A stretch of DNA of 64,000 nucleotides from Squalus acanthias (Eukaryota): NCBI GenBank assembly GCA_030390025.1, contig CM059431.1, forward strand, positions 95,854,001 through 95,918,000, written 5' to 3'. Each line of letters starts with the position of its first letter. The first letter of the stretch is position 1. This document shows positions 1-64,000 of the stretch, one piece after another. A program made the position numbers and the translations under genes. The notes below the pieces were generated by a model that had not been told where the DNA came from, made no database searches, and was given only the letters and a program-made list of their open reading frames with translations.

Positions 1-1020
1 CGCTGTCGACGGAAGTGGTGGAAGCGGAGATACTCAGGGCTGAATTTTGTCAATGGGAAGCTTTTGGTGGCGGGACTGCTGCTTGCCGGCTTTCAATCCC
101 GCCTCCATCAGCTTCTGGCCAACCAGCGGGATTTTTCCCTGATTGACCTTGTTAAGCCCGCCCAGCGGGCTCAGCAGGCCAATTAGGGGGAAGTCGCTGA
201 TGTGCTATCTGTCAGGATTTCTTGAAAGAAGAAATGTCAGCTTTGACAGCTCTGTGAAGCTGTCAAACACTGGCAATCTGTGTAGTTTGATGAGGCCTTG
301 TGTTCAGGACTCATCAAACCTTTCAACTTTGCAGAAATCACCTGGCTGTTGGTTCGGAGGATCCAACAGCCAGTCTGTGAAATCTACAATGAAGATGTCG
401 GGACTCTGGATCCACAGCGGCTGAAGTCTGAGGGCAGAAACAATGGTAAGTGAACATTTTATAACACTTAACACTCACCTTACATACTTACCACTCCACA
501 CTTGCACCCATCATTCACCTCTACACCTCACTTTCAGACCCCTCTGACCCCCGCAGACCTCCTTCTCGTCTCCTGCACCCTGGCGGGGTTCTCCGAGGTC
601 AAGAAGCCTGCACTTCGGAGCTAAAAATAGGGATAATCCTTTCTTCTGCCTGTTAACTACCTGTTAACAGGCAGTTAATAGGATTTAATCCCTTTCCCGC
701 CTCGAGGAGATGGGACCCGGGGCAGGACGGCTTCCCGTCTCCTGGCAAAAGGGCACGGAGGCGGGATGGGGTCGGGTTTACCAGCCGCACCCACTTTCTG
801 CAACTTTACCGGCAGTCCCGCCTCCATACCCGCCTCCTCGGGGCTGACAAAATCCAGCCCATAATGTTTGCAAGGGGAGACTGGATAGGCACTTGAGGGA
901 AATATACTTGCAGGGCTACGGGGATAGAGCGGGGGAATGGGACTGACTGGATTGCTCCACAGAGAGCCGGCACGGACTCGATGGGCCGAATGGCCTCCTT
1001 CTGTGCCGTTGTGACTCTAC
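1..1020 (+). mobile_element. CR1-type LINE 3' end, split by the MITE at 37-860 (pieces 1-36 and 861-1020)
   Basis: gtggtggaagcggagatactca continues after the insert as ...ctggataggcacttgaggga...gatgggccgaatggcctccttctgtg, resembling the CR1 3' tails at 58100-58300 and 63060-63250. Confidence 0.7.
37..860. mobile_element. Non-autonomous Harbinger-like DNA transposon (MITE)
   Basis: Terminal inverted repeats GGGCTGAATTTTGTCA (37-52) and TGACAAAATCCAGCCC (845-860), 15/16 match; interrupts a CR1 tail; no clear TSD; no coding capacity. Confidence 0.7.
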
Positions 1021-1021
1021 G

Positions 1022-2600
1022 TGTCGAGTGGATGATCCATATCGGCCTCCTCCTGAGGTCCCCACCATCACAGAAGCCTGTCTTCAGCCAATTCGATTCA
1101 CTGCATGTGATATCAAGAAACAGCTGAGCGCACTGGATATAGCAAAGGCTGTGGGCCCCAACAACATCTCAGCTATCGTGCTGAAGACTTGTGCTCCAGA
1201 ACTAGCCACGCATCTAGCCAAGCTGTTCCAGTACAGCTACAACAATGGCATCTATCCGACAATGTGGAAAACTGCCCAGGTATGTCCTGTCCACAAAAAG
1301 CAGGACAAATTCAATCCGGCCAATTACAACCCAATCAGACTACTCTCAACCATCAGCGAAGTGATGGAAGGTGTTATCGACAGTGCTATCAAGAGGCACT
1401 TACTCACTAATAACCTGCTCACTGATGCCGAGTTTGGGTACCGCCAGGACTACTCGGCTCCTGACCTCACTTCAGCCTTGGTCCAAACATGGACAAAGGA
1501 GCTGAATTCCAGAGGTGAGGTGAGAGTGACTGCCCTTGACATCAAAGCAGCATTTGACCGAGTGTGGCATCAAGGAGCCCTAGTAAAACTGAAATCAATG
1601 GGAATCGGGGGGAAAACTCTCCACTGGCTGAAGTCATACCTAGCACAAAGGAAGTTAGTTGTGGTGGTTGGAGGTCAATCATCACAGCCCCAGGACATCG
1701 CTGCAGGAGCTCCTCAGGGCAGTGTCCTAGGCCCAACCATCTTCTGCTGCTTCATCAACGACCTTCCCTCCAACATAAGCTCAGAAATGGGGATGTTCGC
1801 TGATGACTGCACAGTGTTCAGCGCCATTCACAACTCCTCAGATAATGAAGCAGTCCATGCCCGCATGCAACAAGACCTGGACGACATTCAGGCTTGGACT
1901 GATAAGTGGCAGGTAACATTTGCGCCACACAAGTGCCAGGCAATGACTATCTCCAACAAGCGAGTGTCTAACCACCGCCCCATGACATTCAACGGCATTA
2001 CCATCACCGAATCCCCCACCATCAACATTCTGGAGGTCACCATTGACCAGAAAGTTAACTGGACCAGCCACATAAATACTGTGGCAACAAAAGCAGGTCA
2101 AAGGCTAGGTATTCTGCGGCGAGTGTCTCACCTCCTGACTCCCTAAGCCCTTTCCATCATCTACAAGGCACAAGTAAGGAGTGTGATAGAATACTCTCCA
2201 CTTGCCTGGATGAGTGCAGCTCCAACAACACTCAAGAAGCTCAACAACATCCAGGATGCACTGCAGCAACTCGCCAAGGCTTCTTCGGCAGCACCTCCCA
2301 AACCTGCGACCTCTACCACCTAGAAGGACAAGGGCAACAGGCGCAGGGGAACACCACCACCTCCAAGTTCCCCTCCAAGTCACATACCATCCTGACTAGG
2401 AAGTATATCGTCGTTCCTTCATCGTCGCTGGGTCAAAATCCTGGAACTCCCTCCCTAACAGCACTGTGATAATATCTTCACCACACGGACTGCAGCGGTT
2501 CAAGAAGGCGGCTCACCACCACGTCTCAAGGGCAATTAGGGATGGACAATAAATGCTGGCCTTGCCAGCAATGCCCACATCCCATAAACGAATAAATTAA
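1022..2600 (+). mobile_element. 5'-truncated CR1/L2-group non-LTR retrotransposon with reverse transcriptase region and 3' tail
   Basis: RT ORF 1028-2146 followed by degraded ORF2 C-terminus, AATAAA and an A-rich end near 2600. Confidence 0.85.
1028..2146 (+). pseudogene. LINE ORF2 reverse transcriptase fragment (372 aa open, premature stop)
   Basis: Motifs KAVGPNNI, YNPIRLLS, ALDIKAAFDRVWH, GAPQGSVLGP, MFADD, W..KWQVTF...KC. Confidence 0.85.
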
Positions 2601-2604
2601 AAAT

Positions 2605-3838
2605 TCAAGCTGATTCTCAGGTTATGTCAGAGCTGCTAAATGACTATTTCATCAGTCTAACTCCTGTAAATGATGCTTGTATTCCGGATGAGGGGTGCTC
2701 AGTATTGAATAGCGTTATCAACACTAAAATAGATAGCAATGTCACCCTGAATAGATCAGCAAAGCCCAAAATTGATAGGGCTTCAATTCTGGATCATAAA
2801 GAGATGGGACAGGTGCTCAGTGAGCCCCTTGTCTATATCTTCAATCATTCATAGAGTCGGGGATAGTTCCCTTAGGCTGGAAGCTAGCTTGTGAAGTTTC
2901 TATTTTCAAAAAAGGGAACTATAGGCCTATCAGCCTGACATCCATTATTGGGAACATACTTGAAGGGGTCGTAAGATAGCCCCTTTATGATCACTGGGAA
3001 AGGGTTGTGCCCATTCGAAATTCAAAACACAGCTTTCGAAAAAATAGGTCATGCTTAACAAATTTGATACAGTTTTTTGAGGAAGTCACGAGGGTAGTGG
3101 ATGAGAGAAATCCAGTAGACATTGTCTACCTGAACTTTCAGAAAGCCTTTGATAAATTAACTCACACTAGGTTACTTGACAAGATAGAATCTTGTGGTAT
3201 CAGTAGAAATTTGAAACACTGCATCAGGAATTGGCTCCAATCCCACAGCCAAAAAGTTGCAGTTAACAGATGTGGTTCAGCTTGGAAACATGTTACTACT
3301 GGTATTCCCAGGGATTGGTCCTAGCCTCGACCCCCTAATCTTCACGATCTTTATTAATGACCTGGACAGTACTGTTGGAAGCATGGTAAGTAAGTTTACA
3401 AATGACACCAAAATCTGTACAAGGGTTAAGATGGTAGAGCAGTACCATCAAATCCAAAAAGATTTAGATGTGCTAGGGGAGTGGGACACACAATGGCAAA
3501 TGGTGTGTAAATTAGATAAATGCAGTGTTATGCCTGTTGGTGGGTCTAAGACAGAATATATGTATCATTTGCTGGGAACAATACAGAATGATGTTGAGAG
3601 AGAAAAAGATCTTGGTGTTATTTTGCACAGATCACTAAAGGTTCATGACCAATGTAGAGAAACTGTAGCTAAAGCTAACAGGGTCTTGGGGTGCATTAAC
3701 AGAACCATTCAGTATAAATCAAAGCACAACTTTTGACACTATACAGGTTGCTGGTCAGACCACATCTATAGTATTTTTGGTTATCTCCACGTGGTGAATG
3801 ATATAGTGGCCTAGGAATAGGTCCAGAGAAGAGCTTCA
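2605..3838 (+). pseudogene. Degraded CR1 ORF2 (RT) fragment
   Basis: Frameshifted pieces: SCLTNLIQFFEEVT..VD..NPVDIVYLNFQKAFDK, FTIFINDLD, KFTNDTK, EKDLGV. Confidence 0.85.
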
Positions 3839-4113
3839 ACAATGGTCTGCCACAGGAGTCGGTGCTTGCACCGGCCTTTTTCAACATTTACATGCTGGAC
3901 ATGCTCTAAACCAAATTCCAGAAGTTTGCCTATGCCAATGACCTAGCACTGCTGACGCAAGCATCAACGCTAGAGGAAGCAAGTGGGACGCTCACAAGCG
4001 ACCTGGAACTACTGGAATGCTACTTCTGGACCTGGTGCCTCTGCCCCAATCCAGAGAAGACAGTTGTGGCAGTGTTCCATCTGAACAACAACCCCGCCGG
4101 AAAAGAACTCAAT

Positions 4114-4790
4114 GGCCTAGAAATTGCAGTTGGAGGCGTACCTCCGGAGTATGCCTCCAACCAGCAAAACAATTCTGACAGTACCTGCTGGCGCCCAGGC
4201 TGTGAAGTGTTGCAGTCTCAGGCCTCGAGGCGGATGGCAGCATAAAGGCCCATGGATCCCAGGGACGCAGGCTGTTCAGAAACGTCCCTGGGATCACGTG
4301 GGCCCAGTCCTCCAATGACAAAGGAGGATTACATTGCAATCATTTACGAAGGGAATCCCCTAATTGTATGCAATGGAATCCCCAAATAATCATACAATGT
4401 ACAGAAATTTACTAATTAAACAATGTACTGAATTGCAAATTTATTCATAAGTTCCTTCATCGCACCAACCTCAATAACAATTACATTTTTTGATAAATAA
4501 TTTTAAACATCTTAATCCGGACCAATATTTGTATAAACTCATTTAAAGTGTATGTGCATAATTTTGGATTTTTAAATGTTTTATTTAAGCTTTGTATATA
4601 CCCTTACGCAGATGCAAGCAGGCCCTATGCCAGCTTTTACCAGCCATAAAAGTTGCGCGGGCAATTACTGGGCAGTTGTTGGGCAAGTAGCCCAACTCTG
4701 CGCCAGCAATAGTAATTTTTCAGGTGGTTCGGATGATCTGTTAAGACAGACCTTGACAGATCGCAAGTTCCAGATTTTGCGTATGCGTCA
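4114..4790. mobile_element. Truncated Harbinger-like MITE (AT-rich-centre family)
   Basis: Begins AAT|GGCCTAGAAATTG like 10270 and 58688; AT-rich core; gatctg..ttgacagatc..gcgtatgcg motif shared with 58760-58830; right TIR missing. Confidence 0.55.
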
Positions 4791-5129
4791 TGGGGGGAGC
4801 ACAGCCAGAACACTTTACACCACAACAGTGGCCCTAGTCTACTCTGCTGGAGAATACTGCTCTGCCTCATGGTCCTGCAGCCGCCTCACACAGATCGTAG
4901 ACATGCAGCTAAATGCCACGATGAGGATGGTGTCAGGGACGCTCAAGTCCACTCTGACTGAGTAGCTCCCGGTGCTGTCCCACATTGCCCCGCCTGCCAT
5001 TTGCAGCGACGCCACCTTGCTCCGTGAGCTGGAAAAAATCATCAGCAACATCGACCTTCCCATTCAAGAAGACCACAAAAGCATTTTAAATCACACTGGC
5101 CATTCTGGGAAACAGCAGCCAATATGCAT

Positions 5130-5486
5130 GTTGATGATTCTGCTATTGCCATTTACACCTCTTCTAGACCCATCTTTTGTTTCTTTACTTGTCTCATTAC
5201 CATCTCCTTTTGCCTTGCATAATCATCCCATTTGTCATTTAATCACTCCTGCATTCCACCCTATCAAAGACCTCCCATTTTTTTCTTTCCTCTCCTCCCT
5301 CCTTTCCCTGCCCCTGCACTTGCTTAAAACCTGCTATATCTCTAAGTTTTTCCAGTTCTGACGAAAGGTCATTGACCTGAAACGTTAACTCTGTTTCTCT
5401 CTCCACAGATGCTGCCTGACCTGCTGAGTATTTCCAGCATTTTCTGTTTTTATTTCAGATTTCCAGCATCCACAGTATTTTGCTTT
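5130..5486 (+). mobile_element. Penelope-like element terminal fragment carrying a hammerhead motif
   Basis: Pyrimidine-rich tract, hammerhead core, then acagatgctgcctgacctgctgag tail; flanked by a 13-bp direct repeat AGCCAATATGCAT (5117-5129) / AGCCAATATTCAT (5487-5499). Confidence 0.65.
5354..5390 (+). ncRNA. Minimal type I hammerhead ribozyme motif
   Basis: AGTT-CTGACGA-A-AGGTC/ATT/GACCT-GAAAC-GTT-AACT: conserved CUGANGA and GAAA, stem II, stem I AGUU/AACU, palindromic minimal stem III. Confidence 0.65.
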
Positions 5487-6778
5487 AGCCAATATTCATA
5501 CAGCTGGTATCAACTCACTATTCAGATGGACGGAATCATGGGACACATGCAACATAAAAAACCAACGCCTCATCACTGACCCAACAGCAGAGGTTTCTGG
5601 CTTCGATCTCCCTTGAAGACAGTGGACAGTGCTCAACCCAATCCGCCCAGGGCATGGGCGTTGTGGCTCCCTGCTTCACAAGTGGAGGATGAGGGATATT
5701 TTTATTCTAACAAGTTTATTATCTCGACATTGTCGTGATGCTGTATATTTACTGAAAAGTGATTTATATAATTTTCAGTAAAAATACAGCACAACAGAAC
5801 TGAACTATTAAGCTTGTTTTATACACATAAAAAATGCTTAATATTTCAGTTCTGAAATATGGGGAAAGCCCAATACTGTATAACCTATAGTGGTGATTCC
5901 ATGCTCCCAACAGGGAAGCGAGGCACACTGGAAGAGTGGATCGGAAACAGGTTACAATATTGTAACCTGGTTCTCCAACCCACACTCCCTGCAAGGGCAT
6001 CGCCTGGCTGGGAAAGCAAGATTGTAGAATCAATATTGAGAACTTCTGCTTGGTATTGCTGGTTTTAGCTGCGTAGCTACTGCTGCACTTTACTCCACAT
6101 CAAAGTTAACATCCCCAGTCATTGGGACTGTGGATGGCTCAGCCCAACTGAAGGATTACTTTAATTCAGTGACCAAGGTGAAGGCCGGAGGTCCAGGGTA
6201 AGGCGTCCAGGATATAGGGTGCTGTAAGTACATAAGTCAATTGTAGGACTAGAGAAAAGACCATTTGTCCATTGAAGCTTGTCACTTAAGTACCTCAAAA
6301 AGACAAGGTTCATCAGCAGGTTGTGATTAGGTGACTCCAAGATTGGGTTACAAAAGCCTGAAAATTTTAGAGAAGGAGAGCCTGAGGAAAGTAATTAATT
6401 CAGTAGCTCTTTTTCCTTGCCTGTTTTCTGCACTCCCCTTGACCTCTCCTGAAGGCACTGACTCCTTCCAGGGGTGTGGATTCACAGTGAAGGTCACCCT
6501 CTGGGACATCACTCAAATAGCCAGTCTTAAGCCTAGGAAGTCAGGCGATTTTACCATGAGATCATCACAGTTAAGCTTGATGCTGTATTTCTGATATGCA
6601 CACACATAACAATCAGCAGTAGGAACCCTGGGGTCTGGATATGCCTCCTGGTGGCGGGTTAGCGACCGGGTGGGTGTTCTGCCCACCCACATGACTCTGC
6701 CCCATACACACCCTGAAAATCGGTGCAAATTCCAAAGAAAATCCAGGCTCTTGAGTATTTGCCCCTCCCTAACCCTAT

Positions 6779-7665
6779 GTGGGAGAAATTCGGTATCGCC
6801 CCATTTGGGGCGCAATAATCGGCCGGGCGCAAAGTTTAGCACCTGGGGCTAATCATCGCCTCCGACTGCAAACTTGGCTTCTATCGCCCCTGGAGGTGAT
6901 TGGAGCGCTAAATCAGGCGCTACACACCTCTCTTAAGGCGCTATCGCCGAGGAGTGAGGCGCTACCTCAGAGCACTGGTGAAGCTCATGTGATGTCAGTC
7001 AGCAATGGAACACAGACACACTGGCACCGGCCAGTTCTTCAAGGGGAGGGTCGATCTTGCTCTCCATCCACACCCTGCTCATTGCAGCCTTGAATCTCGG
7101 CCTGGAGAGACCTGTACATCAAATCTGCTGGAAAGAACAATGGAGAGACCCAGGGAAAGAGCTCAGAGTGCAGCCCCCACAGTCTCTTCTAAATCGATGC
7201 AAGGAAGGTCAAATCAAAATGAACCTGCAAGGTGCTGCTCAGTACCCAAAATTCCTTCACACAGCGTTGAATCTCTCCAGAAGTCTCTCTCTCTCAGAAT
7301 GCGTGGTGTAAAAATGTCGCTGACTAAAAAGGCAGTAAGCGGTCGCCTTTAAATAGCGCTCCCCCAGTCCCTTCCCAACTGCAAAACGTTCCCCTCAACC
7401 TGTCGTTGCTAGCGGCAGGCAGAAAGGCAGAGGGTGCCACTTAATATCCGGTCTGGGGCGCTATCGGGGCGTTGCACGCTCGATTGACGTCATGATCTGT
7501 GGGCGCAGGAGATCGTGGCGGTAGTGTTTAGTGCCGCCGCAAAATGTCTGGTCAATTTCGCGAGCGGCGCAAACATAGCCACACCCGGGCGCTAGTTGCT
7601 TTGTGCCCCATTAGCGCCCTCTTAGGGCGCTAACGGGAGGCACAAAGCAACCAAATTTTTTCCCC
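6779..7665 (+). mobile_element. Harbinger MITE, family A (diverged copy outside the array)
   Basis: Ends GTGGGAGAAATTCGG / CCAAATTTTTTCCCC, TSD TAT (6776-6778, 7666-7668); colinear with 27614-28506 and with both ends of 18477-22708. Confidence 0.9.
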
Positions 7666-8141
7666 TATGTGTTTTTCTTCCGGCTAATATTTTTGAGACT
7701 ATTTTTTTTCATTCTTTTATAATGTAATGTTTAATATGGAACTTGCACTATCCAAATATTTCCTGCTTTTTCACTCAAAAACCAACTGCAATGGAAGCAT
7801 TTACAAGACTTCAGAAGATCAGGAAGAGTTTAAATAAAGAGAGGACATAAATTAGTAACTTTTACAATATAAACTTTCACAGGTGGTCAAGGACCAATAA
7901 GGCATCTATATGCAAGCTACAGAGTACCATTGACAATCAATGAGTCGAGTTAAAATTAATGATGGGGATCATTAATGGTGCTGAAAAGCACGCCAGAGAG
8001 ATCAGCTGGCACCAAAGCCAAACTAGCTAGACCTGCCATTATGTCATCAACCACATCTGTACGCTATCTGGAACATCGATTTGGCAATGACCCAAGTAAA
8101 CTGATGTGGCATGCTCCATCAGTAGCAAAGCAGATGCAGAG

Positions 8142-8260
8142 TTGTCCCACATTACAACAGTGACTACACTTCAAAAAAGTACTTCATTGGCTGTAAAGCG
8201 CTTTGAGACGTCCGGTGGTCATGAAAGGCGCTATATAAATGTAAGTCTTTCTTTCTTTCT
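8142..8260 (+). mobile_element. L2-derived 3' tail (L2 or L2-dependent SINE end)
   Basis: acattacaacagtgactacacttcaaaa..cattggctgtaaagcgctttg..aaaggcgctatataaatg followed by (ttct)n. Confidence 0.65.
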
Positions 8261-8825
8261 ATAAGGACATCTGTAGCCAATCTGCTCCATAGGGACATCA
8301 TTTCCTGTAGCGGGCAAGGTCACATCCTCTCTCTGTTTCCTTCCAAGCTAGTGTGGAGCTCATCTGCAGCATCACATGTGTCAGACTGGTCATTGATGAA
8401 TTGGTCAGTATAACTAGTACTTTCATCTCCTTTCTCACTGAATGGCAATAGGAAAGTGACATGTCTGCCGAATGTCACCACACTCCTGCAACATAGAGAG
8501 AGCAATGATGGTGGCCATGTGGCTGTCCAGGGAGCAGGTTTCTGCTCCTCTTGGCCACTATTACTCCCTCCATCTCACCTGTACACCGTGACTCACCTGA
8601 TGCCGCCTCCTCAAGCTCACTAACTGTATCCTCCGGGATGTGTGGAGCTGCTTTCAAAGTTGGGGAGAGGGCCATAGGATGTTTTGAGGTGCTGTCTTGT
8701 TCTGAACCACTGATAGTGCTGAAAGGCTCCTCTTCCAAGCCCACAAGGATAGAAAGGAGACAAATGTTACTCAAGACGCACTTTCCAACAGAGCTTGCAT
8801 TTCAAGATACTCACAATACTCACGA

Positions 8826-9135
8826 GTGGTTAGGATTTGGAATGCCCTGCCTGATAGGGTGGTGCATACAGATTCAATAGTAGCCTTCAAAAGGGAATTG
8901 GATAGATATTTGAAGGAGAAAAAATTGCAGGGATATGGGGAAAGAGGGGGAGTGGGACTAACTGGATTCAATAAGATCAGCCATGATCTTATTGAATGGC
9001 AGAGCAGGCTCGAAGGGCCAAATGTCCTAATCCTGTTCCTATTTCTTATGTTCTTATGATTGCTCTTTGAAAGAGCCACCGCAGACTCGTTGGGCCTCGA
9101 TGTCCTTCTGTGCTGTACTATTTTATGATTCCATG
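8826..9135 (+). mobile_element. Nested CR1 3' ends
   Basis: VVRIWNALP..FKRELDRYLK C-terminus; a second tail (cagccatgatcttattgaatggc...ttcttatgttcttatg) is inserted at about 8968-9058. Confidence 0.75.
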
Positions 9136-9446
9136 TGTAATGCATTCGTGGCTGAGTGTATGCATGTGTGGGTATGAGTGAGAACGAGAAGAACTGAACA
9201 GTACTCATCCTGTGGCTTCACCTTCCCCTATTCCCTCCATGCTCTTATTTGAAAGGATGTCCAAAGTGGCCTCCTCCAAGGGAGTCTAGGGATGTAAGTC
9301 TGACCCCTCCTCCAGTTTGAGTCTGTTTCCTTGTATACTGTGCCATCTTGTTACACAGGCAGAGAATTAGTCTAGAGATGTTGTAAGTTGAAGGGGTACA
9401 TACAACAGACATCAGCCCATCAGTAAGTGACCATGCATCATGCAGG

Positions 9447-11310
9447 TAACAATAACAACTTGCATTTATATCGCGCCTTTAACAAAGTAAAATGTCTCAA
9501 TGCATTGCACAGGAGCGTAATCAGACAAAAATTGACACTGAGCCAAAGAAGGAGACATTAGGAGAGCTGACCAAACGCTTGATTAAAGAGGTAGGTTTTA
9601 AGCAGCCTCTTAAATGAGGAGAGATGATGAGGTGATCAGCTTTGGGGAGGGAATTCCAGAGCTTAAGCACATAGCTGAAGGCACAGCTGTCAATGAGGGG
9701 GCGAAGGAAGTGGGCCAGTTTTGGAGGAATGCAGAGTTCACAGACGGTTCTAGGCTGCAGGAGGTTATAGAGATAGGGAGGAGCGAGGCTATGGAGAGAT
9801 TTGAACAAGAGATTGAGAATTTTTAAATCGAGATGTTCATGGAGGGATCTGAACACAAGGTGGAGAATTTTAAAACTGAGGCGTTGGTGGACCGGTATCC
9901 AATGTAGGTCAGTGAGCAAAGGAGTGACGGGTGAGCGGGACTTGGTGCAAGTCACAATACGGGCAGCAGAGTTTTCAATGAGCTCAAGATTATGGAAGGT
10001 GGAAGATGGGAGGCCGGCCAGGCAAGCATTGGAATAGTCGAGTCTGGAGGGAGCAAAAGCATGGATGAGGGTTACAGCAGTAGATGGGCTAAGACATGCA
10101 ACATTATGGAGGTGGAAGTCTTTGTGATGGAGAAGATATGGGCTCGGAAGCTCAACTCAGGGCTAAATAGACGATTTTGCAAACAGGTAGCTCAAACTGA
10201 GACAGTGGCCAAGGAAGGGACAAAATCGGTGGCTAGGTAACGGAGTCTGTGGCGGGGACCAAAGACAATGGGCCAAAAATTGATGCCGCTACGCGAGAGT
10301 ACGCACTGTGTACTCTCGCGTATTCTCTCTCCAATTGCTGGTTTTCTGCATGCACTGCGCATGCGCTGAAAACCGGCACTTGGTTTTTGGAAAAGGGGGC
10401 GGTTCCTCGGTGCACCGCGTGCGCGCTACAGGCTGCGCGCACGCTGTGCACTTAGTGCTTTGGATGCGCAGGTAAGGACGGAAGATTTTAGAAATGAAAA
10501 AAGGAGGAGTAAGACCCACTTTTAACAAGGTAAGTAGTGAATTAAGTATTATTTTGAATTTTTTTTAACAGGTATATCTTTTTTAGAGACTTTAAAGACA
10601 GGTAAGTTTATTTTTATAACTTTTTAAAAGATTTTAAATTTTTTCAAAAATTTAATTTTTTATTTAAAATGGTTAATTTATTTAACTATACTTATTTTAT
10701 TAATGTGATGTTTTTTTTAATTTAATTGAGGTTTAGCTGTTATTTTGGGGGTGTGTAAGATTCATAGATTTCACAGCACGTATGTGAAACTTATGAATGG
10801 AAGATGGTGTGCTGCCATTGGCTCTAACTGAGTCACGTGATCCCACAGCTCGCACAAATTCACTACGCCGGTGGGATACGCAAGCCCTGCCCAGCTGATG
10901 TCTAGAACATCAAGTTCGTGCGAGCTGGATCTGAAAAAGCCAACGCGGAGTGAGAGATCGCGCCTGCTCCTTACCCCCGCGGGAACAGAGCGAGATCAAT
11001 TTCTGGGCCAATGGCTTTGCTTTTCCCAATGTTTAATTAGAGAAATTTTGGCTCATCAGGACTGGCTGCCGGACAAGCAGTCTGACATTACAGAGATAGT
11101 GGAGGCATTGAGAGAGGTGGTGGTGAAGCAGAGCTGGGTATCGTCAGCATAGATGTAGAACCTAATGTTATGTTTTCGGATGATATTGCTGAGAGGCAGC
11201 ACGTAAATGAAAAATAGGAGGAGGGCCAAGGATAGATCCTTGGCGAACTGCAGAAGTAATGGTGCGGGGGGTGGGAAGAGAAACCATTGCAGGAGATTCT
11301 CCGGCTATGA
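9447..11310 (-). mobile_element. L2 LINE 3' portion, interrupted by the MITE at 10270-11009
   Basis: Minus-strand PVTPLLTDLHWIPVHQR..FKIL, KLWNSLP and RQGSILGP motifs; (ttg)n tail after ggcgcgatataaatgcaag at 9447-9480. Confidence 0.85.
10270..11009. mobile_element. Harbinger-like MITE with AT-rich centre
   Basis: TIRs GGGCCAAAAATTGAT / ATCAATTTCTGGGCC (13/15); TSD AAT at 10267-10269 and 11010-11012; L2 sequence is continuous when it is removed. Confidence 0.85.
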
Positions 11311-14300
11311 GAATCTTAGCGTCACCATGGCAGCTTCCTTCAGGTGTGTCATCTTCTTCTGTACCTGCACCCAGCATTGGCGTATAGTGTACAGTGTTGA
11401 GACCGGGAGCCATCTCCTGCTGGGCATGTTGCACTATAGTCCTCTGTGGAGGGTGCCTTGGTGCCAAACACTTTGCATCACTTCATGCATCGAACAGGGG
11501 TTGGCTGCTGCACCACTCCAGATTTGTCCACAGATTCTGTTGGCTACTCTCACGTTGGAGAGTAGCTGATTGGGGACACCAGGAGCGGAACATAAAACAG
11601 CGCGGGAAATAGCGCCAACCTGATTGGAGACACCAGTGACGGAACATAAAACAGCGGGGGAAACAGCACCGACCTGATTGGAGACAGCAGCGGCGGAACA
11701 TAAAACAGCGGGGGAAACAGCACCGAACTGATTGGAGACACCAGGAGCGGAACATAAAACAGCGGGGGAAACAGCACCGACCTGATTGGGAACATCAGGA
11801 GCGGAACATAAAACAGCGGGGGAAACAGCGCCGACCTGATTGGAGACACCAGCGGCGGAACATAAAACAGCGGGGGAAACAGCACCGACCTGATTGGAGA
11901 CACCAGCGGCGGAACATAAAACAGCGGGGAAACAGCACCGACCTGATTGGAGACACCAGTGACGGAACATAAAACAGTGGGGAAACAGCACCGACCTGAT
12001 TGGAGACACCAGTGACGGAACATAAAACAGTGGGGAAACAGCACCGACCTGATTGGAGACACCAGGAACGGAGCATAAAACAGCGGGGGAAACAGCACTA
12101 ACCTGATTGGAGACACCAGCGGCGGCACATAAAACAGCGGGGGAAACAGCACCGACCTGACTGGAGACACCAGTGACGGAACATAAAACAGCGGGGGAAA
12201 CAGCACCGACCTGACTGGAGACACCAGTGACGGAACATAAAACAGCGGGGAAAACAGCGCCGACCTGATTGGAGACACCAGTAACGGAACATTAAACCGC
12301 GGGGGAAACAGCACCGACCTGATTGGAGACACCAGTGACGGAACAAAAACACCGGGGAAACAGCACTGACCTGATTGGAGACACCAGTGACGGAACATAA
12401 AACAGCGGGGGAAACAGCACTAACCTGATTGGAGACACCAGCGGCGGCACATAAAACAGCAAGGGAAACAGCACCGACCTGATTGGAGACACCAGTAACG
12501 GAACACAAAACAGCGGGGGAAACAGCACCGACCTGATTGGAGACACCAGTTGCGGAACATAAAACAGCGAAGGAAACAGCACCGACCTGATTGGAGATAC
12601 CAGCGGCGGAACATAAAACAGCGGGGGAAACAGCACCGACCTGAATGGAGACACCAGTGACAGAACATAAAACAGCGGGGGAAACAGCGCCGACCTGATT
12701 GGAGACACTAGGAGCGGAACATAAAACAGCGGGGGAAACAGCACCGACCTGACTGGAGACACCAGTGACGGAACATAAAACAGCGGGGGAAACAGCGCCG
12801 ACCTGATTGGAGACACCAGGAGCGGAACATAAAACAGCTGGGGAAACAGCGCCGACCTGATTGGAGACACCAGGAGCGGAACATAAAACAGCGGGGGAAA
12901 CAGCACCGACCTGATTGGAGACACCAGGAGCGGAACATAAAACAGCTGGGGAAACAGCGCCGACCTGATTGGAGACACTAGGAGCGGAACATAAAACAGC
13001 CGGGGAAACAGCACCGACCTGATTGGAGACACCAGGAGCGGAACATAAAACAGCTGGGGAAACAGCGCCGACCTGATTGGAGACACCAGGAGCGGAACAT
13101 AAAACAGCTGGGGAAACAGCGCCGACCTGATTGGAGACACTAGGAGCGGAACATAAAACAGCCGGGGAAACAGCACCGACCTGATTGGAGACACCAGGAG
13201 CGGAACATAAAACAGCTGGGGAAACAGCGCCGACCTGATTGGAGACACCAGGAGCGGAACATAAAACAGCTGGGGAAACAGCGCCGACCTGATTGGAGAC
13301 ACTAGGAGCGGAACATAAAACAGCCGGGGAAACAGCACCGACCTGATTGGAGACATCAGCGGCGGAACATAAAACAGCGGGGGAAACAGCACCGATCTGA
13401 TTGGAGACATCAGCGGTGGAACATAAAACAGCCGGGGAAACAGCACCGACCTGATTGGAGAGACTAGGAATGCAACATAAAACAGCGGGGAAACAGCACC
13501 GACCTGATTGGAGACACCAGCGGCGGAACATAAAACAGCGGGGGAAACAGCGCCGACCTGATTGGAGACACCAGGAGTGGAACATAAAACAGCGGAGGAA
13601 ACAGCACCGACCTGATTGGAGACACCAGGAGCGGAACATAAAACAGCGGGGGAAACAGCACCGACCTGATTGGAGACACCAGCGGCGGAACAAAAACAGC
13701 GGGGGAAACAGCACCGACCAGATTGGAGACACGAGGAGCGGAACATAAAACAGCGGGGGAAACAGCACTAACTTGATTGGAGACACCAGCGGCGGAACAT
13801 AAAACAGCGGGGGAAACAGCACCGACCAGATTGGAGACACCAGTGACGGAACATAAAACAGCGGGGGAAACAGCACCGACCAGATTGGAGACACCAGCGG
13901 CGGAACATAAAACAGCCGGGGAAACAGCACCGACCTGATTGGAGACACGAGGAGCGGAACATAAAACAGCCGGGGAAACAGCACCGACCTGATTGGAGAC
14001 ACCAGGAGTGGAACATAAAACAGCGGGGGAAACAGCACCGACCTGATTGGAGACACCTGTGGCGGCCGAACATAAAACAGCGGGGGAAACAGCGCCGACC
14101 TGATTGGAGACACCTGTGGCGGCCGAACATAAAACAGCGGGGGAAACAGCACCGACCTGATTGGAGACACCAGTGGCGGAAAATAAAACAGCGGGGGAAA
14201 CAGCACCGACCTGATTAGAGACACCAGTGGCGGAACATAAAACAGCGAAGGAAACAGCACCGACCTGATTGGAGACACCAGGAGCGGAACATAAAATAGC

Positions 14301-17300
14301 GGGGGAAACAGCACCGACCTGATTGGAGACACTAGGAGCGTAACATAAAATAGCGGGGGAAACAGCACCGACCTGATTGGAGACACCAGTGACGGAACAT
14401 AAAACAGCGGGGGAAACAGCACCGACCTGATTGGAGACACCAGCGGCGGAACATAAAACAGCGGGGGAAACAGCGCCGACCTGATTGGAGACACCAGGAG
14501 CGGAACATAAAATAGCCGGGGAAACAGCACCGACCTGATTGGGAACACCAGGAGCTGAACATAAAATAGCGGGGAAACAGCGCCGACCTGATTGGAGACA
14601 CCAGGAGCGGAACATAAAACAGCGGGGGAAACAGCACCGACCTGATTGGGAACACCAGGAGCTGAACATAAAACAGCGGGGAAACAGCGCCGACCTGATT
14701 GGAGACACCAGGAGCGGAACATAAAACAGCGGGGGAAACAGCACCGACCTGATTGGAGACACTAGGAGCGGAACATGAAACAGCGGGGGAAACAGCACCG
14801 ACCTGATTGGAGACACTAGGAGCGGAACATAAAACAGCGGGGGAAACAGCGCCGACCTGATTGGAGACACCAGCGGCGGAACATAAAACAGCCGGGGAAA
14901 CAGCGCCGACCTGCTTGGAGACACCAAGAGCGGAACATAAAACAGCCGGGGAAACAGCACCGACCTGATTGGAGACACCAGCGGCGGAACATAAAACAGC
15001 GGGGAAACTGCGCCGACCTGCTTGGAGATACCAAGAGCGGAACATAAAACAGCCGGGGAAACAGCACCGACCTGATTGCAGACACCAGCGGCGGAACATA
15101 AAACAACGGGGGAAACAGCACCGACCTGATTGGAGACACTAGGAGCGGAACATAAAACAGCGGGGGAAACAGCACCGACCTGACTGGAGACACCAGGAAC
15201 GGAGCATAAAACAGCGGGGAAACAGCAGCGACCTGATTGGAGACACCAGGAACGGAGCATAAAACAGCGGGGGAAACAGCACTAACCTGATTGGAGACAC
15301 CAGTGACGGAACATAAAACAGCGGTAGAAACAGCACCGACCTGATTGGAGACACGAGGAGCGGAACATAAAACAGCGGGGGAAACAGCGCCGACCTGATT
15401 GGAGACACCAGTAACGGAACATTAAACAGCGGGGGAAACAGCGCCGACCTGATTGGAGACACCTGTGGCGGCCGAACATAAAACAGCGGGGGAAACAGCA
15501 CCGACCTGATTGGAGACACCAGTGGCGGAAAATAAAACAGCGGGGGAAACAGCACCGACCTGATTAGAGACACCAGTGACGGAACATAAAACAGCGGGGA
15601 AACAGCGCCGACCTGATTGGAGACACCAGGAGCGGAACATAAAACAGCGGGGGAAACAGCACCGACCTGATTGGAGATACCAGTGACGGAACATAAAACA
15701 GCGGGGAAACAGCACCGACCTGATTGGAGACACTAGGAGCGCAACATAAAACAGCGGGAAAACAGCACCGACCTGATTGGGAACACCAGGAGCTGAACAT
15801 AAAACAGCGGGGGAAACAGCGCCGACCTGATTGGAGACACCAGTGACGGAACATAAAACAGCGGGGAAACAGCACCGACCTGATTGGAGACACTAGGAGC
15901 GCAACATAAAACAGCGGGAAAACAGCACCGACCTGATTGGGAACACCAGGAGCTGAACATAAAACAGCGGGGGAAACAGCGCCGACCTGATTGGAGACAC
16001 TAGGAGCGCAACATAAAACAACGGGGGAAACAGCGCCGACCTGATTGGAGACACCAGGAGTGGAACATAAAACAGCGGGGGAAACAGCGCCGACCTGATT
16101 GGAGACACCAGGAGCGGAACATAAAACAGCGGGGGAAACAGCGCCGACCTGATTGGAGACACTAGGAGCGGAACATAAAACAGCCGGGGAAACAGCGCCG
16201 ACCTGATTGGAGACACCAGCGGCGGAACATAAAACAGCGGGGAAACAGCGCCGACCTGATTGGAGACACCAAGAGCGGAACATAAAACAGCGGGGAAACA
16301 GCACCGACCTGATTGGAGACACCAAGAGCGGAACATAAAACAGCGGGGGAAACAGCGCCGACCTGATTGGAGACACAAAGAGAGGAACATAAAACAGCGG
16401 GGAAACAGCGCCGACCTGATTGGAGACACCAGGAGCGGAACATAAAACAACGGGGGAAACAGCGCCGACCTGATTGGAGACACAAAGAGAGGAACATAAA
16501 ACAGCGGGGAAACAGCGCCGACCTGATTGGAGACACTAGGAGCGCAACATAAAACAACGGGGGAAACAGCGCCGACCTGATTGGAGACACCAGGAGCGGA
16601 ACATAAAACAGCGGGGAAACAGCACCGACCTGATTGGAGACACTAGGAGCGCAACATAAAACAGCGGGGGAAACAGCACCGACCTGATTGGAGACACCAG
16701 TGACGGAACATAAAACAGCGGGGGAAACAGCACCGACCTGATTGGAGACACTAGGAGCGCAACATAAAACAGCGGGGGAAACAGCACCGACCTGATTGGA
16801 GACACCAGTGACGGAACATAAAACAGCTGGGGAAACATCACCGACCAGATTGGAGACACCAGTGACGGAACATAAAACAGCGGGGGAAACAGCACCGACC
16901 TGATTGGAGACACTAGGAGCGCAACATAAAACAGCGGGGGAAACAGCACCGACCTGATTGGAGACACTAGGAGCGGAACATGAAACAGGGGGGAAACAGC
17001 GCCGACCTGATTGGAGACACTAGGAGCGCAACATAAAACAACGGGGGAAACAGCGCCGACCTGATTGGAGACACCAGGAGCGGAACATAAAACAGCGGGG
17101 AAACAGCACCGACCTGATTGGAGACACTAGGAGCGCAACATAAAACAGCGGGGGAAACAGCACCGACCTGATTGGAGACACCAGTGACGGAACATAAAAC
17201 AGCGGGGGAAACAGCGCCGACCTGATTGGAGACACAAAGAGAGGAACATAAAACAGCGGGGAAACAGCGCCGACCTGATTGGAGACACTAGGAGCGCAAC

Positions 17301-18833
17301 ATAAAACAACGGGGGAAACAGCGCCGACCTGATTGGAGACACCAGGAGCGGAACATAAAACAGCGGGGAAACAGCACCGACCTGATTGGAGACACTAGGA
17401 GCGCAACATAAAACAGCGGGGGAAACAGCACCGACCTGATTGGAGACACCAGTGACGGAACATAAAACAGCGGGGGAAACAGCACCGACCTGATTGGAGA
17501 CACTAGGAGCGCAACATAAAACAGCGGGGGAAACAGCACCGACCTGATTGGAGACACCAGTGACGGAACATAAAACAGCTGGGGAAACATCACCGACCAG
17601 ATTGGAGACACCAGTGACGGAACATAAAACAGCGGGGGAAACAGCACCGACCTGATTGGAGACACTAGGAGCGCAACATAAAACAGCGGGGGAAACAGCA
17701 CCGACCTGATTGGAGACACTAGGAGCGGAACATGAAACAGGGGGGAAACAGCGCCGACCTGATTGGAGACACCAGGAGCGGAACATAAAACAGCCGGGGA
17801 AACAGCACCGACCTGATTGGAGACAAAAGCGGCGGAACATAAAAGAGCAGGGAAAACAGCGCCGACCTGATTGGAGACACCAGGAGCGGAACATAAAACA
17901 GCCGGGGAAACAGCACCGACCTTCTTAGAGACACCAGGAGCGGAACATAAAACAGCGGGGGAAACAGCACCGACCTGATTGGAGACACCAGTGGCGGAAC
18001 ATAAAACAGCCGGGGAAACAGCACCGACCTGATTGGAGACACTAGGAGCGGAACCTAAAACAGCGGGGGAAACAGCGCCGACCTGATTGGAGACACCAGG
18101 AGCGGAATCTAAAACAGCCGGGTAAACAGCAGCGACCTGATTAGAGACACTAGGAGCGGAACCTAAAACAGCGGGGGAAACATCACCGACCAGATTGGAG
18201 ACACCAGTGACGGAACATAAAACAGTGGGGGAAACAGCGCCGACCTGATTAGAGACACTAGGAGCGGAACATAAAACAGCGGGGGAAACAGCGCCGACCT
18301 GATTGGAGACACCAGTGACGGAACATAAAACAGCTGGGGAAACATCACCGACCAGATTGGAGACACCAGTGACGGAACATAAAACAGCCGGGGAAACAGC
18401 GCCGACCTGATTGGAGACACCAGTGACGGAACATAAAACAGCGGGGAAACAGCACCGACCTGATTGGAGACACCAGGGGGTAGAAATTAGGTCGCGCCCC
18501 ATTTGGGGCGCAAATATCATCCGGACGCAAATATTAGCGCCTGGCGCTAATTATCGGCACTGACAGGAAACTTCACTTTTACCGCCCCGGGAGGTGAGTG
18601 GAGCGCTAAAGCAGGCGCTGCACACCTCTCTTAAGGCGCAAAGGCCAAGGAGTGAGGCGCTAACTCAGCGCGCAAGCGCAGCGCAGCTGCTGCCAGTTAG
18701 CGAGGGAACACAGACACACTGGCGCCGGACACTTCTTAAAGCGGGGGGGGCCACTTGCTCCCCAGCCACACCCTGCTCATTGCAGCCTTGAATCTCAGCC
18801 TGGAGAGACCTGTAATCCATTTCGCTGCCAAGC

Positions 18834-20765
18834 ATGGAGAGGGTGAGAGAACGCGCTCATCGCTTCACCGAGCGGGCCTTGGATGCTCTGGTTGACACAG
18901 TGGAGCGCAGACGATGTATGCTGTTCCCGGAGAGTGGCAGGAGGCCTTTGCCACGCGAGTTCAGAAGAGTGTGGAGGGAGGTGGCTCAGAGCGTCTCCTC
19001 CAGGAGCATGGTGCCCAGGACCCATACTCAATGCCGCAAAAAGTTCAACGACCTCACTCGGGTCGTCAGGGTGAGTGGCTTTTTCTCAATACCTCTCCAT
19101 CCCTCCATCTCAACCTCACTCTATGGCCAGAGGGTCTTAAAACCCCAATGCACAACACTCATCCAACACCTATGGCCCTTTCATCAAACACACACACACA
19201 TTCCACACTTTGCATACAGTAAGGGCTATTCACCTATGGGAGGCACATCAGGCAAGACCATGGCTGTATACAGTAAGGGCTATTCACCTATGGGAGGCAC
19301 ATTAGGCAAGACCATGGCTGTATACAGTAAGGGCTATTCACCTATGGGAGGCACATCAGGCAAGACCATGGCTGTATACAGTAAGGGCTATTCACCTATG
19401 GGAGGCACATCAGGCAAGACCATGGCTGTATATTTACTCAGATGCTGTCCTTTTTCTTGCAGGCTAAGCTGGCTCATAATAGGAGACAGCAGCAACGGAC
19501 AGATGGAGGGCGGCTTCAGCTGCAACCCCTCAGCGATCTGGAGGAGCGCGTCCACAGGATTGTGGCAAGCCGGGTGATCGGTCCCGTCGCCACTGGAGAC
19601 GCCGACCCCGTTGTGGACAGCAATGGTAAGGTCATCACCTTTTTGTCCTCTGTCCTTCCACTTGTCCCTCACAACACCAGCCTTTGACACTTTCAATCCA
19701 ACTTGCTAACTCGCTGCACTTATTCCTCCCTTACTGCCACCCTGTCCTCACGCTAAAGCCACTCTTGTACCTCCCTGCTTTCAGATGGTGATTCACCAGC
19801 TGAGGAGACGGGCCCTGAAGCTGCCACTGGGAGTGATGCTGCAGCTGAGGAGGAAGAGGAAGCCAGAGCATCAGTGCCACCCTCTCCCGAGGAAGCCCAT
19901 GCCCACACTGGGAACACGCCTTCCCCGGAGGGGAGCAGGGGGGAAGGGGCTGATGATGGTGAAGCTCCAGGACCCAGCGGGCTGCAGCAACGCCATGGGG
20001 GGGGGTAGGGAAGAACGGGGGCCTTCTCCCCAGAGGGAGAGTATGCCAGACACTCCTACTGCAATGGACGCAGAGGAGGAGCGGCTGATTGCAGAAATGA
20101 ACACCCAGGCGGTGGGCATGCACACTGAGCTCATGGGTGCAGTGGGAAGGGTGCCCGATTGCATTGAGTCACTGGCAAGGAGTGTGAAGCACTTCGCTGT
20201 AGCACAGGCGGATGCCACACTAACGCTTAGTGCTGCAATTCAGTCACTGGCTGCCGTGATCCCACCTCTGACTGCTCTCATACAGACTCAGATGGAGGCC
20301 ACGCGAGCACAGACTGCTGCCAACCTCGATGGTTCGTGCACATGTCCCCGGGGCTGTCACCGCGCCGCAGCAGGCCAGCAATCTGTTCTCCGGCAAATTG
20401 CTCCGGATGCTGAAGTGCTGCCCCGTGGGAGTGCCAGTGTGTCGGGCGAGCAGGGAGTTGCTGGCCTCTCTCACGATGACAGCATTCCTGCTGCCAACAC
20501 TGTCACTTCTCCACTGCACTTGCCACCGCCTGTAGGACAGACTGCTGCCGCCCATGCAGAGTTGGTGCAGTCTGCAGCCGGGCCCTCCAGGCCCAGAAGT
20601 GGTCGAGGCCGTCCTTCAGGGGCATCTGCAGTGTCAGGGTCTGACGAGCAGCAGCCTTCCACCAGCCTTGCTGCAGCCACTGAGGTCCCATTACGGAGGA
20701 GCAGTAGGGTTAGAAGGGGGGAAGTGCGCAAGGGAAGGAGATCACCCTCGAAGGGCAAAAAGTAG
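18834..20765 (+). CDS. Harbinger Myb/SANT-like (MADF/trihelix-type) DNA-binding protein; exons 18834-19070, 19463-19625, 19785-20765; one-base frameshift at G9 (19997-20005)
   Basis: Exon 1 RFTERALDALVDTV..LFP..WREVAQSV..RTHTQCRKKFNDL; donors GTGAGT (19071) and GTAAGG (19626); acceptors TTGCAG (19462) and TTTCAG (19784); exon 2 AKLAHNRRQQQRTDGG; 459 aa if the run is G8. Confidence 0.8.
19215..19430 (+). repeat. 4 x 54-bp tandem repeat in intron 1 of the Harbinger Myb gene
   Basis: Unit TACAGTAAGGGCTATTCACCTATGGGAGGCACATCAGGCAAGACCATGGCTGTA starting at 19215, 19269, 19323 and 19377; one C>T at 19303. Confidence 0.95.
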
Positions 20766-21043
20766 GAGGTGTGACAAAATGCTGGTCATTTTTTTATTAT
20801 AGGCCGAGGTTCATGGTCCAACTTTTGTTTAGTGTTTTGGACATTATCTCCAGGTTGTGAGAACCAGTTATGTTATTGACTGTTTTTTTGTGTTTATTTC
20901 TATGAGTTTGTCATGAGGAATTGTAAAATAAATAAGTTTCTGTATTCAAAATATACATGGCTGGTGGTTGGAATTATTGGTGCCTTGGCCGGCTTAGGGG
21001 TTGCGTGCTGGGTTGATTAGTGTTTGTAGCAATGGCAGGGGCC

Positions 21044-22195
21044 CTAGAAGCGGCTTGCTATTAGTCGTTGACGGACGGCCCTTGCAGTTTGACCATTGTG
21101 GGCCGCCCTCCTGCCTTGGTGCTGCTGATGATCATCGTCCTCGTCCTCTTCCTCCTCCTCCTCTGGTGGTGCTACAAAGCCTGGTGGCATTGGCTGGGTC
21201 CTGAGGATTGCCATGTTGTGCAACATGCAGCACACGACTACGAAGTTCGAAACTTGCTCAGGCGAGTACTGCAGGGCTCCTCCGGAATGGTCCAGACAGC
21301 GGAACCGTTGTTTCAGCACGCCGATTGTGCGCTCAATAATGTTCCTGGTTGCTTGATGGCTTTCATTGTACCGCAGCTCAGCAGGGGTGTTTGGCATACG
21401 GAGCGGTGTCATCAGCCAGGTGCTCAATGCGTACCCCTTGTCCCCCAGAAGCCAACCAACTGGCTGTTGCGGTGCTTCGAAAACTTCTGCCACAGCAGTC
21501 TGGCGCAGGATGAAAGCATCGTGGCAGCTGCCCTGATAGTGGGCATTGACAGCGAGTATCACCTGTCTGTGGTCACAGACCAACTGCACATTCAAGGAAT
21601 GGAACCCCTTTCTGTTCCTGAATTCCTCTGCATTCTCTCGCGGAGCACGCAAAGCCACATGCGTGCAGTCAATGGCGCCCTGCACCATGGGGAAGCCCGC
21701 TACCCTCGCAAAGCCCAGAGCACGGTCACGCTGCTTGTCTGGGGTCATAGGGAAAGAGATGAAGTCTCGTCTCCTTCTGAAGAGGGCATTGGTGACCTGC
21801 CGGATGCAGCGATGCACCGCAAACTGGGAGATATTTGCGAGGTCCCCAACAGCAGCTTGGAATGAGCCAGTGGCGTAGAAGTTCAAAGCCACTGTGACCT
21901 TCACTGCCACCGACAGAGACGTCCTGGACCTCAGCTGAGGCTGCAGATCTGGCTGCAGCAGGTGGCAGAGCTCAGTGACCACCTCCTTGCTGAATCGCAG
22001 CCTTCGCAAACACAGCTCCTCGGACATATGGATGTAGGAGAGCTGTTCACGATATACCCTGGGAGGGTAAGCTCTCCTGTACATGCGCCTGATGGCCCTC
22101 CTCCGTCTGGCCATCATTGCCACTCTCTGTCTGCGTCTTGGTATCCTCCGATTCAGCTGGAGCAGGACGACGCCCCCAATCATTGCAGCCCCCAT
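21044..22195 (-). CDS. Harbinger (HARBI1-family, DDE_Tnp_4-type) transposase, intact, 383 aa from ATG 22195
   Basis: Uninterrupted ORF with N-terminal helical region (LRRLRFSKE..VALNFYATG), GAIDCTH, NRKGFHSLNVQLVCD, HDA, LLGDKGY, IIERTIGVLKQRFRCL, CCMLHN and an acidic tail. Confidence 0.93.
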   Translation of the reverse strand: MGAAMIGGVVLLQLNRRIPRRRQRVAMMARRRRAIRRMYRRAYPPRVYREQLSYIHMSEELCLRRLRFSKEVVTELCHLLQPDLQPQLRSRTSLSVAVKVTVALNFYATGSFQAAVGDLANISQFAVHRCIRQVTNALFRRRRDFISFPMTPDKQRDRALGFARVAGFPMVQGAIDCTHVALRAPRENAEEFRNRKGFHSLNVQLVCDHRQVILAVNAHYQGSCHDAFILRQTAVAEVFEAPQQPVGWLLGDKGYALSTWLMTPLRMPNTPAELRYNESHQATRNIIERTIGVLKQRFRCLDHSGGALQYSPEQVSNFVVVCCMLHNMAILRTQPMPPGFVAPPEEEEEEDEDDDHQQHQGRRAAHNGQTARAVRQRLIASRF

Positions 22196-25100
22196 ATTCT
22201 CTTTGCCAGAAAAGTAATGAGGTACAGCAACTAAAGTAGCAACAAAGTTAGGATGAATAGGCAAAACTACCTCACAAAGCGTTGAGTCAATGTAGAAGTC
22301 TCTCTATCTCTCTCTCCGAATCTCTCTCTCTCTCTCAGAACGAGTGGTGCATAAATGTCGACCACAGAAAAAGACAGGAAGAGGCCCCCTTTAAATAGCG
22401 CCCCCCCCCCAGCCCCACACCGATTGATAACGTTCCAGTCTTCCGGTCGTTGGAAGCGCCAGGCGGTAAGTCAGGGGGCGCCACTCAATATCCGCTCCGG
22501 GGCGCCCCAAGGGCGTTGCACCATGGAATGACGTCACAATCTGCGCGCGCAGGTGGTCGCAGCGGTAAGTTTTAGCGCCGCCGCACAATCTCAAGTTAAG
22601 TTCACGAGCGGCGCAAACATCGCTGCGCCCGGGCGTTAGCGGCTTAACGCCCCATTAGCGCCCTCTTAAGGCGCTAACGGGAGGCGCAACCAAGTGAATT
22701 TTTACCCCGAGGAGCGCAACATAAAACAGCGGGGGAAACAGCACCGACCTGATTGGAGACACTGGGTGCGCAACAGAAAACAGCGGGGAAACAGCACCGA
22801 CCTGATTGGAGACACTAGGAGCGGAACATAAAACAGCGGGGGAAACAGCACCGACCTGATTGGAGACACTAGGAGCGCAACATAAAACAGCGGGGAAACA
22901 GCACCGACCTGATTGGAGACACTAGGAGCGGAACATGAAACAGCGGGGAAAACAGCACCGACCTGATTGGAGACGCCAGTGACGGAACATAAAACAGCGG
23001 GGAAACAGCACCGAACTGATTAGAGACACCAGGAGCGGAACATAAAACAGCGGGGGAAACAGCTCCGACCTGATTGGAGACACCAGGAGCGGAACATAAA
23101 ACAGCCGGGGAAACAGCGCCGACCTGATTGGAGACACCAGTGACGGAACATAAAACAGCGGGGGAAACAGCGCCGACCTGATTGGAGACACCAGTGACGG
23201 AACATAAAACAGCGGGGGAAACAGCACCGAACTGATTAGAGACACCAGGAGCGGAACATAAAACAGCCGGGGAAACAGCACCGACCTTCTTAGAGACACC
23301 AGGAGCGGAACATAAAACAGCGGGGGAAACAGCTCCGACCTGATTGGAGACACCAGGAGCGGAACATAAAACAGCCGGGGAAACAGCACCGACCTTCTTA
23401 GAGACACCAGGAGCGGAACATAAAACAGCCGGGGAAACAGCACTGACCTGATTGGAGACACCAGGAGCGGAACATAAAACAGCGGGGAAACAGCACAGAC
23501 CTGATTGGAGACACTAACAGCGGAACATAAAACAACAGGGGAAACAGCACCGACCTGATTGGAGACACTAACAGCGGAACATAAAACAGCGGGGAAACAG
23601 CACCGACCTGATTGGAGACACTAGGAGCGCAACAGAAAACAGCGGGGAAACAGCACCGACCTGATTGGAGACACCAGTGACGGAACATAAAACAGCGGGG
23701 GAAACAGCAGCGACCTGATTGGAGACACCAGTGACGGAACATAAAACAGCGGGGGAAACAGCATCGACCTGATTGGAGACACCAGTGACGGAACATAAAA
23801 CAGCCGGGGAAACAGCACCGACCTGATTGGAGACACCAGGAGCGGAACATAAAACAGCGGGGGAAACAGCACCGACCTGATTGGAGACACCAGTGACGTG
23901 ACATAAAACAGCGGGGGAAACAGCACCGACCTGATTGGAGACACCAGTGACGGAACATAAAACAGCGGGGAAACTGCACCGACCTGATTGGGAACACCAG
24001 TGACGGAACATAAAACAGCGGGGGAAACAGCACCGACCTGATTGGAGACACCAGTGACGGAACATAAAACAGCCGGGGAAACAGCACCGACCTGATTGGA
24101 GACACCAGTGACGGAACATAAAACAGCGGGGGAAACAGCACCGACCTGATTGGAGACACCAGTGACGGAACATAAAACAGCGGGGGAAACAGCGCCGACC
24201 TGATTGGAGACACCAGGAGCGGAACATAAAATAGCCGGGGAAACAGCACCGACCTTCTTAGAGACACCAGGAGCGGAACATAAAACAGCGGGGGAAACAG
24301 CACCGACCTGATTGGAGACACCAGCAGCTGAACATAAAACAACAGGGGAAACAGCACCGACCTGATTGGAGACACTCGGAGCGGAACATAAAACAGCGGG
24401 GGAAACAGCACCGACCTGACTGGAGACACCAGGAGCGGAACATTAAACAGCGGGGGAAACAGCACCGACCTGATTGGAGACACCAGTGGCGACCGAACAT
24501 AAAACAGCGGGGGAAACAGCGCCGACCTGACTGGAGACACCAGGAGCGGAACATTAAACAGCGGGGGAAACAGCACTGACCTGACTGGAGACACCAGGAG
24601 CGGAACATAAAACAGCGGGGGAAACAGCACCGACCTGATTGGAGACACTAACAGCGGAACATAAAACAACAGGGGAAACAGCACCGAACTGATTGGAGAC
24701 ACTGGGAGCGCAACAGAAAACAGCGGGGAAACAGCACCGACCTGATTGGAGACACTAGGAGGGCAACAGAAAACAGCGGGGAAACAGCACCGACCTGATT
24801 GGAGACACCAGTGACGGAACATAAAACAGCGGGGGAAACAGCAGCGACCTGATTGGAGACACCAGTGACGGAACATAAAACAGCGGGGAAACAGCAGCGA
24901 CCTGATTGGAGACACCAGTGACGTGACATAAAACAGCGGGGGAAACAGCACCGACCTGATTGGAGACACCAGGAGCGGAACATAAAACAGCGGGAAACAG
25001 CGCCGACCTGATTGGAGACACCAGTGACGGAACATAAAACAGCGGGGAAACAGCGCAGACCTGATTGGAGACACCAGTGGTGGCCGAACATAAAACTGCG

Positions 25101-27613
25101 GGGTAACAGCGCCGACCTGATTGGAGACACTAGGAGCGGAACATTAAACAGCGGGGAAACAGCGCCGACCTGACTGGAGACACCAGGAGCGGAACATTAA
25201 ACAGCGGGGGAAACAGCACTGACCTGATTGGGAACAGCAGGAGCGGAACATAAAACAGCAGGGGAAACAACGACGACCTGATTGGAGATACCAGTGACGG
25301 AACATAAAACAGCCGAGGAAACAGCGCCGACCTGATTGCGAACACCAGGAGCGGAACATAAAACAGCGGGGAAACAGCGCCGACCTGACTGGAGACACCA
25401 GGAGCGGAACATTAAACAGCGGGGGAAACAGCACTGACCTGACTGGAGACACCAGGAGCGGAACATTAAACAGCGGGGAAAACAGCACCGACCTGATTGG
25501 AGACACTAACAGCGGAACATAAAACAGCGGGGGAAACAGCACCGACCTGATTGGAGACACCAGTGGCGGCCGAACATAAAACAGCCGAGGAAACAGCGCC
25601 GACCTGATTGGGAACAGCAGGAGCGGAACATAAAACAGCGGGGGAAACAGCACCGACCTGATTGGGAACAGCAGGAGCGGAACATAAAACAGCGGGGAAA
25701 CAGCACCGACCTGATTGGGAAGAGCAGGAGCGGAACATAAAACAGTGGGGGAAACAGCACCGACCTGATTGGGAACAGCAGGAGCGGAACATAAAACAGC
25801 GGGGAAACAGCACCGACCTGATTGGGAAGAGCAGGAGCGGAACATAAAACAGCGGGGAAACAGTACCGACCTGATTGGGAAGAGCAGGAGCCGCACATGA
25901 AACAGCGGGGGAAACAGCACCGACCTGATTGGAGACACTAGGAGCGGAACATAAAACAGCGGGGGAAACAGCACCGACCTGATTGGAGACACTAGGAGCG
26001 GAACATAAAACAGCGGGGGAAACAGCACCGACCTTCTTAGAGACACCAGGAGCGGAACATAAAACAGCGGGGGAAACAGCACCGACCTGATTGGAGACAC
26101 CAGCAGCGGAACATAAAACAGCGGGGGAAACAGCACCGACCTGATTGAAGACACCAGGAGCGGAGCATAAAACAGCGGGGGAAACAGCACCGACCTGACT
26201 GGAGACACCAGGAGCGGAACATAAAACAGCGGGGAAAACAGCACCGACCTGATTGGAGACACCAGGAGCGGAACATAAAACAGCGGGGGAAACAGCAACG
26301 ACCTGATTGGAGACACCAGGGGCGGAACATTAAACAGCGGGGGAAACAGCACCGACCTGATTGGGAACACCAGGAGCGGAACATAAAACAGCGGGGGAAA
26401 CTGCGCCGACCTGATTGGAGACACCAGTGACGGAAAATAAAACAGCGGGGGAAACAGCACCGACCTGATTGGAGACACTAGGAGCGGAACATAAAACCGC
26501 GGGGGAAACAGCGCCGACCTGATTGGGAACACCAGGATCGGAACATAAAACAGCGGGGAAACTGCGGCGACCTGATTGGAGACACCAGCAGCGGAACATA
26601 AAACAGCGGGGGAAACAGCGCAGACATGATTGGAGACACCAGTGACGGAACATAAAACAGCGGGGAAACAGCACCGACCTGATTGGAGACACCAGGAGCG
26701 GAGCACAAAACAGCGGGGGAAACAGCACCGACCTGATTGGGAACACCAGGAGCGGAACCTAAAACAGCGGGGGAAACAGTACCGACCTGACTGGAGACAC
26801 CAGGAGCGGAACATTAAACAGCGGGGGAAACAGCACCGACCTGATTGGGAACACCAGGAGCGGAACATACAACAGCGGGGGGAAACAGCACCGACCTGAC
26901 TGGAGAGACCAGGAGCGGAACATAAAACAGCCGGGGAAACAGCACCGACCTGATTAGAGACACCAGCGGCGGAACTTAAAACAGCGGTGGAAACAGCGCC
27001 GACCTGATTAGAGACACCAGTGGCGGAACATAAAACAGCGGGGGAAACAGCGCCGACCTGAGTGGAGATACCAGTGACGGAAAATAAAACAGCCGAGGAA
27101 ACAGCGCCGACCTAATTGCGAACACCAGGAGCGGAACATAAAACAGCCGGGGAAACAGCGCCGACCTGATTGGAGATACCAGGAGCGGAACATAAAACAG
27201 CGGGGAAACAGCGCCGACCTGATTGCGAACACCAGGAGCGGAACATAAAACAGCGGGGGAAACTGCGCCGACCTGATTGCGAACACCAGGAGCGGAACAT
27301 AAGACAGCGGGGGAAACTGCGCCGACCTGATTGGAGACACCAGGAGCGGAACATAAAACAGCGGGGGAAACAGCGCCGACCTGATTGGAGACACTAGGAG
27401 CGGAACATAAGACAGCGGGGGAAACAGCGCCGACCTAAATGGGAACACCAGGAGCGGAACTTAAAACAGCGAGGGAAACATCACCGACCTGATTGGAGAC
27501 ACCAGGAGCGGATCATAAAACAGCGGGGGAAACAGCGCCGACCTGATTGGAGACACCAGGAGCATATGATAAAACAGCCGGGGAAACAGCACCGACCTGA
27601 TTGGGAACACCAG

Positions 27614-28506
27614 GGGGGAAAAATTCAGTCGCGCCCCATTTGGGGCGCAAATATCGGCCGGGCGCAAAGATTAACGCCTGGCGCTAATTATCGCCACCGA
27701 CTGCAAACTTCACTTTTATCGCCCCTGGAGGTGATTGCAGCGCTAAATTAGGCGCTTCACACCTGTCTTAAGGCGCAAAGGCCGAGGAGCGAGGCGCTAT
27801 CTCAGAGCGCTGGCGAAGCTCATGTGATGTCAGTCAGCAATGGAACACACACACAATGGCACGGGCCAGTTCTTAAAGGGGATGGTTAATCTTGCTTTCC
27901 ATCCACATCCTGCTCATTGCAGCCTTGAATCTCGGCCTGGAGAGACCTGCACATCAAATCTGCTGGAAAGAACAATGGAGAGTACCAGGCCAAGAGCTCA
28001 GAGTGCAGCCCCCACAGTCTCTGCTAAATCGATACAAGGAATAGCAAATCAAAATGGACCTGCAAAGTGCTGCTCAGTACCCAAAACTCCTTCACATAAC
28101 GTTGAATCTCTCCAGAAGTCTCTACCTCTCTCTCTCAGAATGCGTAGTTCAAAAATGGCACCAACAATAAAAGGCAGGAAGCGGTCACCTTTAAATAGCG
28201 CTCCCACTTTCCCTTCATGACTGCAGAACGCTCCCATCAACCTGTCGTTGCTAGCGTCAGGCGGTAAGGCAGGGGGCGCCACTCAATAACCGCTCCGGGG
28301 CGATACCGGGGCGTTGCGCACTCGAGTGACGTCATGATCTGCCGGCGCAGGAGATCGTGGCGGTAGTGTTCAGCGCCGCCGCAAAATGTCTAGTTAATTT
28401 CGCGAGCGGCGCAAACTTCGCCGCGCCCGGGCGCTAGCTCCTTTGCGCCCCATTAGCGCCCTCTTCAGGCGCTAACGGGAGGCGCAACCAACTGAATTTT
28501 TCCCCC
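27614..28506 (+). mobile_element. Harbinger MITE family A, array copy 1 (893 bp)
   Basis: Perfect 16-bp TIR GGGGGAAAAATTCAGT, TSD CAG, ends homologous to 18477-22708. Confidence 0.95.
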
Positions 28507-29805
28507 CAGGAGCGGAACATAAAACAGCGGGGAAACAGCGCCGACCTGATTGGAGACACCAGGAGCGTATGATAAAAAAGCCGGGGAAACAGCACCGACT
28601 GATTGGAGACACCAGTGGCCGAACATAAAACAGCCGGGGAAACAGCGCCGACCTGATTGGAGACACCAGGAGCGGAACATAAAACAGCGGGGAAACTGCG
28701 CCGACCTAATTGGAGACACCAGCAGCGGAACATAAAACAGCGGGGGAAACAGCACCGACCTGATTGGAGACACCAGGAGCGGAACATACAACAGCGAGGG
28801 AAACAGCACCGACCTGATTGGAGACACCAGGAGCGGAACATTAAACAGCGGGGGAAACAGCACCGACCTGATTGGGAACACCAGTGACGGAACATAAAAC
28901 AGCGGGGGAAACAGCGCCGACCTGATTGGGAACACCAGGAGCGGAACATACAACAGCGGGAGAAACAGCACCGACCTGATTGGAGACACCAGTGGCGGCC
29001 GAACATAAAACAGCGGGGGAAACAGCACCGACCTGATTGGAGACACCAGTGGCGACCGAACATAAAACAGCGGGGAAACAGCACCGACCTGATTGGAGAC
29101 ACCAGTGACGGAACATAAAACAGCCGAGGAAACAGCGCCGACCTGATTGCGAACACCAGGAGCGGAACATAAAACAGCGGGGGAAACTGCGCCGACCTGA
29201 TTGGAGACACCAGTGACGGAAAATAAAACAGCAGGGGAAACAGCACCGAACTGATTGGAGACGCTAGGAGCGGAACATAAAACCGCGGGGGAAACAGCGC
29301 CGACCTGATTGGGAACACCAGGAGCGGAACATAAAACAGCGGGGAAACTGCGCCGACCTGATTGCGAACACCAGGAGCGGAACATAAGACAGCGGGGGAA
29401 ACTGCGCCGACCTGATTGGAGACACCAGGAGCGGAACATAAAACAGCGGGGAAACAGCGCTGACCTGATTGGGAACACCAGGAGCGGAACATAAAACAGC
29501 GGGGGAAACAGCGCCGACCTGATTGGAGACACTAGGAGCGGAACATAAGACAGCGGGGGAAACAGCGCCGACCTAAATGGGAACACCAGGAGCGGAACAT
29601 AAAACAGCGAGGGAAACATCACCGACCTGATTGGAGACACCAGGAGCGGATCATAAAACAGCGGGGGAAACAGCGCCGACCTGAATGGGAACACCAGGAG
29701 CGGAACATAAAACAGCGGGGGAAACAGCACCGACCTGATTGGAGACACCAGGAGCATATGATAAAACAGCCGGGGAAACAGCACCGACCTGATTGGGAAC
29801 ACCAG

Positions 29806-30698
29806 GGGGGAAAAATTCAGTCGCGCCCCATTTGGGGCGCAAATATCGGCCGGGCGCAAAGATTAGCGCCTGGCGCTAATTATCGCCACCGACTGCAAAC
29901 TTCACTTTTATCGCCCCTGGAGGTGATTGCAGCGCTAAATTAGGCGCTTCACACCTGTCTTAAGGCGCAAAGGCCGAGGAGCGAGGCGCTATCTCAGAGC
30001 GCTGGCGAAGCTCATGTGATGTCAGTCAGCAATGGAACACACACACAATGGCACGGGCCAGTTCTTAAAGGGGATGGTTAATCTTGCTTTCCATCCACAT
30101 CCTGCTCATTGCAGCCTTGAATCTCGGCCTGGAGAGACCTGCACATCAAATCTGCTGGAAAGAACAATGGAGAGTACCAGGCCAAGAGCTCAGAGTGCAG
30201 CCCCCACAGTCTCTGCTAAATCGATACAAGGAATGGCAAATCAAAATGGACCTGCAAAGTGCTGCTCAGTACCCAAAACTCCTTCACATAACGTTGAATC
30301 TCTCCAGAAGTCTCTACCTCTCTCTCTCAGAATGCGTAGTTCAAAAATGGCACCAACAATAAAAGGCAGGAAGCGGTCACCTTTAAATAGCGCTCCCACT
30401 TTCCCTTCATGACTGCAGAACGCTCCCATCAACCTGTCGTTGCTAGCGTCAGGCGGTAAGGCAGGGGGCGCCACTCAATAACCGCTCCGGGGCGATACCG
30501 GGGCGTTGCGCACTCGAGTGACGTCATGATCTGCCGGCGCAGGAGATCGTGGCGGTAGTGTTCAGCGCCGCCGCAAAATGTCTAGTTAATTTCGCGAGCG
30601 GCGCAAACTTCGCCGCGCCCGGGCGCTAGCTGCTTTGCGCCCCATTAGCGCCCTCTTCAGGCGCTAACGGGAGGCGCAACCAACTGAATTTTTCCCCC
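29806..30698 (+). mobile_element. Harbinger MITE family A, array copy 2 (893 bp)
   Basis: Near-identical to 27614-28506, same TIR, same TSD CAG, same flanking monomer variants. Confidence 0.95.
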
Positions 30699-32900
30699 CA
30701 GGAGCGGAACATAAAACAGCGGGGGAAACAGCGCCGACCTGATTGGAGACACCAGGAGCGTATGATAAAAAAGCCGGGGAAACAGCACCGACTGATTGGA
30801 GACACCAGTGGCCGAACATAAAACAGCCGGGGAAACAGCGCCGACCTGATTGGAGACACCAGGAGCGGAACATAAAACAGCGGGGGAAACAGCACCGACC
30901 TGATTGGAGACACCAGGAGCGGAACATACAACAGCGAGGGAAACAGCACCGACCTGATTGGGAACACCAGGAGCGGAACATACAACAGCGGGAGAAACAG
31001 CACCGACCTGATTGGAGACACCAGTGGCGGCCGAACATAAAACAGCGGGGGAAACAGCACCGACCTGATTGGAGACACCAGTGGCGACCGAACATAAAAC
31101 AGTGGGGAAACAGCACCGACCTGATTGGAGACACCAGTGACGGAACATAAAACAGCCGAGGAAACAGCGCCGACCTGATTGCGAACACCAGGAGCGGAAC
31201 ATAAAACAGCGGGGGAAACTGCGCCGACCTGATTGGAGACACCAGTGACGGAAAATAAAACAGCAGGGGAAACAGCACCGAACTGATTGGAGACACTAGG
31301 AGCGGAACATAAAACCGCGGGGGAAACAGCGCCGACCTGATTGGGAACACCAGGATCGGAACATAAAACAGCGGGGAAACTGCGGCGACCTGATTGGAGA
31401 CACCAGCAGCGGAACATAAAACAGCGGGGGAAACAGCGCCGACCTGATTGGAGACACCAGGAGCGGAGCACAAAACAGCGGGGGAAACAGCACCGACCTG
31501 ATTGGGAACACCAGGAGCGGAACCTAAAACAGCGGGGGAAACAGTACCGACCTGACTGGAGACACCAGGAGCGGAACATTAAACAGCGGGGGAAACAGTA
31601 CCGACCTGATTGGGAACACCAGGAGCGGAACATACAACAGCGGGGGGAAACAGCACCGACCTGACTGGAGACACCAGGAGCGGAACATTAAACAGCGGGG
31701 GAAACAGCACCGACCTGATTGGGAACACCAGTGACGTAACATAAAACAGCCGGGGAAGCAGCGCCGACCTGATTGGGAACACCAGGAGTGGAACATAAAA
31801 CAGCGGGGGAAACAGCATTGACCTGATTGGGAACACCAGGAAAGGAACATAAAACAGCGGGGAAACAGCGCCGACCTGATTGGAGACACCAGCGGCGGAA
31901 CATAAAACAGCCGGGGAAACAGCACCGACCTGATTAGAGACACCAGCGGCGGAACATAAAACAGCGGTGGAAACAGCGCCGACCTGATTAGAGACACCAG
32001 TGGCGGAACATAAAACAGCGGGGAAACAGCACCGATCTGATTGGAGATACCAGTGACGGAAAATAAAACAGCCGAGGAAACAGCGCCGACCTAATTGCGA
32101 ACACCAGGAGCGGAACATAAAACAGCCGGGGAAACAGCGCCGACCTGATTGGAGATACCAGGAGCGGAACATAAAACAGCGGGGAAACAGCGCCGACCTG
32201 ATTGGAGACACCAGCAGCGGAACATAAAACAGCGGGGGAAACAGCACCGACCTGATTGGAGACACCAGGAGCGGAACATTAAACAGCCGGGGAAACAGCG
32301 CCGACCTGATTGGAGACACCAGGAGCGGAACATAAAACAGCGGGGAAACTGCGCCGACCTGATTGGAGACACCAGCAGCGGAACATAAAACAGCGGGGGA
32401 AACAGCACCGACCTGATTGGAGACACCAGGAGCGGAACATTAAACAGCGGGGGAAACAGCACCGACCTGATTGGAGACACCAGGAGCGGAACATTAAACA
32501 GCGGGGGAAACAGCACCGACCTGATTGGAGACACCAGGAGCGGAACATTAAACAGCGGGGGAAACAGCGCCGACCTGATTGGGAACACCAGTGACGGAAC
32601 ATAAAACAGCGGGGGAAACAGCGCCGACCTGATTGGGAACACCAGGAGCGGAACATACAACAGCGGGAGAAACAGCACCGACCTGATTGGAGACACCAGT
32701 GGCGGCCGAACATAAAACAGCGGGGGAAACAGCACCGACCTGATTGGAGACACCAGTGGCGACCTGAAGATAAAACAGCGGGGAAACAGCACCGACCTGA
32801 TTGGAGACACCAGTGACGGAACATAAAACAGCCGAGGAAACAGCGCCGACCTGATTGCGAACACCAGGAGCGGAACATAAAACAGCGGGGGAGACACTAG

Positions 32901-33661
32901 GGGGTAAAAATTGAGTCGCGCCCCATTTGGGGTGCTAACCTCGCCGGGGCGCGACTTTTAGCGCCCCGAAAAAATTAGCGGCCCCGCGCCGGAACTTCAG
33001 TGGTTGCGCCCCAAGAGGGAAGCGGGGCGCAACTGGAAGCAGCCCGCATCCCTCTTGGGGCGCTGCGAGTGAATATCCTGGCGCTACGTGCCGCAGCGCC
33101 ACGCGCTGCGGCACGTCGCGCCGCGGTATTGCAGGCCTTCCTCCCCTTCTTAAAGGGGAGGGACCCTGCGCAGCGCGAACCGGGGCCCAGCTGGGCCCCC
33201 AGGGATCGGGAGTGCCGGCAAAAGAGCCCGGCACTCAAGAGAAGTGCCGGGCTCTTGGAGCGCAGCCGGCACTTCACGGTGGGGGGGCTTCACGGGGGCC
33301 GGGGGCAGGTGCTGGCAGGCGGCCAGCAACAAAAATGGCCGCCTGCCACCTCCGCTTTAAATATCGCCGCCCCGGCCGCACGTACGCCTCACTGAACCCG
33401 TCGGACATAGCGTCTGGCGGTAAATCAGGGGGCGCGACTGAAGATCACGGCCGGGGCGCGAGCGGGGTGCTGCGCACGGCGATGACGTCATCGCCGGCGG
33501 CGCAGCGCCACAGGCCGCTACCGGCTGCCGCCGCCGCTAACCTCCCACTAAATTTTTCGGGAGGCGTGGGCGGCGCTGCGCCCGGGCGTTAGCTGCTTTA
33601 CGCCCCATTAGCGCCCTCTTAAGGCGCTAACGGGAGGCGCAAGCAGCTGAATTTTTCCCCC
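32901..33661 (+). mobile_element. Harbinger MITE family B (761 bp, very GC-rich)
   Basis: Ends GGGGTAAAAATTGAG / CTGAATTTTTCCCCC; TSD TAG (32898-32900, 33662-33664); termini shared with family A but different interior. Confidence 0.92.
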
Positions 33662-35065
33662 TAGGAGCGGAACATAAAACCGCGGGGGAAACAGCGCCGA
33701 CCTGATTGGGAACACCAGGATCGGAACATAAAACAGCGGGGAAACGGCGGCGACCTGATTGGAGACACAAGCAGCGGAACATAAAACAGCGGGGGAAACA
33801 GCGCCGACCTGATTGGAGACACCAGTGACGGAACATAAAACAGCGGGGAAACAGCACCGACCTGATTGAGGACACCAGGAGCGGAGCACAAAACAGCGGG
33901 GGAAACAGCACCGACCTGATTGGGAACACCAGGAGCGGAACATAAAACAGCGGGGGAAACAGTACCGACCTGATTGGGAACACCAGGAGCGGAACATACA
34001 ACAGCGGGGGGAAACAGCACCGACCTGACTGGAGACACCAGGAGCAGAACATTAAACAGCGGGGTAAACAGCACCGACCTGATTGGGAACACCAGTGACG
34101 TAACATAAAACAGCCGGGGAAGCAGCGCCGACCTGATTGGGAACACCAGGAGTGGAACATAAAACAGCGGGGGAAACAGCATTGACCTGATTGGGAACAC
34201 CAGGAAAGGAACATAAAACAGCCGGGGAAACAGCGCCGACCTGATTGGGAACACCAGGATCGGAACATAAAACAGCGGGGAAACTGCGGCGACCTGATTG
34301 GAGACACCAGCAGCGGAACATAAAACAGCGGGGGAAACAGCGCCGACCTGATTGGAGACACCAGTGACGGAACATAAAACAGCGGGGAAACAGCACCGAC
34401 CTGATTGGAGACACCAGGAGCGGAGCACAAAACAGCGGGGGAAACAGCACCGACCTGATTGGGAACACCAGGAGCGGAACCTAAAACAGCGGGGGAAACA
34501 GTACCGACCTGACTGGAGACACCAGGAGCGGAACATTAGACAGCGGGGGAAACAGCACCGACCTGATTGGGAACACCAGGAGCGGAACATACAACAGGGG
34601 CGGGAAACAGCACCGACCTGACTTGAGACACCAGGAGCGGAACATTAAAATGCGGGGTAAACAGCACCGACCTGATTGGGAACACCAGTGACGTAACATA
34701 AAACAGCCGGGGAAACAGCGCCGACCTGATTGTGAACACCAGGAGCGGAACGTAAAACAGCGGGGGAAACTGCGCCGACCTGATTGGAGACACCAGGAGC
34801 GGAACATAAAACAGCGGGGGAAACAGCGCCGACCTGATTGGAGACACTAGGAGCGGAACATAAGACAGCGGGGGAAACAGCGCCGACCTAAATGGGAACA
34901 CCAGGAGCGGAACTTAAAACAGCCGGGGAAACAGCGCCGACCTGATTGGAGATACCAGGAGCGGAACATAAAACAGCGGGGAAACAGCACCGACCTGATT
35001 GGAGACACCAGGAGCATATGATAAAACAGCCGGGGAAACAGCACCGACCTGATTGGGAACACCAG

Positions 35066-35904
35066 GGGGGAAAAATTCAGTCGCGCCCCATTTGGGGCGC
35101 AAATATCGGCCGGGCGCAAAGATTAGCGCCTGGCGCTAATTATCGCCACCGACTGCAAACTTCACTTTTATCGCCCCTGGAGGTGATTGCAGCGCTAAAT
35201 CAGGCGCTTCACACCTGTCTTAAGGCGCAAAGGCCGAGGAGCGAGGCGCTACCTCAGAGCGCTGGCGAAGCTCATGTGATGTCAGTCAGCAATGGAACAC
35301 ACACACAATGGCACGGGCCAGTTCTTAAAGGGGATGGTTAATCTCGCTTTCCATCCACATCCTGCTCATTGCAGCCTTGAATCTCGGCCTGGAGAGACCT
35401 GCACATCAAATCTGCTGGAAAGAACAATGGAGAGTACCAGGCCAAGAGCTCAGAGTGCAGCCCCCACAGTCTCTGCTAAATCGATACAAGGAATGGCAAA
35501 TCAAAATGGACCTGCAAAGTGCTGCTCAGTACCCAAAACTCCTTCACATAACGTTGAATCTCTCCAGAAGTCTCTACCTCTCTCTCTCAGAATGCGTAGT
35601 TCAAAAATGGCACCAACAATAAAAGGCAGGAAGCGGTCACCTTTAAATAGCGCTCCCACTTTCCGTTCATGACTGCAGAACGCTCCCATCAACCTGTCGT
35701 TGCTAGCGTCAGGCGGTAAGGCAGGGGGCGCCACTCAATAACCGCTCCGGGGCGATACCGGGGCGTTGCGCACTCGAGTGACGTCATGATCTGCCGGCGC
35801 AGGAGATCGTGGCGGTTGTGTTCAGCGCAGCCGCAAAATCTCTAGTTAATTTCGCGAGCGGCGCAAACTTCGCCGCGCCCGGGCGCTAGCTGCTTTGCGC
35901 CCCA
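35066..35904 (+). mobile_element. Harbinger MITE family A, array copy 3, right TIR deleted
   Basis: Matches copy 1 up to ttgcgcccca, then joins satellite gtgac. Confidence 0.92.
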
Positions 35905-37144
35905 GTGACTGAAAATAAAACAGCCGAGGAAACAGCGCCGACCTAATTGCAAACACCAGGAGCGGAACATAAAACAGCCGGGGAAACAGCGCCGACCTGA
36001 TTGGAGATACCAGGAGCGGAACATAAAACAGCAGGGAAACAGCGCCGACCTGATTGCGAACACCAGGAGCGGAACATAAAACAGCGGGGTAAACTGCGCC
36101 GACCTGATTGGAGACACCAGTGACGGAAAATAAAACAGCAGGGGAAACAGCACCGAACTGATTGGAGACACTAGGAGCGGAACATAAAACCGCGGGGGAA
36201 ACAGCGCCGACCTGATTGGGAACACCAGGATCGGAACATAAAACAGCGGGGAAACTGCGGCGACCTGATTGGAGACACCAGCAGCGGAACATAAAACAGC
36301 GGGGGAAACAGCGCCGACCTGATTGGAGACACCAGTGACGGAACATAAAACAGCGGGGAAACAGCACCGACCTGATTGGAGACACCAGGAGCGGAGCACA
36401 AAACAGCGGGGGAAACAGCACTGACCTGATTGGGAACACCAGGAGCGGAACCTAAAACAGCGGGGGAAACAGTACCGACCTGACTGGAGACACCAGGAGC
36501 GGAACATTAGACAGCGGGGGAAACAGCACCGACCTGATTGGGAACACCAGGAGCGGAACATACAACAGGGGCGGGAAACAGCACCGACCTGACTTGAGAC
36601 ACCAGGAGCGGAACATTAAAATGCGGGGTAAACAGCACCGACCTGATTGGGAACACCAGTGACGTAACATAAAACAGCCGGGGAAACAGCGCCGACCTGA
36701 TTGTGAACACCAGGAGCGGAACGTAAAACAGCGGGGGAAACTGCGCCGACCTGATTGCGAACACCAGGAGCGGAACATAAGACAGCGGGGGAAACTGCGC
36801 CGACCTGATTGGAGACACCAGGAGCGGAACATAAAACAGCGGGGGAAACAGCGCCGACCTGATTGGAGACACTAGGAGCGGAACATAAGACAGCGGGGGA
36901 AACAGCGCCGACCTAAATGGGAACACCAGGAGCGGAACTTAAAACAGCCGGGGAAACAGCGCCGACCTGATTGGAGACACTAGGAGCGGAACATAAGACA
37001 GCGGGGGAAACAGCGCCGACCTAAATGGGAACACCAGGAGCGGAACTTAAAACAGCGGGGAAACAGCACCGACCTGATTGGAGACACCAGGAGCATATGA
37101 TAAAACAGCCGGGGAAACAGCACCGACCTGATTGGGAACACCAG

Positions 37145-37984
37145 GGGGGAAAAATTCAGTCGCGCCCCATTTGGGGCGCAAATATCGGCCGGGCGCAAAG
37201 ATTAGCGCCTGGCGCTAATTATCGCCACCGACTGCAAACTTCACTTTTATCGCCCCTGGAGGTGATTGCAGCGCTAAATCAGGCGCTTCACACCTGTCTT
37301 AAGGCGCAAAGGCCGAGGAGCGAGGCGCTACCTCAGAGCGCTGGCGAAGCTCATGTGATGTCAGTCAGCAATGGAACACACACACAATGGCACGGGCCAG
37401 TTCTTAAAGGGGATGGTTAATCTCGCTTTCCATCCACATCCTGCTCATTGCAGCCTTGAATCTCGGCCTGGAGAGACCTGCACATCAAATCTGCTGGAAA
37501 GAACAATGGAGAGTACCAGGCCAAGAGCTCAGAGTGCAGCCCCCCACAGTCTCTGCTAAATCGATACAAGGAATGGCAAATCAAAATGGACCTGCAAAGT
37601 GCTGCTCAGTACCCAAAACTCCTTCACATAACGTTGAATCTCTCCAGAAGTCTCTACCTCTCTCTCTCAGAATGCGTAGTTCAAAAATGGCACCAACAAT
37701 AAAAGGCAGGAAGCGGTCACCTTTAAATAGCGCTCCCCCTTTCCCTTCATGACTGCAGAACGCTCCCATCAACCTGTCGTTGCTAGCGTCAGGCGGTAAG
37801 GCAGGGGGCGCCACTCAATAACCGCTCCGGGGCGATACCGGGGCGTTGCGCACTCGAGTGACGTCATGATCTGCCGGCGCAGGAGATCGTGGCGGTAGTG
37901 TTCAGCGCCGCCGCAAAATGTCTAGTTAATTTCGCGAGCGGCGCAAACTTCGCCGCGCCCGGGCACTAGCTGCTTTGCGCCCCA
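37145..37984 (+). mobile_element. Harbinger MITE family A, array copy 4, right TIR deleted
   Basis: Same truncation junction as copy 3. Confidence 0.92.
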
Positions 37985-39587
37985 GTGACGGAAAATAAAA
38001 CAGCCGAGGAAACAGCGCCGACCTAATTGCGAACACCAGGAGCGGAACATAAAACAGCCGGGGAAACAGCGCCGACCTGATTGGAGATACCAGGAGCGGA
38101 ACATAAAACAGCGGGGAAACTGCGCCGACCTGATTGCGAACACCAGGAGCGGAACATAAAACAGCGGGGGAAACTGCGCCGACCTGATTGGAGACACCAG
38201 TGACGGAAAATAAAACAGCAGGGGAAACAGCACCGAACTGATTGGAGACACTAGGAGCGGAACATAAAACCGCGGGGGAAACAGCGCCGACCTGATTGGG
38301 AACACCAGGATCGGAACATAAAACAGCGGGGAAACTGCGGCGACCTGATTGGAGACACCAGCAGCGGAACATAAAACAGCGGGGGAAACAGCGCCGACCT
38401 GATTGGATACACCAGTGACGGAACATAAAACAGCGGGGAAACAGCACCGACCTGATTGGAGACACCAGGAGCGGAGCACAAAACAGCGGGGGAAACAGCA
38501 CCGAACTGATTGGAGACACCAGTGACGGAACATAAAACAGCGGGGAAACAGCACCGACCTGACTGGAGACACCAGGAGCGGAACATTAAACAGCGGGGGA
38601 AACAGCACCGACCTGATTGGGAACACCAGGAGCGGAACATACAACTGGGGGGGGAAACAGCACCGACCTGACTGGAGACACCAGGAGCGGAACATTAAAC
38701 AGCGGGGTAAACAGCACCGACCTGATTGGGAACACCAGTGACGTAACATAAAACAGCCGGGGAAACATGCCGACCTGATTGGGAACACCAGGAGTGGAAC
38801 ATAAAACAGCGGGGGAAACAGCATTGACCTGATTGGGAACACCAGGAAAGGAACATAAAACAGCGGGGAAACAGCGCCGACCTAATTGGAGACACCAGCG
38901 GCGGAACATAAAACAGCCGGGGAAACAGCACCGACCTGATTAGAGACACCAGCGGCGGAACATAAAACAGCGGGGGAAACAGCGCCGACCTGATTGGAGA
39001 TACCAGTGACGGAAAATAAAACAGCCGAGGAAACGGCGCCGACCTAATTGCGAACACCAGGAGCGGAACATAAAACAGCCGGGGAAACAACGCCGACCTG
39101 ATTGGAGATACCAGGAGCGGAACATAAAACAGCGGGGAAACAGCGCCGACCTGATTGCGAACACCAGGAGCGGAACATAAAACAGCGGGGGAAACTGCGC
39201 CGACCTGATTGCGAACACCAGGAGCGGAACATAAGACAGCGGGGGAAACTGCGCCGACCTGATTGGAGACACCAGGAGCGGAACATAAAACAGCGGGGGA
39301 AACAGCGCCGACCTGATTGGAGACACTAGGAGCGGAACATAAGACAGCGGGGGAAACAGCGCCGACCTAAATGGGAACACCAGGAGCGGAACTTAAAACA
39401 GCGGGGGAAACATCACCGACCTGATTGGAGACACCAGGAGCGGATCATAAAACAGCGCCGACCTGAATGGGAACACCAGGAGCGGAACATAAAACAGCGG
39501 GGCAAACAGCACCGACCTGATTGGAGACACCAGGAGCGTATGATAAAACAGCCGGGGAAACAGCACCGACCTGATTGGGAACACCAG

Positions 39588-40459
39588 GGGGGAAAAATTC
39601 AGTCGCGCCCCATTTGGGGCGCAAATATCGGCCGGGCGCAAAGATTAGCGCCTGGCGCTAATTATCGCCACCGACTGCAAACTTCACTTTTATCGCCCCT
39701 GGAGGTGATTGCAGCGCTAAATCAGGCGCTTCACACCTGTCTTAAGGCGCAAAGGCCGAGGAGCGAGGCGCTATCTCAGAGCGCTGGCGAAGCTCATGTA
39801 ATGTCAGTCAGCAATGGAACACACACACAATGGCACGGGCCAGTTCTTAAAGGGGATGGTTAATCTTGCTTTCCATCCACATCCTGCTCATTGCAGCCTT
39901 GAATCTCGGCCTGGAGAGACCTGCACATCAAATCTGCTGGAAAGAACAATGGAGAGTACCAGGCCAAGAGCTCAGAGTGCAGCCCCCAAAGTCTCTGCTA
40001 AATCAATACAAGGAATGGCAAATCAAAATGGACCTGCAAAGTGCTGCTCAGTACCCAAAACTCCTTCACATAACGTTGAATCTCTCCAGAAGTCTCTACC
40101 TCTCTCTCTCAGAATGCGTAGTTCAAAAATGGCACCAACAATAAAAGGCAGGAAGCGGTCACCTTTAAATAGCGCTCCCCCTTTCCCTTCATGACTGCAG
40201 AACGCTCCCATCAACCTGTCGGCAGGGGGCGCCACTCAATAACCGCTCCGGGGCGATACCGGGGCGTTGCGCACTCGAGTGACGTCATGATCTGCCGGCG
40301 CAGGAGATCGTGGCGGTAGTGTTCAGCGCCGCCGCAAAATGTCTAGTTAATTTCACGAGCGGCGCAAACTTCGCCGCGCCCGGGCGCTAGCTGCTTTGCG
40401 CCCCATTAGCGCCCTCTTCAGGCGCTAACGGGAGGCGCAACCAACTGAATTTTTCCCCC
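39588..40459 (+). mobile_element. Harbinger MITE family A, array copy 5 (872 bp, 21-bp internal deletion)
   Basis: Both TIRs and TSD CAG present; lacks gttgctagcgtcaggcggtaa at about 40220. Confidence 0.95.
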
Positions 40460-43400
40460 CAGGAGCGGAACATAAAACAGCGGGGAAACAGCGCCGACCT
40501 GATTGGAGACACCAGGAGCGTATGATAAAACAGCCGGGGAAACAGCACCGACTGATTGGAGACACCAGTGGCCGAACATAAAAAAGCCGGGGAAACAGCG
40601 CCGACCTGATTGGAGACACCAGGAGCGAAACATAAAACAGCGAGGGAAACAGCACCGACCTGATTGGAGACACCAGGAGCGGAACATAAAACAGCGGGGG
40701 AAACAGCGCCGACCTGATTGGAGACACCAGGAGTGGAACATAAAACAGCAGGGAAACAGCGCCGACCTGATTGGAGACACCAGGAGCGGAACATAAAACA
40801 GCGGGGAAACAGCGCCGACCTGATTGGAGATACCAGTGACGGAACATAAAACAGCCGGGGAAACAGCGCCGACCTGATTGGAGACACCAGTGGCGGCCGA
40901 ACATAAAACAGCGGGGAAACAGCACCGACCTGATTCGAGACACTAGTGACGGAACATAAAACAGCGGGGAAACAGCGCCGAACTGATTGGAGACACTAGG
41001 AGCGGAACATAAAACCGCGGGGGAAACAGCGCCGACCTGATTGGGAACACCAGGATCGGAACAAAAAACAGCGGGGAAACTGCGGCGACCTGATTGGAGA
41101 CACCAGCAGCGGAACATAAAACAGCGGGGGAAACAGCGCCGACCTGATTGGAGACACCAGTGACGGAACATAAAACAGCGGGGAAACAGCACCGACCTGA
41201 TTGGAGACACCAGGAGCGGAGCACAAAACAGCGGGGGAAACAGCACCGACCTGATTGGGAACACCAGGAGCGGAACCTAAAACAGCGGGGGAAACAGTAC
41301 CGACCTGACTGGAGACACCAGGAGCAGAACATTAAACAGCGGGGGAAACAGCACCGACCTGATTGGAGACACCAGGAGCGTATGATAAAACAGCCGGGGA
41401 AACAGCGCCGACCTGATTGGAGACACCAGGAGCGAAACATAAAACAGCGGGGGAAACAGCACCGACCTGATTGGAGACACCAGGAGCGGAACATAAAACA
41501 GCAGGGAAACAGCGCCGACCTGATTGGAGACACCAGTGGCGGCCGAACATAAAACAGCGGGGGAAACAACACCGACCTGATTGGAGACACCAGTGGCGAC
41601 CGAACATAAAACAGCGGGGAAACAGCACCGACCTGATTGGAGACACCAGTGACGGAACATAAAACAGCCGAGGAAACAGCGCCGACCTGATTGCGAACAC
41701 CAGGAGCGGAACATAAAACAGCGGGGGAAACTGCGCCGACCTGATTGGAGACACCAGTGACGGAAAATAAAACAGATGGGGAAACAGCGCCGAACTGATT
41801 GGAGACACTAGGAGCGGAACATAAAACCGCGGGGGAAACAGCGCCGACCTGATTGGGAACACCAGGATCGGAACATAAAACAGCGGGGAAACAGCGCCGA
41901 CCTGATTGGAGACACCAGGAGCGGAACCTAAAACAGCGGGGGAAACAGCACCGACCTGATTGGGAACACCAGCAGCGGAACATAAAACAGCGGGGAAACA
42001 GCGCCGACCTGATTGGAGACACCAGTGACGGAACATAAAACAGCGGGGAAACAGCACCGACCTGATTGGAGACACCAGGAGCGGAACATAAAACAGCGGG
42101 GAAACAGCACCGACCTGATTGGAGACACCAGGAGCGGAACCTAAAACAGCGGGGAAACAGCACCGACCTGATTGGGAACACCAGGAGCGGAACATTAAAC
42201 AGCGGGGTAAACAGCACCGACCTGATTGGGAACACCAGTGACGTAACATAAAACAGCCGGGGAAGCAGCGTCGACCTGATTGGGAACACCAGGAAAGGAA
42301 CATAAAACAGCGGGGGAAACAGCGCCGACCTGATTAGAGACACCAGTGGCGGAACATAAAACAGCGGGGGAAACAGCGCCGACCTGATTGGAGATACCAG
42401 TGACGGAAAATAAAACAGCCGAGGAAACAGCGCCGACCTAATTGCGAACACCAGGAGCGGAACATAAAACAGCGGGGGAAACTGCGCCGACCTGATTGCG
42501 AACACCAGGAGCGGAACATAAGACAGCGGGGGAAACTGCGCCGACCTAAATGGGAACACCAGGAGCGGATCATAAAACAGCGGGGGAAACAGCGCCGACC
42601 TGAATGGGAACACCAGGAGCGGAACATAAAACAGCGGGGCAAACAGCACCGACCTGATTGGAGACACTAGCGGCGGAACATAAAACAGCCGGGGAAACAG
42701 CACCGACCTGATTAGAGACACCAGCAGCGGAACATAAAACAGCGGGGGAAACAGCACCGACCTGATTAGAGACACCAGCGGCGGAACATAAAACAGCCGG
42801 GGAAACAGCACCGACCTGATTGGAGACACACGCGGCGGAACATTAAACAGCCGAGGAAACAGCACCGACCTGATTGGAGACACCAGCGGCGGAACATAAA
42901 ACAGCCGGGGAAACAGCGCCGACCTGATTGGAGACAACAGCGGCGGAACATAAAACAGCGGGGGAAACAGCGCCGACCTGATTGGGAACAGCAGGAGCGG
43001 AACATAAAACAGCGGGGGAAACAGCGCCGACCTGATTGAAGACACAAGTGGCGGCGGAACATAAAACAGCGGGGGAAACAGCACCGACCTGATTGGAGAC
43101 ACCAGCAGCGGAACATAAAACAGCGGGGAAACAGCACCGACCTGATTGGAGACACCAGCAGCGGAACATAAAACGGCGGGGGAAACAGCACCGACCTGAT
43201 TGGGAACACCAGGAGCGGAACCTAAAACAGCGGGGAAACAGCGCCGACCTGATTGGGAACACCAGGAGCGGAACATAAAACAGCCGGGGAACAGCGCCGA
43301 CCTGATTGGAGACACCAGGAGCGGAACATAAAACAGCCGGGGAAACAGCGCCGACCTGATTGGAGACACTAGCAGCGGAACATAAAACAGCCGGGGAAAC

Positions 43401-46400
43401 AGCGCCGACCTGATTGGAGACACCAGCGGCGGAACATAAAACAGCCGGGGAAACAGCGCTGACCTGATTGGAGACACCAGGAGCGGAACATAAAACAGCC
43501 GGGGAAACAGCTCCGACCTGATTGGAGACACCAGCGACGGAACATAAAACAGCGGGGGAAACAGCACCGACCTGATTGGAGACACCAGCGGCGGAACATA
43601 AAACAGCGGGGGAACAGCGCCGACCTGATTGGAGACAATAGGAGCGTAAAATAAAACAGCGGGGGAAACAGCACCGACCTGATTGGAGACAACAGTGACG
43701 GAACATAAAACAGCGGGGGAAACAGCACCGACCTGATTGGAGACAGCAGCGGCGGAACATAAAACAGCGGGGGAACAGCGCCGACCTGATTGGAGACACC
43801 AGGAGTGGAACATAAAACAGCGGGGAAAACAGCGCCGACCTGATTGGAGACAATAGGAGCGTAAAATAAAACAGCGGGGGAAACAGCACCGACCTGATTG
43901 GAGACAACAGTGACGGAACATAAAACAGCGGGGGAAACAGCACCGACCTGATTGGGAACACCAGGAGCGGAACATAAAACAGCGGGGGAAACAGCACCGA
44001 CCTGATTGGGAACACCAGGAGTGGAACATAAAACAGCGGGGGAAACAGCACCGACCTGATTGGGAACACCAGCAGCGGAACATAAAACAGCGGGGAAACA
44101 GCACCGACTTGATTGGGAACACCAGGAGCGGATCATAAAACAGCGAGGGAAACAGCACCGACCTGACTGGAGACACCAGCGGCGGAACATAAAACAGCCG
44201 GGGAAACAGAGCCGACCTGATTGGAGACACCAGGAGCGGAACATAAAACAGCGGGGGAAACAGCACCGACCTGATTGGAGACACCAGGAGCGGAACATAA
44301 AACAGCGGGGGAAACAGCACCGACCTGATTGGAGACACCAGGAGCGGAACATAAAACAGCGGGGGAAACAGCACCGACCTGATTGGAGACACACGCGGCG
44401 GAACATTAAACAGCCGGGGAAACAGCACCGACCTGATTAGAGACACCAGCGGCGGAACATAAAACAGCCGGGGAAACAGAGCCGACCTGATTGGAGACAC
44501 TAGCGGCGGAACATAAAACAGCGGGGGAAACAGCACCGACCTGATTAGAGACACCAGCGGCGGAACATAAAACAGCCGGGGAAACAGCACCGACCTGATT
44601 GGAGACACACGCGGCGGAACATTAAACAGCCGAGGAAACAGCACCGACCTGATTGGAGACAACAGCGGCGGAACATAAAACAGCCGGGGAAACAGCGCCG
44701 ACCTGATTGGAGACAACAGCGGCGGAACATAAAACAGCCGGGGAAACAGCGCCGACCTGATTGGAGACAACAGCGGCGGAACATAAAACAGCCGAGGAAA
44801 CAGCACCGACCTGATTGGAGACAACAGCGGCGGAACATAAAACAGCCGGGGAAACAGCACCGACCTGATTGGAGACACACGCGGCGGAACATTAAACAGC
44901 CGGGGAAACAGCACCGACCTGATTGGAGACACCAGCGGCGGAACATAAAACAGCCGGGGAAACAGCGCCGACCTGATTGGAGACAACAGCGGCGGAACAT
45001 AAAACAGCCGGGGAAACAGCACCGACCTGATTGGGAACAGCAGGAGCGGAACATAAAACAGCGGGGGAAACAGCGCCGACCTGATTGAAGACACAAGTGG
45101 CGGCGGAACATAAAACAGCGGGGGAAACAGCACCGACCTGATTGGAGACACCAGGAGCGGAACATAAAACAGCGGGGAAACAGCACCGACCTGATTGGAG
45201 ACACCAGCAGCGGAACATAAAACAGCGGGGAAACAGCACCGACCTGATTGGAGACACCAGGAGCGGAACATAAAACAGCGGGGAAACAGCACCGACCTGA
45301 TTGGAGACACCAGCAGCGGAACATAAAACGGCAGGGGAAACAGCACCGACCTGATTGGGAACACCAGGAGCGGAACCTAAAACAGCGGGGAAACAGCGCC
45401 GACCTGATTGGGAACACCAGGAGCGGAAAATAAAACAGCGGGGGAAACAGCACCGACCTGATTGGGAACACCAGGAGCGGAACATAAAACAGCCGGGGAA
45501 CAGCGCCGACCTGATTGGAGACACCAGGAGCGGAACATAAAACAGCCGGGGAAACAGCAGCGACCTGATTGGGAACACCAGGAGCGGAACATAAAACAGC
45601 CGGGGAAACAGCGCCGACCTGATTGGAGACACTAGCAGCGGAACATAAAACAGCCGGGGAAACAGCGCCGACCTGATTGGAGACACCAGCGGCGGAACAT
45701 AAAACAGCCGGGGAAACAGCACCGACCTGATTGGAGACACCAGGAGCGGTACATAAAACAGCGGGGAAACAGCGCTGACCTGATTGGGGACACCAGGAGC
45801 GGAACATAAAACAGCCGGGGAAACAGCACCGACCTGATTGGAGACACCAGTGGCGAAGCATAAAACAGCATGGGAAACAGCACCGACCTGATTGGAGACA
45901 CTAGGAGCGGAACATAAAACAGCGGGGGAAACAGCGCCGACCTGATTGGAGACACCAGTGGCGGCCGAACATAAAACAGCGGGGGAAACAGCGCCGACCA
46001 GATTGGGAACACCAGGAGTGGAACATAAAACAGCGGGGAAATCGCACCGACCTGATTGGAGACACCAGTGGTGGATGAACATAAAACAGCGGGGAAACAG
46101 CACCGACCTGATTGGAGACACCAGGAGCGGAACATAAAACAGCCGAGGAAACAGCGCCGACCTGATTGGGAACACCAGGAGCAGAACATAAAACAGCGGG
46201 GGAAACTGCGCCGACCCGATTGGAGACACCAGTGACGGAACATAAAACAGCGGGGGAAACAGCGCCGACCTGATTGGAGACACCAGTGACGGAACATAAA
46301 ACAGCGGGGAAACAGCACCGACCTGATTGGAGACACCAGGAGCGGAACCTAAAACAGCGGGGAAACAGCACCGACCTGATTGGGAACACCAGGAGCGGAA

Positions 46401-49400
46401 CATTAAACAGCGGGGTAAACAGCACCGACCTGATTGGGAACACCAGTGACGTAACATAAAACAGCCGGGGAAGCAGCGTCGACCTGATTGGGAACACCAG
46501 GAAAGGAACATAAAACAGCGGGGGAAACAGCGCCGACCTGATTAGAGACACCAGTGGCGGAACATAAAACAGCGGGGGAAACAGCGCCGACCTGATTGGA
46601 GATACCAGTGACGGAAAATAAAACAGCCGAGGAAACAGCGCCGACCTAATTGCGAACACCAGGAGCGGAACATAAAACAGCGGGGGAAACTGCGCCGACC
46701 TGATTGCGAACACCAGGAGCGGAACATAAGACAGCGGGGGAAACTGCGCCGACCTAAATGGGAACACCAGGAGCGGATCATAAAACAGCGGGGGAAACAG
46801 CGCCGACCTGAATGGGAACACCAGGAGCGGAACATAAAACAGCGGGGCAAACAGCACCGACCTGATTGGAGACACTAGCGGCGGAACATAAAACAGCCGG
46901 GGAAACAGCACCGACCTGATTAGAGACACCAGCAGCGGAACATAAAACAGCGGGGGAAACAGCACCGACCTGATTAGAGACACCAGCGGCGGAACATAAA
47001 ACAGCCGGGGAAACAGCACCGACCTGATTGGAGACACACGCGGCGGAACATTAAACAGCCGAGGAAACAGCACCGACCTGATTGGAGACACCAGCGGCGG
47101 AACATAAAACAGCGGGGGAAACAGCGCCGACCTGATTGGGAACAGCAGGAGCGGAACATAAAACAGCGGGGGAAACAGCGCCGACCTGATTGGAGACACT
47201 AGGAGCGGAACATAAAACAGCCGGGGAAACAGCGCCGACCTGATTGGAGACACCAGCGGCGGAACATAAAACAGCGGGGAAACAGCGCCGACCTGATTGA
47301 AGACACAAGTGGCGGCGGAACATAAAACAGCGGGGGAAACAGCACCGACCTGATTGGAGACACCAGCAGCGGAACATAAAACAGCGGGGAAACAGCACCG
47401 ACCTGATTGGAGACACCAGCAGCGGAACATAAAACGGCGGGGGAAACAGCACCGACCTGATTGGGAACACCAGGAGCGGAACCTAAAACAGCGGGGAAAC
47501 AGCGCCGACCTGATTGGGAACACCAGGAGCGGAACATAAAACAGCCGGGGAACAGCGCCGACCTGATTGGAGACACCAGGAGCGGAACATAAAACAGCCG
47601 GGGAAACAGCGCCGACCTGATTGGAGACACTAGCAGCGGAACATAAAACAGCCGGGGAAACAGCGCCGACCTGATTGGAGACACCAGCGGCGGAACATAA
47701 AACAGCCGGGGAAACAGCGCTGACCTGATTGGAGACACCAGGAGCGGAACATAAAACAGCCGGGGAAACAGCTCCGACCTGATTGGAGACACCAGCGACG
47801 GAACATAAAACAGCGGGGGAAACAGCACCGACCTGATTGGAGACACCAGCGGCGGAACATAAAACAGCGGGGGAACAGCGCCGACCTGATTGGAGACAAT
47901 AGGAGCGTAAAATAAAACAGCGGGGGAAACAGCACCGACCTGATTGGAGACAACAGTGACGGAACATAAAACAGCGGGGGAAACAGCACCGACCTGATTG
48001 GAGACAGCAGCGGCGGAACATAAAACAGCGGGGGAACAGCGCCGACCTGATTGGAGACACCAGGAGTGGAACATAAAACAGCGGGGAAAACAGCGCCGAC
48101 CTGATTGGAGACAATAGGAGCGTAAAATAAAACAGCGGGGGAAACAGCACCGACCTGATTGGAGACAACAGTGACGGAACATAAAACAGCGGGGGAAACA
48201 GCACCGACCTGATTGGGAACACCAGGAGCGGAACATAAAACAGCGGGGGAAACAGCACCGACCTGATTGGGAACACCAGGAGTGGAACATAAAACAGCGG
48301 GGGAAACAGCACCGACCTGATTGGGAACACCAGCAGCGGAACATAAAACAGCGGGGAAACAGCACCGACTTGATTGGGAACACCAGGAGCGGATCATAAA
48401 ACAGCGAGGGAAACAGCACCGACCTGACTGGAGACACCAGCGGCGGAACATAAAACAGCCGGGGAAACAGAGCCGACCTGATTGGAGACACCAGGAGCGG
48501 AACATAAAACAGCGGGGGAAACAGCACCGACCTGATTGGAGACACCAGGAGCGGAACATAAAACAGCGGGGGAAACAGCACCGACCTGATTGGAGACACC
48601 AGGAGCGGAACATAAAACAGCGGGGGAAACAGCACCGACCTGATTGGAGACACACGCGGCGGAACATTAAACAGCCGGGGAAACAGCACCGACCTGATTA
48701 GAGACACCAGCGGCGGAACATAAAACAGCCGGGGAAACAGAGCCGACCTGATTGGAGACACTAGCGGCGGAACATAAAACAGCGGGGGAAACAGCACCGA
48801 CCTGATTAGAGACACCAGCGGCGGAACATAAAACAGCCGGGGAAACAGCACCGACCTGATTGGAGACACACGCGGCGGAACATTAAACAGCCGAGGAAAC
48901 AGCACCGACCTGATTGGAGACAACAGCGGCGGAACATAAAACAGCCGGGGAAACAGCGCCGACCTGATTGGAGACAACAGCGGCGGAACATAAAACAGCC
49001 GAGGAAACAGCACCGACCTGATTGGAGACAACAGCGGCGGAACATAAAACAGCCGGGGAAACAGCACCGACCTGATTGGAGACACACGCGGCGGAACATT
49101 AAACAGCCGGGGAAACAGCACCGACCTGATTGGAGACACCAGCGGCGGAACATAAAACAGCGGGGAAACAGCGCCGACCTGATTGGAGACAACAGCGGCG
49201 GAACATAAAACAGCGGGGAAACAGCACCGACCTGATTGGGAACAGCAGGAGCGGAACATAAAACAGCGGGGGAAACAGCGCCGACCTGATTGAGACACAA
49301 GTGGCGGCGGAACATAAAACAGCGGGGGAAACAGCACCGACCTGATTGGAGACACCAGGAGCGGAACATAAAACAGCGGGGAAACAGCACCGACCTGATT

Positions 49401-51730
49401 GGAGACACCAGCAGCGGAACATAAAACAGCGGGGAAACAGCACCGACCTGATTGGAGACACCAGGAGCGGAACATAAAACAGCGGGGAAACAGCACCGAC
49501 CTGATTGGAGACACCAGCAGCGGAACATAAAACGGCAGGGGAAACAGCACCGACCTGATTGGGAACACCAGGAGCGGAACCTAAAACAGCGGGGAAACAG
49601 CGCCGACCTGATTGGGAACACCAGGAGCGGAAAATAAAACAGCGGGGGAAACAGCACCGACCTGATTGGGAACACCAGGAGCGGAACATAAAACAGCCGG
49701 GGAACAGCGCCGACCTGATTGGAGACACCAGGAGCGGAACATAAAACAGCCGGGGAAACAGCAGCGACCTGATTGGGAACACCAGGAGCGGAACATAAAA
49801 CAGCGGGGGAAACAGCGCCGACCTGATTGGAGACACTAGCAGCGGAACATAAAACAGCGGGGAAACAGCGCCGACCTGATTGGAGACACCAGCGGCGGAA
49901 CATAAAACAGCCGGGGAAACAGCACCGACCTGATTGGAGACACCAGGAGCGGTACATAAAACAGCGGGGGAAACAGCGCTGACCTGATTGGGGACACCAG
50001 GAGCGGAACATAAAACAGCCGGGGAAACAGCACCGACCTGATTGGAGACACCAGTGGCGAAGCATAAAACAGCATGGGAAACAGCACCGACCTGATTGGA
50101 GACACTAGGAGCGGAACATAAAACAGCGGGGGAAACAGCGCCGACCTGATTGGAGACACCAGTGGCGGCCGAACATAAAACAGCGGGGGAAACAGCGCCG
50201 ACCAGATTGGGAACACCAGGAGTGGAACATAAAACAGCGGGGAAATCGCACCGACCTGATTGGAGACACCAGTGGTGGATGAACATAAAACAGCGGGGAA
50301 AATAGCACCGACCTGATTGGAGACACCAGGAGCGGAACATAAAACAGCCGAGGAAACAGCGCCGACCTGATTGGGAACACCAGGAGCAGAACATAAAACA
50401 GCGGGGGAAACTGCGCCGACCTGATTGGAGACACCAGGAGCGGAACATAAAACAGCGGGGGAAACAGCACCGACCTGATTGGAGACACCAGGAGCGGAAC
50501 ATAAAACAGCGGGGGAAACTGCGCCAACCTGACTGGAGACACCAGTGACGGAACATAAAACAGCCGGGGAAACAGCGCCGACCTGATTGGAGACACCAGT
50601 GGCGGAACATAAAACAGCGGGGGAAACAGCGCCGACCTGATTGGAGACACCAGTGGCGGAACATAAAACAGCGGGGGAAACAGCGCCGACCTGATTGGAG
50701 ACACCAGTGGCGGCCGAACATAAAACAGCGGGGGAAACAGCGCCGACCTGATTGGAGGCACTAGTGGCGGCCGAACATAAAACAGCGGGGAAACAGCGCC
50801 GACCTGATTGGAGGCACTAGGAGCGGAACATAAAACCGCGGGGGAAACAGCACCGACCTGATTGGGAACACCAGAAGTGGAACATAAAACAGCGGGGAAA
50901 CAGCACCGACCTGATTGGAGACACCAGCGGTGGAACATAAAACAGCGGGGGAAACAGCGCCGACCTGATTGGAGACACCAGCGGTGGAACATAAAACAGC
51001 GGGGGAAACAGCACCGACCTGATTGGAGACACTAGGAGCGGAACATAAAACAGCGGGGAAACAGCGCCGACCTGATTGGAGACACTAGGAGCGGAACATA
51101 AAACAGCGGGGAAACAGCACCGACCTGATTGGGAACACCAGGAGTGGAACATAAAACAGCGGGGGAAACAGCGCCGACCTGATTGGAGACACCAGTGGTG
51201 GCCGAACATAAAACAGCGGGGAAACAGCGCCGACCTGATTGGAGACACCAGTGGCAGCCGAACATAAAACAACGGGGGAAACAGCGCCTACCTGATTAGA
51301 GACACCAGTGGCGGCCGAACATAAAACAGCGGGGAAACAGCGCCGACCTGATTGGAGACACTAGGAGCGGAACATAGAACAGCGGGGGAAACAGCGCCAA
51401 CCTGATTGGAGACACTAGGAGCGGAACATAAAACAGCGGGGGAAACAGCACCGACCTGATTGGAGACATTAGGAGCGGAACATAAAACAGCGGGGGAAAC
51501 AGCGCTGACCTGATTGGAGACAGCCGCGGCGGAACATAAAACAGCGGGGGAAACAGCGCCGACCTGATTGGAGACACCAGGAGTGGAACATAAAACAGCG
51601 GGGGAAACAGCGCCGACCTGATTGGAGACAGCAGGAGCGGAACATAAAACAGCGGGGGAAACAGCGCCGACCTGATTGGAGACAGCAGGAGAGGCGGAAC
51701 CGTCAATGGTTTATCAAAAAAAACGTATAG

Positions 51731-51771
51731 TGACGTCACAGGACAGCAGGTAGGTGATTGGTTGGTGAGTA
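51731..51771 (+). promoter_or_regulatory. CRE site, inverted CCAAT box and splice-donor-like GTGAGT in the CR1 5'UTR
   Basis: TGACGTCA at 51731-51738, then TGATTGG and GGTGAGT; motif match only. Confidence 0.4.
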
Positions 51772-51946
51772 TTAAGGTTTTTTTTTCTCTCTGACCTAGG
51801 TCAGTGGTTTAACCTAGGAGTGGAACACTATAACGTACTGTATTATATTTATAGCTTAACTAGTTAAACTATTTAATATAACTATAAATAATAATTGAAT
51901 AAAGACTTTAACTAATTAAATAAATAAAATAAGGCTAGACTAATAT

Positions 51947-52880
51947 ATGGCAGGGCAAGTTGTGTGTCTGGACTGCAGTATGTGGGAGTTTGTGGACAGC
52001 GAGACTGTCCCGGGCGAACACGTCTGCAGGAGATGTCTCCGTCTCGAATCTCTCCGGCTCAGAGTCACTGAGCTGGTGTGAGAGTTGGAGACACTCCGAC
52101 ACATAAGGGAGGGAGAGCAATTCCTGGACAGTTTTATCCACAATACAGTCACACCCTAGAGGAAAGCACAGGTTCAGGAATGGAAGGGTGTGACTGTTAG
52201 GGAGACGGGTAGCGGGGATTTAGGAGAGGTTGAGAAGGAGGTCCCGCAGACACTGGTCCTGTCCAACAGGTACGATGTACTCGCTACCTGTGAGGACAAG
52301 GAGAAAGACTGCAGGGAGGATAGCCATAATGCAGACCAAGGCAATGTGGCTCAGAAGGCTGTTCAAGGGGTGGGCAGAGCAGAATAGAAATGTGGTAGTG
52401 ATAGGGGACTCTATAATTAGGGGGATAGATAGCGTCCTCTGCAGCCAAGAATGAGAATCCCGAAGGGTATGTTGCCTACCTGTTGTCAGGGTAAGGGATA
52501 TCTCACGATGGCTGGAGAGGAACTTGGAAAGGGAGGGGGTATAACCAATTGTCATGGTCCATGTTGGAACAAACGACATAGGTAGGAACAGGAGGTCCTG
52601 CTGAAAGAGTTTCAGGAGTTAGGCTCTTAATTAAAAAGCAGGACCTCGAGGGTAATAATCTCTGCATTGTTGCCCGAGCCACGTGCAAATTGGCAGGAGA
52701 ATTAACACGTGGCTAAAGGCCTGGTGTGGGAAAGAGGGGTTCCTTTTCATGGGACACTGGCACCAGTTCTGGGACAGGAAGGAGCTGTACCGATGGGACA
52801 GGCTCCACCTGAATCGGGATGGGACCCGTGTCCTATCGGAAAGGGTAAATAGGGAGATGTCAAAGGCTTTAAACTCGTAA
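51947..52880 (+). pseudogene. CR1 ORF1 (zinc finger/coiled coil plus SGNH esterase-like domain)
   Basis: ATG 51947: MAGQVVCLDCSMWEF...HVCRRC..L..L; LSNRYDVL; VVVIGDSIIRGID; HVGTND; D.LHLNRDG; several stops and frameshifts. Confidence 0.88.
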
Positions 52881-55116
52881 GAAGGTGGGAGGGAAACGTA
52901 AGCAGCCTAAATATAAACAAAACAGGAAAAGTGAGCATACGAAAGAATAAAGTAAGGGAGGACATTGATGGCAAGGGAGCAAATAGAGTTATAGAACAGG
53001 AGTCTAAAAAGATGGTTAAACATAAAGTGAGAGGAAATCCTATTAAAAATGAGTTAAACTGTCTGTAGAGCAATGCACCAGTGTCAGTAATAAAACAGGG
53101 GAGTTGGAGGCAATCATGCATTGGGAGGAACTAGACATAGTAGGGATTACTGAGACATGGCTACAGATAAATCAGGACTGGGAATTAAACATTGCAGGAT
53201 ATAACATATTTAGAAAAGATAGAGAGGGAGAAAGGGGAGGTGGAGTAGCTGTACTTATTAGGGATAACATAATGGCAGTGGGAAAAAAGGAACGTAGGTC
53301 TCAGTAAGACAAAAATAGAATCCATATGGATAGAGATAAAAGATGATGAATGATCAATCACACTAATAGGCGTAGTCTACAGACCACCTAATAGTAAAAG
53401 GGAGGTGGAGGAAGAAATAGACAAACAAATTAGGGAAATGAGTAAAAAACATAGAATAATAATCATGGGGGATTTCAACTACCCTGATATTAATTGGACA
53501 GAAGAGGTAGGTAAAGGGGATAAGGGAATGGAGTTCCTACAATGTCTACAGGATTCCTTTCTCACCCAATATGTAAAAAGTCCAAGGGAGGATTCGCTAT
53601 TGGATCTAGTTATGGGGAATGAGCCAGAGCAGATAAGAGACATATAGGCAATAGTGACCATAATATAATACGCTTTAAGATGATAATTGAGAAGGACATA
53701 AGAATGACAAAAACCAGGTTAATAGATTGGAGAAAAGCTGATTTTGAGTGGCTGAGAATAGAACTTGGGAAGATAAAATGGGCAACAATATTGGCAAACA
53801 ACGATGTAGAATGGCAATGGGAAAACATTTTAAATGGTGTTCAACAGAGTGCAGGAAAAATATATTCCACTAAAAGGAAAGAACAAACTAAACACTAATG
53901 AGACTCCATGGATGAATAAAGACATAAGGGAACAATTGAGGGTAAGGAAAGAGGCATACATTAAGTACATAGCATGATAAGAGAGAATACGAAGGGATTA
54001 GGAGAGAAGTCAAAAAACAATTAGGAAGGCAAAGAGTAACTATGAAATTAAATTATCAAGGAACATAAAACAAAATAGTAAAATATTTTATAGGCACATC
54101 AATAAAAAAAGGAATGTTGGGATGGGAATAGGACCATTAAGGGATAGACAGGACAATACCACAGGTAATGATAGGGAGATGGCAGAAATATTAAATCATT
54201 ATTTTGCTTCGGTATTTACCAGGAAGATAGAACAGGTGGACATGACATTGGATGATGAGATGAGTAATGAGATAAGTGCATTTAAAATAAAAAAGGGGAT
54301 ATATTAAATAAATTAATCAAACTCAAGGAGGATAAAACCCCTGGTCCGGATGGATTGCATCCATGCATTTTAAAAGAATCTTGGGAAGCGATAGCAGAGG
54401 CATTACTACACATATTTAATAATTCGTTAGAAAAAGGTGTAGTGCCGGAGGACTGGCGGACAGCTAACGTAATACCTATATTTAAGAAGGGGGATAGAAC
54501 ATGTCCAGGGAATTATAGACCAGTCAGCTTAACATTGGTGGTTGGAAAAATAATGGAATCCCTACTAAAGGAGAGAATGGAAGAACATCCAGAAACAAAA
54601 AGTATAATAATAAATAGTCAGCATGGATTTCAAAAGGGAAAATCTTGCTTGACCAACCTTATTGAATTTTTTGAAGAGGTAACAGAGAGAGTAGACAATG
54701 GTAATGCAGTAGATGTAAATTATCTAGATTTTCAAAAGGCCTTCGAGAAGGTACCCCATAATAGACTAATGAATAAGTTCAGAGAATGCGGAGTCAGGGG
54801 ATAAGCAGCAGAATGGATTGCTAGCTGGCTACAAGACAGAAAGCAGAGAGTACAAGGGGCAATTTTCCCATTGGAGGTGGGTTGGAAGCGGGTTTCGGTT
54901 TGGGTGGGTTCCAAAACCGCCTCCACTGTCAGGTGGGAATAATTTGTGCTTTTCCCCTAATTGGCCAGTTAATTTCAGAGATGTGGGTTCCCCTGGGCCA
55001 ATTAGTCTGCTGACATCACTTATCCAGCTTCATTTAAGGGCTGCTTGCTGCCTTGGTTCATTCCACTGGTATTTGGTCGATGCTGCACCACCTCCAAACT
55101 TTTATCTCCTTGAAGA

Positions 55117-55305
55117 ATGGCCAGCTCCAAAGCAAGGGCCTCCCCGAGGTTCTCGGACAAGGCGCTGGGTATGCTGGTTGAGGGGGCGAGAGCTAGCAGG
55201 GAGGTGCTCTTCCCCTCATCTGGGAGGAAGAGGCCTCCCAAAGAAACTAAGGCTGTGTGGGTCCAGCTGGCAAGGGATATAACCTCCAGATCTGTGTGCA
55301 GATTG
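55117..55305 (+). pseudogene. Truncated Harbinger Myb/SANT-like gene (exon 1 fragment)
   Basis: ASPRFSDKALGMLVEG...EVLFP...W.QLA.DITSRS aligns by eye to exon 1 at 18834. Confidence 0.75.
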
Positions 55306-55498
55306 GGTAATTGTTTCTGTTTATTGATGAAATGCCATCCTTGTGTGAATGTATTAAAATTAGGTGATGGCAAACTGTTGGCATGATGGCATCTGTTATT
55401 TCGGCTTAGGCAGCTCCATATTGCGGGCTCCGCGACACTTGCGTGGTCAGGTTGGTGGTCAGAGTGAAAGGAGGCCAGAGAGTCATGTCCATTGTCTA

Positions 55499-56748
55499 TC
55501 ATGTGTTAAGAAGGAGCCAAGCACATGTGCCACAATGGGCAACCTCGGCAAATCTGTCCAGGATGAGTGCATCCCTTGCATCACAGGCAGCCATGTGCTC
55601 GTGTGCTGCCGCTGCTGCTGGTAGATATGCAGCCGCTCGATCCTCCTCCTCTTCCTCCTCATCTGAGGAGGCTATGAACTGAGCCACTTGCTCATCAGGA
55701 AGCTGCAAGCCACGATGCTGTGCCATGTTTTGCAGTGCACAGCAGACCATGACCATTCTGGAGACCCTGGCTGTTGAATACTGCAGGGCTCCACCTGATC
55801 TGTCAAGGCATTGGAATCACATCCTCAGCAAGCCAATGGTTTGCTCGATGATGGACCTGGTCAAAATGTGGCTGGTGTTATAGCACTCTTCAGCCTCGTT
55901 AGCTGGCCTCCTGATCGGCGTCATTAGCCACTTCTTCAGGGGGTAGCCTTTGTCACCAAGGAGCCATCTGTTAAGTTGGTTTGGCAGATTGAAGAGCGGA
56001 GGAACACTAGAGTTCCACAGGATGAACGAGTCATCTTGGTGCAAACATGCAAAATCTCCTTCTTGTGGTTACACACCAGCTGTATGTTCAGGGAGTGGAA
56101 GCCCTTGCGGTTGACAAAGATAGCTGGGTTGTGATGGGGTGCCCTAAGGGCCACATGTGTGCAGTCTATGACGCCCTGCACCATTGGCAAGCCTGCCATA
56201 TTTGCAAAGCCAACTGAATACGCAGTTATACTTGCTTGATCCCTTGAGAAGTGGATGTAATTGTGCACTTTTGCGAAAAGGACATCGGTAACCTGCGTGA
56301 TGCAACTGTGGGCGGCCGACTGGGAGATGCCGCTGATGTCTGCTGATGATCCCTGGAAGGTGCCTGAGGTAAAAAATGTTGAGTGCGGTGGTGACTTTGA
56401 CAACCACTGGTAAGGGGTGTCCACCCGCTCCTCTGGGCTCCAGGTGTTGGTGCAGCAGTGCGCAGATGTCTCCGACAACCTCTCGCGAAAGTCTCAGCCT
56501 CCTTTGGCACTGCTGCTCACTCATGTTGAGGTAGCTCATCCTCTGTCTGTAAACCCTGAGAGGGGGTATCTCCTGCGGCGACGTGCTTCCATGCGCTGGC
56601 GCCTTCTGCCCTGTGCAGCATCAGGTGGGTGAGCAGGAGGTTGGGGCTCCTGCTGCTGTTGCTGCTGGGCTGCCTGATTCTGCTGCTGCCATGGCTGCTC
56701 CTCATCCGAATCTGAGGTCCATGATGAAAGGAAATAAATGGTTCCCAT
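55499..56748 (-). pseudogene. Frameshifted Harbinger transposase
   Basis: Pieces in different frames: [52 protein letters not shown], acidic tail. Confidence 0.9.
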
Positions 56749-58687
56749 GCTGCTGGCAGATACCTCCGTTGGGGAAGCGCTCAGTCCAAGCAGGAGAGGG
56801 TCTTCCAAGGAGGTCTCACAGTTGAGAGATAGAAGCTGCAACACCTCCGACTTCTGTAGGCCTGCTAAAAGTGCTGAAAGACCTGTGGAACAAAAGTTCT
56901 GCCAACTGCAACTGCTCCCTGGTGAAAGCTCCGTTTTAATGGTGGAGCTGCAGCTGTGAGGAGGACACCCACTTGTCAACCCGCCAGGATTAGCTGGCGT
57001 GGTTTAGGAGGGTCGTGCAAAACGCACAAAATGTGGCAAAATAACAAAGGCCTGTCAAAATAGGATTATAGAGGCCCTTAACGACAACTTAAGGGTCTTA
57101 ACTACCTCTCCCAACTGAATTGCACCCATGAAACCTGCCTCCGGCAAAAATGCGCGGAGGCGGGTTCCGAACCCACCCTCATTTTTTGCGATTTTGCCAA
57201 CTGTCCCACCTCCAAACCCACCTCCTTGGCGCTGGGAAAATCGCCCCCTTGGAGTAAAGGGTAGCTATTCACAGTGGCAGAAAGTGGGTAGTGGTGTTCC
57301 ACAAGGATCAGTGCTGGGACCACTGCTGTTCACAACTTACATTAATGATTTAGACTTTGGAATCAAAAACACAATTTCTAAATTTGTGGATGATACCAAA
57401 TTGGGGGGGATAGTCAATACTGAGGAGGACTGCAACAAATTAAAGGAGGACATTAATAAACTTGCAGAATGGGCAAATAATTGGCAAATGAAGTTCAACA
57501 CAGACAAATGTGAGGTATTACATTTTGGTTGGAAGAATAGGGAGGTCACTTATCACTTGGAGGGTGCGAGTCCAGGTGGGGTAGAGGAACAAAGGGATCT
57601 TGGAGTAAAAATGCATAAATCACTAAAAGTTGCGCCACAGGTTAGCAAGGCCATAAAAAAATGAAAACCAAGCACTAGGGTTTATTTCTAAAGGGATAGA
57701 ATTGAAAAGTAGGGAAGTTATGCTAAACCTGTATCGAACCATGGTTAGACCACACTTAGAGTACTGCGTGCAGTTCTGGTCGCCATATTATAAAAAGGAT
57801 ATCGAGGCACTGGAGAGGGTGCAGAGAAGATTTACAAGGATGATACCAGAAATGCGAGGATATACATATCAGGAAAGGATGATCAGGCTGGGTCTCTTTT
57901 CTCTTGAAAAAAGAAGGCTGAGGGTGACCTAATTGAGGTCTTTAAAATTATGAAAGGTTTTGATAGAATGGATACAGAGAGAATGTTTCCACTTGTGGGG
58001 AAGAGTATAACTAGAGGCCATCAATATAAGATAGTCACCAAGAAATCCAATAGGGAATTCAGAAGAAATTTCTTTACCCAAAGAGTGGTGAGAATGTGGA
58101 ACTCGCTACCATAGGGAGTGGTTGAAGCAAATAGTATAGATGCATTTAAGGGGAGGCTGGACAAACATATGAGGTGGAAGGGAATAGAGGGTTACGCTGA
58201 TAGATTTAGATGAGGAAAGACGGGAGGAGGCTCGAGTGGAGCATAAACGCCGGCATGGACTGGTTGGGCCGAATGACCTGTTTCTGTGCCGTATATCCTA
58301 TGTAATTTGTTCCGCTATCCATTGTTTTTTTGCCAGCCCCTTCTTTCCCTTTTGTGCAGCCTTTGAAAAGGCTAAAAACGCATTCAAAATATTTGTAACA
58401 TTTAGACCCATTGAAGAATTCTTCCCTTTAAGCATTGGCTGCAATCCTTTAAGTATGACAGCTGCAGTTTCCTGTCTGCCTCCTTTGGTAAGGTACTTAA
58501 ATGAGCTGACTTCAGAAGATCCCATGAGATCAGCCTCTGTCAGAGCTGTCACTCCGATCCAACCGATCGCCTCAGCACTAGGATTGGAAAACCTACCATA
58601 ATATGGTCAATGGGTGAAGAAGGACTTAGTATGGAGCCATTAAGCATAAGGGGAAGCAGCTAGCAAGGCTTCCCAAATTAAGTCAAT

Positions 58688-60337
58688 GAGGCAGAAATTC
58701 CGTTCCCTACGGGTGTGTACGCGCTGTGTACTCACCAGTCGAGCCAACGGAAATGCCGGTTTTAGGCATGCACTGCGTATGCGCTGGAAACCAGCATTTC
58801 CGATCTGTCAAGAAAGCTCTTGACAGATCCTCCGGCTGCCCGGGAGCAGGGCCTCTGCGGGTGGAGAGTTCCGTTTTTTGGAGGCCCTCCGCCCGCAGAA
58901 AACACTTACAATTCTTGTGCCTGGTAAAAGCAGGCGTAAGGCCTGCTTTTACCAGGATAAGAGTTGAAAAAAGTTTTTTAAAAAATTTCCACTGATTTAT
59001 ATTTAAAAATACTTTAAAGAAAGGTAAGTTTATTTTTAGCCCTGTTAAAAACTTTAATTATTTTTTTCAAAAAATAAAATTTTTGTTTAAAATACTTAAT
59101 TTATTTTAATTTAAAGTCTTTTTAAAAATGTGATTTTTTTAAAAATTTATTTAGGGGGAGAAATTCAGTATCGCCCCATTGGGGGCGCAATTATCGGCCG
59201 GGCGCAAAGATTAACGCCTGGCACTAATTATCGCCACCGACTGCAAACTTGACTTTTATCGCCCCTGGAGGTGATTGGAGCGCTAAATCAGACGCTTCAC
59301 TCCTGTCTTAAGGCGCAAAGGCCGAGGAGCGAGGCGCTACCTCAGAGCGCTGGCGAAGCTCATGTAATGTCAGTCAGCAATGGAACACACACACAATGGC
59401 ACGGGCCAGTTCTTAAAGGGGATGGTTAATCTCACTTTCCATCCACATCCTGCTAATTGCAGCCTTGAATCTCGGCCTGGAGAGACCTGCACATCAAATC
59501 TGCTGGAAAGAACAATGGAGAGTACCAGGCAAAGAGCTCAGAGTGCAGCCCCACAGTCTCTTCTAAATCGATACAAGGAATCGCAAATCAAAATGAACCT
59601 GCAAAGTGCTGCTCAGTACCCAAAACTCCTTCACACAACGTTGAAACTCTCCAGAAGTCTCTCTCTCTCTCTCTCAGAATGCGTAGTTCAAAAATGGCAC
59701 CAACAATAAAAGGCAGGAAGCGGTGACCTTTAAATAGCGCTCCCCCTTTCCCTTCATGACTGCAGAACGCTCCACTCAAACTGTTGTTGCTAGCGTCAGG
59801 CGGTAAGGCAGGGGGCGCCACTCAATATCCGCTCCGGGGCGATACCGGGGCGTTGCGCACTCGACTGACGTCACGATCTGCCGGCGCAGGAGATCGTGGT
59901 GGTAGTGTTTAGCGCCGCCGCAAAATGTCTAGTTAATTTCGCGAGCGGTGCAAACTTTGCCGCGCCTGGGCGCTAGATGCTTTGCGCCCCATTAGCGCCC
60001 TCTTAAGGCGCTAACGGGAGGCGCAACCAACTGAATTTTTCCCCCTTAATGTTTTCCTATGTTTTGGGGGTGATCTCTATTCATATATTTGACAGGTCTT
60101 CCTGTCAAATGTATGAAGGGAGATTCCCTTCTCTGATTGGCTCCCCATGGCCCACGTGATCCCAGGGACGCTGCAAACCGCCTGCGCCCCTGGGATATGT
60201 TGGCCCTGCACACCGGCAGTTTGGAGAGGCCCAGCAACGGAACTCTGCCCCTCCCGGGAGCCCTCCAGTCTTGGCGCAGATCTTTCCGGATCGCAGCCCT
60301 CCGCCCGCGGGAGGCCTGCGATCGGAATTTCTAATGC
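58688..60337. mobile_element. Harbinger-like MITE with AT-rich centre, host of the nested MITE at 59154-60045
   Basis: Ends GAGGCAGAAATTCCG / CGGAATTTCTAATGC; TSD AAT (58685-58687, 60338-60340); interior motifs shared with 10270-11009. Confidence 0.75.
59154..60045 (+). mobile_element. Harbinger MITE family A (independent copy outside the array, 892 bp)
   Basis: TIRs GGGGGAGAAATTCAG / CTGAATTTTTCCCCC; TSD TTA (59151-59153, 60046-60048). Confidence 0.95.
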
Positions 60338-60892
60338 AATTTCTTGATCAAGCTGCCAACTGATATGCAACAATGACAGAAGACAGCATGGCCACATTTT
60401 CCTCTCCCTCACCTGGAGGACTGAAAAAGTTCCCCAAATGGGAAGTCTGTGTGAATATCAGCCAAGACTGAAACGGCAACTCTGGTTTTCTGTGGTGGGT
60501 CCAGCGCTTTCAGCTATTAGAATTAATATTTTTTAAGAAAGTGATTAAATTTTTTATAAATTCATCCTTTAACAAGAGAGCCCTAAGTGTTCAGTGGATC
60601 AGGTGGGTTGACTATTAATCAATGAAGATGGACAATGAGGTTATAACAGAAAATGAAATTGCAGCTTAAACATATTGCTCTTCATTAACCTGAGCTGGAT
60701 ACCATCTATTATCTGCACTGACAGCTCAAATTAGCACTACTAATGCTAGAGCCAACACCTTTGAGACTGCCGGGAAAAGTTTTCTGATTCGGTGTTCCCA
60801 GTGATGGGCTTTAGGCAACATGAGCACATATCAGGCATAGCGATCAATAGACACTGACTCGCTTGTACAATTTTTTGTCAGTTGGAATGAAC

Positions 60893-61963
60893 CATAGAAT
60901 CATAGAATCATAGAAGATAGGAGCAGGAGTAGGCCATTCGGCCCCTCTAGCCTGCTCCGCCATTCAATGCGATCATGGCTGATCATCCAAATTCAGTACC
61001 CTGTCCCTGCTTTCTCCCCATATCCCTTGATCCCTTTAGCCTTAAGAAATCTATCCAACTCCTTCTTGAATCTATTTAATGAATTGGCCTCTACTGCCTT
61101 CTGTGGCAGAGAATTCCACAGGTTCACCACTCTCTGGGTGAAGAAATTCCTCCTCATTTCTGTCCTAAATGCCTTACCCCTTATCCTTAGACTGTGACCC
61201 CTGATTGTGGACTCCCCGACCATCGGGAACATCCTTCCTGCATCAAGTTTGTCCTATCCTGTCAGAATTTTATACGTTTCAATGAGATCCCCTCTCATTC
61301 TTCTAATCTCCAGCGAGTATAAGCCCAATCGACCCAATCTCTCTTCATACGTCATTCCTGCCATCCCAGGTATCAGCCTTGTGAATCTTCGCTGAACTCC
61401 TTCCATGGCAAGAACATCCTTCCTCAGATAAGGTGACCAAAACTGCACACAATACTCAAGGTGTGGTCTCACCAAGGCCCTGTACAACTGCAGCAAGACA
61501 TCCTTGTTCCTGTACTCAAACCCTCTCGCTATGAAGGCCAACATACCATTTGCCTTCTTAACCGCCTGCTGCACCTGCATGCTTACCTTCAGCGACTGGT
61601 GCACAAGGACACCCAGGTCTCGTTGCACTTCCCCTTCTCCCAATCTATTGCCATTCAGATAATAGTCTGCCTTTCTGTTTTTGACACCAAAGTGGATAAC
61701 CTCGCATTTATCCACGTTATATTGCATCTGCCACGCTTCTGCCCAATCACGCAACCTGTCCAAATCATCCTGGAGTTTCTCGGCATCCTCCTCGCAGCAC
61801 ACTCGCCCACCCAGTTTTGTGTCATCTGCAAACTTGGAGATATCACATCTAGTTCCCTTGTCTAGATCATTAATATATATTGTGAATAGCTGGGGTCCAA
61901 GGACCGATCCCTGCGGTACCCCACTAGTCACTGCCTGCCACTCGGAAAAAGACCCGTTTATTC
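60893..61963 (-). mobile_element. 5'-truncated CR1 LINE
   Basis: Minus-strand GVPQGSVLGP, KFADDTK, RPHLEYCVQFW, FFTQRVVNLWNSLP; (attctatg)n tail at 60893-60915. Confidence 0.92.
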
Positions 61964-62039
61964 CAACTGGAACCAGTGGAAAATCATTCAGGCCATAAAC
62001 CTGCCATGCTAAGCTCTGTGCTAGGAGCACAAGATCATA

Positions 62040-63380
62040 AATTTATTCCAGTGTTCTTCATTACAATATATATAATGGATATTAGTACCATGGAAAGGAC
62101 ATGGTACAGATTCACTAGAATGATCCCCTGAGTGAGTCAGGAGAAAGTGGTTCTAATAGAAGTTTTAAAAATTATGAAGGGTTTTGGAATGTAATTAGTA
62201 AAGGATTACTTCCATTGGTTGGTGAATCAGTCACAAGAAGACAATAATTATCATTAGAAGGGTGAAGGGAGTAGTTAGAAGAAATGTTTACACAGTTATT
62301 TGAATATCGAATGCTTTGCCACCATATTAATGACCTGGACTTGGGTATACAGGGCATAATTTCAAAGCTTGCAGATGATTCGAAATTTAGAAATGTTGTA
62401 AACAATGAAGCGGATAGTAACAGATTTCAGGAGGGCATAGACAGATGGTTGAAATGGGCACACACATGGCAGATGAAATTTAACGCAGAAGTGTGAAGTG
62501 ATACATTTTGGTAGGAAGAATGAGGAGAGGCAGTATAAACTAAATGGTACAAATTTAAAGGGGGTGCAAGAACAGAGAGACCTGGTGGTGTATGTTCACA
62601 AATCTTTGAAGGTGGCAGGACAAGTTGTGAAGGCTGTTAATAAAGCATACGGGATCTTTGGCTTTATTAATAGAGGAATAGAGTACAAAGGCAAGGAAGT
62701 TATGCTAAACCTTTATAAAAACACTGGTTAGGCCTCAGCTGGAGTATTGTGTACAATTCTGGGCACCACACTTTAGGAGAGGGTGCAGAAGAGATTTACT
62801 AGAATGGTACCAGGGATTAAGGACTTCATTTATGTGGAAAGACTGGAGAAGCTGGGGTTGTTCTCCTTAGTGCAGAGAAGGTTAAGGAGAGATTTGATAG
62901 AGGTGTTCAAAATCATGATAGAGTAAATAAAGAAAAACTGTTTCCAGTGGCAGAAGGGTCGGTAACCGGAGGACACAGATTTAAGGTGATTGGCAAAAGA
63001 ACCAGAGGCAACATGAGGAAACATGCTTTTAACACAGCAATTGGTTGTGATCTGGAATGCACTGCCTGAGAGTGGTGGAAGCAAATTCAATAGTAACATT
63101 CAAAAGAGAATTGGATAAATACTTGAAAGGCAAAAAACTTAAAGGGCTATGGGGAAAGAGCAGGGGAGTGGGATTAATTGGATGGCTCTCCCAAAGAGGC
63201 ACGATGGGCTGAATGACTTCCTTCTGTACTGTATCATTCTATTATTCTGTGATTCTAAGTGGCTATTGTGGCAGAGACTATAACATCATTTGAAAGGGAA
63301 TTGGATGAGTATTTGAAAAGAAAAAATGTAAAAGGATATGGGGAAAGGGCAAGGAAATGGGTTAGACTAGACAGCTCCTT
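62040..63380 (+). mobile_element. Stacked CR1 3' fragments (main piece about 62322-63257)
   Basis: INDLD..SKLADDSK, WQMKFN, IHFGRKN, RDLVVYVHKSLK, and CR1 3' tail with (attct)-type end. Confidence 0.85.
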
Positions 63381-63491
63381 TTAAAATGGGATTAGAATAG
63401 CCAGATCCAGTTAAAATGGGATTAGAGTAGACAGTTCCAGTTAAAATGTGATTAGAGTAGACAGCACCAGTTAAAATGGGATTAGAGTAGA
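63381..63491 (+). repeat. 30-bp minisatellite, about 3.7 copies, at a CR1 tail
   Basis: TTAAAATGGGATTAGAGTAGACAGTTCCAG units at 63381, 63411, 63441 and 63471. Confidence 0.9.
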
Positions 63492-64000
63492 TGGGCACAA
63501 AATTCCACAGCGCCACAAACACAACGCAATGGGGGAAGATGGGATCAGAAATAAGGGCAGGACGCAGTTACACAGACTCCCATCGTTTTCCCACCCATCG
63601 GAATATCTGGCAGTAGTGTGTTGCAGGCGCAATGCATGCCACCATGCGATTGAGAGAAATATGTCAGATGAAACATTTGCCACCATTTGTGCCTTAGCAA
63701 CACTGGGCAAATGGGATACCTGTGTGTATCTGGCATCTAAAAGATCGGTTTCACTACTGCTTTTGATTGAGCCCATCTAAAAATTTTGCCACAAATAGAG
63801 GGCACACCTGTTCTGTGGCAACGCACCACAGCAAAGTCCTTCCCCCTCCCCAGTGGCGTGGGCACCTGCTCAATATATTTAACTGCCTCTGACACTAGGA
63901 ACTGAGTCAAGTTCAGGGATGCAACGTCTAACCACATTAACCTTACACTGACAGAGCGGGAACAGAGGAGACTGGGGCCAAGAGCTCCTGTTGAAGAGCG

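Follow-up and report, generated by a model that had tools for sequence, protein, structure and literature searches.

The window analysed here, a 64,000-bp stretch of Squalus acanthias DNA, contains a CR1-like LINE that very probably inserted with a short run of monomers at its 5' end, and this run then grew in place to about 575 units. An earlier, sequence-only reading had proposed that the 40-kb satellite in the window is the expanded 5'UTR monomer of a CR1 LINE, and the monomer/UTR junctions of sister copies and of further arrays support that proposal. The array is a long head-to-tail repeat of tens of kilobases with a unit homologous to part of a transposable element, and it fits a TE-derived satellite. 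Satellites derived from TEs and monomeric promoters in mouse L1 are both already known, and the satellite described here is a variant of the two.

The 54-bp array and the attached LINE

TRF found a tandem array with a 54-bp period at 11566-51691, and periods of 108 and 162 bp were also scored. A search of the 64-kb window using nhmmer with the 54-bp unit gave 578 matches, all on the + strand and none beyond the array. The monomers number about 575 and make up about 30.9 kb. As a correction to the earlier description, the array is not pure satellite: it contains seven non-monomer blocks of 9183 bp in all, and 23% of it is DNA transposon. The array opens at phase 2 of the monomer (CTGATTGG...), where sister elements usually have their 5' terminus, and the 255 bp to its left are single-copy among the 40 matches scored. 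The features of the array and the LINE are as follows.

11566..51691, + strand: whole CR1 5' monomer array with inserted DNA transposons (TRF, nhmmer, 5'-end phase, left-boundary sequence)
~51672..51700, + strand: terminal truncated monomer and monomer/UTR junction (gattggagacagcaggagaggcggaac), from sequence; junction common to sisters
51692..51946, + strand: unique LINE 5'UTR, from sequence and sister comparison
51947..52900, + strand: ORF1 remnant, with a Cys-rich N-terminus, then an esterase-like part in another frame
53050..54825, + strand: ORF2 remnant, first part, with Exo_endo_phos_2 (E 4.9e-13) and the N-terminal RT half (RVT_1, E 1.1e-13)
~54826..57250, - strand: foreign insertion splitting the RT, with DDE_Tnp_4 fragments; limits from a contiguous sister copy
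57251..58307, + strand: ORF2 remnant, second part, with the C-terminal half of RVT_1 (E 1.5e-14), and 3' tail

The last monomer is a truncated unit at 51673-51700, and the ORF1 ATG lies about 250 bp downstream at 51947, as had been read before. In the 5'UTR, GTGACGTCAC (51730-51739), GACAGCAGG (51742-51750) and TGATTGG (51755-51761) are all conserved in sister copies. GACAGCAGG occurs only three times in the 64-kb window, in the unique 5'UTR and in the last two monomers (51627 and 51681), which agrees with its earlier description as a variant of the terminal monomers. The sequence-only reading had also argued that the UTR repeats words of the monomer. The sharing of GACAGCAGG and TGATTGG is real but its statistical weight is weak, and the argument for a LINE origin does not rest on it.

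The attached LINE (51692-58307) had been called full-length, and this is correct for its extent but not for its intactness, since the element is decayed and dead. The ORF1 remnant has several stops and frameshifts, and the RT is split by an insertion of about 2.4 kb. The frame one base past the ATG has many stops, with in-frame stops of ORF1 read off the sequence rather than computed, and it is in this shifted frame that the esterase-like part of ORF1 is encoded. Lipase_GDSL_2 matched the decayed ORF1 piece with E 0.0062 and 17.5 bits, below the 32.9-bit Pfam cut-off. An esterase (GDSL/SGNH-like) domain in ORF1 has been described for CR1-like elements. The order of ORF2, an AP-type endonuclease followed by reverse transcriptase, is that of CR1-clade LINEs. 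The insertion that splits the RT is a decayed Harbinger-type element of a family differing from the Harbingers inside the array. The LINE ends at about 58307 (...tatatcctatgtaat / ...ccgtatatcctatgtaat) with no poly(A), and the matches of other copies stop there. Its architecture and 3' tail suggest the designation CR1-like. In a tree of LINE positions 41-1500 the terminal branch of the window LINE is of ordinary length (0.043, against a median of 0.036), and 4.3% of private change was found in no sampled sister.

Sister copies and other arrays

Sister 5' ends were collected with the unique UTR/ORF1 as the query, and 29 were fetched from the best 40 of 3818 candidates scored. In 27 of these 29 sisters, the junction between monomer and UTR is identical to that of the window, with 0.3-16.4 units upstream, as expected if sister copies carry a few monomers. 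In sixteen, TRF detects an array of 2 or more units (2-16) immediately upstream of the same UTR, 11 have 0.3-1.6 units as judged by eye, and two have none. Arrays were also collected by the monomer itself, with 3 kb of the array as the query, and 10 of 162 candidate arrays were scored. All seven of these on placed contigs adjoin LINE position 2-24. An array at C7:19.63 Mb and three arrays on C21 likewise adjoin the CR1 5'UTR, which is thus found next to 11 of 11 further arrays with a visible proximal end. The sample of sisters and arrays is biased to close relatives. The opposite pattern, sisters without the monomer and a satellite without CR1, was not seen in this sample. An apparently CR1-less array on the unplaced contig C1583 was rejected as an exception; a young LTR-type insertion sits exactly at the array break.

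Across sisters and placed arrays the monomer number is 0-21, and the largest value among the 29 sisters and seven placed arrays is 21.4 units. Therefore, a 31-kb 5'UTR is not the norm of the family. At least four monomer types (A-D) precede the same UTR. Monomer type goes with LINE subfamily, and on the tree of LINE positions 41-1500 the copies that have types B, C and D group in one supported clade (SH-aLRT 97). Of 19 independent type-A arrays, 13 have their first monomer base at phase 1-7 of 54, whereas about 2.5 would be expected by chance. This clustering of 5' ends suggests that each monomer has a defined start site. An ATTGG word, which we take to be a CCAAT-type motif, lies at the same phase. 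The observed/expected ratio of CpG is 0.81-0.90 in the array, whereas the LINE body has 0.40 and the flanks have 0.45-0.50. Because of the phase clustering, the ATTGG word and the CpG-rich arrays, the monomers may have a promoter role.

Satellite growth from the CR1 monomer is not unique to the window locus. On contig C21, the monomer occurs as a 57-bp variant whose arrays measure at least 19, at least 24 and at least 8.5 kb, and runs there reach at least 340-420 units. Three duplicates of one C21 CR1 share a private UTR word but differ in array length (1.7 kb, at least 24 kb and at least 8.5 kb), and one rearrangement is common to the two duplicates that were fetched. This single CR1 copy occurs among its duplicates with a 28-unit array and with an array of at least 420 units. 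The forward array on C21 begins at a 500-N gap. The 54-bp (C7) and 57-bp (C21) variants are each found in big arrays and on ordinary dispersed copies.

Transposons and duplications inside the array

The following insertions and duplication were found inside the array.

18485..22700 (+/- ~20 bp), - strand: autonomous PIF/Harbinger of ~4.2 kb, inserted in a monomer at CCAG/GAG
18816-19577, + strand: Myb/SANT ORF of the 4.2-kb Harbinger (Myb_DNA-bind_5, E 1.4e-8)
21044-22303, - strand: DDE_Tnp_4 transposase ORF of the 4.2-kb Harbinger, open, 419 aa (E 9.9e-38)
27629..28497 (+/- ~20 bp), + strand: MITE copy 1, ~870 bp, same Harbinger family, TIR GGGGGGAAAAATTCAG
29821..30688, + strand: MITE copy 2, 99.7% identity to copy 1
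32898..33655, + strand: distant MITE relative, 758 bp, ~66-72% identity over the shared part
35081..35893, + strand: MITE copy 3, with a 3' deletion in common with copy 4
37160..37971, + strand: MITE copy 4, 3' deletion as in copy 3
39603..40449, + strand: MITE copy 5, 96.1-97.0% identity to the other four
41992..49002, + strand: internal segmental duplication of pure monomer array, from sequence identity against in-register controls

The in-array elements are PIF/Harbinger transposons, with DDE_Tnp_4 and Myb/SANT ORFs, a TIR (GGGGGGAAAAATTCAG.../...CTGAATTTTTCCCCCC) and CAG or TAG on both flanks as the 3-bp target duplication. The five in-array MITEs are 96.1-99.7% alike, compared with identities of 85.8-88.1% and 93.1-95.4% to two copies dispersed in the window, and a rare monomer variant, GATTGGGAAC, precedes all five. 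The 600-bp downstream flanks of copies 3 and 4 have 97% identity. For most MITE pairs the 600-bp flank identity is 0.85-0.93, no higher than that of in-register controls (0.88-0.93), and exact sharing beyond the MITE ends extends only about 90 bp. The 758-bp relative came from a separate insertion that struck the same monomer site (TAG/GAG). Because flank likeness is mostly at the control level and independent insertions hit the same site, duplication of a macro-unit is clean for only some of the copies. In the pure monomer array, 41992-44741 (2.75 kb) recurs 4261 bp downstream with 95.9% identity, against 88-93% for in-register control pairs. MITE co-amplification, the 2.75-kb duplication and the difference in array length between C21 duplicates (1.7 kb and at least 24 kb) indicate that amplification was independent of transposition. 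They also agree with the earlier claim that expansion followed insertion.

The monomers of the window array are about 90% alike. The best TRF score was that of the 162-bp period, yet identity at lags 1-3 is 0.905-0.916, against 0.897 for random pairs. No gradient of monomer similarity toward the LINE was found in the window array. As the neighbour effect is almost nil and there is no gradient, the order of array growth is unreadable.

Origin of the array and related systems

A CR1-like LINE very probably inserted here with the normal 5' end of its family, and we infer that the original run was a few 54-bp monomers before the unique 5'UTR. After insertion the run grew in place to about 575 units, probably through unequal exchange, replication slippage and larger segmental duplications. 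Harbinger-type DNA transposons landed in the array while it was growing, and one MITE was itself co-amplified. In active elements the monomers are most likely repeated promoter or transcription-start modules, and a by-product without a required function is the likeliest reading of the 40-kb block.

Adjacency is all that speaks for an unrelated satellite having come to lie beside a CR1 insertion by chance, and this is refuted by the junction common to 27 of 29 sisters and by the 11 of 11 other arrays. An assembly artefact, in which a shorter real run was inflated or several loci were merged, is quite improbable. Long homogeneous arrays are error-prone, there is the gap at the C21 forward array and the same repeat is present on unplaced contigs. 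However, the landmarks in the window array are unique (the 4.2-kb Harbinger, the 758-bp relative and MITEs with distinct deletions), and the imperfect likeness of the monomers, only ~90%, gives ample anchoring for reads. It is very improbable that the source element brought the long array with it, or that integration produced it, for example by RT template switching on monomer RNA. The spread of 0-21 monomers among insertions could partly reflect integration events, but nothing among the 29 sisters comes near a 5'UTR transcript of over 30 kb. The co-amplified MITEs and internal duplications must be later than insertion, and the duplicates of a single C21 copy differ in array length by a factor of more than 10.

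The satellite might also have come first. A CR1 downstream of a pre-existing 54-bp satellite would have captured monomers as its 5' end and spread them, and the window or the C21 locus could be the site of capture, not a derived expansion. All descendants would share the junction in this case too, and the array is promoter-like and rich in CpG. Capture has been proposed as the source of new 5' ends in LINE families, and for L1 the idea is established. We nevertheless consider this origin unlikely. Four monomer types on the same UTR track LINE subfamilies, which points to long co-evolution within the element, and two captures would be needed, one for the 54-bp (C7) and one for the 57-bp (C21) unit, since each forms big arrays and is also on dispersed copies. 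The private change of the window LINE is absent from sampled sisters, the left edge of the array is the canonical 5' terminus of the element, and one C21 CR1 copy has both the 28-unit array and that of at least 420 units.

Growth in place of a monomer run belonging to the LINE can be compared with mouse L1. In passages of Zhou & Smith 2019 (PMC6454616), mouse L1 promoters mostly have 2-3 monomers, the longest has 50 type-A monomers (~11.3 kb), and 5'-terminal structures with many monomer units are stated to be seen only in mouse. As in mouse L1Md A, Gf and Tf, the element begins with tandem monomers that join a unique UTR at a fixed junction. Unit number varies by copy, monomer types are subfamily-specific and very long runs occur occasionally, again as in mouse L1. 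Unlike mouse L1, the element is of a CR1-like clade and its unit is 54-57 bp, not ~200 bp. Runs of about 575 units (31 kb) here and of at least 340-420 units on C21 are about 10 times, in units, the mouse L1 record in those passages.

Among the TE-derived satellites in passages of PMC9659126 and PMC6947457, PisTR-A comes from the 3'UTR of pea Ogre and ENSAT1 from the 5'UTR of Atenspm. As in these two cases, an already tandem, non-coding internal part of a mobile element was amplified to a long array. The LINE-derived satellites in the same passages (cetacean common satellite, PROsat, Pvc20 and chicken HinfI) come from ORF2/3'UTR, and a LINE 5' promoter monomer is not the source of any of them. 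CR1 sequence is also in tandem arrays in the chicken HinfI repeat and in CR1-C-derived centromeric repeats (passages of PMC9659126 and PMC6947457). These chicken CR1 arrays are built of units with pieces of ORF2/3'UTR, whereas the window array is built of the 5' monomer and is still joined to its parent element.

The origins of satellites are usually erased before discovery. In this case the parent element is still joined to the array, the starting state (0-21 units) is visible in dozens of sister copies, and transposon insertions within the array are time marks for its growth. The independent second set of arrays on another chromosome indicates that the process repeats. The step from promoter repeat to satellite can be tested directly, by way of length variation in populations, methylation and transcription. 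The design of a monomeric promoter, known mainly from mouse L1, would now include a CR1-like LINE, whose unit is far shorter. A tentative and rather doubtful possibility is that the CR1 monomer is by nature prone to expand, a promoter module resembling a CpG island from which at least two satellites in this genome have arisen (54-bp on C7 and 57-bp on C21), and that the arrays are perhaps unmethylated and transcriptionally competent. The high CpG ratio of the array and the small share of CpG transitions (62 of 1186 monomer substitutions) are hints of such a state. If this is true, the arrays, with start sites and CCAAT-type boxes lined up by the hundred, would be large transcription-factor sinks or sources of satellite RNA, and not inert DNA.

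The window array and the adjoining LINE

Tandem Repeats Finder (TRF) returned a single array of 54-bp units at 11566-51691 and also scored periods of 108 and 162 bp. When the monomer unit was used as a profile query, 578 matches were obtained, all on the forward strand and none outside the array in the 64-kb window. The array is impure, since the same search left seven blocks without monomer homology, summing to 9183 bp. Without them, monomer DNA amounts to some 30.9 kb (about 575 units). The left edge lies mid-monomer (CTGATTGGGGACACC...) and directly abuts non-repeated DNA, and the right end is a truncated unit (…gattggagacagcaggagaggcggaac) that runs to ~51700. Monomers have a mean identity of 93.6% to the majority sequence and 89.7% to one another, and most of their variation falls in a 3-nt block (CCAG-GAG/TGA/CGG/CAG-CGG) and at a single A/G site. 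Adjacent monomers are hardly closer than others (identity 0.905-0.916 at lags 1-3). A strong higher-order repeat of three monomers finds no support in these data. No gradient of monomer similarity toward the LINE was found across the window array. Contigs of four sequencing runs cover the monomer bins and the LINE bins in every run, from which no conclusion is drawn, since contig depth can neither rank parts nor show starts. At 51631 the window has G and the contigs of all four runs have C, which indicates that, in the last two monomers, GACAGCAGG is a variant private to this locus. An unrelated tandem repeat (30 bp x 4.6, TRF score 204) lies at 63355-63491.

The array is followed by these features:

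51692 to ~58307, forward strand: non-LTR retrotransposon (LINE) adjoining the array
51692 up to the ATG at 51947, forward strand: unique 5'UTR of the LINE

ORF1 of this LINE is rich in Cys residues, and its match to an esterase-like domain is weak (GDSL, E 0.006, under the Pfam cut-off). Stops in its ATG frame were read off the sequence by eye; the frame one base past the ATG is stop-rich, and the esterase-like part lies in that shifted frame. ORF2 encodes an endonuclease (Exo_endo_phos_2, E 4.9e-13) and a reverse transcriptase (RT) in two halves (RVT_1, E 1.1e-13 and 1.5e-14). The RT is interrupted at ~54826-57250 by a decayed Harbinger-type element with DDE_Tnp_4 fragments on the reverse strand, these limits being approximate and set by the contiguity of a sister copy. 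The LINE of the window is dead. Its tail has no poly(A), and matches of other copies end at the same point (~58307). We call the element CR1-like on the basis of its architecture and tail. No target duplication was evident at 11565/58308. The words shared by the UTR and the monomer, one 9-mer and one 7-mer, are too weak a proof of homology and were set aside.

Monomer runs in the CR1-like family

Sister copies were sought in the 3.7-Gb assembly with 51692-52300 (unique UTR and ORF1 start). The best 40 of 3818 candidates were scored, at 90-94% identity, and 29 sister loci were analysed with 1.5-kb flanks. A TRF array of 2.2-16.4 units ended at the UTR start in 16 of the 29, another 11 had 0.3-1.6 monomer units and two had none, the last two groups being judged by eye. 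All arrays at these 29 loci measured at most 1.5 kb, and the point at which the truncated last monomer is fused to the UTR is that of the window. The expectation of the sequence-only reading that sisters would carry a few monomers upstream was thus borne out. At least four monomer types precede one and the same UTR. Type A is that of the window and has variants of 54, 57, 42 and 35 bp, and types B, C and D are distinct sequences with periods of ~51-65 bp.

A LINE tree (positions 41-1500, 35 rows of which three were under half filled, quick method, SH-aLRT support only) was star-like, as expected for a burst. The type B, C and D copies, together with one monomer-less copy, formed a clade with an SH-aLRT support of 97, which indicates that monomer type evolved together with the element. 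The terminal branch of the window LINE was 0.043 against a median of 0.036, which marks it as an ordinary decayed member of the family.

Arrays were also sought by their own sequence, with 3 kb of the window array as query. The best 10 of 162 candidates were scored and gave nine loci outside the window. Seven are placed arrays of 10.6-21.4 units (contigs C22 twice, C7 at 91.0 Mb, C13, C5, C1, and C7 at 32.6 Mb), and all seven lead directly into LINE position 2-24. On each of the unplaced contigs C1583 and C1002, a 57-bp variant is repeated about 70 times; C1002 holds two arrays, one of which reaches the contig end. The array of C1583 stops exactly at the start of a 99%-identical high-copy element. 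This contig was rejected as a CR1-free satellite because its array is broken by that LTR-like element and its true end is out of view. The element (C1583:10656-11351) is very young, its best 40 matches all being ~99% identical. Many matches are paired on the same strand ~11 kb apart, and it resembles an LTR element that has entered the array. An array at C7:19.63 Mb also adjoins a CR1 5'UTR. When the seven placed arrays are taken together with those of contig C21 and the one at C7:19.63 Mb, a CR1 5'UTR was at the proximal end in all 11 with a visible proximal end.

Two of these CR1 copies, C22:7472709 and C22:7481760, lie 9 kb apart with near-identical bodies (terminal branches 0.013 and 0.005), and carry 21.4 and 14.7 monomers, respectively. 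This pair is a small further case of change in array length after local duplication.

Exact-word counts indicate that the window is not the sole large array. Of the 1649 genome-wide occurrences of a 29-nt monomer word, only 175 fall in the window. A second word, diagnostic of the 57-bp variant, was counted 1295 times (282 forward and 1013 reverse), and the forward matches are accounted for by 246 in C21:12654110-12673350 and 36 in C1583, with none left over. At 12.25-12.93 Mb of C21, near the end of this 13.6-Mb contig, 57-bp arrays of both orientations form a cluster of at least four within 0.7 Mb. The forward array, of at least 19.2 kb, begins at a 500-N gap (12653610-12654109) and ends on a CR1 5'UTR. 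The reverse arrays are as follows:

C21:12254181-12255841, reverse strand: array 1, 28 units, 1.7 kb, proximal end abutting a CR1 5'UTR
C21:12448409 to at least 12472382, reverse strand: array 2, at least 24 kb, proximal end abutting a CR1 5'UTR
C21, between 12917004 and 12925534, reverse strand: array 3, at least 8.5 kb

A private 35-nt UTR word has three matches genome-wide, one at each reverse locus; at 12.917 Mb it lies 1.7 kb below the first detected unit. Arrays 1 and 2, the two loci compared, also share the same internal LINE rearrangement. The reverse loci are duplicates of one CR1 copy, yet their arrays measure 1.7 kb (array 1), at least 24 kb (array 2) and at least 8.5 kb (array 3), a more than 10-fold change in length on one insertion. 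By word counts the reverse arrays may jointly hold about 1300 units, more than the window.

Array start and CpG composition

The first monomer-homologous base was located for 21 type-A arrays; one had no profile match and a duplicated pair was counted once, leaving 19 independent arrays. In thirteen of these the first base falls within phases 1-7 of the 54-bp monomer, at (CC)TGATTGG, against about 2.5 expected if starts were uniform, and the window array begins at phase 2. This clustering indicates that the family prefers one 5' terminus inside each monomer, a pattern that, we infer, would arise if transcription began in every monomer. In the 40-kb array, the distal end resembles the original 5' end of a single insertion, which would make the growth internal. 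The left flank (11116-11565) was searched genome-wide and 40 matches were scored. Repetitive sequence is confined to its first 195 bp; for the 255 bp adjoining the array, the sole scored match was the segment itself, and hence no paralogous empty site was found there.

The window array has a CpG observed/expected ratio of 0.81-0.90, compared with 0.40 for the LINE body and 0.45-0.50 for the flanking DNA. Monomer arrays, with a GC content of 0.54-0.56, are CpG-island-like in composition, and LINE bodies attached to monomer arrays have ratios of 0.30-0.46. Short sister arrays are CpG-rich too (pooled ratio 0.93), and the C21 arrays have a ratio of 0.62. CpG transitions make up 62 of the 1186 departures from the majority monomer, though 6 of its 54 positions are CpG. 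Judging from composition, the CpG richness could reflect low germline methylation; it could equally reflect amplified variants instead of new mutations. The ATTGG word is a putative CCAAT-type box, and GTGACGTCAC a putative CRE-like palindrome. If the arrays do stay unmethylated and transcribed, starts would be expected at the CTGATTGG phase in many monomers.

Insertions, growth and origin of the array

The window array contains an autonomous PIF/Harbinger DNA transposon and related MITEs, with two more, dispersed copies of this MITE lying on either side of the locus:

18485-22700: autonomous PIF/Harbinger, 4216 bp, terminal inverted repeats flanked by CAG
21044-22303, reverse strand: its transposase ORF, open, 419 aa, DDE_Tnp_4 E 9.9e-38
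18816-19577, forward strand: its Myb/SANT ORF
27629-28497: MITE copy 1
29821-30688: MITE copy 2
32898-33655: distant relative of the MITE, 758 bp
35081-35893: MITE copy 3
37160-37971: MITE copy 4
39603-40449: MITE copy 5
6781-7665 and 59154-60045: dispersed MITE copies, 87% mutually identical

With an open transposase frame, the Harbinger family may still be active. Within the 4.2-kb element lies a separate tandem repeat (54 bp x 4.1, ~19214-19432). The five in-array copies (~812-869 bp) are MITEs of the same Harbinger family and are 96.1-99.7% identical to one another, compared with 85.8-88.1% and 93.1-95.4% to the two dispersed copies. A rare monomer variant, GATTGGGAAC, precedes all five. 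Copies 3 and 4 share a 3' deletion, and their downstream flanks are 97% identical. A single insertion and at least four later duplications would explain this most simply. With 600-bp flanks, neither flank was closer than in-register controls in 9 of the 10 MITE pairs, the one flank above controls being 35081/37160 downstream (0.97). On this ground no regular 2.2-kb macro-unit is claimed. The 4.2-kb Harbinger, the 870-bp MITE and the 758-bp relative, as three distinct members of a single Harbinger family, occupy the same monomer spot (CCAG|GAG or CTAG|GAG), with CAG/TAG on both sides. The monomer seems to hold a preferred target for this family, and because related elements entered the same site independently, site identity alone proves nothing. 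Internal duplications were sought by a 60-mer diagonal count. A pure-array stretch of 2.75 kb (41992-44741) has a second copy 4261 bp downstream; the two are 95.9% identical, whereas control pairs reach 88-93%.

Our data make it highly probable that the array is the 5' monomer run of a CR1-like LINE, expanded after insertion by exchange or slippage and later by larger units. The sequence-only reading had proposed the expanded 5'UTR monomer of a full-length CR1, grown after insertion. The array is confirmed, and its derivation from the CR1 5' monomer is supported by the sisters and the other arrays, with three corrections: the LINE is dead, the array is impure and the event is not unique.

That a satellite existed first and was then captured by a LINE is unlikely: at least four monomer types precede the one UTR and follow the LINE subfamilies, and the left edge of the window array lies at the preferred 5' terminus of the family. 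Inflation of the array in the assembly is a little less likely still; the C21 forward array does begin at an assembly gap, but the window array holds distinct insertions. That the array was already long at or before integration is very improbable beside the short sister arrays and the length change on the duplicated C21 insertion. Chance adjacency of satellite and LINE is scarcely credible, given the common fusion point in the sisters.

Expansion after insertion would proceed as follows. The 5' end of the CR1-like family would be a short tandem run of 54-57-bp modules, and new copies would inherit a variable monomer number, from 0 to ~20. The tandem arrangement makes such a run liable to unequal exchange and slippage. 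Runaway to hundreds of units would have occurred at a few loci, namely the window on C7 and the cluster within 0.7 Mb of C21. Later growth would have used larger units of 2-4 kb that carried earlier insertions along, and the LINE would have decayed while the array grew.

The closest design is the mouse L1 promoter. According to the part of the article consulted (PMC6454616, Zhou & Smith 2019), it mostly has 2-3 monomers, the longest run has 50 type-A monomers over 11.3 kb, and such 5'-terminal many-unit structures are seen only in mouse. In the consulted parts of two accounts of TE-derived satellites (PMC9659126, PMC6947457), LINE cases, the chicken CR1 HinfI repeat among them, derive from ORF2 or the 3'UTR, and UTR-derived cases come from plant elements; unlike the window array, none described there comes from a LINE 5' monomer. 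The chicken LL2R repeat, as presented in a 2026 preprint, is an array through which a CR1 5'UTR drives transcription; that array is unrelated to the CR1, so the relation differs from the one in the window. Full-text searches of open-access literature yielded no description of a CR1 5'-monomer satellite, and a search naming sharks yielded none for a shark. The case is valuable in that the parent element, the starting state, the time marks and a replicate have all survived.

Follow-up and report, generated by a model that had tools for sequence, protein, structure and literature searches.

The window analysed here, a 64,000-nt stretch of the Squalus acanthias genome, contains a 54-bp satellite array at positions 11566-51691 (plus strand; TRF, BLAST and nhmmer) with ~575 monomers in a single orientation: nhmmer found 575 monomer matches in the window, and all monomer BLAST HSPs (613/613) fell on the plus strand. 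BLAST against the monomer revealed exactly seven non-monomer stretches of 15 bp or more within the array, the subtraction of which leaves ~30.8 kb of monomers. All seven interruptions belong to one PIF/Harbinger family and lie in one orientation at ACAC-YAG-GAGCG, with a 3-bp duplication, in line with the claim of an earlier note on this DNA that no other transposon class interrupts about 31 kb of monomers. Fragments of LINE-type RT or endonuclease ORFs occur at least five times in the flanks of the array, and neither LINE fragments nor any other transposon class were found among the non-monomer stretches (≥15 bp) in these 30.8 kb. Contig joints that skip 18474-22710, and similar ones, proved to be plain satellite contigs.

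One interruption is a NuwaI/Harbinger-type autonomous element (AUT; 18477-22708, plus strand; 4232 bp without the target site duplication, TSD), which has GGGGTAGAAATTAGG at its left end and GAATTTTTACCCC at its right end. It is flanked by CAG on the left (18474-18476) and GAG on the right (22709-22711), and its GGCGC/GCGCC motifs are clustered in the first ~250 bp and the last ~330 bp. The element carries two genes. The transposase (21044-22195, minus strand) occupies one open exon (383 aa) and has a DDE_Tnp_4 domain (PF13359, E = 9.9e-38; PF04827, E = 5.4e-10). Compared with seven relatives from sharks and rays it is full length, beginning with MGA and ending with LIASRF. The motifs IDCTH, LGDKGY and IIERTIG contain the acidic residues that we take to be its catalytic triad. 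All of the closest transposase relatives come from sharks and rays, at identities reaching 66% (the best-scoring match has 65%).

The second gene, ORF1 (18834-20765, plus strand), is Myb/SANT-like and is predicted to consist of three exons (18834-19070, 19463-19630 and 19785-20765, stop included) that encode 461 aa, with in-frame joins at predicted GT..AG introns (GTGAGT..TTGCAG for intron 1, GTCATC..TTTCAG for intron 2). Exons 2 and 3 were modelled from tblastn with two relatives (P0121 and P0008) together with splice motifs, and a single protein matching exon 1 was found. The product has the Myb_DNA-bind_5 domain (PF13873, E = 1.4e-8) that marks the second gene of PIF/Harbinger elements. It had been thought that the Myb gene needed repair; since the three-exon model is open, no repair is called for. 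The earlier assignment to PIF/Harbinger is upheld by the DDE_Tnp_4 transposase, the Myb_DNA-bind_5 ORF and the 3-bp TSDs, as is the statement that transposase and Myb partner are both encoded inside the array, both ORFs lying within 18477-22708. AUT is, as far as its sequence can tell, an apparently intact autonomous copy, and it may be presently active.

Five interruptions, all on the plus strand, are copies of a non-autonomous relative, MITE-A. Copy A1 (27614-28506; 893 bp; TSD CAG/CAG) has a perfect 16-bp TIR, GGGGGAAAAATTCAGT. Its segmental duplicate A2 (29806-30698; CAG/CAG) is 99.7% identical to it and is flanked by the same monomer variants; A3 (35066-35901) and A4 (37145-37981) are 3'-truncated, with a common 3' break and near-identical right flanks; and A5 (39588-40459; 872 bp) again has CAG/CAG. 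By BLAST, positions 1-336 of A1 match positions 1-336 of AUT, and positions 494-893 match AUT 3835-4232 on the same strand, the identity between MITE-A and AUT over these shared ends being 76.8-78.4% in the alignment and 80-84% in the BLAST pieces. Among themselves the five array copies are 98.7-99.7% identical, and rare flanking monomer variants are common to all five on both sides; the variant TATGATAAAACAG, for example, occurs seven times in the window, directly to the left of a MITE-A in 5/7 cases. Because of these common rare variants and the high mutual identity, the five copies are a single insertion multiplied by segmental duplication. Shared ancestry of the MITE-A sites was decided by the rare monomer variants. 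Flank identity as an ancestry test (ungapped diagonals, fixed 216-bp blocks) was rejected as not discriminating, in-phase segments of the array being ~86-92% alike.

The seventh interruption, MITE-B (32901-33661, plus strand; 761 bp), has the TSD TAG/TAG. Its ends match those of AUT on the same strand (left end, 90.6% over 32 bp; right end, 93.2% over 88 bp), and most of its interior (~53-508) gave no BLAST match to AUT or MITE-A. It differs, as the earlier note had described, in TSD, monomer variant and interior. TAG is found in the common monomer variant ACACTAGG, and the monomer to the left of MITE-B carries a rare 20-bp deletion. A search for paralogous empty sites returned 400 bridging HSPs for each of the three insertions, at 89-92%, among which no specific paralogue could be distinguished.

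The family is also present outside the satellite. Two MITE-A family copies, both on the plus strand, lie in AT-rich unique DNA of the window: one, U59154 (59154-60045), has 95.3% identity to A1, the TSD TTA/TTA and the right flank ATGTTT, and an older one, U6779 (6779-7665), is 87.6% identical to A1, with the TSD TAT/TAT and the right flank GTGTTT. Homology among the five aligned copies stops exactly at the TIRs, left and right, with 3-bp direct repeats outside, and the triplets at the five sites read CAG/GAG, CAG/CAG, TAG/TAG, TTA/TTA and TAT/TAT. The tree has the form (AUT,(U6779,(U59154,(A1-A5)))), with support of 90/95 and 94/98. We conclude that independent insertions at the one monomer position number at least two and probably three; the earlier estimate of at least three independent events therefore holds as a probable figure and also as a ceiling, the five MITE-A copies counting once. 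That all share one monomer position and one orientation was likewise correct, but the two copies of the triplet are not alike throughout, the right one reading GAG and not CAG at the autonomous element.

The family is very abundant in the source organism: contigs of run X1 that match the element number 39,435 and span every level of divergence. In run X9, the match of one contig stops exactly at the right TIR (22708), and the contig continues with 42 letters unlike the satellite flank. Near-identical words of the element also occur in two related organisms. An IUPAC pattern of the TIR gave no matches (0) when run against metagenome contigs.

TWA is the classical Harbinger TSD. T[AT]A triplets number 655 in the array and are on offer in nearly every monomer, and none of them (0) was used as an insertion site. 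The Harbinger3_DR element integrates into AAACACCWGGTCTTT, and a 15-bp extended target has been described for vertebrate PIF/Harbingers; we took the consensus as it is quoted in the citing papers (PMC2836001, PMC3016246, PMC3432063). Each monomer has one copy of the consensus core, ACACCWGG, precisely where the elements inserted, and the central CWG is the duplicated triplet. A scan with the 15-mer, covering both strands of the circular monomer (54 positions), gave the insertion point as the single best position (9/15, including the contiguous 8-base match ACACCAGG), followed by three other positions at 8/15. Along the real array, a score of 9/15 is attained at 306/30,576 positions (1.0%). The most frequent 15-mers with this score, AGACACCAGGAGCGG (106) and GAACACCAGGAGCGG (71), correspond to the site that the insertions use. 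The monomer contains the motif (AGACAC-CAG-G) once, which would bring every insertion into the array to the same nucleotide.

Of the two sites in unique DNA, one reaches 10/15 (background P = 0.0028) and the other 8/15 (P = 0.043). Both carry an ACAC/GTGT half-site, and a 6-bp half-site is all that they have in common with the monomer. Over all five sites the scores are 9, 9, 8, 8 and 10 of 15, in the top 0.3-4.3% of background, with one half-site only at each; Fisher P is 0.0012 for the two unique-DNA sites alone and 5e-6 for all five, values to be read as those of a test on n = 5 sites made after the resemblance was noticed, with a motif that itself comes from the literature. The ACAC half-site adjoins the ORF1-side end of the element in the three satellite insertions and the other end in the two unique-DNA copies. 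For this reason the motif does not explain the common orientation of the three satellite insertions, which has a chance of 1/4.

Taken together, the non-random pattern is real, and a dedicated homing to the satellite is not supported. We consider it probable that the shared position reflects the known extended target preference of such elements, with the satellite a passive carrier of an ordinary motif rather than a dedicated home. A single family of Harbinger type (NuwaI-like, PHIS superfamily), abundant and dispersed, would have hit the array at least twice, and probably three times. The inserted elements are the 4.2-kb autonomous copy, apparently intact, and two non-autonomous elements related to it, which share its GGGG... 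termini and subterminal GGCGC/GCGCC motifs. The Myb-like ORF1 protein may bring the transposase to the element ends, as in Harbinger3_DR, and the transposase would pick its target by protein-DNA recognition of sequence beyond the duplicated triplet. A half-site (A/G)A(A/G)ACAC directly beside a YWR triplet, the core of the published AAACAC-CWG-GTCTTT, would be preferred, and insertion would duplicate CAG, or TAG in the ACACTAGG variant. MITE-A was later multiplied by segmental duplications of ~2.1 kb of the array, one 3' truncation being duplicated again. Besides the common orientation and the three other monomer positions at 8/15, three observations fit less well with this reading: the match to the consensus covers one half-site only (9/15); 3/5 TSDs (TAG, TTA and TAT) are not CWG; and LINEs are frequent in the flanks but absent from the array, which could mean that the family has some real selectivity for the array.

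A broader possibility, doubtful on the present data, is that across the genome the 54-bp arrays draw a disproportionate share of the insertions of the family and keep intact autonomous copies, as a de facto safe harbour offering the motif ~290 times per 32 kb, and that one transposase accepts CAG, TAG, TTA and TAT beside a single ACAC half-site. If this were true, the split of PIF/Harbinger, NuwaI and NuwaII by TSD would be blurred, and real signals would lie in the common orientation and in the lack of LINEs within the array.

The earlier note had gone further and proposed a site-specific transposon with MITEs that use the satellite as a multi-copy safe harbour; in its full form, this reading has the family evolved to recognise the monomer and landing chiefly in the arrays. 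Such an arrangement would account for three elements at one nucleotide in one orientation, for the apparently intact autonomous copy within the array, and for the 30.8 kb of monomers free of other TE classes between flanks with LINE fragments. The family is not, however, confined to one repeated target: of the five independent insertions in the window, two lie in unique DNA, where the TSDs are others (TTA and TAT) and only the 6-bp half-site is in common, and the density of insertions is about equal in and out of the array (satellite, 3 in 30.8 kb; flank, 2 in 23.9 kb). The family is also hugely abundant, and the site is accounted for by the preference published for the fish Harbinger. We therefore regard dedicated homing as very unlikely.

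We give equally little credence to a single old insertion that was spread by duplication of the array and then gave rise to the MITEs in place, whether through internal deletion, abortive gap repair or gene conversion. In its favour, the five copies of MITE-A are certainly the work of array duplication, the elements are all oriented alike, both ends of AUT align colinearly with MITE-A, and the rare 20-bp deletion in the monomer abutting MITE-B suggests that a break was repaired there. Against this, MITE-A is 76.8-78.4% identical to AUT as compared with 95% to U59154 and 88% to U6779, both of which lie in unique DNA with TSDs of their own and have the same MITE-A structure, and the array copies nest inside the dispersed copies in the tree. 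MITE-B has TAG on both sides, so that an origin in place would need CAG to have changed in parallel on the two sides. The open ORF of the AUT transposase would probably not have survived the divergence that a shared in-situ ancestor implies. Judged from the alignment and the tree, MITE-A did not derive in situ from the resident AUT and nests within a clade of dispersed copies. An in-situ origin of the MITEs was what the earlier note had named as capable of refuting it; for MITE-A such a derivation does not hold, as it is closer to the dispersed copies than to AUT.

Finally, a coincidence of unrelated insertions at the same monomer position, of which it can be said that there were only three events, two of them firmly independent, is extremely improbable, as the earlier figure for random placement of about (1/54)^2 before orientation is correct (P = 3.4e-4 for three events, or 1/54, 0.019, for two) and the TWA triplet present in nearly every monomer was never used.

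The preferred reading, an extended target preference meeting its motif once in every monomer, makes the locus a natural illustration of how such a preference, embedded in a satellite monomer, gives rise to apparent homing, and a warning that a recurrent insertion position in tandem repeats is not necessarily the mark of a dedicated targeting system. It has been suggested, from the elephant shark alone, that cartilaginous fish lost their Harbingers (PMC9179366); an apparently intact, very abundant two-gene Harbinger with its nearest relatives all in sharks and rays bears on this suggestion. The presence of CAG, TTA and TAT in one MITE family makes a classification of PHIS elements by TSD alone questionable. 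What is new here is a further member of the Harbinger-type families; the target-site selectivity of vertebrate Harbingers was already known.

Insertion at one nucleotide of a tandem unit is familiar from R1 and R2 in 28S rDNA, the piggyBac-type Pokey in rDNA and Dada in small-RNA genes. To our knowledge, essentially all copies of these elements are in the one target, unlike the Squalus family, in which 2/5 insertions in the window lie outside the repeat. Among the papers listed in a search of the literature, none had a Harbinger tied to a satellite as its theme. Maize PIF and rice mPing/Pong have an extended 9-bp target preference; they insert at TWA triplets, and the 9-bp context is not that of the Squalus family. 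That members of the superfamily select targets by bases beyond the 3-bp TSD is described in PMC2836001.

The NuwaI group, as characterized in the text of Han et al. 2015 (PMC4482050), has a CWG TSD, TIRs that usually begin with GGG, two ORFs (DDE and Myb/SANT) and a mean autonomous length of ~4.46 kb. With its GGGG(T/G)A.. termini, two ORFs and 4232 bp, the anatomy of the present element fits this group of the PHIS superfamily, a placement by anatomy. Of the hosts given there for NuwaI, 12 are bony fish and 4 are invertebrates; cartilaginous fish do not figure among them. Only 2/5 insertions (AUT and the array MITE-A) show the CWG trait, the others having TAG, TTA and TAT; in contrast to NuwaI as described, one MITE family here uses CAG, TTA and TAT, and its sister MITE shows C-TAG-G, the NuwaII pattern. 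Group borders based on TSD are blurred in the Squalus family.

The closest parallel in target is the zebrafish Harbinger3_DR, reconstructed by Sinzelle et al. 2008 and known to us through PMC3016246, PMC3432063 and PMC2836001; the likeness seen here lies in target and anatomy. The Squalus family differs from it in matching one half only of the near-palindromic target (9/15) and in inserting also at TAG, TTA and TAT. Both duplicate 3 bp, and the ACACCWGG of the Harbinger3_DR target stands in the same register at the satellite site, with the central CWG duplicated in both.

The 54-bp tandem array extends from 11566 to 51691 (TRF), and all 613 HSPs from a BLAST comparison of the window with the monomer lie on the plus strand, with only seven non-monomer stretches of at least 15 bp within the array. 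Spacing among the 575 monomers mapped by nhmmer was 53-58 bp, the exceptions being the insertion gaps, a single 52-bp interval, a 42-bp monomer and a shortened monomer beside MITE-B, a short non-autonomous element. Large segments of the array are duplicated within it, the copies being offset by 2080 bp (33822-37151 vs 35902-39229; 93%) and 4203 bp (40465-47476 vs 44668-51691; 93%), which makes a higher-order structure above the 54-bp unit. Within the array, 53 monomers carry ACACTAGGAGCG as compared with 189 that carry ACACCAGGAGCG. Close to the window's right end is a 30-bp tandem repeat (4.6 copies, 63355-63491; TRF).

Element boundaries were fixed by junction reading and alignment of the element ends. 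The array contains an autonomous Harbinger-type element (18477-22708; 4232 bp), five copies of its ~890-bp relative MITE-A (at 27614, 29806, 35066, 37145 and 39588) and one MITE-B (32901-33661; 761 bp). As the earlier note had described, these different elements share one monomer position and one orientation: all seven are inserted at ACAC-YAG-GAGCG. Its estimate for random placement also holds, with a chance of (1/54)^2 = 3.4e-4 for three events at one of 54 positions, and the shared insertion position is a real, non-random pattern. Duplication of the triplet by each element was borne out for MITE-B (TAG/TAG) and for the full-length MITE-A copies (CAG/CAG in 3/3; the two 3'-truncated copies retain the left CAG only); in the long element the left triplet is CAG and its right copy reads GAG.

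The five array copies of MITE-A represent a single insertion multiplied by the array duplications, because they are 98.7-99.7% identical to one another and share rare flanking monomers. One such variant, TATGATAAAACAG, occurs seven times in the window, five of them directly left of a MITE-A, and unusual monomers farther out on both sides are also common to the copies; those at 35066 and 37145 have one common 3' truncation and near-identical right flanks. Independent events in the array therefore number three at most, where at least three had been proposed. At its two ends MITE-A aligns colinearly with the long element, but with only 84% identity over 337 bp and 80% over 405 bp (BLAST). Two further copies in unique DNA, at 59154-60045 and 6779-7665 (U59154 and U6779; 95.3% and 87.6% identical to the array copy at 27614, A1), keep the overall MITE-A structure, each with flanks and a target site duplication (TSD) of its own. 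The maximum-likelihood tree, with the long element as AUT and the array copies as A1-A5, was (AUT,(U6779,(U59154,(A1-A5)))), with support of 90/95 and 94/98. From this nesting and the separately flanked unique-DNA copies, the array MITE-A is a late offshoot of a MITE family with dispersed copies, so that its proposed independence of the resident long element stood. An in-situ deletion of the autonomous copy is argued against as its origin by the tree and by the 95.3%-identical copy in unique DNA. MITE-B, most of whose interior (about positions 53-508) had no BLAST match to other elements, interrupts a monomer that belongs to the common ACACTAGG variant; we consider it a third independent event, although less firmly than the other two.

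The preference for this one nucleotide resembles a known property of the transposon group. Vertebrate PIF/Harbingers are described as having a 15-bp extended target, which for the zebrafish element Harbinger3_DR has the consensus AAACACCWGGTCTTT (PMC2836001, PMC3016246, PMC3432063). The monomer (..GGAGACACCAGGAGCGG..) has eight contiguous bases, ACACCWGG, in common with it, and the central CWG of the consensus is the triplet duplicated at the monomer site. When the published 15-mer was scored on both strands at the 54 circular monomer positions, the observed insertion site was the single best (9/15; three others reached 8/15). In the real array, 9/15 was reached at 306 of 30,576 positions (1.0%), the commonest such 15-mers being the observed site. 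The unique-DNA copies are an independent check of the motif: against the window's unique DNA, the empty sites of U59154 (ATTTAT-TTA-ATGTTT; 8/15) and U6779 (TAACCC-TAT-GTGTTT; 10/15) had background probabilities of 0.043 and 0.0028, respectively (Fisher P = 0.0012 for these two, 5e-6 for all five sites). Target choice appears to be driven by the flank and not by the triplet, since an (A/G)A(A/G)ACA(C/T) half-site abuts the duplicated triplet in 5/5 independent sites, whereas TAA, present in nearly every monomer (655 T[AT]A matches across the array), was never used. The shared position is best explained by this known extended preference, which would have met a satellite carrying the motif once per monomer; array duplication would then have multiplied the inserted copies. 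Target preference leaves unexplained a 20-bp deletion (GGGGGA-GACAC, a string unique in the window) in the monomer abutting MITE-B (32874-32896). Only two of about 575 monomers are shortened, this one and the 42-bp one at 39390, a rarity hinting that a break-repair event was connected with the insertion of MITE-B.

As the earlier note had stated, no other transposon class interrupts the monomers: at least five LINE-type reverse transcriptase or endonuclease ORF fragments (RVT_1, Exo_endo_phos_2; 947-4242, 53354-54801, 61257-62042) and a second, broken Harbinger lie in the array flanks, and neither LINE fragments nor other Harbinger elements were found inside the array. Either fast array turnover or real selectivity could account for the LINE-free array. 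Dedicated homing, in which a site-specific family uses the satellite as a safe harbour, was not supported by this window and the contigs compared with the element. The non-random position and common orientation agree with it; however, 2/5 independent insertions in the window are in unique DNA, at a density comparable to that of the array (2 per 23.9 kb vs 3 per 30.8 kb), and the family is abundant. Among contigs of four public runs, 39,435 from one organism (A) matched the long element at >99% to <90% identity, indicating an enormous, divergent family; two other organisms (C and D) contain near-identical pieces; and one contig (run X9) stops exactly at the right terminal inverted repeat (TIR), followed by 42 letters unlike the satellite. 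The common orientation of the three array insertions (chance 1/4) is unexplained; the half-site adjoins the ORF1-side end in 3/3 of these and the opposite end in 2/2 unique-DNA copies.

The second Harbinger-like element (54853-57250, ~2.4 kb), in the right flank, differs from the first. It ends in the TIRs CAAGGGGCAATTTTCCCA and CAAGGGGGCGATTTTCCCA (the reverse complement), and its subterminal regions contain nested inverted repeats; it carries a Myb-like ORF fragment (55114-55383, plus strand) and transposase fragments over several frames (55502-56620, minus strand; DDE_Tnp_4, E 5.5e-8), and is flanked by a GAGTA 5-bp direct repeat in LINE reverse transcriptase sequence.

In the long element, the minus-strand transposase is open (383 aa; DDE_Tnp_4, E 9.9e-38) and aligns end to end with its relatives. 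A CT-rich low-complexity stretch upstream of its start (22299-22337) draws very deep, unrelated microsatellite contigs (runs X8 and X9). The plus-strand Myb-like gene (Myb_DNA-bind_5, E 1.4e-8), previously thought to need repair, looks intact under predicted three-exon splicing: a canonical GTGAGT donor closes the first reading frame, exons 18834-19070, 19463-19630 and 19785-20765, spliced at GT..AG sites, keep the phase and give 461 open aa, and two relatives match the second and third blocks. In intron 1, a ~60-bp unit is tandemly repeated about four times (19250-19440). The best 66 protein matches were from sharks and rays, bar one cluster, with identity of at most 66% (65% for the top-scoring match), which makes a cartilaginous fish the probable host. 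In each of the three element types, GGCGC/GCGCC motifs cluster at either end; they are likely binding sites of the Myb protein by analogy, the ORF1 protein of Harbinger3_DR, which interacts with the transposase, being described as binding the TIRs (PMC2836001). Of the 31-letter words sampled from the element, more than half occur in runs labelled as seven organisms (A-G, 10 studies), and contigs from C and D differ from it at 0-6 positions per 200-700 bp, suggesting either that the element was recently active among related species or that it spread horizontally.

A literature search of limited depth found no report of a satellite-tied Harbinger; in the elephant shark, a 2022 survey detected no Harbingers, and it proposes other cartilaginous fish for study (PMC9179366). 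As outlined by Han et al. 2015 (PMC4482050), NuwaI and NuwaII, groups of the PHIS superfamily, form one clade; NuwaI has CWG TSDs, TIRs usually starting with GGG, two ORFs (DDE and Myb/SANT) and autonomous copies averaging ~4.46 kb, and NuwaII has the TSD pattern C-TNA-G. By that outline, neither group strictly accommodates the two MITE-A copies whose TSDs are TTA and TAT, whereas the C-TAG-G of MITE-B fits the NuwaII pattern and the long element fits the defining features of NuwaI.
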